From IMG/VR virus record IMGVR_UViG_3300029044_000314, positions 88,108-152,107 of that record: a DNA stretch of 64,000 nucleotides, one strand, 5' to 3'. This document shows, one piece after another, positions 1 through 64,000 of the stretch (position 1 is the first letter of the stretch; every line of letters starts with the position of its first letter). A program made the position numbers and the translations under genes. This stretch comes from a virus. The notes under the pieces were generated by a model. The model was not told the DNA's origin and searched no databases. It saw only the letters and a program-made list of their open reading frames with translations.

Positions 1-215
1 ACATTTTCAGCAGCCCAATTCTTTGAGCGTCCTCCGCGATGAAGTCCGTATCCCAATCCTCCCATTCGGGAAGATTATCGAAATCGGTTGCGTCTAGGAT
101 TGTCCGGGCATCGATGATAATGGTTTCGACTTCCATGTAGTTGTCATGTATCCACTGTTCAAGACGGATGGGAATGTTAATGGGAGTGTTCGCGTCCATT
201 TGTACGACCCCTATC

Positions 216-479
216 TCAATTGAAGAATGCCAATGCCCGATGTTCGACATGCATTGACATGTCGTATCTGTCTTCCAGTTCTTCGATGTTTTCCTCGTCG
301 GAAAGTACCGGGTCGTACATGTTACAAGCGCCATCGCCGGATACAACGACCTTGGCGACTGAAATCGCGCGGAGGTCGGCCAACCAGTATTCATTGTTCG
401 GATTGCCGTCCACGATGGGGCGTTCGCGTACTTCCTTGGGTAGGTTCTTTAATTGTTCGATGAGTTCGTTGACGGTCAT
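216..479 (-). CDS. hypothetical small protein
   Basis: 87-aa ORF; reverse-orientation copy of the conserved 23-bp motif lies about 25 nt upstream of its start. Confidence 0.45.
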   Translation of the reverse strand: MTVNELIEQLKNLPKEVRERPIVDGNPNNEYWLADLRAISVAKVVVSGDGACNMYDPVLSDEENIEELEDRYDMSMHVEHRALAFFN

Positions 480-501
480 TTGGTTTTCTCCTTTGGGTCT
501 A

Positions 502-524
502 TATGTGTGAACAGTTCCACTGTA
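502..524 (-). promoter_or_regulatory. conserved 23-bp promoter-like motif (reverse-strand copy)
   Basis: tatgtgtgaacagttccactgta is the reverse complement of the TATACTGGAATTGTTCACACAAA family; immediately upstream of the 216..479 start. Confidence 0.5.
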
Positions 525-543
525 ACTCAGTTTGTTGAATATG

Positions 544-801
544 TCAATCAGGCCGAACCATTTGGAAAGAAACCGGATACACGTTCACGCGGGCGCAGTC
601 CTCAAAAAGCCCTTTTTCGATAGCGCGACCAATGAGAGTGGATGCAAGCGTCCTCAACAGTTCCCAACGTTCCCCTGTTCCCGGCAACGCGTCGGCGTGC
701 AGGTAGAGCCGGAGCAGGTCGGCCAGCTCGTGGCAGAGGTCGTCACGGTATACGATACGTTTCGCTCCGTTGTTGAGAGTGATGAGGACTTTTTGGTTCA
801 T
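544..801 (-). CDS. hypothetical small protein
   Basis: 85-aa ORF; motif copy at 821-843 about 20 nt upstream of the start. Confidence 0.45.
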   Translation of the reverse strand: MNQKVLITLNNGAKRIVYRDDLCHELADLLRLYLHADALPGTGERWELLRTLASTLIGRAIEKGLFEDCARVNVYPVSFQMVRPD

Positions 802-820
802 GGTCTTCCTTCGAATCTGT

Positions 821-843
821 TTTATGTGAACAGTTCCACTATA
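821..843 (-). promoter_or_regulatory. conserved 23-bp promoter-like motif (reverse-strand copy)
   Basis: tttatgtgaacagttccactata is the reverse complement of the motif family, 3 mismatches. Confidence 0.5.
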
Positions 844-873
844 ACATAGACAGACGCAAAGAAAACCAAATAC

Positions 874-1158
874 TCAGCGGGCCGCGCTCCAAGCCCTCTC
901 CCGCTCATCCTCCAAACGGTCATACTTCCGATTCTCCTCATCGCACACCTTCCGATGCGTGTCGGCGGCAATAACATCTATAGAACGGTTGAAGGAGTGC
1001 AACAGCGCGCTCAAATACTCCAGATGCCGTGCGGGGCCGTACTTGTATCCGTTGCCCACATCATGTAGTTTCCTATCCACATATGCGAGGGAGCCGAGCA
1101 TGGTGATGATGGACGCCAGCCCGGTCAAAGCCAATAGGTTCTTTAGGAAGCCTTTCAC
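874..1158 (-). CDS. hypothetical protein, C-terminal hydrophobic segment
   Basis: 94-aa ORF; TM-like stretch LLALTGLASIITMLGSLAYV. Confidence 0.35.
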   Translation of the reverse strand: MKGFLKNLLALTGLASIITMLGSLAYVDRKLHDVGNGYKYGPARHLEYLSALLHSFNRSIDVIAADTHRKVCDEENRKYDRLEDERERAWSAAR

Positions 1159-1273
1159 GTTTCCACCTTTCGAGTCTTTCCTTTCCTAGATTAGTCGGCT
1201 GGAACACTGTCCCATACTTGATGCGGGAAACAAAAAAGGGACGGCATCAAGCCGTCCCCGTCAAGGGAAAAAG

Positions 1274-1477
1274 TCAGATGACCACTACCGTGAGAACCGC
1301 TACGATGGTCAGGATGACCACAGCCCATCTCATGTTCGGCCTTTCGCAGAATTCTCCCAACGGAGTATACGTGCCGACCAGTTCCTCGACGGCGGGGATG
1401 AGGAACATGAGCAGTAGGATGATGGCTCCAATAGCAATCGCCACAAGCACGTTCTGTTGAGTCAGCCAGCCCAGCAT
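1274..1477 (-). CDS. small membrane protein (2 TM)
   Basis: Internal ATG at 1475-1477 lies 1 nt after the stop of the upstream gene (1479-1481); product MLGWLTQQNVLVAIAIGAIILLLMFLIP... is hydrophobic. Confidence 0.4.
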   Translation of the reverse strand: MLGWLTQQNVLVAIAIGAIILLLMFLIPAVEELVGTYTPLGEFCERPNMRWAVVILTIVAVLTVVVI

Positions 1478-1478
1478 G

Positions 1479-1922
1479 TCAAGCCGCCTTGTCGAGCTTG
1501 GACAGGAGTTCCGTTCCCGCAGGAAGCAGGGTGAGGGTTCCGGAGGCGATGTCAAGTCGGACAAGCCGGTCGGTCAACAGTTCGACGGCGGCGTTTTCGA
1601 AACCGGTCTTGTATGCGTTGGCCGTTCCCTGTCCGGCTTGGCGGAGCAGCGTTTCGCTGTTGCGCTCGTATAGTCGGATTGGACGGTCTGCCTCGCCTTG
1701 GGCGAGCGTGGATACGAGGCGCATGCCATCCTTGGTGAGGGACGGGGCTGATTGCCCGTTACGTCGGATGAGTCCGGCATCCAGCAGTCGTCTGCCGATG
1801 TTGCTTTTGAGAATGTCGGCGGTCAACCTTCCATTTTCGATGTTGTAGAGGATTCTGGTCTCACCTTCGCTGATACCGGCCATGAGGACACGGAAACGTT
1901 GGGTGGAGGATTCTTCGTCCAA
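1479..1922 (-). CDS. hypothetical protein
   Basis: 147-aa ORF, translationally coupled to the downstream small membrane gene. Confidence 0.45.
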   Translation of the reverse strand: MDEESSTQRFRVLMAGISEGETRILYNIENGRLTADILKSNIGRRLLDAGLIRRNGQSAPSLTKDGMRLVSTLAQGEADRPIRLYERNSETLLRQAGQGTANAYKTGFENAAVELLTDRLVRLDIASGTLTLLPAGTELLSKLDKAA

Positions 1923-1959
1923 TGCTGCTCCTTTCAGAGGTTTTGGGGTTTTTCTAAGC

Positions 1960-2277
1960 TCAGAGGATGTTGACGGGAGTGTCGTTCAGACAGTCCCAGT
2001 ATTCGAGTAGCGCCACCGGCGATAGTTCTTTGAAGGTTCTGACCACGCCGTCATGCATGGTTTTCGCTTGCCAGTATTCCTCGCTGGACGATTCGGGATT
2101 GTCCATCATTTTGGTGGAGTATTTTTCCATTTCCAACAGGTCGAGTCTGCGTATGAGTGCTACACCGTTCTCTTCCAGCCCGATGTTTTTCGCCACCCAG
2201 TCCCGGAGCATCCAGCAATTGTCGGAGAACATGTGGATTCGTCCACTACGAGCGTCCCGTAGCATCTGATAGTTCAC
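1960..2277 (-). CDS. hypothetical protein
   Basis: 105-aa ORF; start overlaps the stop of 2274..3113 (ATGA). Confidence 0.4.
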   Translation of the reverse strand: MNYQMLRDARSGRIHMFSDNCWMLRDWVAKNIGLEENGVALIRRLDLLEMEKYSTKMMDNPESSSEEYWQAKTMHDGVVRTFKELSPVALLEYWDCLNDTPVNIL

Positions 2278-3113
2278 AGTACACCGCCGTCCTCATAGCC
2301 GACGGTGTACTTTCCTGCGGTACCGTGCAGTCCGCAGTTAATCTGCAATCCGTCCAAGATGACCATGCGGTGTGGGGAGAGTTGCACGTCTTCGCGTAGG
2401 TTTTCCAAACGCATGCCTGACGTCAGTTTTATTAACGTTTGACGGTAGGCTCCGTCCAGTTGGCTCCAATATTTGAGATGCGAGTCTTTCAACTGTCGGA
2501 ATAGAAGGAGAGCATGAACGTATTGGCCTGTCCAATCCACTTCGTGCATGAGCCGTTCCAACCGGTTCAGTTGGATGGTCACGTCTTCGGGATTGTTCGC
2601 TTGGAACAGTGGCCCGTACTCATCCAATGCCTCACGTAGTTCCTGCTGTCGCATATCCCGGATTGGGGTTCCTCCGAATTGCGGACTGTTGGCGAGCCAT
2701 ACTGCCAAATCCCATGTTTCAGCCGCGTTCGCGTCGATGTTCGGATACGCGCAGTCACGGAGCGTTGTCCAGCTGGCGCTTACCTTGACGAGTCCTCGGA
2801 TTCCGGACACGAAGTTCAGGATGGACAGGAACAGGAAGATGATTTTCCATCCTCCCGTCAGGGAGTTCGAATATGCGAGAAGCCATACCACCACCAGTAG
2901 TCCGAGCGCGTACACCACGACCTGTGGGAGGACTCCCCTACGGAAGATGGTCTGCAAGACTGCTTCCCGGTCTCCGTTGGAGTATAGGCAGTTTTTGTTC
3001 ACGGTGTTGTTCTGATATTCCAAGTATTCAGGCTTTCGACGCTTTGACGTATTTCTTTTTCTTGAATCGTTCATCGACCCGGATGACCCAGCCGGTGTCG
3101 CTGGTTCCGGCAA
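2274..3113 (-). CDS. membrane-anchored hypothetical protein
   Basis: 279 aa; basic N-terminus, two TM helices (residues ~65-115), soluble C-terminal domain. Confidence 0.45.
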   Translation of the reverse strand: MPEPATPAGSSGSMNDSRKRNTSKRRKPEYLEYQNNTVNKNCLYSNGDREAVLQTIFRRGVLPQVVVYALGLLVVVWLLAYSNSLTGGWKIIFLFLSILNFVSGIRGLVKVSASWTTLRDCAYPNIDANAAETWDLAVWLANSPQFGGTPIRDMRQQELREALDEYGPLFQANNPEDVTIQLNRLERLMHEVDWTGQYVHALLLFRQLKDSHLKYWSQLDGAYRQTLIKLTSGMRLENLREDVQLSPHRMVILDGLQINCGLHGTAGKYTVGYEDGGVL

Positions 3114-3360
3114 TCTGGTAGCGGACTCTTCGTTGGATTTTCAGTGGCCGCAGATATTTGTTGAGTCGGAGTTGTCCGACGGTGGGCGGGTCTCCTAGGA
3201 TGTGGGGGATTCTTTGTGTTCCGTCGTTTGTGTTGAAGTAAAGCAGGATTGGCGTCTCGTCCTTGCAGGAGTCAAGGAACCCTCCTACGGTGTCAAGGTC
3301 TTTGCGTGGACGGGAACGTTCTTGGGTTTGACTGTCCGTGATGTCCGTTTCGGTGTTCAA
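3028..3360 (-). CDS. hypothetical small protein (probable TTG start)
   Basis: The ATG-extended ORF would swallow the upstream motif copy (3376-3397); an in-frame TTG at 3358-3360 preceded by AAGGAAGG fits the motif/RBS spacing seen elsewhere. Confidence 0.3.
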   Translation of the reverse strand: MNTETDITDSQTQERSRPRKDLDTVGGFLDSCKDETPILLYFNTNDGTQRIPHILGDPPTVGQLRLNKYLRPLKIQRRVRYQIAGTSDTGWVIRVDERFKKKKYVKASKA

Positions 3361-3375
3361 AAAGGAACCTTCCTT

Positions 3376-3397
3376 GTTTGTGACTGGTTCCACTATA
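3376..3397 (-). promoter_or_regulatory. degenerate copy of the 23-bp motif (reverse)
   Basis: tttgtgactggttccactataa. Confidence 0.35.
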
Positions 3398-3442
3398 ACG
3401 TAGTTTTTCGCAAACAAGGAAGGTTGCAGGAAAAATTCTTTC

Positions 3443-3814
3443 TCAGGCGAGCTTCGAATCGTAATCGTCGATGGGCTGGGTGAGCGTTTTGCCTTCCCTG
3501 ACCATTTTTTCTATGTCCTCGTAGTCGTCACAAGCCGCCCACAGTCCGAGGTCAGGGTTGAGATGATACATGGTTCCAGATTTCACACCTTCGTCAACAT
3601 AGAGTCCGTGACTGCAAGTGTTGTTGACGTTGGTGGGCTGTGGGTCTTGCTCGTAGTCATCGATGTTCCACGGGTCGCCTTCGGGCAACAGCACGTAGTC
3701 TCCGATGCCGTCGTGAATATCCCGTAGGCGCTGTTCCTGTTCGTCTTGGAGGTCTTGTTCCCTGTCGAGCATGAGGTTGATTTGATGTTCGATGCTGTTG
3801 AAGTAGTTGCTCAT
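3443..3814 (-). CDS. acidic hypothetical protein
   Basis: 123 aa, D/E-rich; motif copy at 3844-3866 about 30 nt upstream. Confidence 0.45.
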   Translation of the reverse strand: MSNYFNSIEHQINLMLDREQDLQDEQEQRLRDIHDGIGDYVLLPEGDPWNIDDYEQDPQPTNVNNTCSHGLYVDEGVKSGTMYHLNPDLGLWAACDDYEDIEKMVREGKTLTQPIDDYDSKLA

Positions 3815-3843
3815 GTTTTTCTCCTTGGCTGGCTTTTTCTGTT

Positions 3844-3866
3844 ATTGTGTGAACGCTTCTAGTATA
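3844..3866 (-). promoter_or_regulatory. conserved 23-bp promoter-like motif (reverse-strand copy)
   Basis: attgtgtgaacgcttctagtata. Confidence 0.5.
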
Positions 3867-4246
3867 ACATCATTCTCTTCTCAAATCGCCACAATGTCGA
3901 TTAGAAAAGAAAATGGTTCCGCCACCCAAAAAAAGAATCCACACACGGGTGGCGGAACCCGAAACACACTCCCCGTGAGGAGCGTTCCACAGAGACCGGG
4001 AAAGAAACCAGATGGTGGAAGATATACCACGAAAACCCGGTCTCAACTGTTACAGTAAACGACCTCGAACATTCATCTGGTGAAAAACCGGAAAAACAGG
4101 AAAAATTTTCCCAACAAGGGGTTTAACGGGTGTTTTCTCTTCTAGATGAACCCTTATCTCTCGCGCAAAAAGACGACCCGCCGCCCTCATATGGAATCTC
4201 TATAACCATAGATTACAGGCGACGGGTCTCATGGAGAAACCGGCTA

Positions 4247-5272
4247 TCAGTTCCCGTCGGCCACGCATTGCGTGAGGAACGACTTCGTTTCGGCTTTTTC
4301 CCAACTGCTCATGGACAGTTTGTACTTGTCTTTGATGTACACGCGTTTAGCCATATACGAGCATTGGTACGTCTTGTTGGACGGGAGCCAAATGCTGGGC
4401 GTTGCGTCCTTCCACTTGGTCGAGGAACCGTTCAACGCCTCGTCCTTAACAAGGTTCACGCCCTGCTGTTTGATGTTGTTCGCTTCTCCTTCGGACGCGA
4501 CGAGCACTTCCGGGTCGTTCGCATAGGTGATGCGGTCGCCCTTGCGCGAGTCCTTCCACAGTCCGCTGGCCCAAGCGTCGTTGACAGCCACCACATGGTC
4601 GATTTGGACGGCCATGCTGTCTCCGCCTGTTTTCTTCTGTTTGCCGTTGACGGTCTCGTAGGTGTCGCGCTGGAATTTGATGGCATTGCCTGTATATGGG
4701 TCTTGGAGGGTGCCGGTGAGCACCTTGCAGTTCTTGTCCATGGTCACGTCGGTCATGTCGCGTTTGAGGATGTAGTCGCGGGTGGTGCCGTATCCGCAGA
4801 GCTGGTTGCTGTTCTGCCATGTGCCGAAGTCGGTTTTGCGATTGTATCCTTTGGTGTGCGGGGTTGCGGTTTCGATGTCAGCGAGTTTGTCAAGCGCCTG
4901 TTTCGTGCTGATAGGGCTTAAAGCACCTTCAGGAACGCTTGTGGAGGCTTTTTGTGCTTGACTTGAGGAATTGTCCCCATTTTGTGTCTGCGTCGTTTCT
5001 GAGGGCGTTTCTGCGGCTTCTGGAGTATTGGTTTGCGAATTGGAGCCGGACGACTTCAAGGAAGGCTCCTTCAACCCTAATTTCACATCCGGCTTCACCT
5101 TGGAATCCTCACCCGGCATCAACTGGGATAGACTGTTGATTTCCGGCAATCCGAAAATCTTCGACATGGGAGTCCACAATCCAAGATTCACGATGAGCAC
5201 CATGGCCGTCAACACGACCAGAATGCCGCCAAGCAGGGAACCGGCGGACATTCCGCCTTTCTTCTTAGCCAT
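4247..5272 (-). CDS. membrane-anchored secreted HNH/His-Me-finger nuclease (DUF1524-like)
   Basis: N-terminal TM anchor, S/T/Q-rich linker, C-terminal domain with VQIDHVVAVNDAWASG...WLPSN...YMAKRVYIKDKY typical of the actinobacterial DUF1524 (GmrSD C-terminal-like) family. Confidence 0.55.
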   Translation of the reverse strand: MAKKKGGMSAGSLLGGILVVLTAMVLIVNLGLWTPMSKIFGLPEINSLSQLMPGEDSKVKPDVKLGLKEPSLKSSGSNSQTNTPEAAETPSETTQTQNGDNSSSQAQKASTSVPEGALSPISTKQALDKLADIETATPHTKGYNRKTDFGTWQNSNQLCGYGTTRDYILKRDMTDVTMDKNCKVLTGTLQDPYTGNAIKFQRDTYETVNGKQKKTGGDSMAVQIDHVVAVNDAWASGLWKDSRKGDRITYANDPEVLVASEGEANNIKQQGVNLVKDEALNGSSTKWKDATPSIWLPSNKTYQCSYMAKRVYIKDKYKLSMSSWEKAETKSFLTQCVADGN

Positions 5273-5447
5273 AGGAAACCTCCAAAAAATCTCATCACAG
5301 GTTCAAGATGATGCTGATGACGAGACACACGATGAACGCGATGGCGATAATCGCACCGGTCAACGGGCCATTGCTGTTGATGAACTCAGCGAACTTGTCA
5401 CCCTCACTGGGCTTGTTATGTCCTGTCAATTTAGTTTTCCTTTCGGA

Positions 5448-6728
5448 TTAGTCGTTCGGCCCCTCATTGGGGTCGCCGGTTACGGAACCGTCATCGGAAT
5501 TCTGGGATGAACTACTGCCGTTGTTGTCGGACGAATCCGAATCGGAGGAGTCGGAATCGTCATTGTCGGAACCGTCATCACCGGAACCGCTATCGGAATC
5601 CGATGAACTGGAATCGGAAGAATCATCATCGTCATCACTGCTGGAAGAGCCAATCAGCGAACGGTCGATGGCATTGCTGAACGCCTTCAACGTGGTCAGA
5701 CTGCCTTCGGCACCCCAGTCAACGATTTTCGCGCTACCACGGGTCGGATTATGGATGAGGACGGTGACGCTCGTCTCCACGTCGCTCGTTGAACCAGTGT
5801 CCGCGTTCGGGTCGTTGGCCGTGCTTGCATCAACCTTCTTCTCGTAGGGTTTGAACGAGATGCTGACGCTCGCCGCCGCCCATTCGGGATTGTCGGACTT
5901 GTTCTGCTTGTCAACGGTCTTGCCGTCCTTGGTGCATTGCACAAGCCAGTCGAGGGACGAGTTCAGATAAGAACCCAAGCTTGCGGGTTGATACATGTGG
6001 TCGCTGTTCGGGTCTCCGACAAGAACCGTCAAAGCGTTGGAGTCTTTGCCGATGTATGCTTTAGACCAAGCGCTGACCACGTTTGTCAGGCTCGTGTTCT
6101 GGTCAAGCTGAATGTAATCGTCGGGACGGTACGTGTCCGTATTGCTGTTCGAAGTGACGGTCTTTGGAAGCACGGTCGGCGTTCCCACCGCAGTAGCCAC
6201 ACCATCGGTGACGGCGACAAGCTGGGTGATATCCCTCGTACTTCCATCCGACTTATCGGTGAGGGACATCTGATGACTCCAATACTGGGTGGTGGAACCG
6301 TTGGAATCGTCCGAAGTGGATGTGCTGACCTCGGTGGCACCATTCCACCATAGGTTCGCATACCCGTATTGGAAAGCGCCCTTGTCATCATCCAGCCAAC
6401 TGTACACGGCTTGCAATGCGACCTGCTTGCCGGGCTTGTCGCCGCTGATTTCCTTGTACTTCTCCGTCAGGTAGGAACCCATTTCGTTCAACGTGTTGAT
6501 TGCGCGGACGGAAATCATCGGGGCGACCAGACCGGTGCAGATGAACAGGATGATGAGAACCTTCCACTTCTGGGTGTTCTTCAACGCCTTCTTCCACGCG
6601 GTGAGTTCTATCTCGTCCTTGCGTTCTTTTTCGTCGGCGAACAGGTCGGTCTCATTGTTCGGGTTCTGCTTCGCCTTCTGCTGTCCCATCGGCTGTTTGC
6701 CGTTCTTGTCTTTCTTGCTTCCGAACAC
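5448..6728 (-). CDS. membrane-anchored protein with Ser/Asp-rich C-terminal tail (possible VirB8/TcpC-like transfer protein)
   Basis: 426 aa; one N-terminal TM; two soluble domains; ~70-aa S/D low-complexity C-terminus; function inferred from context only. Confidence 0.4.
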   Translation of the reverse strand: MFGSKKDKNGKQPMGQQKAKQNPNNETDLFADEKERKDEIELTAWKKALKNTQKWKVLIILFICTGLVAPMISVRAINTLNEMGSYLTEKYKEISGDKPGKQVALQAVYSWLDDDKGAFQYGYANLWWNGATEVSTSTSDDSNGSTTQYWSHQMSLTDKSDGSTRDITQLVAVTDGVATAVGTPTVLPKTVTSNSNTDTYRPDDYIQLDQNTSLTNVVSAWSKAYIGKDSNALTVLVGDPNSDHMYQPASLGSYLNSSLDWLVQCTKDGKTVDKQNKSDNPEWAAASVSISFKPYEKKVDASTANDPNADTGSTSDVETSVTVLIHNPTRGSAKIVDWGAEGSLTTLKAFSNAIDRSLIGSSSSDDDDDSSDSSSSDSDSGSGDDGSDNDDSDSSDSDSSDNNGSSSSQNSDDGSVTGDPNEGPND

Positions 6729-6989
6729 AGTCCCGCTCCGAATCCGTTTTTCGTCTGACTTGCATCCTCCAGTCTACCGTTCATCGGAGGTTGATTTCAC
6801 CGTCTTCGAGGTTTTCAGAAAAGTGTCCGCCGCCGGTGTCGGCTTCTCTGTTTTTCTTTTTCCGGAACTTTTCTTTTTCTCTCTTCCTTCGAAAGCATTC
6901 GGACATGCCTAAACGTTCACGTTGACCTGATTTTTCTAAAAGCATTGAGGATACCCCTAAGCGGGTTTAGACCTGCCCAAACATGGAAT

Positions 6990-7080
6990 CCGAAAAATGG
7001 TTTTATTCTGATTTTTGATTTTTTTGCTTCTTTTTGAAAAAACCTGTTTTTTGAAAAAGAAGGGAATATAAGGGTTATTA
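6990..7080. repeat. AT-rich tract (candidate DNA-unwinding element)
   Basis: Local AT content far above the window background (ttttattctgatttttgatttttttgcttctttttgaaaaaa...), directly next to the direct repeats and the rep gene. Confidence 0.45.
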
Positions 7081-7081
7081 A

Positions 7082-7110
7082 TACCTTTTGTAACCTTTTG
7101 TAACCTTTTG
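7082..7110. repeat. 3x 10-bp direct repeat (taaccttttg)
   Basis: taccttttg taaccttttg taaccttttg; spacing is one helical turn. Confidence 0.6.
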
Positions 7111-7151
7111 CGGCGCTGAAACCCCTTGTGGCAGTAGGACTGAGGGCACTT

Positions 7152-7214
7152 TTTGGTGGGAAAAGTCCACACTTTGGTGGGAAAAGTCCACACTTTGGTG
7201 GGAAAAGTCCACAC
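7152..7214. repeat. 3x 21-bp perfect direct repeats (iterons)
   Basis: tttggtgggaaaagtccacac repeated three times in tandem, about 150 bp from the 3' end of the putative rep gene. Confidence 0.7.
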
Positions 7215-7365
7215 TAGAAAATATGCAAAAATACATGCCGTGAATAAAAAATCAAAATATTTGAAGCCTTTTTTAAATGGCATTTTCTCGAATTGGAACT
7301 TTCGACACAGAAAGTCGGAAGAAGTGGAACCATTTCTTCCATTCCTACTATCGCCCACGCTTCCG

Positions 7366-8355
7366 TCAAAAAGGATTAGCGGCATTCCTTATATCATCTG
7401 TCGATGAATCATTTTGTCCCGAATTGCATGAGACATCCGCTTTGATTACATGTCCGTCGCAGGAACCCGATTCTTCTTTCACAACAACAGCGTCCACAAT
7501 CTTGCCGTTGGAATGAATGGACGAAATGCTCGGATAGACGGTTATGCCATATTCATCAAGACTTGCCTTCAATTCAGGCCATGATTCCTTGACTTTGTTC
7601 AAGGCTGTCGTGAATCGTCTTTTGAATTCTTTGACCGGATAGTCGCCGTCCTCGAACTGAACGGTTAGGTCTTTCCACGGGACTTTCATTCCGCACGAGC
7701 GTAACTTATTTGTTCGGAAAGCCAACCACATGTAAATATCCAAAGCGAGTGCAGAATTAGATATGTTCCTGATAATGGACATTTGAGCAGGAACGGCTTC
7801 CTCTATTAGCAGAGACCACATTTGAGAGGAGAACGTAATATAGGATTCCTTATCCTCGCCGCCAAAATCAATGCATACTTTCTGCGCTACCGGGAAACTC
7901 TCATACATGCCGCTATCATCCGAAACCCAATGTTCCAATGTTATATGGGTGCAAGCAAGATTCTTGATTGACTCAAGGAGAAGACGTTTGCTTTTCCCAC
8001 CAGTGGAAGCACCCATCGCTTCACACATGGCACGATAGCTTCCTCCAAGGTTCACAGTCATGCTTTCGAAATCGACCCGAGAGTCTTTGTTTTTAATCAA
8101 AGTACGAATGTAAAGAAGAAACAATCGGGGCACAGAACCATACGACCACTTACCTTCAGTCGGAGTGATGATGATTGCGGAACGCCCGTTGGTCTTCTTG
8201 ATGTAATTCACGTCAGGTTTGCGTGCGGGAAAGAAACTGAGCTGGGACATCACGGAGGGAGCATACCGATAACTGTCACTGTCGATAGGTCTGATAGAAT
8301 TACCCATGTAACCACTTTCCTTAAGCCTCTGGTTGCCCTGCCCCGGCTGTTCCAC
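7366..8355 (-). CDS. rep: plasmid replication initiator protein (iteron-type Rep, winged-helix)
   Basis: 329 aa; adjacent iterons and AT-rich tract; sequence has the general character of RepA/Rep_3-type initiators; a partition pair lies directly upstream. Confidence 0.5.
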   Translation of the reverse strand: MEQPGQGNQRLKESGYMGNSIRPIDSDSYRYAPSVMSQLSFFPARKPDVNYIKKTNGRSAIIITPTEGKWSYGSVPRLFLLYIRTLIKNKDSRVDFESMTVNLGGSYRAMCEAMGASTGGKSKRLLLESIKNLACTHITLEHWVSDDSGMYESFPVAQKVCIDFGGEDKESYITFSSQMWSLLIEEAVPAQMSIIRNISNSALALDIYMWLAFRTNKLRSCGMKVPWKDLTVQFEDGDYPVKEFKRRFTTALNKVKESWPELKASLDEYGITVYPSISSIHSNGKIVDAVVVKEESGSCDGHVIKADVSCNSGQNDSSTDDIRNAANPF

Positions 8356-8558
8356 CAGCGCGGGGCTTTTGCTTTTCTATCGGCAAGCCTACACCATAAC
8401 CACCTCAGCATATATGTAAAGAACCTTTTTACTGCGGAAACAAAAAAAATCTTCCCGCGTTAGAAAAACCAATGGGGCGTACGCTCTAATATGAGCGCCG
8501 CCCCATCTGGAAGACTCTGGGAGTCTTTTTGTTCATCCGAATATCAGTATACCGGAGC

Positions 8559-9014
8559 CTAATCCTTCTGCTCGTACTTGTCGATGAGCGTCTGGTCGAA
8601 GTGCCCCTGCTGGAAGCAGTAATCCATCGCGGCATTCAACAATACAGCCTGCTTCGTCCCGTATTCGATGCTTCTCATCTTCCACGCACGCCAGTTTTCG
8701 ACGGTGACGTTGCTGCCGATTCTTTTCTCTTTCGGCGGCTGATGCGTTTCGGATGGTGCCGATGTTTCAGGATGGGTTATGTCGGTGATGAGCCGTGCCC
8801 GACGGTCGGCTTCTTCCTCCGTGAGCGTTTGGGCATGCATGTCGGCGGACGTTTGGACTGACTGGTCTGACGGTTCCCGCGTTTCAGGAACGGCCTGTGT
8901 CGGTTCCTGCTCCGTGTTCGGTTCGCTAATGTTTTCCGGTGATTCCAATGGGCGCATGTCACGCTTGTCCTGCATTCCGGTTGCGAAAGCGTTGCGTTTG
9001 ATGTTCTTGACCAT
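8559..9014 (-). CDS. small partition partner / centromere-binding protein (ParB/ParG-like)
   Basis: 151 aa, acidic N-terminal region, C-terminal helix-rich domain; immediately downstream of parA in the same operon. Confidence 0.35.
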   Translation of the reverse strand: MVKNIKRNAFATGMQDKRDMRPLESPENISEPNTEQEPTQAVPETREPSDQSVQTSADMHAQTLTEEEADRRARLITDITHPETSAPSETHQPPKEKRIGSNVTVENWRAWKMRSIEYGTKQAVLLNAAMDYCFQQGHFDQTLIDKYEQKD

Positions 9015-9044
9015 GATTGCCTACTTACTCCCCTGCTCCTGTTT

Positions 9045-9749
9045 TTATTCTTCCACCAGATTGATTTCAGACAGATAGTCGATGAGTTCCTGCACGACGC
9101 TGGAATATTCCTTGTTGTCGATTTCGGTTGTGCCGTACATGTTCTTGACGGCTTCACGTTCCGTGATGACGGTTTCGAACCGTGCGATGCCTTCCTCATC
9201 CAGTTCGCTGATGCTGTTCCGGGCGAGTTTCGTTCTCGGCTTCACGCGTGTCAACAGGACGATGCCGTTGCGTGCCGCCGCGTATGTGCGTCCCGCGTGG
9301 GTCAAATCGGATACGGATGGCTGGCATGGGATTATCACCACGTCGCCCGCGTTTATCGCCGCCTGTACCACTCCCGCGTCGGACGGTGGGGTGTCGATGA
9401 TGACCCAGCCTGAATATTTTTCGCGGATGAGTTCCGGATTGTTCAATACGGCTTCGTTGGTTTGCACGACGGGGAAGCCGAGCGTGTATGGTTTCGCGTC
9501 CGGATTGTCCTGTCTGCGTCTGCGGTTTTCCTGTTCGACGTACATTTCCCACATGGTCGCGCCGCCCGTGTTGTCGGAGTCCAAGACTGTGACTTGTTCC
9601 CCGCGTTTGTGCAATAGTTCGGCCAATGCCATTGATGTGGTTGTTTTTCCTGAACCGCCTTTGATGATTGCGACGGTGATGATGACCGTATGGTTTTTGA
9701 CTCTCATGTTCTGGTTTCCTTTTTCTGCTTCCGGTGTGGACGGAATCAT
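9045..9749 (-). CDS. parA: ParA-family partition ATPase
   Basis: Deviant Walker A KGGSGKTT; ParA/MinD-like length and layout; true start may be the internal MRVKNHTV. Confidence 0.75.
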   Translation of the reverse strand: MIPSTPEAEKGNQNMRVKNHTVIITVAIIKGGSGKTTTSMALAELLHKRGEQVTVLDSDNTGGATMWEMYVEQENRRRRQDNPDAKPYTLGFPVVQTNEAVLNNPELIREKYSGWVIIDTPPSDAGVVQAAINAGDVVIIPCQPSVSDLTHAGRTYAAARNGIVLLTRVKPRTKLARNSISELDEEGIARFETVITEREAVKNMYGTTEIDNKEYSSVVQELIDYLSEINLVEE

Positions 9750-9867
9750 GGTGGGGGTATGTTTTTTTGTTTCGATGATAACAACGGCGAAAAGTCGGCA
9801 CGCCGAACTGGAAAACCGTTCGGAGAAACATTCCAGTAAAACAATGGAACGGCGTACAGGTTTACAG

Positions 9868-9905
9868 GCGGAACAGAAAAACAGAAAGCCGCGTCCGCGA
9901 TGAAA
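9868..9905 (-). terminator. putative intrinsic terminator for the leftward operon ending at 9928
   Basis: GC hairpin (gaaagccg...cggctttc) followed by a T-run on the minus strand. Confidence 0.4.
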
Positions 9906-9927
9906 CGGATACGGCTTTCTTTCGTTT

Positions 9928-10281
9928 TTACTCGGTAGCAGTGAACACCAGTTTGCGAAGGAACTCCATGAACAGTGAACCGATATCAGGCATCTGGGCC
10001 GCGATATCCTTCATCCATTCACGCACGGGCAAACCCATGACCTCCAAGACACCGGTGATAATCCACACGAACAACAGGAACGCGCAGATGGTCAACGCGG
10101 TCATCAACGCGCGGGTGCTTTTCTGCAAGATGGCGAACACGACACTACCGGCGCAAATAATAATCATCAACAAAGTGAGGATTGCGCCCGTCGGCGTGAA
10201 CACCCAAGAGAAGAACACAGTGAGCACGTCACCCAACGTTCGTCCCGCAGTGTCAGCGGCTTGGTTTCCTACCTCTTCCAT
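9928..10281 (-). CDS. small polytopic membrane protein (transfer-system component)
   Basis: 117 aa, 3 hydrophobic helices. Confidence 0.4.
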   Translation of the reverse strand: MEEVGNQAADTAGRTLGDVLTVFFSWVFTPTGAILTLLMIIICAGSVVFAILQKSTRALMTALTICAFLLFVWIITGVLEVMGLPVREWMKDIAAQMPDIGSLFMEFLRKLVFTATE

Positions 10282-10384
10282 TTTTCTAATCTCCTTGACG
10301 TTGGAAGGTTTTTCGAAAGGGAAACCGGCGTCGAATGCTGTGGAAGATGATTAAAACATTCGACGCCGGATGGTCAAACCGACG

Positions 10385-13300
10385 TCACTTCATGAACGGC
10401 GGTTTGGGTGTCGGCTGTCCTCCGGTCGGCGGTTTCTTCATACGAAGATTGCCTACGGAGGGGAAACCTGTCAGGTTTGACGGGTTGGCGTCCACCGGCT
10501 GTTTGACGGTCGGGGAAGGTGTGGTTGGCGGTTGCATTCGAACCGACGGCTGTTGTCTTACCTGAGCTTGTGGCTGCGGTTGAGACTGCTGTCGCGGAGC
10601 TTGCGCCTGTACCGAACCCTGCTGTTGCGTCTGCCCGGAATCCACCGTGAATTTTCTACTCGGCTGAATTCCATTCGGGTTCATAGCCCGTTCGGCACCC
10701 GACGGCATCGTAGACCCCGGCAGTCCGGTCGTCGCGGTCCATTCCTCCTGAGCCATCCGCAAATGCTCCTCCGGAGACTGTTGCACCGGATTCTCGCGCA
10801 TGTACGCCTGTTGCAGTGAATTGTTCACCGATTCAGGCATCGGAGTCGCATTGTCGGTTGCCTTCTGCCAAGTGGAGGCGGAGGACACGGCGGCGTCCAT
10901 CGTTCCGGAGGGTAGGGTCTCACCAACAATCTCACCTGTCTCAGTGTTGTACACCGGCTGGTTGGCGTTCGTTTCGGGTTGAGCTGTCGCATTCTCATTA
11001 GGAGATTGATTGTTCTGGCGCATGTACGCTTGGACGGAATTATCGACTTCACCGGAGGAGACGGCCTCTTGGAACGCTTGTTCCGCTTCTTCTTGGGACA
11101 TGTGCTGGTTATCCACGAAGTCGGCCATCATTCCCTCACGAACCTGATTGAACGCGGACTGTTCGGTCAACACCGGAGCCTGTCCTTGAGCGTCGGCTGG
11201 AACCGATTCAGTTGGAGTGTCCACCGGAATCGTTTCCGTCTGACCGTCAGTCGGAATCGTCTCGGTCTGACCGTCAGTCGGAATAGGCGACGCGCCACCG
11301 GCACCACCGGTTTGGGTCGGGGCATTCGGAGTCGGAGCCGTCGGGGAAGGCATAGGACTGTCACCATCGGCGGAACCACCGTTACCGGTGCCGGAGAACG
11401 GAGACGACAACGGAGCGTCACCATTAGCCATGCCCAACACGTCGCGACGCCACTGGTCGCGTTTCCTCATACTGCCGGGAGCAGCGTTCCTGATGTCGCG
11501 GATTTTGTCCATCGCGGCTCCCGCACCCACCGCTAGGCCATGATGGAGGTTACGGTCGGTAGCTAGCTTTCCTGCGGCAATCAATCCCAACGGTGCGGTA
11601 ATCGGATTGGAGAACAAAGCTCCTGCGACAGCGGCTTTCGCGGCGACCTTCGCTCCGCGTGCGGCTACGTTACGCAAAGGAGCGCTCTTCGCGGCTCGTG
11701 CGGCGAAAGCGAGACCGGCACCGGCCATTGCGGCTCCGGCTCCGGCGACTCTTGCCGCGCCTTGAAGTTTGCGTCCGGCATTGTTCAGATGGTTCATCCT
11801 TTGTGCTTTGCGTTGCACATCGTTGAGGGACATGCCCGGGTGACGTTGAGCGATACTATGGGCGAACGCCTCCGTATTGTCCTCTCCATGGAACTTGGAA
11901 ACGGCTTCGTTCAACCGTCCCTTGAACTTGCCCGTGGAATCCTCAAAATGGAGTTTCGTACCGGCAAGACTTCCTCTCACCGTGCTCTTGTCCATTCGTG
12001 CCCAGTTCTTGCTTCCGCGTCCACGCGTCTGAATCGCCTCGAACTCCTTGGCGTTACGATTCATCAGATTCCTATCGCCCTGACTCAACGAATCCTGTTG
12101 CGCGCGGCTCATCTTGCTCAGGACGGTCGCGCTTTGACGTGCTCCGTTATGGGCCATGCCAGCGCCGGTACCGTTCGTGGACAAACGTCCGACACCATTG
12201 CCGCCACGACGGAATCCGCCACGCATGGCGCGAATCATACGGTACTGTCCAATCATGTGCATTCCCTTGCGAAGACCGGACGCCATTGCGGTTCCACCCG
12301 CCATTCCCATGAGAGCGTTGACGCTGAACGGATTACCACACTTCAACACTTTCGAACAGAACATGCCGATTGCGGCGAGAGCCAACACCGGACTCAATCC
12401 CGCAATCAACTGGTAGGTGAACGAACCACTGCTGGCAGAGGTGAACTTCAACGTCAGGCCACAAATGAATGTTGCGAGAGCGCCGAGCGCACCGTACAAC
12501 GCTCCTACCATACTCAACTGGCAGGTGTACGTCGCCCAGTTCTTCAACGCCGTCTTCGGCTTCTCGCCAATCGGGAACGCTTGGACAAGGAACGTGACCA
12601 CGAGGAACAACGCCATCATTATCAGCATGAGCTTCGTCAGTATTAGAACAAGGCTCAACAATCCCCAGACCACGAGATTGACGATGCCTCCGATAAGTGT
12701 TCCGCAAGCACCCAACGTATCGACGTTGTTGTTGCCATACATGTAGTCGATGGTTTTCTTCGCACCGCCCGTGACCGTGGAATCATCCTGAGCGTCACGA
12801 AGATTCGCCTCACTCCAAGTTCCGGAAACGTTCGGCACGTCGAAACGCCATCCGACCGTGGCGGAGTCGCCCCAGTTGGTGTCGTTCTGCTGGTCTTTAT
12901 ATGTTCCGTCATCCTCCTTGTTGATATCGGTGGAACGGGAGAAGATTACGGAACCCTGTTTGAGAATCGTCTGGCAGACCGAAGTGGCCTGTTGGATGGT
13001 TTCGTCTTCGCTGCCGTTCTGTTTCGCGTCCATCACGCCTTTGCCACCGTTGGTCGGTTTCACATTGTCCAAGTCGTCAATTTTGACGCGTACTTTCGTA
13101 CTGCCGTTCTTGATGTTCTTGGTTCCTGTGTCACCGAGATTGTTGATGAGTGTCGCCCATCCGGCTCGCGCGTAGATTTCCTGATTGCGTTTCGTGCCAC
13201 AGGTTTCCCAGAACACGCCCGCACGGCTGAGATATGTCGCGTTCTCCCTTTCCAACGGCTTGTCGGTGAAGTAAGGATTACGCGGGTCTACCCAACCGTC

Positions 13301-14416
13301 CACGGAGAACAGCCATTTGGCTCGCTGGTCGCTGATGTGCAACGCCATGGCCTTGTTGGTCAAATCCTTCTGGATGGTCGTGTTCGTGTTGGCTTTCATC
13401 TCCAACACGTGGCAGTAACCTTGCCGGGCGTTTTCCGCGATACGGAACGAGGATGTTCCGGTGGTCTGCGGGTTTCCGTACTGCATGGTCACGAACGAGC
13501 GAAGGGAGGTCTCCTCCCAAATACGGTTGATGGCCTTGGTGACGTTGCTTGTATCCTGATTGCCGTTGGACTTCGCCTGTTCGTCATATGCCTGATGCAT
13601 GAAGTACAGGTAATCCTGACAATTGGTTTTCGCACCGTTCGCCGCATGATGGTAGGACATCATGTTTTTATCACTGTCGGCCATACCGTCAAGGTCGAGG
13701 TTGACCGAAAGCTTGTTGATGGTGTTGTTGATTGTCTGCACGACCCACCATGGGCTTCCGGTCGCCGGTTCTGTGGCGTTCTTCCCGGTCTTGGCCGCTC
13801 CAGCTCCAAGCATCGTGATTGAAGCGAAGCAGAGAACCATGATGACGATTCGTTTGCTCGCCTCTTTGACGGTGCCGATTTGGAATCCAGCCGCGCCAAC
13901 CCAAGCCACGATGCCGAGCACTGCGATGGTGGCGGGGATGCCGCCGTCCATCAGACTTGTCACCATGGTGGACACTGCGGAGTCGATGTTCGCACCAGCC
14001 TGTTTCATTGGCTCGAACGAAGCGGCGAACTGGCTGATGGACAATGCGGAAGACCAGCAGACCTGAGTCAACTGCATCAGAATGTTGGGAAGGACGATAT
14101 GGGTCTGCGAGCTGATGGTCTGCTTGACGTTCGAGAACCAACCGGCGACATCGCTGCCACTGTACGGTTCCGTACGCGAAGTGATTTCCCCAACGTAGTT
14201 TCCCCAACGTCCGGAAGGAAGACAACTAGAGATGTCTGATGTAGCACTGTCAGTTCCACCGTTGGCGCATGTTATCGTCGTGGTCGAATCGTTGACCTGT
14301 GCGGCGAACACGCTGGACGGCAAGACGAACAATGTCATGACCACGCACAACATCAGAATGACGAGCAGGTTCCTTCTACCCGCCCGTTTCACTGGGTCTC
14401 GATATTTTGTATTCAA
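10385..14416 (-). CDS. VirB6/TrbL-like polytopic conjugal transfer membrane protein with long low-complexity C-terminal extension
   Basis: 1343 aa; signal/TM, at least 8 predicted TM helices in the N-terminal 700 aa, then a G/A-rich and Q/P/T-rich tail with a tandem PTDGQTETI repeat; architecture resembles Gram-positive VirB6-like proteins (TcpH/ConG type). Confidence 0.45.
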   Translation of the reverse strand: MNTKYRDPVKRAGRRNLLVILMLCVVMTLFVLPSSVFAAQVNDSTTTITCANGGTDSATSDISSCLPSGRWGNYVGEITSRTEPYSGSDVAGWFSNVKQTISSQTHIVLPNILMQLTQVCWSSALSISQFAASFEPMKQAGANIDSAVSTMVTSLMDGGIPATIAVLGIVAWVGAAGFQIGTVKEASKRIVIMVLCFASITMLGAGAAKTGKNATEPATGSPWWVVQTINNTINKLSVNLDLDGMADSDKNMMSYHHAANGAKTNCQDYLYFMHQAYDEQAKSNGNQDTSNVTKAINRIWEETSLRSFVTMQYGNPQTTGTSSFRIAENARQGYCHVLEMKANTNTTIQKDLTNKAMALHISDQRAKWLFSVDGWVDPRNPYFTDKPLERENATYLSRAGVFWETCGTKRNQEIYARAGWATLINNLGDTGTKNIKNGSTKVRVKIDDLDNVKPTNGGKGVMDAKQNGSEDETIQQATSVCQTILKQGSVIFSRSTDINKEDDGTYKDQQNDTNWGDSATVGWRFDVPNVSGTWSEANLRDAQDDSTVTGGAKKTIDYMYGNNNVDTLGACGTLIGGIVNLVVWGLLSLVLILTKLMLIMMALFLVVTFLVQAFPIGEKPKTALKNWATYTCQLSMVGALYGALGALATFICGLTLKFTSASSGSFTYQLIAGLSPVLALAAIGMFCSKVLKCGNPFSVNALMGMAGGTAMASGLRKGMHMIGQYRMIRAMRGGFRRGGNGVGRLSTNGTGAGMAHNGARQSATVLSKMSRAQQDSLSQGDRNLMNRNAKEFEAIQTRGRGSKNWARMDKSTVRGSLAGTKLHFEDSTGKFKGRLNEAVSKFHGEDNTEAFAHSIAQRHPGMSLNDVQRKAQRMNHLNNAGRKLQGAARVAGAGAAMAGAGLAFAARAAKSAPLRNVAARGAKVAAKAAVAGALFSNPITAPLGLIAAGKLATDRNLHHGLAVGAGAAMDKIRDIRNAAPGSMRKRDQWRRDVLGMANGDAPLSSPFSGTGNGGSADGDSPMPSPTAPTPNAPTQTGGAGGASPIPTDGQTETIPTDGQTETIPVDTPTESVPADAQGQAPVLTEQSAFNQVREGMMADFVDNQHMSQEEAEQAFQEAVSSGEVDNSVQAYMRQNNQSPNENATAQPETNANQPVYNTETGEIVGETLPSGTMDAAVSSASTWQKATDNATPMPESVNNSLQQAYMRENPVQQSPEEHLRMAQEEWTATTGLPGSTMPSGAERAMNPNGIQPSRKFTVDSGQTQQQGSVQAQAPRQQSQPQPQAQVRQQPSVRMQPPTTPSPTVKQPVDANPSNLTGFPSVGNLRMKKPPTGGQPTPKPPFMK

Positions 14417-14835
14417 CGGATTTCCATTTCTTGAAGGTCGATAATGTTTTCCGGCTGAGTGGAATTCGGGTAGAAGACCTGCCCTTCAATCTTGCGGCTC
14501 TTCATATCCTGCAAGGTTCTCTTCCACCGTGTCTGTTGGGTGCGGTCTCTAATGGTGCCGACTGCGAAGAACGGAGCCAGTATTCCGCCCAACAGTACGA
14601 AGAACGAGCTGAACATGTATCCGAGCAACGGAGCGAATATGAGGCAAAGAGCCAAGCCCGCCAATGCGCCGACGATAACGGAGAACACGGTTTTGGAACG
14701 GGCCTCAGTGTTCTTGGTTATCTGGAACGTGTTCTTCCGTTCGATTTCCTCCGGGCCGGACACTTCCGTGATGTCGTCCATCGTCAACCTCGGATGCAAG
14801 GGACCTTTGTATCCTTCGTCTTCCTCATCGCTCAT
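14413..14835 (-). CDS. small membrane protein (VirB3-like?)
   Basis: 140 aa, two central TM helices, overlaps the neighbouring gene by 4 nt. Confidence 0.35.
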   Translation of the reverse strand: MSDEEDEGYKGPLHPRLTMDDITEVSGPEEIERKNTFQITKNTEARSKTVFSVIVGALAGLALCLIFAPLLGYMFSSFFVLLGGILAPFFAVGTIRDRTQQTRWKRTLQDMKSRKIEGQVFYPNSTQPENIIDLQEMEIR

Positions 14836-14940
14836 GATTCAACTCTTTTCGTACGTAAGGTTCTTAAAAGAAAACCGGAGTGGGAACAGAACCGGAAAGG
14901 TCCTCTTCGCATATCCACTCCGGTTTTCCTTCTGCGGATG

Positions 14941-15285
14941 TCAGATTCCCAGATAGGTCTTTCCACTGCTGCCCAACGCGTCAACGAACCAGTCAATCAA
15001 CTTAAGAATTGCCGGAATGGTGATGGTCGGGCCAGCGAGAATGAATCCGACTGCGAGGACGACGAGAACACGACCGATGGTCGGGCAGAACATCTGCACG
15101 ACTTTGTTCTGACGTCCCAACGCCTTGCAAATGCCACCGACGGTCAGGCCGAGTGCGAGAAGCACTGCGGCGGCAAGACCGATGTTGGTCAACACGGTTC
15201 CCGCGCTACTGCTCAAAATGGTGTCGAACATCTTATGATAGGTGCTCTCAAGGCTGCTTCCAGCCAAGGTAATGGTTCCACCCAT
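14941..15285 (-). CDS. small hydrophobic pilin-like protein (VirB2/TrbC-like?)
   Basis: 114 aa, two long hydrophobic helices. Confidence 0.35.
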   Translation of the reverse strand: MGGTITLAGSSLESTYHKMFDTILSSSAGTVLTNIGLAAAVLLALGLTVGGICKALGRQNKVVQMFCPTIGRVLVVLAVGFILAGPTITIPAILKLIDWFVDALGSSGKTYLGI

Positions 15286-15451
15286 TTTTTGAGTTCCCTT
15301 TCGTTTTCCAAACGGAACTCTCCTGCATTTTTCATCCTATCAACCTACGCGGTTGTTTCCAGTCATAGCGAGGTTTTTAGGTTAAAAAAATCCGTCCGGA
15401 AGTTGAAAGTTCCGAACGGATTCTGAAAAGCGATATGATGAACGCTAAAAA

Positions 15452-18112
15452 CTAGTCATCATCATCCATGTCACCATTGCGATAACCGTTATCGAAATCG
15501 TTCACATGAACAAGGAACGTCGGTTGCAACTGTTCTTGGGTTCGAGTGCGAACAGCCGCCGCATAACGTGGAAGATTCATCACCGCGCCCGAACGCCAAC
15601 CATCCTCACCATCATTGTTCGTCAAACGTTTCGCCGTCATATCGGCAATACGCGGAATCGTCGTATTGTATGTGATGAACGTCGAATAGCCGATGAACGA
15701 ATCCAACATCGCGTCGGACAACTGGGTCGGATACTGGGTGGCGAACACGAGAAGAAGACCGAACGAACGACCCTGCTCACGCAACGCGGGCATGATACCG
15801 TCATTGCCGTTAGCCAACAGGCTCAACTCGTCGCATACGAGCATCGTCCACTTGCCAGCCTTGTCCCAATCCTTGCAATGCGCGAACACCGTATTCCAGA
15901 AACGGTACATGAGCCAGCCGCCGAGAATCTTATCCATACGTTCCGGCAACGAATAACCATTATGCGGTGCGAGCACAATGTGATAATCGCCAGCATGGTC
16001 GAGAATGTTCGTCCAAGTCACCTTGCCGCGACGTGCCGTGAACATGTGTTCGATGGGAAGGAACTGGTTCACCTTGTTCAACGAGGCGTTCGTCTTGGCG
16101 AGAATGTCACGGTCGGAACGAACCGTATGACCAGCCGCGTCCGGACGGCCATATAATTGCTCGGCGGCACGGGCGGCATACGTCATCTCCTCGAACATGT
16201 AGCCACTCTTCAATTCCATGCTCAACGCGCGGCACACATGACCCAACGCTTTCGCGGAACCGGCCTGACCGTCGGAACCGCATAATGCGACGACGGCCCA
16301 TCCGATTGGACTCAACTGCATTCGCAACTGTTCCGCACCCGGATACGATTGTTCGAGCTGATGGCAACGTTTCACAATCTCGCTTTCCCAATCCTTGTTC
16401 GCGGATTCGGGATTATGCTTACGCTCCTCCTGCACGTAACGGTCAACCGCCACGCCGATGGTCAACGCTTGGGTGATGATGTTCTGCGAGTCGTTCAGAA
16501 TATCACCGTCATCGAACGAGTAACGCATGGTCTTCGCCACGCTCGCCGCAGTCTCCATCGCATTGTTCCCGTCCTTCATGCCAAGCATGTCCAAGCACAC
16601 ACTGTTCGGGTCTGCCAAATAGACGACGCGTTGCGGACTGGTGAAACCGTGACGTTTGCGATAACGTTCCAACACGTTAACACCGGTATCATCCTTCATC
16701 CAAAAATGGATGATACGGGAGTCGCGTCCCCAGATTTTCGGACTGGTGGTCTCGCGTGCGCTGATGGCCCACTGGCTGATGCCATGGGTGAGCACGGTCT
16801 TACCGGAACCGGCCTCGCCGTTGATGGCGATACCGCCGAACAATTGCGACGGGTCGAGATAACAGTTACGTCCCGTATCATCCTTCCCAAGGAAGATGCC
16901 ATCATGCGACAATACTTCCGGAACCGGATGCAACTCCTGTTTCATCGCCACTCCCTGAGTGACCGGAGTGAACACGGAACTTACGATAATCGGGGAAAGA
17001 ATCAACGTGGTACGTTGCGCACCATAAGCCGACACGCGCTCCTTATGAGTGCGCACGCCAAGACGGGTCTGATTATCGGACTCGTTCGCGCCACGGTCGT
17101 TCGCAATCGCATAATATCTGCGTGGCGTTTGGAAAATGTCATCCCACAACGTCCAATTCTTCCAACGGATGAACGCGAAGACAAGAAGCGGAACGAAAAG
17201 AATCGGAATGAATGTCGGAAGCGGAAGCAATCCCAACAGTAGGTAAAGCATGAGCGCCACCGCTCCACCGGCAATCTGAGGTCGCGGAATGTAAACGAAC
17301 GGAATGCACGACAACAGCATGAGGAACAGGAACACGACCAACGTCACCGCAAGCAACGGAAGCGCGATTCCGAAACCCCAAGCGGAATGGAACAATGGGA
17401 AAACCCCATCCATCACGTATCCTCTTGCAAGACTGCACACACTCCAAATCACGGACAACACTTCCAACAGCATGCTGACGAACAGCAAACCGAATTTCGG
17501 ACGGCTCGCATGACTGGACATGTTGGATATGAGCGGGCAGATGATTTGACCAATCTTCTGCGCAAGCTGTCGGTTACGGGAAGCCTGACGGCAACCGAAA
17601 CTCACACGGGCGCACATCGTGTTGGTTGAAGCGAGTTCGCTTGAATCCTCGACCGCATTGTATTCGTCGCTAATCCAATTGCGAATACGAATCTGCTCGA
17701 AGTATCCCTGATTGCGAAGGGTGATGCTCACGTAACTGTCCGGCGGCATGACCTTCTCGATGCTTGTACGAACGCCGGAATAGTTCGTTCGCATTTTCTC
17801 CATGTTGCTTTTCGAGTTCAACCGGGCACGGAACGGGATGAGAGGATGTGCCGCACTGTTCACACCGTCCGGCAACACCGGCCCGTCGTCGTCTTCGACC
17901 AATTTCGCGTCGAATCCAGCCAACTGTCCGGCGTTGATGATTCCCTCGCCGTCGCCGTAAATGTATTCCTTGACCGGCTCCTCGCCCTTCTTGATGAGGA
18001 GAAGGGTGCAACCATCCAGTTCGGCTGGAATGCTTTCCATTTTCGAACGTTGCTCGTCCGCGTCAAGCTGTTGCAATGTTCTGGTTATCTGATACCAGTT
18101 CGGATTACCCAT
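15452..18112 (-). CDS. membrane-anchored P-loop translocase ATPase (FtsK/VirD4/VirB4 superfamily)
   Basis: 886 aa; 4 TM helices around residues 190-330; Walker A GEAGSGKT, Walker B MLVCDELSLL, then FATQYPTQL. Confidence 0.65.
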   Translation of the reverse strand: MGNPNWYQITRTLQQLDADEQRSKMESIPAELDGCTLLLIKKGEEPVKEYIYGDGEGIINAGQLAGFDAKLVEDDDGPVLPDGVNSAAHPLIPFRARLNSKSNMEKMRTNYSGVRTSIEKVMPPDSYVSITLRNQGYFEQIRIRNWISDEYNAVEDSSELASTNTMCARVSFGCRQASRNRQLAQKIGQIICPLISNMSSHASRPKFGLLFVSMLLEVLSVIWSVCSLARGYVMDGVFPLFHSAWGFGIALPLLAVTLVVFLFLMLLSCIPFVYIPRPQIAGGAVALMLYLLLGLLPLPTFIPILFVPLLVFAFIRWKNWTLWDDIFQTPRRYYAIANDRGANESDNQTRLGVRTHKERVSAYGAQRTTLILSPIIVSSVFTPVTQGVAMKQELHPVPEVLSHDGIFLGKDDTGRNCYLDPSQLFGGIAINGEAGSGKTVLTHGISQWAISARETTSPKIWGRDSRIIHFWMKDDTGVNVLERYRKRHGFTSPQRVVYLADPNSVCLDMLGMKDGNNAMETAASVAKTMRYSFDDGDILNDSQNIITQALTIGVAVDRYVQEERKHNPESANKDWESEIVKRCHQLEQSYPGAEQLRMQLSPIGWAVVALCGSDGQAGSAKALGHVCRALSMELKSGYMFEEMTYAARAAEQLYGRPDAAGHTVRSDRDILAKTNASLNKVNQFLPIEHMFTARRGKVTWTNILDHAGDYHIVLAPHNGYSLPERMDKILGGWLMYRFWNTVFAHCKDWDKAGKWTMLVCDELSLLANGNDGIMPALREQGRSFGLLLVFATQYPTQLSDAMLDSFIGYSTFITYNTTIPRIADMTAKRLTNNDGEDGWRSGAVMNLPRYAAAVRTRTQEQLQPTFLVHVNDFDNGYRNGDMDDDD

Positions 18113-18137
18113 GTTTTACCTTCCTTTCCTTTTTTGT

Positions 18138-18647
18138 TTAATCATTCGTGCTCTGCTGATACAACTGCGCGTATGGGAAACCTTCCGGCTTCTGGAAAGT
18201 GGAAAGCTTCTCACGTAACGACAATTGGAGAAGCCATGTAGTCATACGGACGGTTTTCTCCTTCGACTCCAAAGCCCAACCCAATGTCACGTAACCGTCG
18301 TTCACGCTCGAATCATCGTTGATGGTTTCACGCATGACGCGGATTGTTTTGTTCGCAATCCGCCGGGAAGTGTTGAACATTATCGAATCCAATTGCCAGA
18401 GTCGTATCTTCCGTAATGCGGGAACACGTTGCATGTTCGCCATCAGAAACGGAATGACCAAATGTCTACGTCCCGTCTCACATAATGTCTGAACCTGTTG
18501 CAAAGCCCGCGCACGTTCCAATCTTGCTACATCCAACGCGTCCTGCGTCTGTTGGAATGATTCCTCAGTGGAGACCATCGCAATCCTTTCCAATGAAACC
18601 GTAGAAACCGCCACGGTACGCTTCCGGCATTGTCCAACCGGAAACAT
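18138..18647 (-). CDS. hypothetical protein
   Basis: 169-aa ORF; overlaps the upstream gene, so the true start may be internal. Confidence 0.3.
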   Translation of the reverse strand: MFPVGQCRKRTVAVSTVSLERIAMVSTEESFQQTQDALDVARLERARALQQVQTLCETGRRHLVIPFLMANMQRVPALRKIRLWQLDSIMFNTSRRIANKTIRVMRETINDDSSVNDGYVTLGWALESKEKTVRMTTWLLQLSLREKLSTFQKPEGFPYAQLYQQSTND

Positions 18648-19761
18648 CCCAACCCCAATCCTTCTTTATGATGTCTCGCGTCACGTCCCAACCCCATTCG
18701 CTGACTTTGCGAACGTCACGAACCTGCGGAGTATATTGCGCCCACTCGTCGGAGAAAATGTTGCGTCGTGTTCCACTCATATCCGTATAGTCACCGAACC
18801 TGTCGGTCGGCATCCCATGCTCGAACCATTCGTCCCAGACCGCGATTCCCATTCGTTGCGACACGGTAGGATTGCCCACGACCATTTCCGTCATGCCTTG
18901 CGTGCGTTGTACCACCGCGTTGAACGATTCGTAACCTTCGTTTGCCTTCGGTATCTGCAACCATACGCAGATGAGTCCGCGACGCTTCATCGGAGAATAG
19001 GCGAGCATCTTAGCCCAGTTCTGCATCTTCTTATCCAATTCGCTGTTGGACGTTTGGATTTCGATACCCGCCAACACATTGTTCCGGCACAACGTCACCA
19101 CGTCGGTCGCGCAAGCCTTGCCGACCTTCGACTCGGCAACAGCCTGTGGGTCAACGCTACGGAATTTTCCCCAACCATCACCGGATGAGAATTTCACACG
19201 TGAATCGCGTGCCAACATCAATCCCGCGTGCGCCGCATAAGTGTTATGCCGAACATGGAAACGATTCCCCGCGTAATAGGAAACCGCCATCGTCTCACGC
19301 ATCCACTTTTCCATCCCGTACAATTTCATCGCACGGTTGATAAGACGTGGACTGTTCGACGGTGAAAGCCAAACATGATTCACGGTCTGACCGTACAATC
19401 GTTCCGCCTGACTGAAACCGACGTTGATGATTCCCAAACGGTTCATCGCACCATACAGGTTCGGTTCGTCACGTTCGAAAGCGGGAGCGCCTTTGATGGA
19501 AAGTCCCGCACGTAGTTGGTCAACCGTGCATGTCTTCCAAGTGAACAATGCGCCGAGGATACTCGAAACGAGTTCGCTGTTCGCTTTCACCATTGTCTCC
19601 GCGAACAGTTTGTTCGCAACGAACCACGGGTGGGTCTGCGCGAACAATCCGGGATGCTCCATCTCGAACATGTCGTTGCCTTTATACCAGTCGGCAATGC
19701 TTCCGGTCTTCCAAAGATTCTCGTCGTTCGGGTCGAAAAGAAAACGGTCATCGAATGTCAC
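18565..19761 (-). CDS. hypothetical protein
   Basis: 398-aa ORF with ordinary composition, within the transfer operon. Confidence 0.45.
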   Translation of the reverse strand: MTFDDRFLFDPNDENLWKTGSIADWYKGNDMFEMEHPGLFAQTHPWFVANKLFAETMVKANSELVSSILGALFTWKTCTVDQLRAGLSIKGAPAFERDEPNLYGAMNRLGIINVGFSQAERLYGQTVNHVWLSPSNSPRLINRAMKLYGMEKWMRETMAVSYYAGNRFHVRHNTYAAHAGLMLARDSRVKFSSGDGWGKFRSVDPQAVAESKVGKACATDVVTLCRNNVLAGIEIQTSNSELDKKMQNWAKMLAYSPMKRRGLICVWLQIPKANEGYESFNAVVQRTQGMTEMVVGNPTVSQRMGIAVWDEWFEHGMPTDRFGDYTDMSGTRRNIFSDEWAQYTPQVRDVRKVSEWGWDVTRDIIKKDWGWDVSGWTMPEAYRGGFYGFIGKDCDGLH

Positions 19762-20972
19762 TTACGCCCACGACCTTTCTTTCCTTCACTGTTCTTAGCG
19801 TTCGGATTGAATCTTTCCGGATTGAAACCACGGTCGGGCAAAGCCCAGTTAAGAATGTTCTCCCTAGCAAAAGCAAGACCGGGGTCATCCCATCTGACAT
19901 CACCGTTGGCGATATGGTTGCTTGCCTCGACCGTCTGATATTCGGTTCCGAGAAACGTTCCGTATCTCGTATAGTCGAGTCGTCTGTAACCTTGCAGTCC
20001 GACCGGAACGGTGTCCTTGATTCCGATGAGTTCCTTCGGAAGATGATGCTCAGCCAAGGCCGTCAGCAGATTCAACGCGTCTATCTGCGTCTGCCTTCCA
20101 GCCTTGACGATAACCAGACAAGGGTCTCCCGATTGAATGTATGGAAGCAGTAAACCGTTGGCGATATTCTCCCTATCATCCAAATCGTCCGCGCTGATTC
20201 GGTCAAGGTCGAGCACGACGAAATCCCACAGTCGGCGTGCCGCTTGGATGTACTGACGGTATATCTGCCAGTCCACTCCGACGCCTGCTGGAGGTGCGAA
20301 ACAGATGTCGTATGGAACCCCAAGGTCACGTCCTCGATTGGCTCCGACCTGCACCTGCATGCCCGGTCGCCAGTCGGCTATCGTATGCAATGGCTTGTCC
20401 TGTCTCGGGTCGAAAAAACTACGTTGACTGGACTGTCTGATGTTGCCGTCGATGAGCAGAACACGCAATCCGGCTTGCGACGCACGGTCTGCCAACTGTC
20501 GGCTGGACGTGGTCTTCCCCACTCCTCCGGTGTTGGATGTGATGGGTAGGAGAACCGCAGTCTCCTTCACTTTGTTTTGGAGGATATCGACTACGAGACG
20601 CTTGTCCGCAAGCTGGATTCCCCAATAAGTCCGTGCGAAATCAGCCACGCTCATGCGTAACATCTGTTCGCTCATGCCCATGGCTCCGACCGGTATCTGA
20701 CCGGTGTTGCACCAGTAGACCATGTATCCGGCGTTGGCTATCGGAAGCCAGTTTCCAGCCCTGTCAGTGAAGATGATTCCCTTGAACCCGGAGGGCACCG
20801 GATGTCTTACCAGATAGTCGGCCTGTGCTTGAATATTGTCTGCGGCGGGCACCTGCCAACGCATGTTTCCAGCTCTCGTAAGGGCCTTTTTGATGGTTGT
20901 GAGAAGCCCTCCGGAGCCGATTATCAGGGAAATCGTTCGTTTTTCCAATAAGACCGCCTCCTGATGGGTCAT
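19758..20972 (-). CDS. CpaE/TadZ-like ParA/MinD-family ATPase with N-terminal receiver-like domain
   Basis: 404 aa; deviant Walker A SNTGGVGKTT at about residue 150, preceded by a ~140-aa pseudo-receiver-like region; first gene of the leftward operon. Confidence 0.55.
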   Translation of the reverse strand: MTHQEAVLLEKRTISLIIGSGGLLTTIKKALTRAGNMRWQVPAADNIQAQADYLVRHPVPSGFKGIIFTDRAGNWLPIANAGYMVYWCNTGQIPVGAMGMSEQMLRMSVADFARTYWGIQLADKRLVVDILQNKVKETAVLLPITSNTGGVGKTTSSRQLADRASQAGLRVLLIDGNIRQSSQRSFFDPRQDKPLHTIADWRPGMQVQVGANRGRDLGVPYDICFAPPAGVGVDWQIYRQYIQAARRLWDFVVLDLDRISADDLDDRENIANGLLLPYIQSGDPCLVIVKAGRQTQIDALNLLTALAEHHLPKELIGIKDTVPVGLQGYRRLDYTRYGTFLGTEYQTVEASNHIANGDVRWDDPGLAFARENILNWALPDRGFNPERFNPNAKNSEGKKGRGRK

Positions 20973-21039
20973 GTTCCGTTGTTTTCATCGGAACGTTTAC
21001 GGTTTTGTCCGAGTTCTGGCATTTATAGTTTTTTGATAT

Positions 21040-21760
21040 TTAGTTTTTTGTTGGTTTTGCTGTTGCTTTTTTCATTGCATTGGCTGTTCCTGTATTGATG
21101 TTACCTTGTTTTGATTGTCGTTGACCTTGTTAGTGAGACTATTGACCTTTTTGTTGTTTTTGTTGTTGTAGTGGCTGTTGGTTGTTGTTTGTGCTGGTGC
21201 TGGTGCTGGTGCTTGACCTGTTGCCTTGTGGTGCTGTTGCTTGGCTTTTCTTGTTTCTTGGGGTGTTTGGTGCTGTTGTTCTTCTGTTTTGTATGCCATA
21301 TGGGTTGATGTGCTGTTCCTTTGTGGATGGTTGCGTTGCTTCTGTTGTTTTCATACGTTGTATTCCCGATTTAGGGGTAGGTGTTTCTTCTTTTATTGTC
21401 CTGTTCTTCTGTTGCTTCTATTTGATTAAGATTGCTGCTCTTATATTCTCCTTTTCTTCCTTTTGGTTTTTCTTTTCTTTCTGATTTTCTTGGTTATTCT
21501 TTTTTGATGTGATGGTGTTTGGTTTCTTTTTCTGATTTTTTGGTGGGTAGTGCTTCCTTTCTTTTAGTCTTTTTGATTTTTGGTTTTTCTCTTTTTTTTT
21601 GAGTCTGCTATTCATGTTGACCTACCGGCGTGGACTGGATGGTTTTCATGTTTTTTTTCTGATAATGGTCGGGTGTTGTTCCTTTTTTCATATTTGTTGG
21701 GGACTCTTTTTGGTTCCGCTTTTCTGTTGGAACTACCGGCGCGGGCGGCGCGGGGAATTG
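21040..21760. other. strand-skewed low-complexity region (T/G-rich, A-poor on the plus strand) in a divergent intergenic region
   Basis: About 700 bp with very few A on the plus strand; (tggtgc)x4 microsatellite at 21191-21214; minus-strand ORFs here encode K/N/Q-rich peptides. Confidence 0.6.
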
Positions 21761-21875
21761 TTTTTCCCGTTTTCCCCGTTTAGGGATGCTGTCGGGCGTT
21801 ACACTCGTGAATTGAAAATACAGAACACCTCGTTCCGACTGTTAACAGCCTGTACGACCGGAGTGTTCGCTGGAT

Positions 21876-22598
21876 ATGACGAAAGAAGGTATGATGCCAG
21901 ACTTCACCAATTGGGGATTCAACAACAACCAGCAGTCGGAGCAGGACAATGGTTACGGTTCCGACAATTATGCTGAACCGGAGCAGTCTTCTGTCGAGGA
22001 GTCGCAGACGGAATCCGATTCTCTTAATCAGGAGAGTTCGGAGCCTGTCTCTGACGTGTCCGCACCGGCTGATGGTGAGGATGTGAACGTGGACGCTGAG
22101 TCCACTGAAACCGAAGACAAGCCGAGGGGGAAGGGTAAGGGCCGTTCTAATCGCAAACCGCGTGAGAAGACCATGCCGCACATCGAGGAACAGTTCGGCA
22201 AGAAGCTGATTCCTCTTGTCAAATCGTTGGATGACGAGCGTGTGGTTTCTCTCGCCAAGGCGTTGACTGATACGAAGAAGAGCACTCCGGAAGCAGTGCT
22301 GGACGCATTGACTGAGCCGAAGAACCAACGTCGAATCTCTGAGTTCGCGTCCGCGTTGGAAGGGTTGGCTACAGCCGAGCCGGGCATGATTGCCGCAGAG
22401 GTGACGTTGGTGTTCGCGCAGGGCAAGGATATGACCAACCTGCTGTTCTCCGTGCTGAACGCGGTCGCGCCGGAGAAGAATTTCGGACGTCCGGTTGACG
22501 ACCAGTCTCCTGCCGGAATGCGTAAGAACCTGAGCAAGATTGTCGATAATTGGGGTGACGGTGTTGACCTTTCCGTTATCGATGAGCTGAAAATCTGA
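21876..22598 (+). CDS. acidic hypothetical protein
   Basis: 240 aa; D/E/S-rich N-terminal half, basic patch KPRGKGKGRSNRKPREK. Confidence 0.5.
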   Translation: MTKEGMMPDFTNWGFNNNQQSEQDNGYGSDNYAEPEQSSVEESQTESDSLNQESSEPVSDVSAPADGEDVNVDAESTETEDKPRGKGKGRSNRKPREKTMPHIEEQFGKKLIPLVKSLDDERVVSLAKALTDTKKSTPEAVLDALTEPKNQRRISEFASALEGLATAEPGMIAAEVTLVFAQGKDMTNLLFSVLNAVAPEKNFGRPVDDQSPAGMRKNLSKIVDNWGDGVDLSVIDELKI

Positions 22599-22618
22599 GT
22601 TTCCAACCCGACATCATT

Positions 22619-22654
22619 GAGGGGAGTCGGCCTTACGGTCGGCTCCCCTCTTTT
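22619..22654 (+). terminator. intrinsic terminator
   Basis: gaggggagtcggcc-ttac-ggtcggctcccctc hairpin followed by tttt. Confidence 0.7.
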
Positions 22655-22664
22655 CATGCTTGGA

Positions 22665-23429
22665 CTATTGTCTGCGACGTAATCTCAAAGCGTCTTCGGA
22701 TGAGTACACTCCGAACGGGCTGATGGTCACACTGTATTTCGTTATACGATACGTCCACTCGTTCTGACTGTCGTTTAACTCCTTGAATCTATTTAGAAGA
22801 TTCTGCTTGGAGAGGCTTTGCCTGCTTGCTGGAAGCAGTGATGGAAGGTCTGCCCGTTCGATGATGAGCCTATGGTCGTTCGGACAATACAATGCCGCCA
22901 ATGCGAGCAGGTCTATCGCTATGGCGCTACCCGCGTTGGGGTACAGACACTTCAACGGCATCTGCCGGACGTTCCTTGTCATCATTTTTACGAACGGTTC
23001 CGTGAACGTGATTTTCCGATGCTCGATAGTGAGACTGTCGGCGGTGATTTCGGTGTGTTCGACCGGCGTGACTTTGACTCCGTCTGCTCCGGTGAACTGG
23101 ATTGACGAGAGCATGAGAAGCTGGTTCCGGACGGTAGTGCGTCCGTCTCCTCCACTGTTCAACCCGCATTTGTTGGCGAGGAAGAAGAAGTCGTCACCGA
23201 TGGTGAGCGTGCGGGTTTCCGCATCCCATTCGCGGCTTGGCGTGTTGATGAGAGTGGTGATGATTATGCTTAACAGTCTCGGTACTCTACCGGAGAAACT
23301 GTTCTTGGTTTTCGCACGATAGGGTGCGAACAGCGGATAGGATTCCGCGGTGAGATAGCCGATATCGTAGCCGAGTATCGTATGATAGTCGGCTTTCAGG
23401 GTCTCCAGCCCATAGGTTCCTTCGTTCAT
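22665..23429 (-). CDS. hypothetical protein
   Basis: 254-aa ORF. Confidence 0.45.
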   Translation of the reverse strand: MNEGTYGLETLKADYHTILGYDIGYLTAESYPLFAPYRAKTKNSFSGRVPRLLSIIITTLINTPSREWDAETRTLTIGDDFFFLANKCGLNSGGDGRTTVRNQLLMLSSIQFTGADGVKVTPVEHTEITADSLTIEHRKITFTEPFVKMMTRNVRQMPLKCLYPNAGSAIAIDLLALAALYCPNDHRLIIERADLPSLLPASRQSLSKQNLLNRFKELNDSQNEWTYRITKYSVTISPFGVYSSEDALRLRRRQ

Positions 23430-23553
23430 TGTGTCTCCTTATAAAAATGACGGGCGTGTGGTTCCGTCGATAACACAATGATACCCCCAGTATTGTGAGG
23501 TCGGATACCAAAAGGTGCCGGTTGACAGCATCGTCAACCGGCACCCTTATAGG

Positions 23554-23862
23554 TTATAAGTCTTTCCTATCCGGCTTTGAACCGTTCCCATCCGTATCGG
23601 GTTTTTTATCCCTACCCACAGGTCTACGAAGTCCAGAGCCGGATTGTCCGGCCACACGACGTTCCAATCGAAGCTGGTATCGAATCTTCTCCAAGGTCTT
23701 CGACGTGTCAGTGATGTTCCCTTTACGGGCTTCACGAATCCACAGTTGACAACCCCGGTCGAGCATGACGACGTCGGATAGTTTCGGTTGCCTTCCGGAA
23801 CGTTTCAGTGACTTCGCCGGTGTCTGGTTTTGGTGTTGCTCATCGTCGTACATTCCGCCCAC
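23554..23862 (-). CDS. basic hypothetical protein
   Basis: 102-aa ORF; overlaps 23805..24071, so the start is uncertain. Confidence 0.3.
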   Translation of the reverse strand: MGGMYDDEQHQNQTPAKSLKRSGRQPKLSDVVMLDRGCQLWIREARKGNITDTSKTLEKIRYQLRLERRVAGQSGSGLRRPVGRDKKPDTDGNGSKPDRKDL

Positions 23863-24071
23863 CTTTCCTTTTCACTGGGGTGGGCGAGCTGGTGTTGCGC
23901 CCACTTTCTCGCTTGTTTCATAGCGGCTTTCTTGCCGCCGTTGAGAGTGTGGGCAGTACCGTTCGCAATGGGAGTGAAGAATCCTTCATCTTCCACTTCA
24001 GCACTCCACAGATATGACATGAAACCGTTTCTGCGGACATTGATATCGAACTTGTATCCGTCACGGTTCAC
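23805..24071 (-). CDS. hypothetical protein
   Basis: 88 aa; ATGA overlap with the AAA ATPase gene. Confidence 0.4.
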   Translation of the reverse strand: MNRDGYKFDINVRRNGFMSYLWSAEVEDEGFFTPIANGTAHTLNGGKKAAMKQARKWAQHQLAHPSEKERWAECTTMSNTKTRHRRSH

Positions 24072-25060
24072 TGGTTGGAAACCTCCATCTTCAGAGAGTT
24101 GAAAGCATTGACGAACAGGTCGGCCGGAATGGTTTCCGAACCGGAAATCAAAGTCTTACGGGCAAGATTGTCCACTGTTTGGACGATAAGGGCTGGACTT
24201 ATGTTCTCTACATTGATGTCGCATGGTCGAACGTCGGCTTGGATATTCAACTCCTTAAGCCGGTGCATGATAATAAGCCTTGTCGTAGTCTTGTCGGGAA
24301 GTGTCATGCGAACTCGAACGTCGAACCGACGCCATGCGGCACGGTCGATGAGACCGTCCATGTTGGTCGCGCAGATGAGAATGCAATCCTCCGGAAGCAG
24401 GTCTATTTTCTGTAACATGAGATTGGTTGCCCGACGCATTTCGGCAACGTCATGGGAGTTGTCGCGTCGTGCCAGAAGCATGTCGCATTCGTCTATGAAC
24501 AGGAGCTTGCGTTCCATGTGGAGCCGGTCGAACACCAAGGCGATATTGGTTAACGTCTTACCGAGCTGACTGCTGATAACACGGTCTGCACGAAGGATGA
24601 CCCCGTCCAGTCCAAGCCTCTCCGACAGGATGGAAGCGAAGGTGGTCTTGCCTGTGCCGGGCGCTCCCGTGAGCATGATTCGATTACGGGGAGCGAGATT
24701 ATGCGCGGTCAGGACATCCAGTTTCCCATATTCGGCAACCAGTCCGTCCAACAATCCCCGCATGGTCTTATCCTGCACAGGCTTATGAGTACCGTCCGGT
24801 GGGAGCAACGGTTCGGTCAACCCGTCAACCGGTGCCAGATTCGTGTTGACGGACAGTCCCTTCTCTCGTTCCGACTCTGCCAGCCGACGCAGATTCGTAG
24901 TGTAGGCGGTCGGCTTGGCTTTCTCCACCGAGTCGGCCAGCAAGTCGATTTGCTGGGACAGTTTCAAATGGTCTCCGTTGCATGCGGCTCTGACCAGTCG
25001 AAGCATTTCCGTGCTGTTTAACAACTGACCTTCCTGCTTTCTGAAAATGATTTTTGTCAA
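24068..25060 (-). CDS. AAA+ ATPase (classic AAA clade)
   Basis: Walker A GAPGTGKTT, Walker B LLFIDECD, sensor/arginine region ATN...RRFD; unique ~120-aa N-terminal domain. Confidence 0.7.
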   Translation of the reverse strand: MTKIIFRKQEGQLLNSTEMLRLVRAACNGDHLKLSQQIDLLADSVEKAKPTAYTTNLRRLAESEREKGLSVNTNLAPVDGLTEPLLPPDGTHKPVQDKTMRGLLDGLVAEYGKLDVLTAHNLAPRNRIMLTGAPGTGKTTFASILSERLGLDGVILRADRVISSQLGKTLTNIALVFDRLHMERKLLFIDECDMLLARRDNSHDVAEMRRATNLMLQKIDLLPEDCILICATNMDGLIDRAAWRRFDVRVRMTLPDKTTTRLIIMHRLKELNIQADVRPCDINVENISPALIVQTVDNLARKTLISGSETIPADLFVNAFNSLKMEVSNQ

Positions 25061-25120
25061 TAAACGTTATGGTCAATGTTTGAGAAGTAGAAGGAATTAG
25101 TAATATGGCAGTCTTCCAAT

Positions 25121-25351
25121 CTATTTGAGAGAGGAACCGTAGACGATGATGGAACCCACCGAAACCGACAACACCAGCAGTGACACGACGGTCATCAGCC
25201 GATAGTTGAACAGGTCTGAACGGGATTTCTCGTCAGGCATCCGACTCATTCTCCCTATCGACAGTCGAGCGTAATGCACCAGCGCGGCCAAGCTCAACGC
25301 CGACAATATTATGAGAGAAACCATGCAACATATCTGCTCTTTGGAATACAT
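25121..25351 (-). CDS. small membrane protein (2 TM)
   Basis: 76 aa with two hydrophobic helices. Confidence 0.4.
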   Translation of the reverse strand: MYSKEQICCMVSLIILSALSLAALVHYARLSIGRMSRMPDEKSRSDLFNYRLMTVVSLLVLSVSVGSIIVYGSSLK

Positions 25352-25692
25352 CAGACGCCTTTACGAAGCCACAAATCTGGATGGTCGAGATACGGGTACA
25401 GTTCGGGAATCTTTCGCACAGCTTCCCGAATCCAACTGTTCTCGCAGATACGTTCTAAATAATCTAATGGCTTGCGTTGCAGGGACTTCGACTTGGTGTT
25501 CCGTGCCTTGTGGATTGCTTCCACAGCCTTCTTGTTCGCCTGTTGGAATGTGATTTTCCCTTTGGCCTTATCGTCCGAAATGGTTTGCAACCTTGCTATC
25601 AGACGGTTGATGGTAGCCATATCCTTGGCGTATGGGCGTGCCGGAATGGCTGTTCTGCTTATGTCTTCCTTGCCGAATCCGTTGCCGCTCAA
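25351..25692 (-). CDS. hypothetical protein, paralog B of a tandem pair
   Basis: 113 aa; shares ...ANKKAVEAI...ICENSWIREA...YPYLDHPDLW with the upstream gene. Confidence 0.5.
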   Translation of the reverse strand: MSGNGFGKEDISRTAIPARPYAKDMATINRLIARLQTISDDKAKGKITFQQANKKAVEAIHKARNTKSKSLQRKPLDYLERICENSWIREAVRKIPELYPYLDHPDLWLRKGV

Positions 25693-26030
25693 ACCGTTGC
25701 CTTCCTTTCCTTTTTACGGCTATGGTCTCGATGTTTGCCCCACCGTTCCGGGCAGTCCAAGTCCGGGTAAACCAAGCCCATCTCGTTTGCCGCTTCACGA
25801 ATCCAACCGTTGGTGCAAAGCTTGCAGAGTCGTACCATGGGGCCGCTCGTGGCGCGTGGCATTCCTCCGTTGGCGGTCGCCACCGCGTCCACGGCGAGAT
25901 GGTTCGCCTCCTCATATGAGATTGTTCCGTCGCTTTTACCGTCGGCTATCTCCCACAATCTTTTACGCAGGTTGAAGAGCTTCTTGGCCTTCTCGAACGT
26001 TGGATGGTATGTCTGTATGGTTTCCGGCAT
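25689..26030 (-). CDS. hypothetical protein, paralog A of a tandem pair
   Basis: 113 aa; ...ANHLAVDAV...LCTNGWIREA...YPDLDCPERW; ATGA overlap with paralog B. Confidence 0.5.
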   Translation of the reverse strand: MPETIQTYHPTFEKAKKLFNLRKRLWEIADGKSDGTISYEEANHLAVDAVATANGGMPRATSGPMVRLCKLCTNGWIREAANEMGLVYPDLDCPERWGKHRDHSRKKERKATV

Positions 26031-26089
26031 TGTCCTGTCCGAATACTCCTTTCAGTGTTGTCCACTGTGCTCGGATTGCGTTTTTCAGG

Positions 26090-26470
26090 TCAGAGTCCGG
26101 CCTGTTGGAAACGGCCAATCCAATATTTGTAGTCGGCGTCCGCATACGCTTTGTTGCATGTGGTGAGAATTTCCTGATATCGGACTTGAAGGTCGGGTTG
26201 GTATCGTTCAGTGGACTTCGGGAGCACTGTGGTCATGGCCCCATGGTTGAACAGCAACACCTCACGGTCAGCGGCCTCGTGTTCGAGTTTGCGGTCGATT
26301 CCCTCAAACCATTGGTGTACCTCGTCGTCGTTTGGCAGTCGGCCTTCGCCAATCATTCTGCTCATGGTGTCCTTGAGGCTGAGTAACGCGTCCTGCATGC
26401 GTTCGTTTTTGAACAGGAGTCGTTCCACTTCGGTTCTCGGCTCTCGTTCGGTGTTGTTTTTATCGTCCAT
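26090..26470 (-). CDS. hypothetical protein
   Basis: 126-aa ORF; first gene of the leftward operon. Confidence 0.45.
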   Translation of the reverse strand: MDDKNNTEREPRTEVERLLFKNERMQDALLSLKDTMSRMIGEGRLPNDDEVHQWFEGIDRKLEHEAADREVLLFNHGAMTTVLPKSTERYQPDLQVRYQEILTTCNKAYADADYKYWIGRFQQAGL

Positions 26471-26540
26471 TGGTTTCCTTCGTTCTTGCGAACATGCCTA
26501 TGCCCCAGTCCGTTCGGGCTGGGGCATTCCTTTTTGTTTT

Positions 26541-26717
26541 TTAGGCGTCGAGTTTCTTGATGAAGTGAGCGAACAGTGCGGTGGAGCTGAGTAGAAATGT
26601 GATGCTGGTGATTGCCATTACCACGTGGCCGTAATCCTGTCTCCACATGAGGAGTGCGCTGACGATTGTGATGAGTGTCAATGTCAGGTTGATGTTGTTT
26701 TCCGTCTGTTTGCTCAT
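26541..26717 (-). CDS. small membrane protein (2 TM)
   Basis: Internal start MSKQTENNINLTLTLITIVSALLMW... within a longer ORF whose extension has aberrant composition. Confidence 0.3.
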   Translation of the reverse strand: MSKQTENNINLTLTLITIVSALLMWRQDYGHVVMAITSITFLLSSTALFAHFIKKLDA

Positions 26718-26917
26718 GGTTTCTTCTTTTTTTTCTGGCGTGGTTGGGAGTGTGTGGCTCCCTTTTTTTGTGGACGATTCCAATATAACAAAGGGTATGG
26801 TCGAACGCAAATCATCCGACCGCGAATCCCCGAACGGTTGCACACCCCCACCTAATGTGTTAAGCTGACCTCGCCCACACAAAACATTCCACAAGAACGG
26901 GAAAGACCACAGAAACA

Positions 26918-27142
26918 ATGAGCGCAACCAAATACGACAACGGCAACACATCCACACTCCAAGTCATCGACAACGAGGGAACAAACAAGCTCACCATCCT
27001 CCAATCCCCCAGCTTCGGCAAGGAACTCATGTTCACCATCACCGACAGCGACACCGCGACCAGCGTCGTCGTCAACGACATAGAAACCCTCCGCAAAATC
27101 AGAGACTTCCTCAACGAAAGCATCCACTGGATGGAAGCGTGA
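26918..27142 (+). CDS. hypothetical protein
   Basis: 74-aa ORF; first gene of the rightward operon. Confidence 0.4.
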   Translation: MSATKYDNGNTSTLQVIDNEGTNKLTILQSPSFGKELMFTITDSDTATSVVVNDIETLRKIRDFLNESIHWMEA

Positions 27143-27145
27143 ACC

Positions 27146-27730
27146 ATGGTCGAAGACACCGTTTGCACCATCGGCGTATATGGTGGCCGACAACCGTCCA
27201 TACTCGTCAATAACCATCTCGTCTACGGTCGGATGCCCGACTCCGAAACCCAGCCGGACATCATCGCGGACGTTCCGAAGAACAGGCTCGTTGCCAACCT
27301 CAACCCAGCCTCCGACGGCATGACGGACAGTCCCAGACTTCCGTTGGAACTGTTCGCCGCATGGCTCGCCAACGGTGACGTGGGCCTCAGCTCGCTCGCC
27401 ATCGTCCAACGGCTCACCGGAATCACAATGACCGTGAACGTCACGCGCGAACATGGTTGCGAGGATACTCCGAAAGACCCCGGAGACCTACGTCGGATAC
27501 TCGGAATGTTCGACATGGTGCCATCCGCACGCGCCTATCTGAGTCTCATGCGCGACGTGTCGGAAGACTGGAAGAACATCATCGACCATTGGGATGAACT
27601 TGAAAAACAGTATCGGCAAGAGGAACACAATCCATCCGGTTGCGCTCCAAAAAACCTACCGGATGCTGAAACGATTGAAGGAAGGAAACCGTGCCTAATA
27701 AAGACATCAAAACCGAACCACGGTTCATGA
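27146..27730 (+). CDS. hypothetical protein
   Basis: 194-aa ORF. Confidence 0.45.
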   Translation: MVEDTVCTIGVYGGRQPSILVNNHLVYGRMPDSETQPDIIADVPKNRLVANLNPASDGMTDSPRLPLELFAAWLANGDVGLSSLAIVQRLTGITMTVNVTREHGCEDTPKDPGDLRRILGMFDMVPSARAYLSLMRDVSEDWKNIIDHWDELEKQYRQEEHNPSGCAPKNLPDAETIEGRKPCLIKTSKPNHGS

Positions 27731-29454
27731 CCATGATTCAAAAAGACCTCCAGCCAGTATGCAAGGCGTTGAATCTCGACGTTGACCCGTTCGCCAACGC
27801 GCGAACCGTGTTCATCGACCGTGACAGCGTAGGACGGATTCTCTCCTACATGAGCGACCATGAAATCAACCCCGAATGGTACAGCCTACTGCCTGATAAT
27901 CTGTTCGTCGGAACCGGACTGCCAGTCCTCACCGGCGTCGAAGGAGAATACTTCGCCCGTATGACCGGACGGAACCTCACCAAGAAAGTCGCGGCGAAAA
28001 CATTCATCGCGGATATGGAAGCCTACTGGCTGAGCAAAGACAATCTGAAACGGACTGACGGTACGAAAAGCAGCGGAACCACGCTCGGTTTCGGACGTTG
28101 CCCCGGACTACGCGAAGTCAGCCGATACAACGAACGCATCTTCAAAAACAACGAATACGAGTACACGAACCCCGTGGACGAGTATGGCATCGACACGGTT
28201 TCACGCTACCGTCAGGTCGGTGAAATCTACAATGAGGTCGGCCAATGCTTCAAGGGAATGGCACAGGCGCGTACTCCCCTCGCACCATTCGTCTTCCTTA
28301 CCCATAAGGAATACGAGGGCGGACTGGACACGGTTGTGAACCACTGCCCATACATCACCCATTCGGACGCCACCCGCATCATCGACGGAATGAAACAGTT
28401 CCCTCCGAAACGAAGCGTGGACAGGTTCATGCTCGCGTTCACCATGACCGCGTTCGCGTTCGCCATGAATCAGGTCGAGGAATCCGAACAGTACGAGACG
28501 GTCGAAGTGAAACCACCGAAAACCGAAATCAGACGGCATTCCGGCGCTCCGAAAACCACGTTGCTCATCCATTTGAAACTGGAAGAGCCAGCACCCAAGG
28601 CCACGCCATCCTACGCCGGTGAAACCGACGAATACGATTGGGACAGCATCACCGGACGGGTCGAAACCATCACCCCGGACGTTGCCAAGGAAATGCTCGG
28701 CGTGAACACCAACAACCGCAACGTGAGCCGCACACAGGTCGAACTGTTCGCCCGAACCATGGCGCAGAAGGCTTGGAAAATGAACGGCGAAGCCATCAAA
28801 TTCAGCAACACGGGACGCTTGTTGGACGGACAGCACAGGCTCCTCGCATGCGTCGAATCCGGTGTTCCGTTCCGCACTCTGGTCATTCGCGGACTGCCCG
28901 AAGACACGCAGGAGACCATGGATGCAGGCAAGAGCCGCACCATGGCTAACGTGCTCGAACTGAAAGGCCGTAACAACGCCAAACAGCTTTCCACCGTGGC
29001 CCGTTCCATCTATCTGAGCGAACAGTTGGGTGTGGAAGCCGCATGCGTCAACAACATGTCACCGACCCGAAATGAACTGCTGACGTTCATCGAAAGCACT
29101 CCGCAATTGGAGGATACGCTACGACAGGCCAGCACGTTCTACACGAAAAGCAATCATCTCATGTCCACCAGCATGGCCGCGCTCCTCTACTGGACGTTCA
29201 ACGAAATCGACGGTGAGGCGTGCGAACGGTTCTTCGACATGCTCGCCTCCGGCGCTAACCTTGACGAGGGAAGCCCCATTCTCGTACTCCGCAACACGCT
29301 GTTCGACATCAACAAGCGTGGAGCGCACAGCGACCGTCCAACCCGCCGACGCATCGTCGGAATCACCATCAAAGCGTGGAACAAATGGCGTGAGGGAGCG
29401 ACTGTGAAACTCCTCAAATTCTCTCCGAACGAACAGTTCCCGGACGCAATCTGA
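27691..29454 (+). CDS. ParB/Srx-fold (DGQHR-type) domain protein
   Basis: 587 aa; C-terminal half contains KFSNTGRLLDGQHRLLACVESGVPFRTLVIRGL, matching the ParB-like nuclease / DGQHR motif family; N-terminal ~270 aa unknown. Confidence 0.5.
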   Translation: MPNKDIKTEPRFMTMIQKDLQPVCKALNLDVDPFANARTVFIDRDSVGRILSYMSDHEINPEWYSLLPDNLFVGTGLPVLTGVEGEYFARMTGRNLTKKVAAKTFIADMEAYWLSKDNLKRTDGTKSSGTTLGFGRCPGLREVSRYNERIFKNNEYEYTNPVDEYGIDTVSRYRQVGEIYNEVGQCFKGMAQARTPLAPFVFLTHKEYEGGLDTVVNHCPYITHSDATRIIDGMKQFPPKRSVDRFMLAFTMTAFAFAMNQVEESEQYETVEVKPPKTEIRRHSGAPKTTLLIHLKLEEPAPKATPSYAGETDEYDWDSITGRVETITPDVAKEMLGVNTNNRNVSRTQVELFARTMAQKAWKMNGEAIKFSNTGRLLDGQHRLLACVESGVPFRTLVIRGLPEDTQETMDAGKSRTMANVLELKGRNNAKQLSTVARSIYLSEQLGVEAACVNNMSPTRNELLTFIESTPQLEDTLRQASTFYTKSNHLMSTSMAALLYWTFNEIDGEACERFFDMLASGANLDEGSPILVLRNTLFDINKRGAHSDRPTRRRIVGITIKAWNKWREGATVKLLKFSPNEQFPDAI

Positions 29455-29456
29455 CC

Positions 29457-29855
29457 TTGGAAAGGACGAACAAAAGCATGGTCGAAAAACCGAAAAAACC
29501 GAACACATCCCCGGCGAAGCTTCTGACCGCAGACGAGGCTTTGGCCTTGGGAAGACGACCGGAAGTCGTCAACGTCTTGAAAAACAAGCACGGATGGTGG
29601 GTAATCTTCACCACCCAATTCCAAGACGAAGTGACCCTCCGATATCTGCAAGGGGAACGTCCCTCGGAGATATTCCGCAGTCACAATCTCGGACCGGAAG
29701 TCCTCGGATACAAGCGCATAGAACGTTGCGTATACCGGTGGGTCAACCATCCCAGCAAATCCCGTGTCAAACGTTGGCAAACGGAACACCGCCTGTATGA
29801 GACGTTGAACAAGAATCAGACCAACACCGGCAAGAAGGAGAACAACGACAAGTGA
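29457..29855 (+). CDS. basic hypothetical protein
   Basis: 132-aa ORF coupled to dnaB (stop/start overlap). Confidence 0.4.
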   Translation: MERTNKSMVEKPKKPNTSPAKLLTADEALALGRRPEVVNVLKNKHGWWVIFTTQFQDEVTLRYLQGERPSEIFRSHNLGPEVLGYKRIERCVYRWVNHPSKSRVKRWQTEHRLYETLNKNQTNTGKKENNDK

Positions 29856-31192
29856 GCGTCCCCACACCAATCCACAAGGACATGGCCGAACAAGTGTTGT
29901 TGGGGGCCATGCTTCAAGACGCGGAAACGTTGGACAAGGTCATCAGCCAACTTTCCGAAGAGGACTTCTACCAGCCGACCAACCAGACCATCTTCCATAA
30001 TATAAAGGAACTGGCCGCAGACAATAACCGTGTGGACGCGCAAATGCTGTCCTCGCACATGATGGACAACGGACAGTTGGAACAGGTCGGCGGCATCGAC
30101 TACATCGCCCAGCTTGTCGGCTCCGCGCCCACGTCGAACAACAGTGACTATTTCATCAAGCAGATTCGTGACGCGGCCATCCTCCGCCACATCAACGTGG
30201 TCGGACAGCAGTTGCAACAGATGAGCAACGTGTCCGACGCGTCAGCCGAAGATGTGCTCAGCAAATCGTTGGAGGCCGCGTTCTCGTTGGAGGATTCAAG
30301 CCGTTCCGAAGACGACGAGTTGAAGACCGCATACCGCCTGTCCGACGAAATGCTCCAACAGTTGGATGAAATGTCACAGAATCCGAACGAGTTCGGAACA
30401 CCCACCGGCTTCCGTGACATCGACGCGTTGACGCACGGATTGCAAGCCGGACAAATGGTCATAGTCGCGGGCCGTCCGGGCATGGGCAAGAGTACTCTCG
30501 GCATGGATTTCGCGCGTAACGCCGCACTGCACAAGGGTCTGCCGACTGTGATTTTCAGTCTGGAAATGGGCGGTCACGAACTCATGCAACGCATGTTCGC
30601 AGCCGAAACAGGCATCCGTCTCGCATCGTTCCAACATCCCGAGAATCTGAACTCGAATGATTGGAACAAACTCAACGCGCTCTGCCATCAGGTCGAGAAG
30701 GCACCATTGTGGGTTGATGATTCCGCCATCATCAACATGAGCACCATCCGTGCGAAATGCCGTGCTCTCAGCCGCAAGGTCAACGGGTTGAAGCTTATCG
30801 TCATCGACTACCTGCAACTCATGTCCTCCGGTAAAACCGTCGAGAACCGTCAGCAGGAAGTGTCGAACTTCTCCCGCCAATGCAAAATGCTCGCCAAGGA
30901 ACTGCAATGCCCCGTGGTCGTGCTCTCCCAGTTGAACCGTAATGCGGAACAGCGTGCCGACAAGAAGCCGGAACTGTCCGACCTGAGAGAGTCCGGTTCC
31001 ATCGAACAGGACGCCGACATGGTGTTTCTCGTGCATCGTCCCGAATATTACGACCGTGAGGAACGTCCGGGCGAAGCCGACGTGATTCTCGCCAAGCACC
31101 GTAACGGGCCTACCGAAACGTTCAATCTCGCGTTCATGGGCGAATGCTCCAAATTCGCGGACATGGCCGCAGGTTTCGAAAACGAGTTCTGA
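29852..31192 (+). CDS. dnaB: replicative DNA helicase DnaB
   Basis: 446 aa; N-terminal domain LLGAMLQD, Walker A AGRPGMGKST, LIVIDYLQLM, SQLNRNAEQRADKKPELSDLRESGSIEQDADMV. Confidence 0.9.
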   Translation: MSVPTPIHKDMAEQVLLGAMLQDAETLDKVISQLSEEDFYQPTNQTIFHNIKELAADNNRVDAQMLSSHMMDNGQLEQVGGIDYIAQLVGSAPTSNNSDYFIKQIRDAAILRHINVVGQQLQQMSNVSDASAEDVLSKSLEAAFSLEDSSRSEDDELKTAYRLSDEMLQQLDEMSQNPNEFGTPTGFRDIDALTHGLQAGQMVIVAGRPGMGKSTLGMDFARNAALHKGLPTVIFSLEMGGHELMQRMFAAETGIRLASFQHPENLNSNDWNKLNALCHQVEKAPLWVDDSAIINMSTIRAKCRALSRKVNGLKLIVIDYLQLMSSGKTVENRQQEVSNFSRQCKMLAKELQCPVVVLSQLNRNAEQRADKKPELSDLRESGSIEQDADMVFLVHRPEYYDREERPGEADVILAKHRNGPTETFNLAFMGECSKFADMAAGFENEF

Positions 31193-31243
31193 AACAAGTT
31201 CTGTCATAGTGGGTATGCCCACAAAAAAAGAAAGGAAAAGTCA

Positions 31244-32641
31244 ATGCCAACAACATTGATAATCGTCGCGGCAGTGGCGATACTCATCATCCTGCTCGCA
31301 ACCGCAAGCTACAAGGTCTGCCCCGCCGACCGGGTAATGGTCATCACCGGGCCGGGTGGATGACGCTTCGTCTCCGGCGGAAGCGCGTTCATCATACCCT
31401 TCATCATGCGCGTGGACTGGCTCTCCCTCGGAGCGGTGCAGTCGCTCCTGAGAACCGACACGCCGATTCCGACGAAGGACGCAATCCTCATCGACGTGAA
31501 CGCCGTCGCGAACTTCCAGATAGCGTCCGAGACCATGACCGTGGACGAGAACGGTAAACAGGTGAAGGCGTTGGAGAACGCCGCCAAGAACTATCTGAAC
31601 CAGTCCAAGGAGCGAATGGAGAAGGACGTGACGCAGGTGCTCTTGGGCAAGCTGCGCGAGGTCATCGGCAAGACCGAGTTGAAGGAGCTCATGGAGAACA
31701 GGGACACGTTCGCCGCGACCGTGGCCGAATCCGCCCGCGTGGATATGGAACGGCTTGGCCTTCAATTGACCACGTTCAACATTCAAGACTTCACCGACCG
31801 TCAGAACGTCATCGCCAACATGGGCGCTGAAATGGCCGCCGAAATCAGCCGGAATGCGAAGCTCGCGTCCATCAACGCGGAACAGGATGTGGCCGTCCGT
31901 CAGAACCAGCTCGACCTGAAACGAGCCGAACTCCAATCCATCTCCGACAAGGCGCAGGCCGAGGCCGACGCGGTGAAGGGCATCACCGCCGCCGAACAGT
32001 CCAAAACTCTCAAAGTCAAGGAGCAAGAGGCTGAAATCGCCGCCGCCGAAAAGAAGGCAGTCCTCGAACAGAAGAACGCCGAAATCGAAGAGCAAAAACT
32101 GAACGCGACCATCCGCAAGAAGGCCGACGCCGACCGTTACGCCGCCGAACAGCAGGCCGACGCGCAAATGTACACAACCCAAAAACACGCCGACGCGGAA
32201 CTGTACCTACGCCAGCAGGAGGCTCAGGCCATCCAATCCACAGCCGACGCGGACGCACACGCGACCGAAGTCAAAGGCAAGGCTGAAGGCTCCGCCGCAC
32301 AGGCCAAGGGCGTGGGCGAGGCGGAGGCAATCCGCGCCCAAGGCCGAGCCTACAATGCGATGAACAACACGTACATCCTCGCCCAACAGTACATTCAGAT
32401 TCTCCCCGACATGGTTCGAGCCGCCGCCGAACCGCTCACCAAGGTTGACCACATCACCATGTACGGCGACGGAAACAGCACGAAGCTCGTGGGCGACACG
32501 GTGAACAGTGTGAGCCAGTTGAGTGAGGGATTGTCGCAATCCTTGGGCATCGATTTGAAAGCCTTGCTGAACAGTATGGTGGCCGGTCATGCCGCCGGTT
32601 CCGCATTGAGTGAGAAAGGTTCCGAACAGTCCGGAAACTAG
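31244..32641 (+). pseudogene. flotillin/SPFH (band-7) protein gene interrupted by an in-frame TGA at 31361-31363
   Basis: N-terminal piece MPTTLIIVAAVAILIILLATASYKVCPADRVMVITGPGG, then TGA, then RFVSGGSAFIIPFIMRVDWLSLGAV... in the same frame. This matches the flotillin/YuaG N-terminal TM plus SPFH core; the C-terminal EA-rich coiled-coil and conserved tail are present. Confidence 0.65.
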
Positions 32642-32820
32642 CCTGTTCAGGGGCATGTTGGAGGGGTATGGGAAGCCATGCCCTCCTTATTTTAAGGGCT
32701 GAAAGCATTCTTTCAAGGTTTTTAATGAGGGTGCGTGCGGTATATTAGGAATGTAATCCGATATTGACCCCGTTCGATGAATGAACGTGCGCCGGGTCTA
32801 GTAAGGAAAGGAAAACAAAG

Positions 32821-34515
32821 GTGAAAACCAAAAACCTGTTGAAGGCAACGGTCGCCACGCTTGTGGCCGGTGCCATGGGTTTGGCTGGAGTCGGCTCCGC
32901 CATGGCGGCTGATACTCGTGTTGACGCATCCAAGTTTGATGCGGCTGCTCGTCAGACGTTGACCGTCGCTGCTAATGGTGATATTAGCAATCGCACGTTG
33001 AAGGCTGTGCCGCTCGCCTACTATTCGTATGCGCAGACTGATGGTACTAATATTACCGGCTTTGACCTGATTGACGCGGGCAAGGCTTCTGCTATTGCTG
33101 ACGCATTGACTAAAGCCAGTATTGACACTAAGTCCAAGAAAGACCAGACTGCCGGATACGACTATAATGCGTCCAATCCGATGGTGTGGGTCGTGCAGAA
33201 TCTCCTTGATTCCGAGAACAGTCCGTGGGCTGGCAAGCTTCGTGACTTCATCGACCAGTTGAAGAACGAGGCCGCTGTCATCGGCGACAAGGGCACCGCG
33301 TTCGCCAAGGGCGCCGACGCCAAGCATATGACCGCTTCTGTCCGTCCGGGCGTGTACGCGGTCGTGGACACCACCAAGACCGGTCAGGCGTCCATCGTCA
33401 TGTTCAACGGCACCGGCATCGATGGCAAGACCACGTTGAAGAACGGCGCCAAGACCTACACGCTGGGCACCGTGGACTATAAGGTACACGGCACCACCGT
33501 CACGAAGAAGATTACCGCCGCCGAAAACGGCACCGTCGAAAACAGTGGCGCGACCGCCGAAACCGCTATCGGCAAGAAGGTCAGCTTCGAAATGACCAGC
33601 AAAGTGCCGAACTGGACTGGCTACGACAAGTACTATTACGCCATCAACGATACGTATTCCAAGGGCCTGACTTATGACGCGGCCAAGGACAACATGGTCG
33701 TGACCGTGGACGGTAAGACCCTCATCCGCGACACCGATTACAAGGTCACTACTGAGGATGGCAAGTTCCACATCATCTTCGCTCCGACCACCGGTGACTC
33801 CACCACCACATCCGACATTGTGGCGATGAAAGCCAAGTTCCCGGTCGATGCCGCCGTTGACGTCAAGTACGGCATGTACGTGAACAAGAACGCCGTCTCC
33901 GGAACCGCCGACGCCAACACCAACGAGGTCGAATACTCGCATAATCCGAACACCGTCACCGACCATGAGACCACCCCGGGCCAGACCGACAAGGTGTACG
34001 TCGGCAAGTTCACCCTCACCAAGCACGACACGAACAACGCTCCGCTCGCCGGAGCCGAGTTCAAGGTGTACGAGGGCGACCAGACCACCACCCCGGTCAG
34101 GTTCGTCAAGTCCTCCGACGGCCTGACCTACCGCAAGGCCGACCTGACCGAGAGCACCGGCACCACCGACACCGTCACCAGCGTCGCTACTAGCAATGGC
34201 GTGCTCACGCTGACCGGCCTCGACGGCAAGTACACGGTCAAGGAGACAAAGAGTCCGTTCAACGGCTCCATCCTGCCGCAGTTCACCCTGACCATCAAGG
34301 TGAACCAGTCGAACGGCTCCTACATGCTCAGCCAGTTCGATAAGGACGCCAACAATCTGGCTTCCGAGAACGTTGACAAGATGGGTGTGACCGTCATCAA
34401 CGCCCGCAACATCGCTGACATGCCGAAGACCGGTGCGGTCTGGCTGTCCATCTTCGGCGTGATGACCGTCCTGTTGGCTGGCGCTTCCGCCCTGCTGCTT
34501 CGTCGCAAGGCGTGA
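32821..34515 (+). CDS. LPXTG-anchored fimbrial subunit (pilin)
   Basis: GTG start; signal peptide; E-box YTVKETKSPFNG; C-terminal LPKTG + hydrophobic segment + RRKA. Confidence 0.8.
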   Translation: MKTKNLLKATVATLVAGAMGLAGVGSAMAADTRVDASKFDAAARQTLTVAANGDISNRTLKAVPLAYYSYAQTDGTNITGFDLIDAGKASAIADALTKASIDTKSKKDQTAGYDYNASNPMVWVVQNLLDSENSPWAGKLRDFIDQLKNEAAVIGDKGTAFAKGADAKHMTASVRPGVYAVVDTTKTGQASIVMFNGTGIDGKTTLKNGAKTYTLGTVDYKVHGTTVTKKITAAENGTVENSGATAETAIGKKVSFEMTSKVPNWTGYDKYYYAINDTYSKGLTYDAAKDNMVVTVDGKTLIRDTDYKVTTEDGKFHIIFAPTTGDSTTTSDIVAMKAKFPVDAAVDVKYGMYVNKNAVSGTADANTNEVEYSHNPNTVTDHETTPGQTDKVYVGKFTLTKHDTNNAPLAGAEFKVYEGDQTTTPVRFVKSSDGLTYRKADLTESTGTTDTVTSVATSNGVLTLTGLDGKYTVKETKSPFNGSILPQFTLTIKVNQSNGSYMLSQFDKDANNLASENVDKMGVTVINARNIADMPKTGAVWLSIFGVMTVLLAGASALLLRRKA

Positions 34516-34544
34516 GATTGGAAGATTGGAATACTGCCGTATGA
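34516..34544 (+). repeat. copy 1 of a conserved ~35-bp motif (GATTGGAA-TTGGAA-ACTGCCGTAT...)
   Basis: gattggaagattggaatactgccgtatgag; near-identical copies at 50039, 57058 and 62092. Confidence 0.5.
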
Positions 34545-34650
34545 GAAAACTTTTCTGACCGTTTGACGGTTGGAAAAGCATGAAATGTTCCGCTTGGCGT
34601 GTCGGGAACCCAAATATCGACACGCCACCTTTTAGATTCTTTATAACCGC

Positions 34651-35712
34651 ATGGGAGGGGTTTTGGGAAAACATACGGCGAAACCGAAAGGCTTGGGAAA
34701 TCGAGCCATAGCGGGACTTCTCTGCCTAATCCTATCCGCCCTGTCCGGAACCATCCCATTCATTCTCATGATTTCGAACAGCAGCCAATCCAACCGGTTG
34801 ACCGACTCCCACGCGCAAGCCGTGGAAAACACTGACGTGAAACGAATCGCCCAAGAGTATGCGGACGCGCAAGCCTACAATCAACGCCTATACGAGGAAG
34901 GCCAGCCCATTCTTGGTGAGGCGGAAGACCCTTGGACAGGCGTCAACAAGTCCGAAACGGACAACACGTATCGGAAGCAACTATCCACCCCCAAGGATGG
35001 GGTCATGGCCACCATCAAATATCCACGCTTGGGCATCAACCTGCCCATCCGGCATGGCACGTCGCAAAACGTGTTGGCCGCTGGAGCCGGACACTTATAT
35101 GGTTCCAGTCTCCCCGTCGGCGGCAAGAACACGCATACTGTCATATCCGCGCACACGGGTTTGGCAGACCAGCTCATGTTCGACAAGCTACGAGGCTTCG
35201 GCAGTGAAGCCAAAAAAAGTGACGTCTTCTATCTGATAACCGCCGGACATACGCTCGCCTACAAGGTCACAAGCATTGATGTGGTAGACCCATCCGATTT
35301 CACCAAACTGAAAATCGTCGCCGGAAAAGACCTCGCCACACTCCTAACCTGCACGCCATACGGCATCAACAACAAGCGACTCCTAGTGACCGGCACGCGC
35401 ACCAGCATGCCGCACCCCGCACCCAGACCCGAAAACGCGCCGAAAGACCACACGAACCAATGGCTCATACTGTACGTCGGCGGCTTCTGGCTTGCGGTAA
35501 TCATCATCACCATTCTCATCATCCGTAGAAAAACCACGCAAAGAAGGAACACTAATGGGTATTCTCAAAAAGCATGTGGCACATCCGGTAGCATTATTGG
35601 CCGCAATCGCCACACTGTCATCCGGCCTGATATGCATGACCAATCCGGTAGCCTCTCCGAAAGCGCATGCGGACGAGTTGAAACCCGCATATGCTACTGC
35701 GAAAATCGTTAA
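34651..35712 (+). CDS. class C (pilus-associated) sortase
   Basis: N-terminal TM, catalytic TLLTCTPYG (TLXTC), C-terminal TM WLILYVGGFWLAVIIITILIIRRK; the ORF tail overlaps the adhesin start by 158 nt. Confidence 0.85.
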   Translation: MGGVLGKHTAKPKGLGNRAIAGLLCLILSALSGTIPFILMISNSSQSNRLTDSHAQAVENTDVKRIAQEYADAQAYNQRLYEEGQPILGEAEDPWTGVNKSETDNTYRKQLSTPKDGVMATIKYPRLGINLPIRHGTSQNVLAAGAGHLYGSSLPVGGKNTHTVISAHTGLADQLMFDKLRGFGSEAKKSDVFYLITAGHTLAYKVTSIDVVDPSDFTKLKIVAGKDLATLLTCTPYGINNKRLLVTGTRTSMPHPAPRPENAPKDHTNQWLILYVGGFWLAVIIITILIIRRKTTQRRNTNGYSQKACGTSGSIIGRNRHTVIRPDMHDQSGSLSESACGRVETRICYCENR

Positions 35713-38700
35713 GAAAGCCGACGGTACGGGGCATGGCACGAGTTCGCAAACGTTCGTGAATTCGAAGAACGGGTTCGCCACGGGCGATGATTCCCCTACC
35801 GATGGCGTGGTCGCATCCGGTGATACGGTCGAATATTCTCTCACGTTGAACTTCAACGCGGCGGGCAAGCGTACCATCAACGTGAAGTTCGACTTGGATG
35901 ACGCGCCGTATTTGCAGACTGCTGACGGTGGTGGCTTCTGCCAGCCGGGACAACTCGTCACCGCGAAGAAAAACAGTGACGGCTCCTGCTCCTACACGGT
36001 TCCAGCCGGTGGCGTGGAAACCATGACCCAAACCTTCTATCTGAAAGCAAAAGACACGGGAGGCTTGGTCAAGCCGGGTCAGATTCCGAAAATCGTCGTC
36101 GCCCGCGAAGGTGGAACGTCAACCACGTATCGTACGGATGAGCTGACTGTAGTATCCGCTCCGGCGGCTGACTTGGTCATTGACAATGGCGGCAATCCGG
36201 TGAAAGGCCAATACTCGTATGAGCATCGTACTTATTGGAGTCAGAACACCGATGCGACCGGTGATTTCACTATTCGTACCGACGCGTTGACCTATCCGGG
36301 TTATTCGTCCACGAAGGGCGCGTCCACCAGCATCGATTGGACTACCAAAGTGGATATTTCCGACTTCCCGCAGGGCACCGTGTGGACTGTAGGCGGTCAG
36401 CGGATTACCCGTAACAGTGATAAAGAACAGTATTTGACCGTATCCAGTGGCAAAAACGGTACGGCGGCGACAATCAGCTACAGGATTCCCGCCGGAACCG
36501 ACGCGCTCAAAAACATGAAAGAAGGAGACGTCAAATATTACGATGTCCACCTTGTTCCCGACGAAACCGTGTTCAGCGTCAAAGACGATAACGGCAACGC
36601 ACTGTTGAACATGGGCAAGGGCGGCGAACCCGGCTGGAACATTGGACGGGACAAGAGCACCTACAACAAGGATACGGGTGCCCGCGTCGGCTACCCGTAC
36701 GCGAACAATGACTGGTCACGAGCCATCATCCAACGGCTCAAGCCGACTCCAGCTGGCAAGATTCCACTGTTCGGCAAAGGACTGCAACGTCCTAACACTG
36801 CGTCCAAGACCATGTTCGACAAGGAGAATCTGACGTTCGACGCCGCCGAAGGCAAAGCCGACATCTACCATTACTATTCCGACGGTTCCGGCGACACCGT
36901 GTCCCGTGGAACGCAAGTCAAAACCATTTTGGAAATGTATGCGGCGAACGTTACTGCGGACAAGCTTAAAAACACTACGCCGACCATGCAGGATGAGTGG
37001 GATAATACGCGCATGCGGTGGGATGGAAGCTTGGAAGTCACCCAGAACGGTGCTCCGGTTTCCGACTACAAAGTTCAATGGGCTGATAGCAAAGACAATT
37101 GGCATGACGGGGAACCATCCGACACGGACGCTCCGAACGTCAAGAAGATTCGGGTGACGTTCAACCCCGACACGTTGACTTTAGGAAAGGGTGCGCCGAA
37201 CGTTCAGGTCACGTTCAACACGCTCGCCATAGCCGACGTGTCCAAAGGCAATGTGGAAGCTTTGGATACGCTGACCGCATGGCTTACCGAAGACGATAAG
37301 GCGAGCGTCACCAATTGGGTGTGGATTGCCAAGCCGGTAGACCCGACCACCAGTATCGACATCAGTCTGAAAGCCTACGATGGTGAAGGCAATCAAGTGT
37401 ATGCGAACAACAGTTCCAATCACCCGTCCGGAAGCGCAGTCGATTTGACTCCCGGCATGCGAGTGGATTATACGGTCACGGAACAGTTGCGCACCATTCT
37501 CCTGTCCAATACAAGCATGACGCCGACCATCACGGTGCCGAAACCGAAAGGCTTGTACAATCCGACCTGTGATGATTCGTTCTGGCAGATGAAAGTGGAC
37601 GGGAATAATCTCGTGTTCACGCCACGTTCTGGCAAAGTCACGCCGGAAGTAGACCGTATGGGGTCGGCCACTTTGCCTGACCTGCATTTCAGTGGCATCG
37701 TATCCAATCTCGCCACCGGGACTGTGACCGCCAGTGCGAATATGAGCGTGGACGTTGACGAGAACGGCGCATTGCAAGCCCAAACCATCAAAAGCAATAC
37801 GCCCAGCGTCCCATTCCCCGTCTCCAATGCGGAAACCAACAGTGGCATCATGCGTGTGAAGACCACGAAGGCTGAAATCGGTGACCCGCTTACTTGGGAG
37901 TTCAACGTGTACGGCAAGGGCGGCGGTCACACCGGCACCATGGATAGCATGCTACTGCTTCCTGCGAATGGTGATGAGAAGTACGTGCAGGACAAGCTGG
38001 TCGAATATGAGCGTGGATACAGCAACTATCATGGCTCCTACGAACTGACCCAGCCCGTCACGGTCAATATGGACAATTCGACCAGTACGACCGTCTACTA
38101 TTCAACCACCACCGGAAAGAAGTCGGATAATCCAGCTGACTACGAGTGGAAGACATGGGATGAATTGTCCGCCATCGAGAAGAAGAACATCACCGCCATC
38201 CGACTGACCAGCACTGTCGTCGCGTCTGACGATAAACTGTCCTATTCGGCGGTGAACGGCACCATCACGCTCATCCCATCCGACAATGTGAAAGACGACA
38301 AGTACACGCTGTGGCTTGGCCGCAACTATTATTCCGACGCTTCCGACAAACCGGCGGGCAACCAGCCGTGGCCTGACGTGGCGAAGATAGTGTCCGGTAG
38401 TATCAGCGGTACCGTCTGGTGGGATAAGGATGAGAACACGCTCATCGGAGACGGTGAGGAACGTATCGAAGGAGTGGAAGTCACCCTCGGCAAGCAGGAT
38501 TCAAGCGGCGGCTGGCAGACCGTCAAAACGGTGAAGACCGACAAGGACGGCCATTACGAGTTCGACCTGCTCCACTCCGGCACCTACCGCACTTCGGTGA
38601 AACGCAACACTGGCACCAGTACGGGTGATGGCGTGCAGACGCAGGTCAAAACCTACTACAACAAGCTTGAAAACGTGACGAACACGCGCAGCTGGTCGAA

Positions 38701-40942
38701 CAAAATCAAATCCAACGCGAAAGACACGTCCGACGACATCCACCTAGGCATCGGCGCAGACCAGAAGAACGTGGACTACGGTTACGCCAAGCCAGACCCG
38801 AAAGCCACCGTGGACAAAACCGTCACCGGCACCAGTTGCACTGATACGAAATGCGTCATCAACTGGGATGTCAAAGTACAGAATTCTGGCACTAGTCGTT
38901 TTGACACGTCCAGTGTCGTTTCTGACCGTATGAGCGCTGATGTGCATGATGTTTCCGCTACCGCCGGTACGGTTTCCATCGAGTCTGGTGGCGCGAAACA
39001 GGTTGCTACGAGTGGCGACCATAAGTTCGTGCTCACCAATGAGGGCTTGTTGTATGCGTGGGGGAACAACCAGTATGGTCAGCTTGGTTTCAAGCCTGAC
39101 ACGACGAATTCTGCCACTCCAATGAACGTAAACAAGCCGACCATCATCAACGGTAGTTGGCTGAAAGTCGCCGCCGGAGGCAAACACTCCGCCGCCATCA
39201 GCACGGACGGCCACCTGTACACGACCGGTTGGAATGGTAGCGGCCAATTGGGTACGGGTGATACGGACAATCGTGACCAGTGGACGGAAGTCGCTTCAGA
39301 TAAGACATTCATTGACGTGGCATGCGGCAACCAGTTCACCGTCGCCATCGCAAGCGACGGCACTTTGTGGGGTGTTGGAAACGCTGTAAGCTATCAGAAC
39401 TATGCGACTTGGACGCAAATCGGTTCTGATGTCAAGTTCACTCAACTCAGTGCAAGCATGGACGGTTTCATCGCATTGAACACATCCGGCAGATACCTGT
39501 ACTACGGTACAGATGTTCGGGGGCAGGGCGCTGGCGGTTATACGCAAGTCGCCGCCGCGTTCGGTCGAATGTATGCGTTGAAAAATGATGGGACGGTGAT
39601 TCAGGTTGCCACAACCTATGATGACTCTTATTCGCCTAACTTGTCCGGTTTGAAGGACATTGTGAAAATCAGCGGCGGATACAATACCTTGTACGCCATC
39701 GACAAGAACCAGCACTTGTGGTCTATGGGTTGGAATGGTGACGGCCAGTTGGCTAACGGTCAGACCGGTAGTGGCACGTATTGGACGGACGGTTGGACGA
39801 GTGACAATAAGGATATTGTCAACACTCCGTTCGATACGAACATTATTGCATCCGACGTGGCGGGTGGCGACCGTGACGTGCTCATTCTTAGCAAGCAGGT
39901 CATGATTGCGGGCTCCGACCCGTATGGTGACGGTAAGACGGGTGGCGCGCGTTCCACCGGTTTGAAAGGCATGGCCGTATCGTCCGACCCAACCGCCGTA
40001 CCTGTCGAACCATCGAGCGAAACCACTGAGAACGAGTTGACTACCCGCACATACAATCTGCCATACAGCATTAAGCCGGGCGGCTATGTCATCTACCATT
40101 TCACCGGCACCGTTGACCGTGATATTACGGATACGACAAAGTGGGAACTGTCCGATATTGACAAGTGGGTGAAAGAGCATACGAAGACCATTCTCAACCA
40201 AGCATGGTTCGACTCCGAACACACACCATACTCGGGCACGCCACACGCAAGCGGCAAAACCAAGCCGAACACTCCGGACGCTACGAAACTGGATGCCAAC
40301 ACGAATGATGTGACCGGCAATCCGACCTGCCGCACCGACACGGACTATACGGAGGAAGGACGTCAACACTGGTTCAGCACGTCCGATGAGGACTCCTGCG
40401 ACCAAGTCGGCACCATCATCACCCCAACCACAACCGCGAAGAACCTCGGTTCCATCAGCGGCCTATATTGGGACGACACGAACAAGAACGGCATCCAAGA
40501 TGAAGGTGAGAACACGCATTTCGCCGGTCAGACGGTCATTCTGACTGACGAGAACGGCAAACAGTTGGCAACCACCAAGACCGACGAGGATGGCAAGTAC
40601 ATTTTCGAACGTCTGGACGCGAACGGCAACAAATACCGTATCCAATTCACCAAAGTGAACCACCGGGACTTCACCACGCCGGATGCGGGAGACAAGACCC
40701 CTGCGACGGATGGAAGCTCCACTGATTCGGACGCTTACACGGACGAAGACAACAAGCTGACCATCACCCTCACCCAAGATGCTCCAACCAAGGAGCATGT
40801 GGATGCGGGTGTCCTGCCTGAAACATGGTTGGCGACCATGCCGCACACAGGCATGGGATTGCTGTTGCCGCTCCTCATGCTCGTCAGCATCAGCGGACTC
40901 GTCACGGCAATCATCCTCCTACGAAAGAAGGAAGAACAGTGA
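35555..40942 (+). CDS. giant sortase-substrate surface adhesin (RCC1-like beta-propeller + CnaB/SdrD-B repeats)
   Basis: 1795 aa; strong RBS aagaaggaac; signal peptide; RCC1 repeats (YAWGNNQYGQLG, TTGWNGSGQLGTGD, SMGWNGDGQLANG); two CnaB/SdrD-B-type domains (GTVWWDKDEN..., GLYWDDTNKNGIQDEGE...); C-terminal LPETW...MPHTG + TM + RKKEEQ sorting-signal-like end. Confidence 0.8.
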   Translation: MGILKKHVAHPVALLAAIATLSSGLICMTNPVASPKAHADELKPAYATAKIVKKADGTGHGTSSQTFVNSKNGFATGDDSPTDGVVASGDTVEYSLTLNFNAAGKRTINVKFDLDDAPYLQTADGGGFCQPGQLVTAKKNSDGSCSYTVPAGGVETMTQTFYLKAKDTGGLVKPGQIPKIVVAREGGTSTTYRTDELTVVSAPAADLVIDNGGNPVKGQYSYEHRTYWSQNTDATGDFTIRTDALTYPGYSSTKGASTSIDWTTKVDISDFPQGTVWTVGGQRITRNSDKEQYLTVSSGKNGTAATISYRIPAGTDALKNMKEGDVKYYDVHLVPDETVFSVKDDNGNALLNMGKGGEPGWNIGRDKSTYNKDTGARVGYPYANNDWSRAIIQRLKPTPAGKIPLFGKGLQRPNTASKTMFDKENLTFDAAEGKADIYHYYSDGSGDTVSRGTQVKTILEMYAANVTADKLKNTTPTMQDEWDNTRMRWDGSLEVTQNGAPVSDYKVQWADSKDNWHDGEPSDTDAPNVKKIRVTFNPDTLTLGKGAPNVQVTFNTLAIADVSKGNVEALDTLTAWLTEDDKASVTNWVWIAKPVDPTTSIDISLKAYDGEGNQVYANNSSNHPSGSAVDLTPGMRVDYTVTEQLRTILLSNTSMTPTITVPKPKGLYNPTCDDSFWQMKVDGNNLVFTPRSGKVTPEVDRMGSATLPDLHFSGIVSNLATGTVTASANMSVDVDENGALQAQTIKSNTPSVPFPVSNAETNSGIMRVKTTKAEIGDPLTWEFNVYGKGGGHTGTMDSMLLLPANGDEKYVQDKLVEYERGYSNYHGSYELTQPVTVNMDNSTSTTVYYSTTTGKKSDNPADYEWKTWDELSAIEKKNITAIRLTSTVVASDDKLSYSAVNGTITLIPSDNVKDDKYTLWLGRNYYSDASDKPAGNQPWPDVAKIVSGSISGTVWWDKDENTLIGDGEERIEGVEVTLGKQDSSGGWQTVKTVKTDKDGHYEFDLLHSGTYRTSVKRNTGTSTGDGVQTQVKTYYNKLENVTNTRSWSNKIKSNAKDTSDDIHLGIGADQKNVDYGYAKPDPKATVDKTVTGTSCTDTKCVINWDVKVQNSGTSRFDTSSVVSDRMSADVHDVSATAGTVSIESGGAKQVATSGDHKFVLTNEGLLYAWGNNQYGQLGFKPDTTNSATPMNVNKPTIINGSWLKVAAGGKHSAAISTDGHLYTTGWNGSGQLGTGDTDNRDQWTEVASDKTFIDVACGNQFTVAIASDGTLWGVGNAVSYQNYATWTQIGSDVKFTQLSASMDGFIALNTSGRYLYYGTDVRGQGAGGYTQVAAAFGRMYALKNDGTVIQVATTYDDSYSPNLSGLKDIVKISGGYNTLYAIDKNQHLWSMGWNGDGQLANGQTGSGTYWTDGWTSDNKDIVNTPFDTNIIASDVAGGDRDVLILSKQVMIAGSDPYGDGKTGGARSTGLKGMAVSSDPTAVPVEPSSETTENELTTRTYNLPYSIKPGGYVIYHFTGTVDRDITDTTKWELSDIDKWVKEHTKTILNQAWFDSEHTPYSGTPHASGKTKPNTPDATKLDANTNDVTGNPTCRTDTDYTEEGRQHWFSTSDEDSCDQVGTIITPTTTAKNLGSISGLYWDDTNKNGIQDEGENTHFAGQTVILTDENGKQLATTKTDEDGKYIFERLDANGNKYRIQFTKVNHRDFTTPDAGDKTPATDGSSTDSDAYTDEDNKLTITLTQDAPTKEHVDAGVLPETWLATMPHTGMGLLLPLLMLVSISGLVTAIILLRKKEEQ

Positions 40943-40953
40943 AAGGAACAAGA

Positions 40954-41886
40954 ATGGGCAAACACGCCACCCAATCACACGGGAGCCGTCACATGGTTCG
41001 GCGGCTCCTCGCCACCCTCGCCATCATGAGCGCGGTCTGCGGCGGCTTCCTCACCGGTAGTGCAATAGCCGCCGAACCAGCCAAATGCAATACTGGCGTG
41101 GACAAGGTTTGCTACGCGGGCTATAACGCGGCGGGATTGAAACAGATTGCCGACGATTTAAGCGAGAAAGGCAAAGGAAGCACATACTATGCCGCAATGG
41201 AAAAGAACCTGACCGACGGGGTCAAAGGCACGCTCACCCTATCGGACGGCTCGAACCTCCCATTCCGACTCATCGGCATCCTCCACGACGACAAAGCCGA
41301 CGGAAGTGGACGAAAAGCAGGATTGACGTTCATGGCTTGGAACGCGTTACCGAAAGCGTATGCCATGAACAATAGTCACACCAATAATGGCGGCTGGCGT
41401 GACAGTCTTCTCCGCAATCAGATGAACAATGGTGAAATCTGGAACCAATTCCCAACCGACTTCCAAAACAACGTCACAACCGTGCTGAAACAAACCAACA
41501 ACATGGCCTACGGAAGCACAGTCGGTTCAAGCGCGTCAGCCACGGCAGACAAAGTATGGCTCGTCTCCTACCGTGAACTCGTACCAACCTTATACGATGG
41601 TTGGAAGACCTCTGGTGGTTTCCAAGCGTTGAATCAGGAGGGAAGCCAATACGAGTATTTCCACGGTAAGGTGACAAATAACTGGTCGGGTAATAGCATT
41701 CTCTCCGGCATCTACAAGACCGTTTCCGGTTCCACTCCTCTTGGTGCTTACGTCAACTATTGGTGGGAGCGTTCGCCCGACCCGAACAGCGGCAGCTTTT
41801 TCCTCCAAGTGTACTCGGACGGCGGCCCCAGCTACTACTACGGTGCCAGCTATCGCTACTCCGTTGTCCCCGCTTTCTCCTTCTAA
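40954..41886 (+). CDS. secreted DGR target (variable) protein
   Basis: 310 aa from the ATG after RBS gaaaggaaca; Sec signal peptide MVRRLLATLAIMSAVCGGFLTGSAIA; the last ~50 codons are the VR (…YVNYWWERSPDPNSGSFFLQVYSDGGPSYYYGASYRYSVVP). Confidence 0.75.
   Translation: MGKHATQSHGSRHMVRRLLATLAIMSAVCGGFLTGSAIAAEPAKCNTGVDKVCYAGYNAAGLKQIADDLSEKGKGSTYYAAMEKNLTDGVKGTLTLSDGSNLPFRLIGILHDDKADGSGRKAGLTFMAWNALPKAYAMNNSHTNNGGWRDSLLRNQMNNGEIWNQFPTDFQNNVTTVLKQTNNMAYGSTVGSSASATADKVWLVSYRELVPTLYDGWKTSGGFQALNQEGSQYEYFHGKVTNNWSGNSILSGIYKTVSGSTPLGAYVNYWWERSPDPNSGSFFLQVYSDGGPSYYYGASYRYSVVPAFSF
41719..41872 (+). repeat. DGR variable repeat (VR)
   Basis: 154 bp matching the TR at 42517-42670; about 24 mismatches, all at positions where the TR has A. 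Confidence 0.85.
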
Positions 41887-41898
41887 TCCCCAATCCTT

Positions 41899-41925
41899 GG
41901 GTGGTGGGGTTCATCCCCACCACCC
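41899..41925 (+). promoter_or_regulatory. GC-rich hairpin downstream of the VR (candidate DGR target-recognition stem-loop)
   Basis: ggtggtgggg-ttcat-ccccaccacc, 10-bp stem, about 27 nt after the end of VR homology; no counterpart after the TR. Confidence 0.5.
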
Positions 41926-41958
41926 CTCCAAACTCAAATCTCACACAAAAGGAGTCCT

Positions 41959-42474
41959 ATGACGGTTCCCGCAAGCAAACGTACAAAAGCCAAAAGCGAA
42001 TATGCGAATCAGGCCAGAATCGTGCTCTTGGCTACCAGAAATCTGTTCCGCAAATGGCCTAAAAGCCGTAACTGCATTGAAACCGTGCATGTCATGCATA
42101 TCGCCTACGAAATGTACTCCTCCGCCTACAGTGCCGACATCATTTATGCAAGCACTGTAGAAGAGCATGAGATGAAACTGCAACTGTTGTGCAAGGCCCA
42201 AGGCATGCTGAACTCACTCTCCGGTCTTGTGGACGATTGGATGGAGTTTCCTCCACGGGAAAAAGACTTGGAAGCCTACAGGAAATATCCGGAAGGCGAC
42301 CCCAGATACAATCCCGTCGTCAAGGAGAAGAAATTCGTGAACTATGCGGGAACCCTCTACAAGGCGATGGGCGTGTTCACCGGAGCCGTCAAGTATGAGC
42401 GAGACCAGTTGAAGAAAGCTAAAAACGCCGAGTCGAAAACGAACACTATAATGGATACTCGGGCGCAAGCCTAA
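41959..42474 (+). CDS. DGR accessory protein (Avd-like by position)
   Basis: 171-aa helical basic ORF located between the target gene and the TR, which is the canonical avd position. Confidence 0.4.
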   Translation: MTVPASKRTKAKSEYANQARIVLLATRNLFRKWPKSRNCIETVHVMHIAYEMYSSAYSADIIYASTVEEHEMKLQLLCKAQGMLNSLSGLVDDWMEFPPREKDLEAYRKYPEGDPRYNPVVKEKKFVNYAGTLYKAMGVFTGAVKYERDQLKKAKNAESKTNTIMDTRAQA

Positions 42475-42516
42475 AATATAATTGAACAAAATCGGCCATA
42501 TCCAAACTATGGTGAC

Positions 42517-42670
42517 ACCGTTTCCGGTTCCACTCCTCTTGGTGCTAACAACAACAATTGGTGGGAGCGTTCGCCCGACCCGAACAACAACAACAATTTC
42601 CTCCAAGTGAACTCGAACGGCGACCCCAGCTACAACAACAATGCCAACAATCGCTACTCCGTTGTCCCCG
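42517..42670 (+). repeat. DGR template repeat (TR)
   Basis: Non-coding copy of the VR in which 15 codon positions are AAC/AAT and one is GAC; lies about 200 bp upstream of the RT gene. Confidence 0.85.
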
Positions 42671-42864
42671 ATTCCTCTTACCAAAAACTAACATCAGATA
42701 GGCCAGTAGCCCAATGGGTGAAAGCCTCCCGAAGGGGAAGGGGATATGGTCGAATGCGCGGCCCCTCGAAAAATGGGTTGCGTGTGAAATAGGTTGAGGG
42801 AGATATTAAGACTGTCGGAAACGACGGATACTCGCCCCTTAAGCTGGGCGTCCAACATCATTGC

Positions 42865-44094
42865 ATGTCTTGGGTTGTTGCCGACGACCTGCCCTCAACC
42901 ATTCTTTTCTCTTTCCCTAGTGAAGGAAGCATTAAAATCGTGAATGCGAGTCAAAGACGTAGAAGACGCCAACGCAGACTGCAACAACGCTCGGATGATA
43001 AGTACAGGAAGCTCCACCGTTACATCGACTTCCAACAAACATTCGGATTCGACGCGCTCTACCAAGCCGCAAGAAAATGCAAACGCGGCGTCACATGGAA
43101 AAACACAGTGTTGAACTTCGACAATAGGCGTGCCGTCAACTGTTGGAAACTCGCCCAAGAATTAGAGGACGGCACATACAAGAAGAGAGCGCCAATCCGA
43201 TTCGACATTTCCGAACGAGGCAAACTCCGCCACATCAGCGCGGTATCCTTCCGAGACCGGGTGGTGCAACGCGCCTTATGCGACAACAGTCTCGTCCCCA
43301 TCGTGGAAAGCCAACTGATATACGATAATGCGGCAAGCCTACCGAAACGTGGAACATCGTTCGCCCGAAAACGGTTCGAACTACACTATAAGCGGGCTTT
43401 GGGCAAATGGGAGCATCCGTATGCTGTCATCTTCGACTGTGCCAACTATTTCGGAAGTATCAGCTCCCAACGAGCGTTCGATATGATTTCCACCCTGTAC
43501 CGGAGCATCGCCCGCACCGGACGGGAGAAGCAGGATGTGGAACGGATTCTAACCGTATTGAGAATCTTCGTATTGGACGAACCTCACTTGGGTTTAGGCA
43601 ATCAGACAAGCCAAACCATGGCTATCTGGTATTTGAACAAGGTTGACCACTGGTGCATGTCGCAAGGATTCTACGGACGGTATATGGATGATGCCTACTG
43701 TTTCTGCAAGAATCGTGAACAGGCCGAACGTGTGCTGGCCGGTTACGAGCGGCATGTCAATCAATTGGGATTGCGGTTGAACAAGCGCAAGACCCGCATA
43801 GTGGACTGTCGCACCGGTCAACTCACATTCCTGAAACGCGTATACAGCGTACAGGATGACGGCAGTATTCTTATCCGCATGCACCATAAGGCGTTGCGTG
43901 CAAGCCGACGGCATGCGCGTAACCTTATCCGCTCATATGATGGCGTGCATGTGGGATTGCGGACAGTTCAGGATTCTTGGACGAGCCATGAGAGCACACT
44001 GTCGGGTCTAACTCACCGTCGTGGACTGTGCGCTCGGGAGAAAGCGTGGTATCGGAGGCATTGTGAAATGCGGAAGCTGGCTTTTCACCCGTGA
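42865..44094 (+). CDS. DGR reverse transcriptase
   Basis: 409 aa; RT motifs AVIFDCANYFGSI, DGR-diagnostic LGLGNQTSQ ([ILV]GxxxSQ), catalytic YGRYMDDAYCF (YMDD). Confidence 0.85.
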   Translation: MSWVVADDLPSTILFSFPSEGSIKIVNASQRRRRRQRRLQQRSDDKYRKLHRYIDFQQTFGFDALYQAARKCKRGVTWKNTVLNFDNRRAVNCWKLAQELEDGTYKKRAPIRFDISERGKLRHISAVSFRDRVVQRALCDNSLVPIVESQLIYDNAASLPKRGTSFARKRFELHYKRALGKWEHPYAVIFDCANYFGSISSQRAFDMISTLYRSIARTGREKQDVERILTVLRIFVLDEPHLGLGNQTSQTMAIWYLNKVDHWCMSQGFYGRYMDDAYCFCKNREQAERVLAGYERHVNQLGLRLNKRKTRIVDCRTGQLTFLKRVYSVQDDGSILIRMHHKALRASRRHARNLIRSYDGVHVGLRTVQDSWTSHESTLSGLTHRRGLCAREKAWYRRHCEMRKLAFHP

Positions 44095-44363
44095 TTTCCG
44101 GACTTTCCAGATTGGTGGAGGGGTGTAATCTGCTGGAAGCGGTGGCGCAGAATCTTCCGCTTCCTCAATCGTTTGGATGAGATTTCGTGAGGCTTGGATT
44201 GTATCGTATTTCACTCGGCATGCTTGTCGGCTAGTTTTTCTTCCCAGCTTGGTGTTACACTGGGTTTACTTGCATTTCCTTCCTCGGGACTTCGCCCATG
44301 TGGGGCTTTAGAGGTTATCAGCGCATTGGTCAGAGTATGCCGTTTGAGTGAAAGGAAACTGTC

Positions 44364-44975
44364 ATGGCAGGTTTTGATGATATTACGGTCACTCGCAGTG
44401 ATGTCCGTTTGAAGGTTAAGGCTCCGTATAATCCGTTGTTCGCACGTCGCTCCCGCGCGTTGGGTGGAACGTTTGATGACAAGTTGAAGACTTGGACGTT
44501 CGATATGCGTGTGGAAAGGCTGGTGTTCGAAGCTTTAGACAAATATTTCTGGTGGCATAAGGGCGTGGACGCTGAAAAGCGTGTCACAGTCACCATCGAC
44601 CCCTACGACTACTTGTACGCGTACTCCAAGCAGGATAGCGACATTATCTGGTTCGCTGGTCGAATCCTAGTCGAAAAATATCAGCCCGACCGTCCACCGC
44701 GCATGATGCCGAATGTGGCTCTCGTGGATGGCATGTGGCCTAAAACCGGCTTGTATACGGGGTTGAATCTCAGTCCCGACAAACTCCGATTATTGGTATG
44801 GGATGTTCCCACCAGTTTTCTGGAACGACTGTCGTCCGGCAAGTATGAGTTGTCTGAGCCGGATGGTGACACGTTGACTGCGGTTGACGTTCGTATTCAG
44901 GCTGTGGAGGAACGGTTAGGCCGGTTGAGGGAACTCCGAACCCGACTCGCCTCTAATAGTGAGGATGGTGAATGA
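44364..44975 (+). CDS. hypothetical protein
   Basis: 203-aa ORF. Confidence 0.45.
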   Translation: MAGFDDITVTRSDVRLKVKAPYNPLFARRSRALGGTFDDKLKTWTFDMRVERLVFEALDKYFWWHKGVDAEKRVTVTIDPYDYLYAYSKQDSDIIWFAGRILVEKYQPDRPPRMMPNVALVDGMWPKTGLYTGLNLSPDKLRLLVWDVPTSFLERLSSGKYELSEPDGDTLTAVDVRIQAVEERLGRLRELRTRLASNSEDGE

Positions 44976-45979
44976 TGCTCTCCGTGCCGATTAATGGTCA
45001 AGTCCAGTCGCGTCTCATTCCGCCCACGTTCGTGGAAGACAACATCAGCGACATGTTCAAGGCTGTGGACGCCGGACACAATATCGTCGTGACGGCAGTG
45101 GACGAGTACGGTAATCGAACCAGTATTACCACGCCGGATAATGTGAATCATGACATGCTGGGGCGTCCTCTCGAATTCGCGTCCCATCCCGTACTGATGC
45201 GGAATGTGCGCCGTTGGATGGTTTGGCTGTTGCAAGCGCAATACTGCAAGGATTACAAGTGGGATACGAACAGGCTTGGAGGTTGGATGGAAGTGTTGGG
45301 TTTACCAGCCGACCTTGATATTCCCGTAACGGAGGAACATTTACGCGTGTTGAAGCCTGTGTTTAACAAGGATGATGCCGACCCGTATCGGCTTGTCGCA
45401 CGATACGACAAGCAACATTATGCTTCATGCACCCTCAGCACTCTCATACGGTTAGCCGAACAAACCACGCCGAACTATGCCCTGAACAATCCCGCCCGCT
45501 GGTGTCAAACCGACCGATACCGCAAACTCAGCATCCAACCCAATCCGAAAGAAAACTGGGACGGAATGGACAGGGTACGCGACTGTTGGAGCGGATGCGA
45601 ATGGGCATACCCCGCATTGGAACGCTACTATAATCCGATTCGACTATTACGCGACGAATACCGGCGGGGAGGACTACCTGAAACCTTCCACTATCCAATA
45701 CACACGACAAGAGGAGAATACCGGTTGGCGAAAGGACAAATCAGCCCCCACGCAACAATCCTCCTCAACGGCAAGCCGGTAGGACTCATGTTCAGCGACG
45801 ATTGCGAGGAACCATTCACCGACCGGATACCACCCGAATGGTGCGCCACACCCTTACCGGAAAACTATAAGACCACGCCACTCAACCGAAACATTCCCGT
45901 AAACGGCGAATTCAAACCATCATTCCAGCAAGCCATGCTGGGATTCGTGGAATGGTATGAGAAAACGCACAAGGGATAG
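44972..45979 (+). CDS. hypothetical protein
   Basis: 335-aa ORF, ATGA-coupled to the upstream gene. Confidence 0.45.
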   Translation: MMLSVPINGQVQSRLIPPTFVEDNISDMFKAVDAGHNIVVTAVDEYGNRTSITTPDNVNHDMLGRPLEFASHPVLMRNVRRWMVWLLQAQYCKDYKWDTNRLGGWMEVLGLPADLDIPVTEEHLRVLKPVFNKDDADPYRLVARYDKQHYASCTLSTLIRLAEQTTPNYALNNPARWCQTDRYRKLSIQPNPKENWDGMDRVRDCWSGCEWAYPALERYYNPIRLLRDEYRRGGLPETFHYPIHTTRGEYRLAKGQISPHATILLNGKPVGLMFSDDCEEPFTDRIPPEWCATPLPENYKTTPLNRNIPVNGEFKPSFQQAMLGFVEWYEKTHKG

Positions 45980-45988
45980 CAAAAAGAA

Positions 45989-46014
45989 AAGCCCCTCGAC
46001 TGAGGGGCTTTTTC
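45989..46014 (+). terminator. intrinsic (bidirectional) terminator
   Basis: aagcccctc-gact-gaggggctt followed by tttt; an A-run precedes the hairpin. Confidence 0.7.
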
Positions 46015-46085
46015 AGTAAATGTCACATGGTGTCGGGATTGAATTCTTCCAGCTTGTCCATGCAAACCGCCCAGAACAACAAAAC

Positions 46086-47243
46086 CTAGTTCTCCGAGCG
46101 TTCGCTGATATTCTCCCGCATCTGCAAATAAGCCCCATGCTCACGCAAGTAATCCCGCAAATACGGCATTTTGAAAGCGACTTCACCGTAACCGACCGGC
46201 TCAATCAAATCGTTCTCAATCAGCTTGGTTCTATACACGTTGGCGAACTGTGGCGAACGGTTCAACCGACGGGCGATTTCACCTGTATTCGACACCGTAT
46301 CATCCACCGACATGGCAAGTAGATAGTTCACCGCATGGGATGGCAAGCCATGCAATGCTGGGGCGTGAACCATATCCCCTAGTTTGGCTTGGGCTTTTTC
46401 GATACCCTTGACCGCGTCCTCCTCGGTCACTTGATTCACATGACCGTTGGTTTCGGACATCCGCCAAGCCCAATAGCCCACCAGCTGAATCATGAACGGA
46501 TAACCGTGAGTGGCGTTGGTCAACCGTATCAGCGTTTCCATTCCGGCTTTCTTCTCGCCGCTGAAGGATTCCTCGAACGCCTTCAATACCTTTTCCGTGG
46601 GGACAGACCCCAAATGGTATCGTTCCGCCCGTTGCAGGAAAGTGATGGCATTGTCGGACAGCACGTCGTTCACTGCGGACGGCAGTCCGGCGAAAACGAA
46701 CGCGATGTTCCGTCCTTCCCGGATGAGATGCTGCACTGCGGTGGACAGTGCTCTGATTTCGTCCATGGAACCGGACTGCACCTCATCCAATGTGATGAGG
46801 ATTCCTTGTTTGGTCTCGTTCATTTTGTCCAATCGTTTTCCGACCGCTTGGCGGAGTGTCAGGGAACGTTCCTCATTATGTTCGAGTTCGATTCTCCCTA
46901 AGCTCAGTTCAAGATTCCCGACGTCCCCTTTCAATCCTACTTTGGGCATGTCGTATGCGGATATGCGGGTGGTGTCCTTGCCGGTGAGCGCGTCCACGAG
47001 TCTTCGGGTGAAGCCTTTGTCGGCGCTTTCGTTGTAGATTTGCCAACCTTGTTTTTGGGCGTGCTCTCCCAGTGTGTTCAGCATGACTGTTTTGCCGACT
47101 CCTCTGGCTCCTGTGAGGAACATCAGCCGTCCGGGGCTTCCCACACCGTCTTTCAGCGCATAGTCGAAGTCTTCGATGATTTCTTCTCGTCCGACGAGTA
47201 TCGGTGGGATACGTCCGGCGGTTGGTTTGAATGGGTTGGTCAT
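46086..47243 (-). CDS. AAA-type ATPase with C-terminal winged-helix (archaeal-ATPase/DUF234-like orphan ATPase)
   Basis: Start at the internal ATG 47241-47243 with RBS aaggaaac; Walker A GARGVGKT; C-terminal wHTH-like region; AT-rich promoter region at 47250-47300. Confidence 0.55.
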   Translation of the reverse strand: MTNPFKPTAGRIPPILVGREEIIEDFDYALKDGVGSPGRLMFLTGARGVGKTVMLNTLGEHAQKQGWQIYNESADKGFTRRLVDALTGKDTTRISAYDMPKVGLKGDVGNLELSLGRIELEHNEERSLTLRQAVGKRLDKMNETKQGILITLDEVQSGSMDEIRALSTAVQHLIREGRNIAFVFAGLPSAVNDVLSDNAITFLQRAERYHLGSVPTEKVLKAFEESFSGEKKAGMETLIRLTNATHGYPFMIQLVGYWAWRMSETNGHVNQVTEEDAVKGIEKAQAKLGDMVHAPALHGLPSHAVNYLLAMSVDDTVSNTGEIARRLNRSPQFANVYRTKLIENDLIEPVGYGEVAFKMPYLRDYLREHGAYLQMRENISERSEN

Positions 47244-47480
47244 GTCTGTTTCCTTGATTTTATAATAATTATAATAAGTATAATACTTTAAAAAAGCATG
47301 TACCAAGAGGTTAAGTTCGATAATGGGCGAGCTTTGTCGAGAGTAGAGGTTGACGACCTAAACGGAAGTGGTTTAAAATAGATTCTTGTTTGAGATAAGG
47401 TCACTTTTCTAAAAGGCACTGAGGGACGGTTCCCGTTTCGGTTTCCGTTCCTCTTTTTTGTGTTGTTTTCATACTTGAGG

Positions 47481-47503
47481 TATACTGGAATTGTTCACAC
47501 AGG
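47481..47503 (+). promoter_or_regulatory. conserved 23-bp promoter-like motif
   Basis: tatactggaattgttcacacagg, 28 nt upstream of the ATG at 47531. Confidence 0.55.
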
Positions 47504-47530
47504 AAAAGTCGAAAAACCAAGGAGCAAAAA

Positions 47531-48355
47531 ATGAGCAACATCGACAGCATCATCGAACGCATCAACAACCTCATGGCAATAGCCGAAAACGAAGCATCCA
47601 GCGACAATGAGGCGCAAATGGCGTTCGAGCGGGCACAGAAACTCATTAACGAATATCGTATCGAAGACTGGAAACGCGACCGCACCCGCATGAACAAGCC
47701 AATCATCGAACGTGGCGTGAACGTAAGCAAAACCACCATCTACCATCAGCAAGGCTACCTTGCGACCATCATCGCCCAAGCTAACGAATGCCGCGCCTAC
47801 CTTCACGAAAGCCGGTGTGGCGGAAGGATTGAGGAACGTGCCGTCATGTTCGTAGGCGAGGAGGACGATGTGAACGCCGCAGTCCTTCTCTTCCAAAGCA
47901 TCGACCTATACTGCTCAGTCCACGCCCGCACTAGCTACGCGGACATGATTGACCAGCACGCCAAAGCGTACTATGAGGACAACAAGGAATACGTCGAAAC
48001 GCATTACGGACGTGAATCCTATCCGACGCTGACGGAATGCAAACAGTACATGCGTCGTGATTATCCACGCGCCAAGTTCTACTATGGTTATCGCGGTGGA
48101 TTCAACGAACGTTTGAGCGAACGTTTCGAGGAGCTTCGCAAGCAGAGTCTCGCCATTCCTTCCGGTCGTGAGCTGGTGTCATGCAAGAGTCAGCGTCTGA
48201 ACGAGTATTTTGACAAGCTTGAGCTGGTGTCGGGTCGTGCTACCACTGCTCGTGGTAGCAAGGATGGTTTTGCCCGTGGTGTGAGTGACGCGAACAATGT
48301 GGGTTTGGGTTTGTCTGAAATGGGTGTTTCGTCCCACGCTTTGCTGAATGCCTGA
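47531..48355 (+). CDS. DUF2786-like protein
   Basis: N-terminus MSNIDSIIERINNLMAIAENEASSDNEAQMAFERAQKLINEY fits the DUF2786 N-terminal signature common on plasmids and phages. Confidence 0.45.
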   Translation: MSNIDSIIERINNLMAIAENEASSDNEAQMAFERAQKLINEYRIEDWKRDRTRMNKPIIERGVNVSKTTIYHQQGYLATIIAQANECRAYLHESRCGGRIEERAVMFVGEEDDVNAAVLLFQSIDLYCSVHARTSYADMIDQHAKAYYEDNKEYVETHYGRESYPTLTECKQYMRRDYPRAKFYYGYRGGFNERLSERFEELRKQSLAIPSGRELVSCKSQRLNEYFDKLELVSGRATTARGSKDGFARGVSDANNVGLGLSEMGVSSHALLNA

Positions 48356-48360
48356 CTTTT

Positions 48361-48403
48361 CAGCCCGCTTCCTTGTTTTGGGGAGTGGGCTGTTTTTGTT
48401 TTT
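48361..48403 (+). terminator. putative intrinsic terminator
   Basis: cagcccgc...gggctg hairpin followed by tttttgttttt. Confidence 0.45.
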
Positions 48404-48416
48404 CCACCAGATATAG

Positions 48417-48439
48417 TATACTGGGATTGTTCACACAAA
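48417..48439 (+). promoter_or_regulatory. conserved 23-bp promoter-like motif
   Basis: tatactgggattgttcacacaaa. Confidence 0.55.
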
Positions 48440-48465
48440 AACTTGGTCTACAAAAGGAGCAACCC

Positions 48466-48843
48466 ATGAACACCTACTACGCCGCCATAGTCAACCACCC
48501 CAACCAGAAGCTCGACCCCGACAACAACATTCCACTAATCCAGATTTTCCACAGCGCCACCGAACGCAATAACTGGGTGAAAGCTTACGCCGATAATCCC
48601 CACGTGAAGACCATCGACTCGAAACAGGCGATTCGTTGGCTCCGCTTCACCTACCGCCAGTATCGAAACCAGAAGATTCCCTCCCGCATGAGCAGAGACG
48701 GCGTGGTCACGAAGTTCCTCCGCACCTGCTCGTTCCAACCCCTACTCCACACGAAGAGAATCAGCCTTACGCCGGAAGAGGTCATCAAGCATCTCTCCGA
48801 CCCCGAAGACCATGTGCTGAGGAAAATCGGATACACTCGCTGA
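48466..48843 (+). CDS. hypothetical protein
   Basis: 125 aa after RBS aaaaggagc. Confidence 0.45.
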   Translation: MNTYYAAIVNHPNQKLDPDNNIPLIQIFHSATERNNWVKAYADNPHVKTIDSKQAIRWLRFTYRQYRNQKIPSRMSRDGVVTKFLRTCSFQPLLHTKRISLTPEEVIKHLSDPEDHVLRKIGYTR

Positions 48844-48854
48844 AAGGACAAAAA

Positions 48855-49268
48855 ATGAGTGAAACTATCGAAGACGCCAAGACCGAACCCCGTCCGACTT
48901 GGACGAAGCTAAAGGACGGTTGGAAAGTCCGAATCCCGAAAGAGTGGTGGGACAATTGGAGCGAGGCTGGTGAAACCGACGAGTTCCCGGTATTCAAAGC
49001 CAATGGCGAGGTGTCTCACGTGAACATCGTCAAGGTCAGCAAGCCGTTCGTGTTGGACGGTGTGGAATACGTCATAGGCACGCCAAGGAAGGAAACCTAC
49101 CGTCGTGGGTCTGCCCTCTCCCGCACTTCCAATACCGCTCGTAAGCGCAGTGGCATTCGTTGTGAGGAGTGCGGCTCCACCAAGGGCGTGCATCTGACAA
49201 GGGACATTAACGGCATCGGTTGCCTGTTATGCTCTCTTTGCGATGATGGTTCCGCGAGCGTCTGCTGA
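48855..49268 (+). CDS. hypothetical protein with C-terminal Cys-cluster (Zn-ribbon-like)
   Basis: 137 aa; CEECGS...CLLCSLCDDGS. Confidence 0.45.
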   Translation: MSETIEDAKTEPRPTWTKLKDGWKVRIPKEWWDNWSEAGETDEFPVFKANGEVSHVNIVKVSKPFVLDGVEYVIGTPRKETYRRGSALSRTSNTARKRSGIRCEECGSTKGVHLTRDINGIGCLLCSLCDDGSASVC

Positions 49269-49345
49269 TTGGGTTTGCGGGGATATGGTCTTGTTGCTGT
49301 AGTTCCCGCTTTTTGTTTTGTAGCGTGTTTTGTCCAAGCAAATTG

Positions 49346-49368
49346 TATACTGGAATTGTTCACACAAA
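49346..49368 (+). promoter_or_regulatory. conserved 23-bp promoter-like motif
   Basis: tatactggaattgttcacacaaa (consensus copy). Confidence 0.55.
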
Positions 49369-49390
49369 CAGGAAACCAAAAGGAGAAAAA

Positions 49391-49591
49391 ATGCATATCA
49401 AGGATGTTCTGCTCATGACGCTTGCCACCATCGCTTTCGGTGGGATGGCAACCGCAATCGTGTTCGGCATCTACTCGTTCGGCACTTGGCTGTTCACGTT
49501 TGACCGCACGTTCGGCGTCGTGTCGGTCTGCGCCCTCATAGTCGCGTTGCTGGTCGTCGCGGTCAAGATTCGATTGAGCATGAATCGATAG
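49391..49591 (+). CDS. small membrane protein
   Basis: 66 aa, two TM helices, RBS aaaaggagaaaaa. Confidence 0.45.
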   Translation: MHIKDVLLMTLATIAFGGMATAIVFGIYSFGTWLFTFDRTFGVVSVCALIVALLVVAVKIRLSMNR

Positions 49592-49605
49592 TTTTGGTTT
49601 GTGGC

Positions 49606-49640
49606 CCCGTCGTTTTGGCGGGGCTTTTTGTGTGGACGTG
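49606..49640 (+). terminator. intrinsic terminator
   Basis: gccccg-tcgttttgg-cggggc followed by tttttgt. Confidence 0.65.
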
Positions 49641-49669
49641 TCTTGTTTTGTATATTTATCCAAACGTGC

Positions 49670-49692
49670 TATACTGGAAATGTCCACATAAA
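49670..49692 (+). promoter_or_regulatory. conserved 23-bp promoter-like motif (variant)
   Basis: tatactggaaatgtccacataaa. Confidence 0.5.
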
Positions 49693-49719
49693 ACAGGCGG
49701 AGCCAACCAAGGAGAACAA

Positions 49720-50028
49720 ATGAACGACACCAAAACCTACTACCAGCCAATCTTCCACGACAACGGCACCATCAGCGTAGTCGCCGGAGACAACACCTAC
49801 GACCACACCTACGCGGACAAGCCCATGAACGAAGCTATCGTGGAAACCTCCCACCACAAGCCCAATCCAATCAACTGGAAGCACGTCGTATCCAACTGCG
49901 ACGAACGTTGGAACCTCATCAAAGGCAACGTGTGCTTGGCTGTCCTGAGTGGCAATTGGGACGTTTTCGAGAACCGTCACGAAAACAGAATCATGCTCGT
50001 CACCCGCAAGGGAACCCGAATCCTCTGA
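49720..50028 (+). CDS. hypothetical protein
   Basis: 102 aa after RBS ccaaggagaacaa. Confidence 0.45.
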   Translation: MNDTKTYYQPIFHDNGTISVVAGDNTYDHTYADKPMNEAIVETSHHKPNPINWKHVVSNCDERWNLIKGNVCLAVLSGNWDVFENRHENRIMLVTRKGTRIL

Positions 50029-50038
50029 CCCACACCAA

Positions 50039-50073
50039 GATTGGAATTGGAAGACTGCCGTATTACTCCTTCC
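50039..50073 (+). repeat. copy 2 of the conserved ~35-bp motif
   Basis: gattggaattggaagactgccgtattactccttcc. Confidence 0.5.
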
Positions 50074-50116
50074 TTCTACTTCTCTCATATTTGGCAAAAA
50101 AGAAAGGAAGAATTAC

Positions 50117-50848
50117 ATGAAAGAACGGAACATCTCACTGGAAAACGACCTCATGATGTTAGGTCAGGAACCGATGGACGAACCCGACTCGTCCACCACC
50201 ATCGAACTGCAAGAAATCGTGAAGAAGACGGAACGAAAGATGTTGAACCCACCGGCACCACCATTGAAATTCGAACCGAAAACAGCGGACAAGTCCACCG
50301 AAAACACCGACGAAACCGCCAGCAAGACGAGCAAGAAAACCGCCCCGACAGAAAACAAAACCAATCCGAAACCCATTCCGAAAGCCTATAAGCCCGCCAC
50401 ACGCAAAACCAACAAAACCGCACCTCCAACACCAACCCCCACCAACCCATACGCGCCCGTCGAATACGACTGCAACGGCAAATGGCGTCAACTGTTGACG
50501 GGAATCGCCGTCGGCGGAATTCTCGTGGCGGCAATCGCATTGTTGGTGGGAGCCAAAACATGTTGGCGGTTCATCGCCATAGGCGCATTGACCGCATTCG
50601 CCATGCTCCCGCTCTACGGCTGGTTCGACGAACTCGAACGGGACATGGCGGTCAAGGCAGTCGAAAAGGATTACGGGATTCGTGTTCTGCAAACAAACGG
50701 AGGTAATGGACTCGCGGAAGTGCATTACATGTTCCAACAAAATCCAACCGTCGAAGCCGGTATGGTCTCCTATGGTCATGGCTTGGCATGGTTGCGGAGC
50801 GTGGGCGGCAAGAAGATTGTCGGACGAAGGCAGCAGGTGAAAAAATGA
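50117..50848 (+). CDS. membrane protein with P/T/K-rich linker
   Basis: 243 aa; low-complexity KTAPTENKTNPKPIPKAYKPATRKTNKTAPPTPTPTNP, then 2 TM helices. Confidence 0.45.
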   Translation: MKERNISLENDLMMLGQEPMDEPDSSTTIELQEIVKKTERKMLNPPAPPLKFEPKTADKSTENTDETASKTSKKTAPTENKTNPKPIPKAYKPATRKTNKTAPPTPTPTNPYAPVEYDCNGKWRQLLTGIAVGGILVAAIALLVGAKTCWRFIAIGALTAFAMLPLYGWFDELERDMAVKAVEKDYGIRVLQTNGGNGLAEVHYMFQQNPTVEAGMVSYGHGLAWLRSVGGKKIVGRRQQVKK

Positions 50849-51222
50849 TACCCAGCACGGTCAAGGACGCACGTTTTCCCTCGTTCTTTTTCAACGGCGT
50901 TTGGCAAGGGCTTAAAACCGCCCTCATGCCGCACGCTTGCATATTCGACCCGTTGCCTCCCATGCCGACCGTACGCGATTGGCTTCAGGCCCATGGAGGC
51001 ACCGGCATGGATGCTGACGCATTCGACCGGTGCGAGAGCGAATGGTACGAGCTGCTGGAGCTGCGCAAACGGCAGATGAACGTGTTTTTGGCTGGCTTGT
51101 TCGTGGGCACGCTGGTGTATGCGATTGCGGCGCTTGCATTACTGGCGCTTGTTGGCTGGCTGGTGTATTCGCTGGTTCCGTTTGACGGTTTCGGACGTTT
51201 TGTCGATTGGGTTCGTGGTTGA
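50845..51222 (+). CDS. membrane protein
   Basis: 125 aa, ATGA-coupled to the upstream gene; C-terminal TM helices. Confidence 0.4.
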   Translation: MIPSTVKDARFPSFFFNGVWQGLKTALMPHACIFDPLPPMPTVRDWLQAHGGTGMDADAFDRCESEWYELLELRKRQMNVFLAGLFVGTLVYAIAALALLALVGWLVYSLVPFDGFGRFVDWVRG

Positions 51223-51241
51223 GCATTTCTCTATTCTGTAC

Positions 51242-51264
51242 TATACTGGAACTGTTCACGCAAA
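51242..51264 (+). promoter_or_regulatory. conserved 23-bp promoter-like motif (variant)
   Basis: tatactggaactgttcacgcaaa. Confidence 0.5.
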
Positions 51265-51292
51265 AGAGTCGTTCTCGCACACAGGAGAAAAA

Positions 51293-51757
51293 ATGCATAA
51301 CACCTACAAGGAAACCCTCACAGTCTGGCCTGTCAACGACGCAACCGGACTGCACCTCTTCAGCACTCCGGAAGCCGCCGAAACATACGCAGACGAACAT
51401 CAAGGCGACATGTTGGAGCCAATGCCCGTCATGTCAGCCCGAACCGTCTGGCATTGCGTGGGATTGAGGTTCATTGGTCGAACCTTCGACTGGAACACCT
51501 ACACCGTCGAGGAACTCGGATACTCCACAAAGGAACGTCCGGCCACCGCCACTCGTCCTTCCGTTCGGGCCATTCCTCTAAATGGCGAGGACTTCGTGTT
51601 GGAAGTGTGCGCCGAAACCGAAGAAAAAACTCACGAATTGGCCGCGTTTCTTGGTGATTCGGTGGTTCGTTGGGTTGCTAAGGAGGGGAAGCAGAAGCCA
51701 TCCTTAAGCCATCGTCTTGAGCTTGCCTTAAAGAATTACGTTGAGGGTCGTGTCTGA
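51293..51757 (+). CDS. hypothetical protein
   Basis: 154 aa after RBS acaggagaaaaa. Confidence 0.45.
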   Translation: MHNTYKETLTVWPVNDATGLHLFSTPEAAETYADEHQGDMLEPMPVMSARTVWHCVGLRFIGRTFDWNTYTVEELGYSTKERPATATRPSVRAIPLNGEDFVLEVCAETEEKTHELAAFLGDSVVRWVAKEGKQKPSLSHRLELALKNYVEGRV

Positions 51758-51782
51758 TTTCCTTTTCTCCGCATTTTTGTGC

Positions 51783-51805
51783 TATACTGGAATTGTTCAC
51801 ACAAA
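51783..51805 (+). promoter_or_regulatory. conserved 23-bp promoter-like motif
   Basis: tatactggaattgttcacacaaa. Confidence 0.55.
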
Positions 51806-51827
51806 CAGGAAACCAAAAGGAACGAAA

Positions 51828-52757
51828 ATGAGCGACAACATCAACTGGAACGAAACCTCAATCTACGACTTCCTCCGCTTCGAACACAAACCAGAACGCC
51901 AAGCGGCATACGATGACCGGAGCCTCACCAAACTCGCCAACGCCGGACTGATACAACGCAACGAAGAAAAACACACGTGGAAGCTCACCCAAAAAGGCGA
52001 AAAGGAACTAGCCGACATCAGGCAGCATTTCGACTCCGGCAAACTCTCCGAACTCCCGCTCACGCTCCGACACTACTACTTCGACTGGGGCGAATACGAC
52101 ATTCACAACCTGCCGGTCAACGCACTTTCCCAAGTGGCCCTGCGGGACAGGAGCGCGGAGATTCGCCGGAAAGCCGTGGAACTGCTCGACAAGTACGACA
52201 AGCTTGACAAGGAAACATCGAACGCCCTATCCCACGACAAGGATTGGGAGGTTCGTTATATCGCGGCGAAGAAAGCCGACGTCTGCAACTTCTTCAACGA
52301 GGAGGATGAGCGCGTGGTCAAAAACGTCATCAGCAATCATGACGTCGATAAGGAGTGCTTGTCCCACTGGCTGGAAAGCCCTTACGGCGAGATTCGCGTC
52401 CAAGTGGCCCTCTTGTCCGATGACAGCGAGGTGGACGAAGTGTTCGAACGACTCGAACCGCAAGACGTGGCCAGTGTGCTGGGCGCTAAACCTCGGTGGG
52501 CGACCCGTGAAATCGTTATGAAAGCGTGGGAGGCGGCCGACGGGTGGGAGCGTTGCAGGCTGGCTCGGAATATGAGAGACATGCCGGATTCGTTCATCAA
52601 TCAGGCGTTTAAGGGCGAAGCTCGATGGACTCTACGTGAGCGTATGGAGGATTATCGCAAGGCGGTTCGCCAAGTGTTGGAGTTGGGTGCGATGTTCTCT
52701 GAGGACAGTGAAATTCGCCGGAAGATTTGGGAGCGTGCCGAGCGTGAGATTGGCTGA
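51828..52757 (+). CDS. HEAT-like repeat protein, paralog 1
   Basis: 309 aa; repeats of the RDRSAEIRRKAVELL / DWEVRYIAAKKA type; paralogous to 54894..55859. Confidence 0.5.
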   Translation: MSDNINWNETSIYDFLRFEHKPERQAAYDDRSLTKLANAGLIQRNEEKHTWKLTQKGEKELADIRQHFDSGKLSELPLTLRHYYFDWGEYDIHNLPVNALSQVALRDRSAEIRRKAVELLDKYDKLDKETSNALSHDKDWEVRYIAAKKADVCNFFNEEDERVVKNVISNHDVDKECLSHWLESPYGEIRVQVALLSDDSEVDEVFERLEPQDVASVLGAKPRWATREIVMKAWEAADGWERCRLARNMRDMPDSFINQAFKGEARWTLRERMEDYRKAVRQVLELGAMFSEDSEIRRKIWERAEREIG

Positions 52758-52767
52758 AAGGGCAGCA

Positions 52768-53067
52768 ATGCGAAAAGCGACATTCATCAGAAAATACTAC
52801 GGGCACGGATACGACGCCCATATGGTCTATCTCGACTATATGTATCGCGGGCACGAATACACGGTGTATGAGAACCTAGCCCAAGGCAATGAGCCTCTCG
52901 CGTGGCAACACCGTGACGAGCAAAGCCGCATAGACCAGTTAATAGAACAGAAAGAGCGGGAAAAGAACGCGAAGCCGAAGCCAAGCCGGTATGAGGACAC
53001 CGCGCAATACGCCATCGACCAGCTTTATAACTTTCTCGATGGTGAACCGTCGGACTTTGACCAGTAG
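52768..53067 (+). CDS. hypothetical protein
   Basis: 99-aa ORF immediately after the paralog-1 gene. Confidence 0.35.
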   Translation: MRKATFIRKYYGHGYDAHMVYLDYMYRGHEYTVYENLAQGNEPLAWQHRDEQSRIDQLIEQKEREKNAKPKPSRYEDTAQYAIDQLYNFLDGEPSDFDQ

Positions 53068-53154
53068 TGGGGAAAAATTCCCAAGTCGTGTGGATGCTTT
53101 TGCATTTGCGCGGCTTTTTGTTTTTTGCGCTTTTGCGCTTTCTTTCAAATATAA

Positions 53155-53177
53155 TATACTGGAATTGTTCACACAAA
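53155..53177 (+). promoter_or_regulatory. conserved 23-bp promoter-like motif, orphaned by IS insertion
   Basis: tatactggaattgttcacacaaa followed within ~10 nt by the IS end instead of an RBS/ATG. Confidence 0.5.
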
Positions 53178-53184
53178 TATGAGA

Positions 53185-54610
53185 GAAAGAGCCAAATTGA
53201 CATCCTCCCCCGCATTCATGCGGGGGATTCCCGAATCTTACGGTTCGGGTTTCTGTTCGCTACGACAAAACAAGAAAGGAGGGGACGCTAATGCGAGACC
53301 TTGGTTCCGGTTCTGCCGTCCTTGCAGACGCTGACCGCAAGCCCTGCGGCGAGGATGTTTTCGGCTGCGTTCAAATCCCTGTCATGGGTTGTTCCGCAGT
53401 CCGGGCACGTCCATGCCTTGACTTTGAGGCCGGGCATGCCCTTCGGCCCGGTCTTCGCCCCGCAGTGGGAGCAGGTTTGTGTGCTCGGATAATACCTGTC
53501 GATGGTTATGAGCTGTCGCCCGTACCATTCGGCCTTGTATTCGAGCATTCGACGGAACTCCGACCATCCGGCGTCCATGATGCTCCTGTTCAGCCCGTTT
53601 TTCGCGGACTGGCCGTTGGGGAGCCAATGGTTCGGATTATCCGGGTCGGGTTTCGGCGCGCATCTTTTGGCCATGTTCTTCACGTTGAGGTCTTCGATGA
53701 CCACCGTTTGGTTCTCGCGGATTATCCTCGTGCTCAACTTGTGGAGGAAGTCACGGCGCATGTCCGTGATTCTGGCGTAGGTGCGGGCCACCTTGAGGGC
53801 GGCTTTCCGACGATTGTTGCTGCCTTTGGCTTTGCGGGACAACGCCTGTTGCTCCCGTTCGAGCCGTTGGGCGAGTTTCTTGTAGTGGCGTGGATTCGCT
53901 ATGGTCTCCCCGTCGCTGGTGACGGCGTAGCTGTCCACTCCCAAGTCGATTCCGACGGCGTTCCTTCGGGTGGGGAGAAGGCGGATGGTCTCCTCCACGA
54001 GGATGCTGACATGCCATCGTCCGGCGGCGTCCAAGCTTACGGTCACGGTGCTCGGCTCCGTCTTGCGGGGCAGTGTTCTGGACCATCGTATCGGCAATGG
54101 TTCGCGCATCTTGGCGAGCGTGAGTTCGTTGCGCTTGGCATCCCATTTGAACGCGCTTCGAGTGTATTCGGCGCTTCCGCCGTGGGATTTGGCCTTGAAT
54201 CTCGGATAGTCGCCGGTCTGCTTGAAGAAGTTGGAGAACGCCGTCTGCAAGTGTCTCAACGCCTGTTGCAGCGGCACACAGGACACTTCGTTCATGTACG
54301 AGTATTCGGCCGTTTTCTTCCATTGGGTGAGCATGGCGCTGGTCTGGACGTAGGTGATGCTCTTGCGCTCCGCCGTCCATGCGGTGGAGCGGGCTTCCAA
54401 CGCGAGATTGTAGACCTTTCGGCAGCAGCCGACCGTGCGCCTGAGCAGTTGTTCCTGCTCGGGCGTCGGATAGAAGCGGAACCTGTACGCCCGCTTGCAT
54501 GCATGCCTTCTGACCATGTTTCACATTATATCATATCAATCTGTGAAAGGAGGACGGTTTGCTTCCTCCCCGCCCTAAAGGACAGGGTCTCCGCAAACCA
54601 AAAAAAAGAT
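53185..54610 (-). mobile_element. IS200/IS605-family TnpB-only insertion sequence (IS1341-like)
   Basis: tnpB plus structured ends: hairpins ctcccccgcattcatgcggggg and cccgaa...ttcggg 3' of tnpB; ggagga...tcctcc and ccct...aggg 5' of tnpB; no tnpA; exact boundaries uncertain. Confidence 0.55.
53288..54517 (-). CDS. tnpB: TnpB (OrfB_IS605) RNA-guided endonuclease-type transposase accessory protein
   Basis: 409 aa; RuvC-like core (GIDLGVDSYAVT, VVIEDLNVKNM) and C-terminal Zn-finger CSHCG...CPDCG. Confidence 0.85.
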   Translation of the reverse strand: MVRRHACKRAYRFRFYPTPEQEQLLRRTVGCCRKVYNLALEARSTAWTAERKSITYVQTSAMLTQWKKTAEYSYMNEVSCVPLQQALRHLQTAFSNFFKQTGDYPRFKAKSHGGSAEYTRSAFKWDAKRNELTLAKMREPLPIRWSRTLPRKTEPSTVTVSLDAAGRWHVSILVEETIRLLPTRRNAVGIDLGVDSYAVTSDGETIANPRHYKKLAQRLEREQQALSRKAKGSNNRRKAALKVARTYARITDMRRDFLHKLSTRIIRENQTVVIEDLNVKNMAKRCAPKPDPDNPNHWLPNGQSAKNGLNRSIMDAGWSEFRRMLEYKAEWYGRQLITIDRYYPSTQTCSHCGAKTGPKGMPGLKVKAWTCPDCGTTHDRDLNAAENILAAGLAVSVCKDGRTGTKVSH

Positions 54611-54849
54611 GACGCCGTGGACGAGACGTGTTCCGATGAGCAGCTTGCCGACTTCGTTGGACAGCCTGACACCGCTTTCGTCCACAGCATCAATATCCGC
54701 AGGATTCTGTATCGCTCCGGACTTCTGAACTAAAATATGGGAATATGCCCGCAGGAAAATCATGTGGGCGTATTCCTTTTTTTCGTATGAGCAGGGATTG
54801 CGTCTTCGTTTTGGCTTGGTTGCGTGTTGTGTTTTATCTCAACTTAGGC

Positions 54850-54872
54850 TATACTGGAATCGTTCACACAAG
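54850..54872 (+). promoter_or_regulatory. conserved 23-bp promoter-like motif
   Basis: tatactggaatcgttcacacaag. Confidence 0.5.
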
Positions 54873-54893
54873 ATATGCCGAGAAGGAGAAACC

Positions 54894-55859
54894 ATGGACA
54901 ACGACGCAATCAACAGTCTTACCAAAAAGTGGACTGCCAACCTCGTTTACTGCTTCGAGGACTTCGACAACGAAACCCACTCGCAACGACTGAGCGCATA
55001 CATCGACCAGAAGTCCTTAGACAAATTCAAGGAAGCCAACCTAATCGAACTGACCAAGGAACGCGACCGTTGGAAGCTTACCAACAAGGGAATCGACCTG
55101 CTGGAAAGCATTAAGAACATCTACCGGAGTGGAAGAATATTCCCTCTCCCCTTACCGTTCCGTCACTATTACATCAACTGCAAGTTGAAGTACAACATGA
55201 AAATCGAGGACGGAAAGATATACGACGGACTGCGTGAAACCGTGTTGAAAGACCGGAGTCGTGACGTTCGCCGCAAGGTGGCCGAATATTTGGAATACAA
55301 GGGAAAACTCAACTATAAGACCGCGACCAGCCTCGCCAAGGACAAAGACCCCGAACTACGCAAGCTCGCCGCAAAGCATACCGTTGCAAGCCTGTACTGG
55401 GAGGAAACGGATTACGACGTTATCCGCTACATGGTGGAAAACAAGCTGGCCGATAGGCTCTGCTTCGAGCATTGGGTGAAAAGCGAAGACGAAACCATCC
55501 GCGCCCTATCGGCACCGTTGGCGGAGGAAACGGACATAGACCCGTTGTTGGACTCCCTCTCCGACGAATCCGCCATCCAAGTCTTGTTCAATAATCCGGA
55601 ATGGGTCAAAGGTAAGCGTGCCGTGCGCTTGTGGCGTCGCATGGGCGGGGAAAACCGCCGTTGGATTATGTCCTTTATGTGGGATGTTCCCGATTCTCTA
55701 ATTGAGGAGTCGTTAGCGGAACCTCGTAATTGGCAAATCTCTTCTCGATTGGAGGAGTATAAGAAGGCGTTGCAGACCGTGGCCCGTATGGAGCGCTTGT
55801 TTGCCAAGGGTAGTGAGATTAAACGCAAGATGCGTGCCCGTGCCGGTTTGTCCGATTGA
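54894..55859 (+). CDS. HEAT-like repeat protein, paralog 2
   Basis: 321 aa; alignable along its full length with 51828..52757 (RDRWKLTNKG / LPLPFRHYY / KDRSRDVRRKVAEYL / SEIKRKMRARAG). Confidence 0.5.
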   Translation: MDNDAINSLTKKWTANLVYCFEDFDNETHSQRLSAYIDQKSLDKFKEANLIELTKERDRWKLTNKGIDLLESIKNIYRSGRIFPLPLPFRHYYINCKLKYNMKIEDGKIYDGLRETVLKDRSRDVRRKVAEYLEYKGKLNYKTATSLAKDKDPELRKLAAKHTVASLYWEETDYDVIRYMVENKLADRLCFEHWVKSEDETIRALSAPLAEETDIDPLLDSLSDESAIQVLFNNPEWVKGKRAVRLWRRMGGENRRWIMSFMWDVPDSLIEESLAEPRNWQISSRLEEYKKALQTVARMERLFAKGSEIKRKMRARAGLSD

Positions 55860-55882
55860 GGTTTGATGGGGGGGGGAGGCGG

Positions 55883-55915
55883 GATGCTGTTTTGGTGTCC
55901 CGCTTTTGTTTTTTG
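55883..55915 (+). terminator. putative intrinsic terminator
   Basis: gcggga...tcccgc hairpin followed by ttttgtttttt. Confidence 0.5.
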
Positions 55916-55942
55916 AGGTTTTGCGGTTTTTCTCAAGTGTGC

Positions 55943-55965
55943 TATAGTGGAATTGTTCACACAAA
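55943..55965 (+). promoter_or_regulatory. conserved 23-bp promoter-like motif
   Basis: tatagtggaattgttcacacaaa. Confidence 0.5.
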
Positions 55966-55992
55966 GAGCGATAGGCAAAAGGAGCACATAAC

Positions 55993-56253
55993 ATGTACGC
56001 AATCCACTACATCGGCGGCGCAATCAACGTCAAGAAAATGCCCAAAAAACAAGCAGTCGAATACGCCAAACAAATCAACGACAACGCCCTCTCAAGCACC
56101 TTCCCCGAAAGCGTGAAACTCGTTCAAAGTCCCGAAGCCCGCACCATCATGCAAAACAGACTCTTCGCAAAAGACATCTACGCCCGCCACAGCGACGTAT
56201 ACAGCATGAGCATGGCTGAACTCGTCAACGCAGTCAACGAATACTGTTGCTGA
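55993..56253 (+). CDS. hypothetical protein
   Basis: 86 aa after RBS aaaaggagcacat. Confidence 0.4.
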   Translation: MYAIHYIGGAINVKKMPKKQAVEYAKQINDNALSSTFPESVKLVQSPEARTIMQNRLFAKDIYARHSDVYSMSMAELVNAVNEYCC

Positions 56254-56299
56254 AAAACAATCACCACAAACCCCAATTACACGAAAAAGGACAATCAGA

Positions 56300-56662
56300 A
56301 TGTACTCGAAAATCAGCGAAGACACCTATCGGAAACTCATCGACAAACTCGTCAGAATCCCCTACGTGACCGGCGCTCACGCAACCCGAGCCATCTTCGG
56401 AGACGGAATCGAAGTCGCATTCCAACACCGTTACATGGGCAAGCAGGTCGAGTACTATCTGGTGGCCGACTCGCAACGAGACGGCAGACGTTCCTACCGT
56501 TGGCGTGGCGGAGTATACACGGTTCCGTCCGCACACTGGACTTTCGATGACGGGGAATACACGCCCGTCGAACTGGAAGAACATAAGCTGGAATCGTTGG
56601 ATGTTGACGGACTGTATGACGCGATTGTGTCCGATTTAGACAAGGCCATGAGAGAATTGTAG
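56300..56662 (+). CDS. hypothetical protein
   Basis: 120-aa ORF. Confidence 0.4.
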   Translation: MYSKISEDTYRKLIDKLVRIPYVTGAHATRAIFGDGIEVAFQHRYMGKQVEYYLVADSQRDGRRSYRWRGGVYTVPSAHWTFDDGEYTPVELEEHKLESLDVDGLYDAIVSDLDKAMREL

Positions 56663-56672
56663 GAAAACGAAA

Positions 56673-57047
56673 ATGCGATTCACCGACGGCAAGGAAAAGC
56701 TGGAAATCGAAATCCACGAAGGCCAGCATTCTTGGGATACAACGGTAGAATTCTTCGACCATTTGACGACTCCCATTCTGAATGGGACTCGTCAGGCCGG
56801 AAACGTTCGCACTCTACTGACGAACGTGTACAACAGGATTCTAGGCATGTCCGACTATCCCGCACCGGAAGCCGACACTCGGGCAATCTACACCATCACC
56901 GACTTGACTGGAACCATTGTCAGGGAAGGTTCTTTCACTTCGTCCGACAATCCAGCCAACATGTATTGCAGCGGTTGCGGTTGCCTTCTCAGCGAGGAGA
57001 ACGAGAACCTTTGCGGCGATACCGGCTGGTGTGATAACTGCTATTGA
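56673..57047 (+). CDS. hypothetical protein with C-terminal CxxC...CxxC
   Basis: 124 aa; YCSGCGC...CGDTGWCDNC. Confidence 0.4.
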   Translation: MRFTDGKEKLEIEIHEGQHSWDTTVEFFDHLTTPILNGTRQAGNVRTLLTNVYNRILGMSDYPAPEADTRAIYTITDLTGTIVREGSFTSSDNPANMYCSGCGCLLSEENENLCGDTGWCDNCY

Positions 57048-57057
57048 GAAATTGGAT

Positions 57058-57092
57058 TGGAAGACTGCCGTTTCTATGCCTCCTTATTGTTC
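57058..57092 (+). repeat. copy 3 of the conserved ~35-bp motif
   Basis: aaattggattggaagactgccgtttctatgcctcc. Confidence 0.45.
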
Positions 57093-57121
57093 TATCGGAT
57101 TGTGTTTTGCGCTAATATCAT

Positions 57122-57144
57122 ATATACTGGAATTGTTCACACAG
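57122..57144 (+). promoter_or_regulatory. conserved 23-bp promoter-like motif
   Basis: tatactggaattgttcacacagt. Confidence 0.55.
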
Positions 57145-57174
57145 TAAGAAGTTGAATCCCAACAAGGAGAAAAA

Positions 57175-57429
57175 ATGAGCAACACCACCAAAGAAATCGA
57201 CTGGCACAACACCCTCCCCCAAAACTTGGAAGGCCACAAGTGCATCGCAGTCACCAAAACCGGCGAAACCATCGAAGGCATACTGGAATATCGCACGGCA
57301 CAACCCGACATGTACGTGAGAATCGATAGCCTCCACCTCCCCGGCGTCAAACCATGGGTTATTGTCAACCAATGCGAATCCGGCAACGAAATGGGCGAAG
57401 AATTCCAGTCCGTGAAAGTGTTCGCCTGA
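57175..57429 (+). CDS. hypothetical protein
   Basis: 84 aa after RBS acaaggagaaaaa. Confidence 0.45.
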   Translation: MSNTTKEIDWHNTLPQNLEGHKCIAVTKTGETIEGILEYRTAQPDMYVRIDSLHLPGVKPWVIVNQCESGNEMGEEFQSVKVFA

Positions 57430-57440
57430 AAGGTTCACGA

Positions 57441-57605
57441 ATGAGTAACCACGACTGGGTAGCAACCGACAGTCCCAATAAAAACAACACTCACAAGAAC
57501 AACCGTTCCACTCATAACGGATGGGACGCCGGTAGCGCTTGGAACCCGCAATCCAAGGAACGAAACGAATTCGGCATACGCAATACCGACTGGAGCAACG
57601 ACTAG
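57441..57605 (+). CDS. small hypothetical protein
   Basis: 54 aa, N/W-rich; weak support. Confidence 0.25.
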   Translation: MSNHDWVATDSPNKNNTHKNNRSTHNGWDAGSAWNPQSKERNEFGIRNTDWSND

Positions 57606-57642
57606 CCCCCACGTCAAAAAACGTTAGACCAAAAGGAGAAAA

Positions 57643-57972
57643 ATGGACAGCGGCTACTATGAGTATCTGACCAACTCAGCCAAAAACGACCCTGAACTGA
57701 ACGAGCACGACAAAGAGACCGTACTGGCGTTTCTGAAACGACTCGACGCCAACCCCGACAAGTATGCGGTAGCCCCAAGAACAATCGCATACTTGAATGA
57801 AGAATCTTTGGAATACGCTGACATTACAACCGAAACCCTTAAGAAGCTCGACATGAGCGCTACGCAACTGTTGGACGAATGGTGGGAAAACGTTTGGGGT
57901 AGCGCTACTATTGAGGACGATTGCCTTGAGGGACTAAACGAAGTTCTAGAACTTCACGGAGCCAGTGAATGA
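57643..57972 (+). CDS. acidic hypothetical protein
   Basis: 109 aa after RBS aaaaggagaaaa. Confidence 0.45.
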   Translation: MDSGYYEYLTNSAKNDPELNEHDKETVLAFLKRLDANPDKYAVAPRTIAYLNEESLEYADITTETLKKLDMSATQLLDEWWENVWGSATIEDDCLEGLNEVLELHGASE

Positions 57973-58023
57973 TACCAGAATGCCCGTGGAAAACGACTTC
58001 CACGGGTATTCTCGTCTCAATTT

Positions 58024-58254
58024 TTGGAAGGAGCGCGAATGCCCCATTACTTGTTGGACGCGGCTAATGACGCGACTGAACTCCCATCCGCAGACTTGGA
58101 TAACATCCAGTCGGTTCTGCGTACCATGCCTACTCTTGATTCGGAAGCGCCCGTGTTGGCTTGTGAGATTTTGGATGCTTGGGACGAGGATTGTAGGATT
58201 CTTCGCCGCCGTCCGAGGCTGGTGTTGTTGAATGTTGAAGAGCCTGAATTCTGA
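58024..58254 (+). CDS. hypothetical protein
   Basis: 76 aa after RBS ggaaggagcg. Confidence 0.35.
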   Translation: MEGARMPHYLLDAANDATELPSADLDNIQSVLRTMPTLDSEAPVLACEILDAWDEDCRILRRRPRLVLLNVEEPEF

Positions 58255-58299
58255 CTGTAGGGAGGCTGTTTTTCGCCTTCTGCACTACATCTGTTGTGT

Positions 58300-58323
58300 T
58301 AGAGTGAGATAGTTCACACCAAA
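58300..58323 (+). promoter_or_regulatory. degenerate copy of the 23-bp motif
   Basis: ttagagtgagatagttcacaccaa, upstream of 58336. Confidence 0.3.
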
Positions 58324-58335
58324 GAAGGAAAACCG

Positions 58336-58581
58336 ATGACCTTAAAAGAACTCCCCTACCAAGACGGAATTAACTGGAAGGAACTCGAAGGCAAGCCCGC
58401 AATTTTCAACTGGAACGGCAAACCCATGGCCGGAACCCTCTACTTGGACGGTTTCAGCAATCTCGCCGTTCGAGAACTGTCCGGCTATATGCCGGTTTTA
58501 TATGTTTGGCCGGATGATACGACTCATGTCAATGTCAAGTGTGTGACGGATTTTCATGTGTTCGAGTTCGTTGAGGATTAG
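58336..58581 (+). CDS. hypothetical protein
   Basis: 81 aa after RBS aagaaggaaaacc. Confidence 0.4.
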   Translation: MTLKELPYQDGINWKELEGKPAIFNWNGKPMAGTLYLDGFSNLAVRELSGYMPVLYVWPDDTTHVNVKCVTDFHVFEFVED

Positions 58582-59011
58582 TGTAGTTCGGGACGCTGAA
58601 ACTGCGGCTTCTATTCCTATTCCGGAGATAATCCGAACGTATTATCCCGGCTTTGATACGTGGTTCGACCGCACGGTTCTCCCCTCATTAGGGAAAGACC
58701 GTGCGATTCTTTTAGCCCGCACGGATGATGGGTTGGCGGGGTTTTGCGTTCTCAAGAGAACTTCGTCGGAACGGAAGATTTGCACTTTATGCGTTTACGA
58801 GGGCTTTCGGAATCGAGGAGTCGGTTCCGCTCTGGTCGAATATGCGTTGGGTTTGCTGTGCGAGCAGTTTCCTCTGGTGACGGTGCCGGAGGAACTGTTG
58901 CCGGTGTATGAGGGTTTCTTCCGTCGTTTTGGTTTTCGTTTGTCTGGCTCGCGTGTGGGTTTGTATCGGGGTGGGAAGAGGGAGTTCTTTTTTAATCGAA
59001 CGCTGGCTTAG
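58556..59011 (+). CDS. GNAT-family N-acetyltransferase
   Basis: Acetyl-CoA binding motif A region CVYEGFRNRGVGSALVEYAL; start codon uncertain (overlaps the previous gene). Confidence 0.55.
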   Translation: MCSSSLRISVVRDAETAASIPIPEIIRTYYPGFDTWFDRTVLPSLGKDRAILLARTDDGLAGFCVLKRTSSERKICTLCVYEGFRNRGVGSALVEYALGLLCEQFPLVTVPEELLPVYEGFFRRFGFRLSGSRVGLYRGGKREFFFNRTLA

Positions 59012-59044
59012 GTTTTCGTGTTGCGTTTTTCTACCCCCTTGTGT

Positions 59045-59067
59045 TATAGTGGGATTGTTCACAAAGA
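59045..59067 (+). promoter_or_regulatory. conserved 23-bp promoter-like motif (variant)
   Basis: tatagtgggattgttcacaaaga. Confidence 0.45.
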
Positions 59068-59093
59068 CAAAGACAACCAAAAAGGAGAACGCA

Positions 59094-59465
59094 TTGAATC
59101 AATCAACTGGCATCGGCAAACGAATCCTCTTCGATGACCACCCAACTCGCGCAGTATTCGACACCAAGGAACTGCCAACAGACGACTCCTATGCGCTCTA
59201 CCGCGTATACCTGCGTTCTTGGCAACGGCATTCCTGCCGACCGGGAACCGAGGATACTCCCATGTTCGACGTGATATGCCCTGCAAGATGGTGCCGTTGG
59301 ATTGCTCACGTCAGCATTCTGAACTATTTGGACGACATAAGCTGGTTGGCTTGGCCGGTGGAAGGTGGTGTCAGTTGGCAGCATAGGACAATCGACCCTT
59401 ATTCCGTCCACTATTCCACCGATACCCATATTCCGGTAATCGACTTGCGCGAAAGCGAAGAATAG
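59094..59465 (+). CDS. hypothetical protein (TTG start)
   Basis: RBS aaaaaggagaacg then TTG; 123 aa. Confidence 0.3.
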   Translation: MNQSTGIGKRILFDDHPTRAVFDTKELPTDDSYALYRVYLRSWQRHSCRPGTEDTPMFDVICPARWCRWIAHVSILNYLDDISWLAWPVEGGVSWQHRTIDPYSVHYSTDTHIPVIDLRESEE

Positions 59466-59473
59466 GAGAGAAC

Positions 59474-59869
59474 ATGTTCGACACTCAGAACACGCCTCGA
59501 TTCTCGACCATAGGCGTCACCTACACGAAGCATCAGAACAATGCGGCGCTTAGCATGAGTTCCGCCGAAGATTCGACCATGCGCCAACTGGGATTCACCG
59601 ACCACCGTGAGGGGTATTGGTACCTCTGCCGTTCAGTCTCCCCCGACCATGACATGACATTAAATGTCGAGATTGCCAAGGCCGGTAGCGACTGGCAGAT
59701 AGACGTGTTGGACGAGAACTTCTGCCAACCCTACGACTACCAGTATTTACTCAACGTGAACCCGACGTTGGATTATCCCAACAAGGTGGCTGACGAATGC
59801 GAGAAATGGTTCCGGAAACTATCCGAATGGGGTTTGCTGCACGGCTGGCATGAGGGAATGTACGTCTGA
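59474..59869 (+). CDS. hypothetical protein
   Basis: 131-aa ORF. Confidence 0.4.
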   Translation: MFDTQNTPRFSTIGVTYTKHQNNAALSMSSAEDSTMRQLGFTDHREGYWYLCRSVSPDHDMTLNVEIAKAGSDWQIDVLDENFCQPYDYQYLLNVNPTLDYPNKVADECEKWFRKLSEWGLLHGWHEGMYV

Positions 59870-59895
59870 AAAAACAGAAAGGAAAAACAAAAAAA

Positions 59896-60165
59896 ATGAG
59901 CATTCTCAACGAGGAACTGGAAGAACGGTATCCCATCGAGGAAGGCGATTGCATCACGCTCACACGGGAGCAGTTGTCGTTGCAGTTGCGTCGCGCATAC
60001 AAGGCGGGTGCGACCCGCGACTATAAGCGCACTCCGCACGGGCATACGGAACTGTTGAAGATTATCGGAACCCTTCAAGACTCCCACCTATTGCCTGATG
60101 GCACGGACTTCGAGGATGTCGTGAGAACAGTTCTGGACGGTCGCGTCAAGGCCATCACCAAATAG
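59896..60165 (+). CDS. hypothetical protein
   Basis: 89-aa ORF. Confidence 0.4.
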   Translation: MSILNEELEERYPIEEGDCITLTREQLSLQLRRAYKAGATRDYKRTPHGHTELLKIIGTLQDSHLLPDGTDFEDVVRTVLDGRVKAITK

Positions 60166-60169
60166 GCGT

Positions 60170-60192
60170 TATACTAGAAACGTCCACACATT
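60170..60192 (+). promoter_or_regulatory. conserved 23-bp promoter-like motif (variant)
   Basis: tatactagaaacgtccacacatt. Confidence 0.45.
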
Positions 60193-60215
60193 CACTTATC
60201 CAAGGAGACCACACC

Positions 60216-60800
60216 ATGAGCTGGGACAGATACCAAAGTCGAGACCCCAGAAGAATCGACCCAATGAAAACACCACTCTACGATTACGTGGTCTTGGATA
60301 CCGAAACCACCGGCTTCAAACCCGAAAACGGGGCTAAACTCATCGAAATCGGAGCCGTGAAAATCCACGGGGGAAAACTCGTAGACCGATACGAGCAACT
60401 TATTGACCCGCACCAGCATATCCCCGAACACATCACCTCCCTCACCGGAATCAACGACAGTATGGTCATCGGACAACCCGACGTAAGCCAAGCCATCATC
60501 CGATTCGACAAGTGGCTTGGCCCGCGAACCATCATTATGGCGCATAACGCGTCATTCGATTTAAGTTTCTTGGACGCGGCCATGAAAACCGTGAACGGTG
60601 GAATGTTCTTCTTTCCACACCGGTTTGTGGACACGTTGGAAATGAGTCGGAAAATCCATCCCGAAAAGCCAAGCCATAAGGTTGCCGTGCTTATCCGCGA
60701 CTATGGTATCGGTGACGTGGAAGAGCATCGCGCCTTGTCCGACGCGACTCAGGAAAACATGCTGTATGAAGCCATGCGCAGAGAGGAGTTTGGGTGCTAA
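60216..60800 (+). CDS. DnaQ-like (DEDDh) 3'-5' exonuclease
   Basis: Exo I VVLDTETTG, Exo II MAHNASFDLSFL, Exo III HRALSDA. Confidence 0.75.
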   Translation: MSWDRYQSRDPRRIDPMKTPLYDYVVLDTETTGFKPENGAKLIEIGAVKIHGGKLVDRYEQLIDPHQHIPEHITSLTGINDSMVIGQPDVSQAIIRFDKWLGPRTIIMAHNASFDLSFLDAAMKTVNGGMFFFPHRFVDTLEMSRKIHPEKPSHKVAVLIRDYGIGDVEEHRALSDATQENMLYEAMRREEFGC

Positions 60801-61058
60801 ATGGGATATGAGGACATGTTCAATCCCGAATGCAGGGACTATCTGAAATCACGCAAACCGTCGCAACGGGAGCAGGAGATAGCGAAGCTTGAGAAACAGG
60901 CCGACAAGAAGCATGACATGTATGGCAACAAAACCCTCTACGAAGTCTCAGGAGAGGTTGCGGCCATCTACGAAAGCCAGAAGGCGTTGCGCTTGAGGTT
61001 GGAAAGCATCGAGGAAAAACTGGACGAACTCTTAAGGACTCAGAAAGGACTGGGGTGA
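60801..61058 (+). CDS. hypothetical coiled-coil protein
   Basis: 85 aa, immediately follows the exonuclease gene. Confidence 0.4.
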   Translation: MGYEDMFNPECRDYLKSRKPSQREQEIAKLEKQADKKHDMYGNKTLYEVSGEVAAIYESQKALRLRLESIEEKLDELLRTQKGLG

Positions 61059-61624
61059 GAAACCTTCTTACATGCCCATGCTGTAACAGCATTCCCGAAT
61101 TTAAGTATCGGGCTAAATCTGAACTCCACTGCACTTGGGACGACGAGCAATATTTTCTGCCGAAAGGTTGGGGATACTCCCACTTTTGTCCAGTGGATAA
61201 TGGTTTGCAAACATCTGGCGGAGTCGGCTTCCAAACCTTGCACGACGCACAGCGCGACTGGAACTGTAAGGTTGGAAGTTTTCTCCGTAACCCGCTGAAC
61301 AGTTTCCACTCGTCCATCGAGACCGGTGCGGAACTGCTGACCGAATTAGATGATTGTTTCGTTGGGCAGCGAATTCAGCTTGGCGACCGGATATTATTGA
61401 GTCGGCGTTCTCTAACCGTTCGAGGTATCGTGCAGTTCATCCAACGGGACAGTGTTGGCGAAATCAGCGTCATCCTGCGGGATACGGACACCATCAAGTA
61501 TGTGATTTATTCGCCGGTCTGGGAGCGTCGGAAGTACATGTTCTCGTATTATATCGAAAGGCGAATGCATTGGATAAAAAAGCCGAAAGGCTCCTCTGCG
61601 ACGCGTACCATCGTGGACGCTTAG
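61055..61624 (+). CDS. hypothetical protein with N-terminal CPCC...C cluster
   Basis: 189 aa, ATGA-coupled to the previous gene; preferred over the overlapping alternative frame 61354..61713. Confidence 0.35.
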   Translation: MRNLLTCPCCNSIPEFKYRAKSELHCTWDDEQYFLPKGWGYSHFCPVDNGLQTSGGVGFQTLHDAQRDWNCKVGSFLRNPLNSFHSSIETGAELLTELDDCFVGQRIQLGDRILLSRRSLTVRGIVQFIQRDSVGEISVILRDTDTIKYVIYSPVWERRKYMFSYYIERRMHWIKKPKGSSATRTIVDA

Positions 61625-61724
61625 CGGAGATTGACGAAAACAATCAGGAAGCGGCTATGTTCCTTATGTGGAACAGTGGGCACAATATTGTGCTCGCTGT
61701 TTTTCTTTTTTAGGAGGAGCCGGA

Positions 61725-61985
61725 ATGTCCCAGCATAGCGACAAAAGCCACAAGAACAAGAAGGTCGTGGTCATTGAGAAGGTGCGGGACAAGTATGGTT
61801 CCGTCATCGCTTTGAAGGTTGTATTGTATCGTCGGCATGATAGTGAGAATGGGAAGGTTTGGGATATGAAGCGTTCTCATACGTTCAGTGCGGCTTTCAG
61901 TCGTCGTGCTTGTAGGGAACAGGCGAAGACGTTGGCTCGTCAGTGGGCCGATAAGTATGGTGCGAAGGTTGTGAAGAGGGGGTAG
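61725..61985 (+). CDS. basic hypothetical protein
   Basis: 86 aa after RBS taggaggagc. Confidence 0.4.
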   Translation: MSQHSDKSHKNKKVVVIEKVRDKYGSVIALKVVLYRRHDSENGKVWDMKRSHTFSAAFSRRACREQAKTLARQWADKYGAKVVKRG

Positions 61986-62018
61986 TTGCCCTCTTTAATG
62001 GTTTATGTTATACTGGGG

Positions 62019-62041
62019 GTGTTCACATAAAAAACCATTCC
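62019..62041 (+). promoter_or_regulatory. conserved 23-bp promoter-like motif (variant)
   Basis: tatactgggggtgttcacataaa. Confidence 0.45.
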
Positions 62042-62091
62042 AAAAAAGGAGAACACCATGAAAAAACATCGACCCATACGAACTCATGCAC

Positions 62092-62126
62092 GATTGGGAT
62101 TGGAATACTGCCGTATTACTACTTCC
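62092..62126 (+). repeat. copy 4 of the conserved ~35-bp motif
   Basis: gattgggattggaatactgccgtattactacttcc; lies inside a 26-codon mini-ORF (62058-62138) that follows RBS aaaaaggagaacacc. Confidence 0.45.
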
Positions 62127-62157
62127 TTTTGCTGAACAGTAAGAGGAGACGGACATC

Positions 62158-62784
62158 ATGCACAGCTTATACAAGACCGCAGGTAAATGCACTCTGAACC
62201 GAAGCAAAGTCCGCTACCCCAACAAAAGGGAAGCCCAACTCGCATTGGCTGTCATCAAAGGACGAGGAAATCCGAAACACACTGAGAAACGCGCATACCA
62301 TTGCCCTATCTGCAACGGATGGCATCTGACCAGCGCCGAAACCGTGAACGATACAGTCCTGTCCGGGAGCGTGCTCCAACACACCAATCCAGACGCGTTC
62401 GACACAGGAATGAAAGCGTTCCTCTCTGGTTCCAAACGCGGCAAATATTCCGCAAGCAAAGCCAGCCTGACCCGACGTGTCCGACATTTGCTCCACCTGT
62501 TCGCAGCCAACGATATTCCGAATGACTCTTGGGACAATCCATGGTTGTGGGCAACTCTTAGATTCCAAATCATGTGGAGGGGCGGAGACCAGAAGGCCGA
62601 ACAGCTTCTATCCACTTCGAAGAAAACGGTCAAAATGGCGGGCGACATGCTCACCAAAGACAAGGAGCCGTTCCTTCGCGTGGCTGAAACCCGGAAGGAA
62701 GCACAAAAATTACAGAATACACCACTACCGGCATGGTTGGCCGTCGCACTGATGGCCGACAAGGGAAAGGAGCAGAAAGTTTGA
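62158..62784 (+). CDS. hypothetical protein
   Basis: 208 aa; CPICNGWH Cys pair near the N-terminus. Confidence 0.4.
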   Translation: MHSLYKTAGKCTLNRSKVRYPNKREAQLALAVIKGRGNPKHTEKRAYHCPICNGWHLTSAETVNDTVLSGSVLQHTNPDAFDTGMKAFLSGSKRGKYSASKASLTRRVRHLLHLFAANDIPNDSWDNPWLWATLRFQIMWRGGDQKAEQLLSTSKKTVKMAGDMLTKDKEPFLRVAETRKEAQKLQNTPLPAWLAVALMADKGKEQKV

Positions 62785-62956
62785 ACGAAAACGAACTGAA
62801 AGAAAGGGCCGTCCACTCATTGCTCCAATCGAAGCTTGGTAAAGTCGCCCCGGCGGAAGCGTTTGTCATCGGATGGCGGAAAGGCTGGGACGAGGCTATC
62901 GACATGGCTTTGGAAATCGTTCGCAATGAACTCGATAAAGATGGCGAGAACGAATC

Positions 62957-63229
62957 GTGATTTGTTCCAAATACACGTGCATGTTGTGCGGAAGAGTCAC
63001 CGACTTGGACACCGGCTACAAGTACATCATCTCCGTCGTCCAAACAGGCGGTCACGGTCGATGCTCATACGCTCGAACATTGGTCATCTGCCAGCATTGC
63101 ATGCGCACGCATAAAACCGTCATGACCTTGCAACGCAAATCCTTGAATGAGGAAAACGTTCTTGAATTCCACAGGCCACCGAAAACCCGAAAAACGTCCA
63201 CCAAGAAAACCGGCGAGAAGAAAGGCTGA
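62957..63229 (+). CDS. Cys-rich (Zn-finger-like) basic protein
   Basis: 90 aa; CMLCGR...CQHCMRTH. Confidence 0.4.
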   Translation: MICSKYTCMLCGRVTDLDTGYKYIISVVQTGGHGRCSYARTLVICQHCMRTHKTVMTLQRKSLNEENVLEFHRPPKTRKTSTKKTGEKKG

Positions 63230-63237
63230 ACCGTTTT

Positions 63238-64000
63238 ATGGACACCAGTGAAAAGCAGATTATCGGAGAGAACGCCAAATACGTTTCCGACACCATCCCG
63301 CAGGAGACTAAGGATGGGCTTCGCGCCCATTTGAAGCCCGGATACGCCATGCCGGACGGCACCCATTATGCGACCGGCAAGGATTACACGGAGTTGATGC
63401 GCAATCTGCGCAACATCCAATACTGTGGCTGTCCGCTCTGCCACGACACGCAGTCTGGGCTGAAAACCATTCTCGCAACCAGCGGCATGACCGTCCGTGA
63501 GCTTGCCGAGGAAATCGCATGCGACGAATACGATTCGTATTCCGTTGACGAAATCCGCGACCTTGACCCGGAACAGTTGAAGCCGGTGGATGAGATTGTC
63601 GAGGATATCAACCGTTGGAGCCACGACCAGCGTGCGCTCGAACACGCTTCCTTCGGCACCGTCAGGCTTCTGTCCGTCTACTTGAACGTCAGTCTCGACC
63701 AGATGTACGACGAATTGGATTATCAGACGCTCATCTACACACCATGGGAGGAGGACTCCCACATTTACGGCTATGTGACGGTCATCCGTTACAAGGATGG
63801 AAAGTATGAGGTGGATGTTCCGGAATGCCGCTACCAGTGCGACGAAACGTATTGGAACGCGCGTCGCAAGATGGAAGAATCCAACACTCCCATCACGTTG
63901 GATGTTCTGCGTAGCGAACCGTGGAGCAAGGAGCATCGCACTCCCGTGGCATTGCCGGAACAGTATCGTGGCAAACAGTATCATCTGGGAGGTCATTCCA
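63238..64000 (+). CDS. hypothetical protein (3' partial, runs off the window)
   Basis: Open frame from the ATG at 63238 to the window end; no stop codon. Confidence 0.4.
   Translation, partial: MDTSEKQIIGENAKYVSDTIPQETKDGLRAHLKPGYAMPDGTHYATGKDYTELMRNLRNIQYCGCPLCHDTQSGLKTILATSGMTVRELAEEIACDEYDSYSVDEIRDLDPEQLKPVDEIVEDINRWSHDQRALEHASFGTVRLLSVYLNVSLDQMYDELDYQTLIYTPWEEDSHIYGYVTVIRYKDGKYEVDVPECRYQCDETYWNARRKMEESNTPITLDVLRSEPWSKEHRTPVALPEQYRGKQYHLGGHS

What the first reader, a model, noticed from the sequence alone, without database searches (positions are those of the whole stretch)
47531..64000. Array of more than 25 small, mostly unknown genes with individual promoters, resembling a plasmid leading-region or anti-defence/establishment island
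The array consists of short genes (54-320 aa), each or each pair with its own motif-type promoter and often its own intrinsic terminator. Recognisable members are the kind seen in conjugative-plasmid leading regions and phage early regions: a DUF2786-like protein, a DnaQ-like exonuclease, a GNAT acetyltransferase, and several Zn-ribbon/Cys-cluster proteins. There are also two full-length HEAT-like paralogs (51828..52757 and 54894..55859). A mirror-image array with the same promoter motif lies on the minus strand at 0.2-3.8 kb. Many of these ORFs may be uncharacterised anti-restriction, anti-CRISPR, SOS-inhibition or other establishment functions.
Basis: inference. Interest (0 to 1): 0.6.

Follow-up and report, generated by a model that had tools for sequence, protein, structure and literature searches.

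The report
Promoter-bounded gene cassettes on bifidobacterial megaplasmid
This stretch of a large conjugative plasmid of gut bifidobacteria holds about fifty small, mostly unknown genes, grouped behind one repeated promoter that is also the seam where genes are swapped between plasmid variants; that promoter is already published for a related plasmid, and an anti-restriction role is plausible but unproven.

Summary
Between 47531 and 64000 lie 31 plus-strand ORFs of 54-321 aa. A 21-nt motif, TATACTGGAATTGTTCACACA, recurs 14 times in the window at up to 3 mismatches (0 expected).

The window is 100% identical to ~217-kb metagenome contigs. Its backbone is syntenic with the conjugative Bifidobacterium megaplasmid pMP7017 at 50-65% aa identity. 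The motif is the counterpart of the 34-bp promoter-overlapping motif published for pMP7017 (Dineen 2024), where it marks a plasmid-wide regulon.

The array runs ~24 kb, to about 71.6 kb in window-equivalent coordinates, and abuts the VirB4-like T4SS genes. The ORFs are under purifying selection (pN/pS 0.25-0.31). Only 6 of 31 have pMP7017 homologues.

Breakpoints between sister plasmids fall on the promoter repeat (15 of 28, p=1e-9). This resembles the PeSL cassettes of T4-type phages.

No anti-defence family is detectable in the window. A sister plasmid, however, carries an ArdC anti-restriction homologue in the same array.

Leading-region status cannot be established. The oriT is unknown, there are no ssDNA promoters, and the motif is plasmid-wide.

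Verdict: a new member of a known kind, of moderate interest.

The parts
47481..47504 (+). signature promoter (extended -10 TGnTATACT plus conserved block GGAAnTGTTCACAnA), unit 1
   Evidence: 0 mismatches; PWM 36.8 bits
47531..48355 (+). DUF2786+DUF7168 protein, 274 aa, first gene of the array
   Evidence: Pfam 6e-9 and 2.8e-8; phrog_421, 5e-30; 31% identical to the pMP7017 DUF2786 protein
48361..48402 (+). intrinsic terminator
   Evidence: 13-bp stem followed by a T run
48417..48440 (+). signature promoter, unit 2
48466..48843 (+). ORF, 125 aa, basic, no family
48855..49268 (+). ORF, 137 aa, C-terminal Cys cluster
49346..49369 (+). signature promoter, unit 3
49391..49591 (+). ORF, 66 aa, two predicted TM segments
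49603..49635 (+). intrinsic terminator
49670..49693 (+). signature promoter, unit 4
49720..50028 (+). ORF, 102 aa, no family
50036..50080 (+). 35-45-nt intergenic repeat element (copy 1 of 3 in the array)
50117..50848 (+). ORF, 243 aa, Pro/Thr-rich with two TM segments
51007..51222 (+). ORF, 71 aa, two TM segments
51242..51265 (+). signature promoter, unit 5
51293..51757 (+). ORF, 154 aa, no family
51783..51806 (+). signature promoter, unit 6
51828..52757 (+). winged-HTH plus HEAT-like alpha-solenoid protein, 309 aa (paralogue 1)
   Evidence: weak HEAT and HTH_45 hits; AF2 pLDDT 82; only generic ARM/HEAT folds in PDB; 65 hits among 1.84e9 representatives
52768..53067 (+). ORF, 99 aa
53083..53126 (+). 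intrinsic terminator
53155..53178 (+). signature promoter, unit 7, now reading into the IS
53201..54607 (-). TnpB-only IS200/IS605-type element (tnpB 53288-54517, 409 aa); it replaced 179 bp of a 102-aa cassette gene
   Evidence: 97% identical to copies on B. longum megaplasmids; OrfB_IS605 2e-31 and TNB 6e-27; boundaries from comparison with L028
54608..54733 (+). 3' remnant of the disrupted 102-aa gene (intact at L028:11409-11717)
54850..54873 (+). signature promoter, unit 8
54894..55859 (+). winged-HTH plus HEAT-like protein, 321 aa (paralogue 2)
   Evidence: 34% identical to paralogue 1; HEAT_2 6.5e-4
55875..55917 (+). intrinsic terminator
55943..55966 (+). signature promoter, unit 9 (the homologous unit in L028 carries ArdC)
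55993..56253 (+). ORF, 86 aa
56300..56662 (+). ORF, 120 aa
56673..57047 (+). ORF, 124 aa, acidic, C-terminal Cys cluster
57046..57090 (+). intergenic repeat element (copy 2)
57123..57146 (+). signature promoter, unit 10
57175..57429 (+). ORF, 84 aa (phrog_21331, function unknown)
57441..57605 (+). ORF, 54 aa
57643..57972 (+). ORF, 109 aa, very acidic (net charge -17)
58039..58254 (+). ORF, 71 aa, acidic
58300..58323 (+). degenerate copy of the promoter motif (18 bits)
58336..58581 (+). ORF, 81 aa (46% identical to a pMP7017 ORF)
58556..59011 (+). GNAT acetyltransferase, 151 aa
   Evidence: Acetyltransf_7 7e-9; phrog_13728 1e-18
59045..59068 (+). signature promoter, unit 12
59094..59465 (+). 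ORF, 123 aa (TTG start)
59474..59869 (+). ORF, 131 aa
59896..60165 (+). ORF, 89 aa
60170..60193 (+). weaker promoter motif copy (22.5 bits), pMP7017-like GTCCACA core
60216..60800 (+). DEDDh (DnaQ-like) 3'-5' exonuclease, 194 aa
   Evidence: RNase_T 6e-32; 56% identical to the pMP7017 exonuclease, which also has a motif promoter
60801..61058 (+). ORF, 85 aa
61055..61624 (+). ORF, 189 aa, N-terminal CPCC motif
61670..61713 (+). intrinsic terminator
61725..61985 (+). ORF, 86 aa, very basic
61972..61997 (+). terminator-like hairpin
62009..62032 (+). signature promoter, unit 15
62089..62133 (+). intergenic repeat element (copy 3), overlapping a 25-codon mini-ORF at 62056-62133
62158..62784 (+). 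ORF, 208 aa, basic, N-terminal Zn-ribbon (phrog_3424, function unknown)
62781..62960 (+). ORF, 59 aa (phrog_33887, function unknown)
62957..63229 (+). ORF, 90 aa, CxxC pairs
63238..64000 (+). ORF running off the window (295 aa in L023)
216..3866 (-). mirror array of 9 small genes with promoter motifs at 501-524, 820-843, 3374-3397 (weak) and 3843-3866; continues about 4 kb left of the window
26764..26787 (-). same promoter motif in front of a conserved backbone operon (26717 down to about 23554)

Best explanation
The finding covers the first 16.5 kb of a hyperplastic accessory region of about 24 kb and about 50 genes. The region belongs to a ~217-kb conjugative megaplasmid of the pMP7017 family, carried by bifidobacteria of the B. 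adolescentis / catenulatum group.

Anatomy (shown). The region is built from small transcription units of 1-4 genes. Each unit starts with the family's signature promoter: a weak -35 (TT), an extended -10 (TGnTATACT), then a 15-nt block, GGAAnTGTTCACAnA, that spans the expected start site. A short leader with an AAGGAG ribosome-binding site follows. About a third of the units end in an intrinsic terminator.

Regulation (inferred). The part downstream of the -10 is far more conserved than promoter function requires. It also differs in a lineage-specific way from pMP7017, which has GAATATGTCCACATA. I therefore read it as the operator of a plasmid-encoded regulator that co-evolves with it. The regulator is not identified. 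A conserved ImmR-like HTH / ImmA-like peptidase pair just outside the window is a candidate. Such a circuit would give a burst of expression when the plasmid enters a cell that lacks the regulator. It would act from double-stranded DNA, not from the incoming single strand.

Cassette shuffling (shown). The repeated promoter is also the recombination seam. Insertions, replacements and relocations of gene cassettes between sister plasmids have their junctions on it.

Cargo (shown and inferred). The genes are mostly lineage-restricted ORFans under purifying selection. The recognisable ones act on DNA or proteins: an exonuclease, a GNAT, DUF2786, winged-HTH/HEAT solenoids, and an RNA ligase further on. 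ArdC sits in the same slot in a sister plasmid. This makes counter-defence or establishment the most likely theme for part of the cargo, but that is an inference.
For: - Replicon: the T4CP is 59% identical to those of pMP7017 and the B. longum megaplasmids. All genes from 4247 to 23429 are syntenic with pMP7017 36-55 kb. The window is 100% identical to 217-kb contigs.
- Motif: 14 matches against 0 expected. The logo shows a weak -35, TGn, TATACT and the downstream block. The PWM finds 27 homologous sites in pMP7017.
- Published counterpart: a 34-bp motif on the -10 of highly expressed genes, 19 copies, 56 genes, proposed to be a transcription-factor site.
- Real genes: pN/pS 0.25-0.31 with no stop codons or frameshifts.
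- Variable cargo: 6 of 31 ORFs have pMP7017 homologues. Cassettes are relocated or replaced in L027 and L028.
- Junctions on the motif: 15 of 28 block ends, p=1.3e-9. L001-type variants have an extra [promoter + 104-aa gene].
- ArdC in L028, behind a motif promoter.
- The ImmR/ImmA-like pair is conserved in both lineages.
Against: - No transcription data exist for this plasmid. The start site and the operator function are inferred.
- The conserved block could instead act at RNA level, as a shared 5' leader.
- No regulator has been shown to bind the motif.
- In pMP7017 the motif promoters are active in established log-phase cells, so any repression is at most partial.
- None of the 31 window ORFs matches a known anti-defence family.
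- The regulon in pMP7017 also contains CRISPR-Cas, sortase and other genes. The theme is therefore not purely counter-defence.
Confidence: 0.6

Rival explanations
1. Classical leading region. The array would be the first DNA to enter the recipient, lying next to oriT. It would be transcribed early, possibly from the incoming single strand, and would be dedicated to anti-restriction, anti-CRISPR and SOS-inhibition functions.
For: - The array is strictly unidirectional and lies directly upstream of, and co-oriented with, the VirB4-like ATPase and peptidoglycan-hydrolase T4SS genes. This is the F-like order (leading genes, then oriT, then tra genes) if an oriT sits near 71.6-74.3 kb.
- ArdC occurs in the sister array.
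- In pMP7017, ssb is preceded by the same motif. Lar and orphan methyltransferases are also annotated on that plasmid.
Against: - No oriT or relaxase is defined in the family.
- The only relaxase-like protein I found (18565-19761, PD-(D/E)XK fold, next to the T4CP) lies 26 kb from the array start. If oriT lies upstream of that operon, the plus-strand array would be on the non-template side (inference).
- The intergenic regions are 70-170 nt and do not fold better than shuffles, so there are no Frpo-like hairpins.
- The motif promoters are plasmid-wide and on both strands, and are expressed in steady state.
- At about 24 kb and 50 genes, the array is larger than the ~30-ORF zone of enrichment described for leading regions.
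Confidence: 0.15
2. Generic accessory region with no particular link to defence. The motif would simply be the family's standard strong promoter, and the small genes a mixed bag of niche, maintenance and selfish functions.
For: - The pMP7017 regulon includes CRISPR-Cas I-E, WhiB, sortase, RNA ligase and others.
- Three window ORFs are small membrane proteins.
- There are no anti-defence family hits.
- The HEAT-like family is tiny and has no functional analogue.
Against: - A 15-nt block beyond the -10 is not needed for a plain promoter, yet it is nearly invariant and lineage-specific.
- ArdC occupies a cassette slot in a sister plasmid.
- The rapid cargo turnover combined with purifying selection is the pattern typical of conflict genes (inference).
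Confidence: 0.2
3. Early-gene region of a phage or phage-plasmid. The contigs are filed as viral in IMG/VR.
For: - IMG/VR holds the element as UViGs of 217 kb.
- PHROG hits exist for DUF2786, the exonuclease, GNAT and a few ORFans.
- The terminator-promoter cassette architecture resembles T4-type hyperplastic regions.
Against: - No capsid, portal, terminase or tail genes were found in the ~100 kb examined.
- The element has a T4CP, a VirB4-like ATPase, ParA, RepA_C and sortase-dependent pili.
- Its relative pMP7017 is described as a conjugative plasmid.
Confidence: 0.03

Closest known systems
The 'pMP7017-specific regulon' defined by a 34-bp motif overlapping the -10 box (Dineen et al. 2024, PMC10832533)
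   Same: Same plasmid family: the backbone is syntenic. Same architecture: TATACT, then a conserved block, an A-rich leader and a ribosome-binding site, in many copies in front of mostly unknown small genes. Several orthologous genes carry the motif in both plasmids: DUF2786, the exonuclease and the HEAT-like protein.
   Different: The motif core differs: GGAATTGTTCACACA here, GAATATGTCCACATA there. Backbone identity is only 50-65%, below the 70% cut-off those authors used, so this lineage was not among their relatives. The probable hosts are B. adolescentis-group species rather than B. longum or B. breve. 25 of 31 array genes have no pMP7017 homologue. The role of the motif as a recombination junction is not mentioned in the sections of that paper I read.
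PeSL (promoter-early stem-loop) mobile regulatory cassettes in hyperplastic regions of T4-type phages (Arbiol 2010, PMC2839356; Comeau 2014, PMC4122927)
   Same: Repeated sigma70-like promoter and terminator stem-loop modules between small non-essential ORFan genes. Insertions, deletions and replacements between close relatives have their junctions at the repeats.
   Different: The element here is a conjugative plasmid of a Gram-positive host, not a phage. The repeat carries an extra conserved block over the start site. Only about a third of units have the terminator half. Mini-circles have not been looked for.
Anti-defence islands in plasmid leading regions (Samuel et al. 2024, PMC11541004)
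   Same: A unidirectional run of small genes on a conjugative element. ArdC is present in a sister plasmid. SSB, Lar and methyltransferases are annotated on pMP7017, and ssb is preceded by the same motif.
   Different: The position relative to oriT is unknown. There are no Frpo/ssi-type single-strand promoters. No known anti-defence family is detectable in this window. The promoter type is plasmid-wide.
CUP elements and ArdK in the leading region of IncN plasmids (Delver & Belogurov 1997, as cited in PMC6289460)
   Same: A repeated conserved upstream sequence that overlaps promoters of several establishment and anti-restriction genes and is bound by a plasmid-encoded repressor. This is the model for the operator reading proposed here.
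   Different: The sequence, host and regulator are unrelated. The binding protein here is unknown, and the copy number is much higher (at least 20 in 64 kb).

Membership tests
pMP7017-family bifidobacterial conjugative megaplasmid with the promoter-motif regulon | Backbone (T4CP, ParA, large membrane protein, DnaB and others) homologous to and syntenic with pMP7017 | tested here: met
   tblastn shows all 17 genes from 4247 to 23429 plus DnaB hitting pMP7017 36-60 kb in order, at 31-66% identity. The T4CP is 59% identical over 99% of its length.
pMP7017-family bifidobacterial conjugative megaplasmid with the promoter-motif regulon | Many copies of a conserved motif that overlaps the -10 box and precedes a ribosome-binding site and start codon | tested here: met
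   20 PWM sites in the window, all co-oriented with the next gene. The same PWM finds 27 sites in pMP7017.
pMP7017-family bifidobacterial conjugative megaplasmid with the promoter-motif regulon | At least 70% identity of backbone proteins (criterion used by Dineen et al. 2024 for 'pMP7017-positive') | tested here: not met
   Backbone identities are 31-66%. This is therefore a distinct lineage of the family, not a pMP7017 homologue in their sense.
pMP7017-family bifidobacterial conjugative megaplasmid with the promoter-motif regulon | Motif absent from chromosomes | tested here: met
   An exact-pattern scan of 185,579 species-representative genomes gave only 8 single matches, in unrelated taxa.
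pMP7017-family bifidobacterial conjugative megaplasmid with the promoter-motif regulon | Motif promoters transcriptionally active | not testable with these tools
   RNA-seq exists only for pMP7017.
Leading-region anti-defence island | Lies next to oriT on the side that enters the recipient first (about the first 30 ORFs) | tested here: inconclusive
   No oriT or relaxase is published for the family. A candidate MOBC-like relaxase lies at 18565-19761. The array lies 26 kb from it but directly upstream of the VirB4 module.
Leading-region anti-defence island | Genes oriented so that the transferred strand is the template | not testable with these tools
   The orientation is uniform, but transfer polarity is unknown.
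Leading-region anti-defence island | Frpo/ssi-type single-strand promoters | tested here: not met
   Ten intergenic regions folded as ssDNA gave z-scores from -2.2 to +0.8. The only stable hairpins are the terminators.
Leading-region anti-defence island | Enrichment in known anti-defence, SSB, methyltransferase or toxin-antitoxin genes | tested here: inconclusive
   None was found in the window. ArdC is present in sister plasmid L028. Lar, ssb and methyltransferases are annotated on pMP7017, and ssb is preceded by the motif.
PeSL-type mobile regulatory cassettes | Repeated promoter(+terminator) modules between small non-essential genes | tested here: met
   14 promoter copies in 16.5 kb. Five of them have a terminator hairpin directly upstream.
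PeSL-type mobile regulatory cassettes | Indel and replacement junctions between close relatives coincide with the repeats | tested here: met
   15 of 28 block ends lie within -40..+50 nt of a motif, against 8.6% expected; p=1.3e-9.
PeSL-type mobile regulatory cassettes | Carried by a T4-type phage; mini-circles formed by recombination between repeats | tested here: not met
   The element is a plasmid. Mini-circles cannot be tested here. It works like PeSLs but is not a member.

The most novel reading that the evidence does not exclude
The conserved block over the transcription start would be the operator of a single plasmid-encoded master repressor, perhaps the ImmR/ImmA-like pair. On entry into a naive cell, about 50 cassette genes would fire together (zygotic induction). 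Many of the lineage-restricted ORFans would be new anti-restriction, anti-CRISPR or anti-Abi proteins of bifidobacteria. The promoter/operator repeats would double as PeSL-like recombination modules that let plasmids trade these genes. That would be the first such mobile regulatory cassette system described on a conjugative plasmid.
Probability: 0.25. Interest if true: 0.65.

Novelty: new member of a known kind. Interest (0 to 1): 0.42.

Why it matters
Bifidobacteria are hard to manipulate genetically, largely because of restriction barriers. Their megaplasmids are the only known conjugative plasmids of the genus.

A co-regulated and rapidly shuffled set of about 50 small genes, with ArdC in one variant, is a natural place to look for proteins that disarm bifidobacterial defence systems. 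The compact promoter/operator could also be useful as an expression tool.

The element is common: exact copies of its proteins occur on hundreds of gut-metagenome contigs. It represents a lineage outside the published pMP7017 relatives.

The coincidence of recombination junctions with a regulatory repeat extends a mechanism known from T4-type phages to a plasmid. In passing, a candidate MOBC-like relaxase gives a first handle on how this plasmid family is mobilised.

Tried and rejected
- Phage hypothesis. My first guess came from the large ORFs at 27-41 kb. Pfam showed them to be DnaB, SPFH, pilin, sortase and an adhesin, not terminase, portal or tape measure.
- Nucleotide searches. Megablast against phage and plasmid collections matched nothing except the TnpB IS.
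- Anti-defence families. Pfam, PHROGs and NCBIfam gave no ArdA, KlcA, Lar, Acr, Ocr, PsiB or SSB hit on any of the 31 ORFs. phmmer with the pMP7017 Lar, pentapeptide-repeat and SSB proteins against the window proteins gave nothing below E=0.01.
- PADLOC. It matched only the exonuclease and weakly the GNAT in the array. Outside the array it flagged an IetA-like ATPase and a DRT-like RT.
- HEAT-like paralogues. Structure prediction plus a PDB fold search gave only generic solenoid matches. A profile search of 1.84e9 representatives gave 65 hits and no informative relatives.
- PDB sequence searches with DUF2786 and with ArdC(L028) found nothing useful.
- Frpo-like hairpins: none.
- RNA genes: no Rfam family and no tRNA in the window.
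- The 35-nt intergenic repeat shows no significant fold and stays unexplained.
- Regulator hunt. Pfam at relaxed thresholds on conserved small backbone proteins and on the mirror-array proteins found nothing.
- A pan-gene comparison of array against T4SS flank over 16 IMG/VR loci was too noisy to use.
- Walking further along the plasmid with the look-up of encoding contigs is limited to window proteins. IMG/VR loci allowed only about 27 kb to the right.

Full report

Yes. A codon-usage and RBS-based gene call places 31 plus-strand ORFs of 54-321 aa between 47531 and 64000. The last one runs off the window end.

It has 14 matches at up to 3 mismatches in the 64-kb window, where shuffles give none. 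Eleven are on the + strand between 47481 and 59045. Three are on the - strand at 504-3866.

A weight matrix built from these sites adds 62009, 60170 and 58300 (weak) on the + strand. On the - strand it adds 3397 (weak) and 26787. Each strong site is followed after 20-45 nt by an AAGGAG-type ribosome-binding site and a start codon.

Six convincing intrinsic terminators separate units.

Pfam confirms DUF2786+DUF7168, a GNAT and an RNase_T/DEDDh exonuclease.

The two 'HEAT-like paralogues' are 34% identical. Their Pfam HEAT hits are weak. An AlphaFold model of the first (pLDDT 82) has an N-terminal winged helix followed by an alpha-solenoid.

A TnpB-only IS200/IS605-type element sits on the minus strand at 53201-54607 in the middle of the array. 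The array also continues beyond the window.

**2. What replicon is this?**

It is not a phage. The window encodes:
- RepA_C, ParA and a second ParA-like ATPase
- a DnaB helicase and an SPFH protein
- a sortase with a pilin and a 1795-aa adhesin
- a reverse transcriptase and an AAA_16 ATPase.

The 886-aa protein at 15452-18112 is 59% identical to proteins of pMP7017 (B. breve) and the B. longum megaplasmids. It is 25-27% identical to annotated T4SS coupling proteins of other actinobacterial plasmids. All 17 genes from 4247 to 23429, plus DnaB, hit pMP7017 36-60 kb in the same order at 31-66% identity.

The window is 100% identical to metagenome contigs of 217,215 and 217,462 bp. The element is also held in IMG/VR as 'viral' contigs of 216.8 and 217.1 kb.

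On the host: the exact RepA_C protein is deposited as a B. adolescentis MAG protein. Relatives of the HEAT-like protein at 88-90% identity are named B. catenulatum and B. pseudocatenulatum.

pMP7017 is the published conjugative megaplasmid of the genus. With backbone identities below 70%, this lineage falls outside the relatives catalogued by Dineen et al..

**3. The promoter.**

A logo of 22 non-redundant sites of this plasmid shows four elements:
- a weak -35 (TT at the position expected for a 17-bp spacer)
- an extended -10 (TGn)
- TATACT
- a nearly invariant block, GGAAnTGTTCACAnAAA.

The same weight matrix finds 27 sites all around pMP7017 on both strands, with the variant TATACTGAATATGTCCACATAAAA.

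This is the 34-bp motif that Dineen et al. (2024) found overlapping the -10 of highly expressed pMP7017 genes. They counted 19 copies predicted to drive 56 genes, called it a 'presumed pMP7017-specific regulon', and proposed a transcription-factor binding site. That regulon includes CRISPR-Cas I-E, the exonuclease, an RNA ligase, a methyltransferase with ssb, sortase and many unknowns.

So the motif is known. Promoter activity is supported by RNA-seq only in the relative.

An exact-pattern scan of 185,579 representative genomes found only single chance hits.

**4. Extent and flanks.**

To the right, the array continues through an RNA ligase, a DUF3310 protein and more ORFans, with further motif copies. 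It ends at about 71.6 kb in window-equivalent coordinates.

Beyond the array, on the same strand, come:
- two LRV-repeat proteins
- a VirB4-like AAA_10 ATPase
- a 772-aa peptidoglycan hydrolase
- FtsK/SpoIIIE-type ATPases.

To the left, the minus-strand array continues for about 4 kb. It ends at an ImmA/IrrE-like peptidase and an ImmR-like HTH protein, a pair that is conserved in pMP7017.

**5. Are the ORFs genes?**

Against variants that are 98.3-99.4% identical, the plus-strand ORFs show pN/pS of 0.25-0.31. There are no stop codons or frameshifts.

**6. Content.**

Apart from the members already named, Pfam, PHROGs and NCBIfam find nothing beyond a few unknown-function PHROGs. No Ard, Klc, Lar, Acr, Psi or SSB family is detectable, even with pMP7017's own Lar, SSB and pentapeptide-repeat proteins as queries.

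The HEAT-like family is tiny, with 65 hits among 1.84 billion representatives. It has only generic solenoid neighbours in the PDB.

Several ORFs are strongly acidic, several carry Cys clusters and three are small membrane proteins. These are leads, not assignments.

**7. Comparison with sister plasmids.**

Only 6 of the 31 array proteins have a pMP7017 homologue.

Two sister plasmids of the same lineage, L027 and L028, keep the framework but relocate, replace or insert cassettes.

- In L028, the block corresponding to 56673-59011 is replaced. An ArdC homologue (ArdcN 1.5e-12, Peptidase_M78 1.6e-8, both above Pfam cut-offs) sits in the unit driven by the promoter homologous to 55943.
- L028 also has the intact 102-aa gene that the IS destroyed in the window.
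- L001-type variants have an extra [promoter + 104-aa gene] ahead of the DUF2786 gene.

The ends of nucleotide homology blocks fall on the promoter repeat. Fifteen of 28 ends lie within -40..+50 nt of a motif start, against 8.6% expected (p = 1.3e-9). The repeat is therefore both a regulatory element and the recombination seam.

**8. Is it a leading region?**

This cannot be decided. No oriT or relaxase is published for the family, and PLSDB types all members as non-mobilisable.

A repeat-rich 930-bp gap upstream of its operon (20949-21875) is a candidate oriT. If that is right, the array starts 26 kb away and sits on the strand that would not be the template.

Alternatively, the order [array, then VirB4 module, all co-oriented] would fit the F-like layout if an oriT lies between them.

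Three further points argue against the strict leading-region reading:
- The intergenic regions are short and do not fold like Frpo elements.
- The motif is plasmid-wide.
- In pMP7017 the motif promoters are active in steady state.

**9. Mechanism.**

Shown:
- a repeated sigma-70-type promoter with an extra conserved block
- unit structure with terminators
- purifying selection
- cargo turnover with junctions at the repeat
- ArdC in one variant.

Inferred:
- The extra block is the operator of a plasmid-encoded, co-evolving regulator.
- Absence of that regulator in a new host would give a burst of expression from double-stranded DNA.
- Part of the cargo counters host defences.

The rivals are a strict leading region, a generic accessory region and a phage early region. 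They are weighed in the structured fields.

**10. Relation to known systems.**

The array belongs to the pMP7017-type regulon. It works like the PeSL cassettes of T4-type phages. It may work like the CUP/ArdK regulon of IncN leading regions. It shares only some features with the leading-region anti-defence islands of Samuel et al..

**11. Verdict.**

This is a new member of a known kind: a new lineage and a new motif variant. Two additions go beyond the literature I could read. One is the promoter repeat acting as a recombination junction. The other is an ArdC cassette in a sister plasmid. Interest is moderate.

Noticed in passing
[not shown]
   Followed up: partly
window 20949-21875: A 930-bp non-coding gap, T-skewed (AT skew -0.36) and rich in repeats, lies between divergent operons upstream of the T4CP/relaxase-candidate operon. 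It is a possible oriT or ori.
   Followed up: partly
window 53201-54607 (-), with 53155-53178 and 54608-54733: A TnpB-only IS (97% identical to copies on B. longum megaplasmids) replaced 179 bp of a 102-aa cassette gene that is intact in L028:11409-11717. The orphaned signature promoter at 53155 now reads antisense into the 3' end of tnpB and the element's end. The insertion is present in all close variants seen.
   Followed up: partly
window 25099-25121 (-), 50036-80, 57046-90, 62089-133 (+): A 35-45-nt intergenic element with core GATTGGAAGACTGCCGTATTACT occurs four times (0 expected). It is always in sense orientation and three of the four copies lie just upstream of a gene's ribosome-binding site. 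It has no Rfam match and no significant fold. Its function is unknown.
   Followed up: partly
window 24068-24967 (-): An AAA ATPase matches PADLOC IetA models (1.4e-57), with no recognisable IetS protease next to it. It lies in a conserved backbone operon driven by the signature promoter at 26787.
   Followed up: no
window 42865-44094 (+) and 46086-47243 (-): A reverse transcriptase has its best PADLOC matches to defence-associated RT (DRT/UG) models. An AAA_16 ATPase lies nearby. Both sit in a cargo block (pilus to RT) that is absent from sister plasmid L028.
   Followed up: no
window 7147-7215 and 7027-7062: Three 21-bp tandem iterons (CACACTTTGGTGGGAAAAGTC) and a 17-nt inverted repeat lie beside the RepA_C gene. 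The pMP7017 RepA homologue is dispensable for replication, so their role is open.
   Followed up: no
L025:13975-14822 (about 4.2-4.8 kb left of window start): An ImmA/IrrE-like peptidase and an ImmR-like HTH protein sit at the end of the minus-strand array. The HTH protein is 37% identical over 71 aa to pMP7017 24932-25486. The pair is a candidate master regulator of the motif promoters.
   Followed up: partly
L028:13280-14134: An ArdC-type anti-restriction homologue (ArdcN + Peptidase_M78) lies in the array of a sister plasmid. An HTH_17 protein (L028:8022-8201) and an ATP-grasp R2K-like protein (L028:14940-15974) are other variant-specific cassettes.
   Followed up: yes
whole element (IMGVR_UViG_3300029338_000174 and others): The ~217-kb plasmid is catalogued in IMG/VR as viral contigs. 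No virion genes were seen in about 100 kb, and T4SS, partition and pilus genes are present. This looks like a misclassification.
   Followed up: partly
L053 (window-equivalent 71.7-74.1 kb): Two paralogous LRV-repeat proteins of about 400 aa, with a shared N-terminal NPxxxRDPLGKW motif, lie between the array and the VirB4-like ATPase.
   Followed up: no
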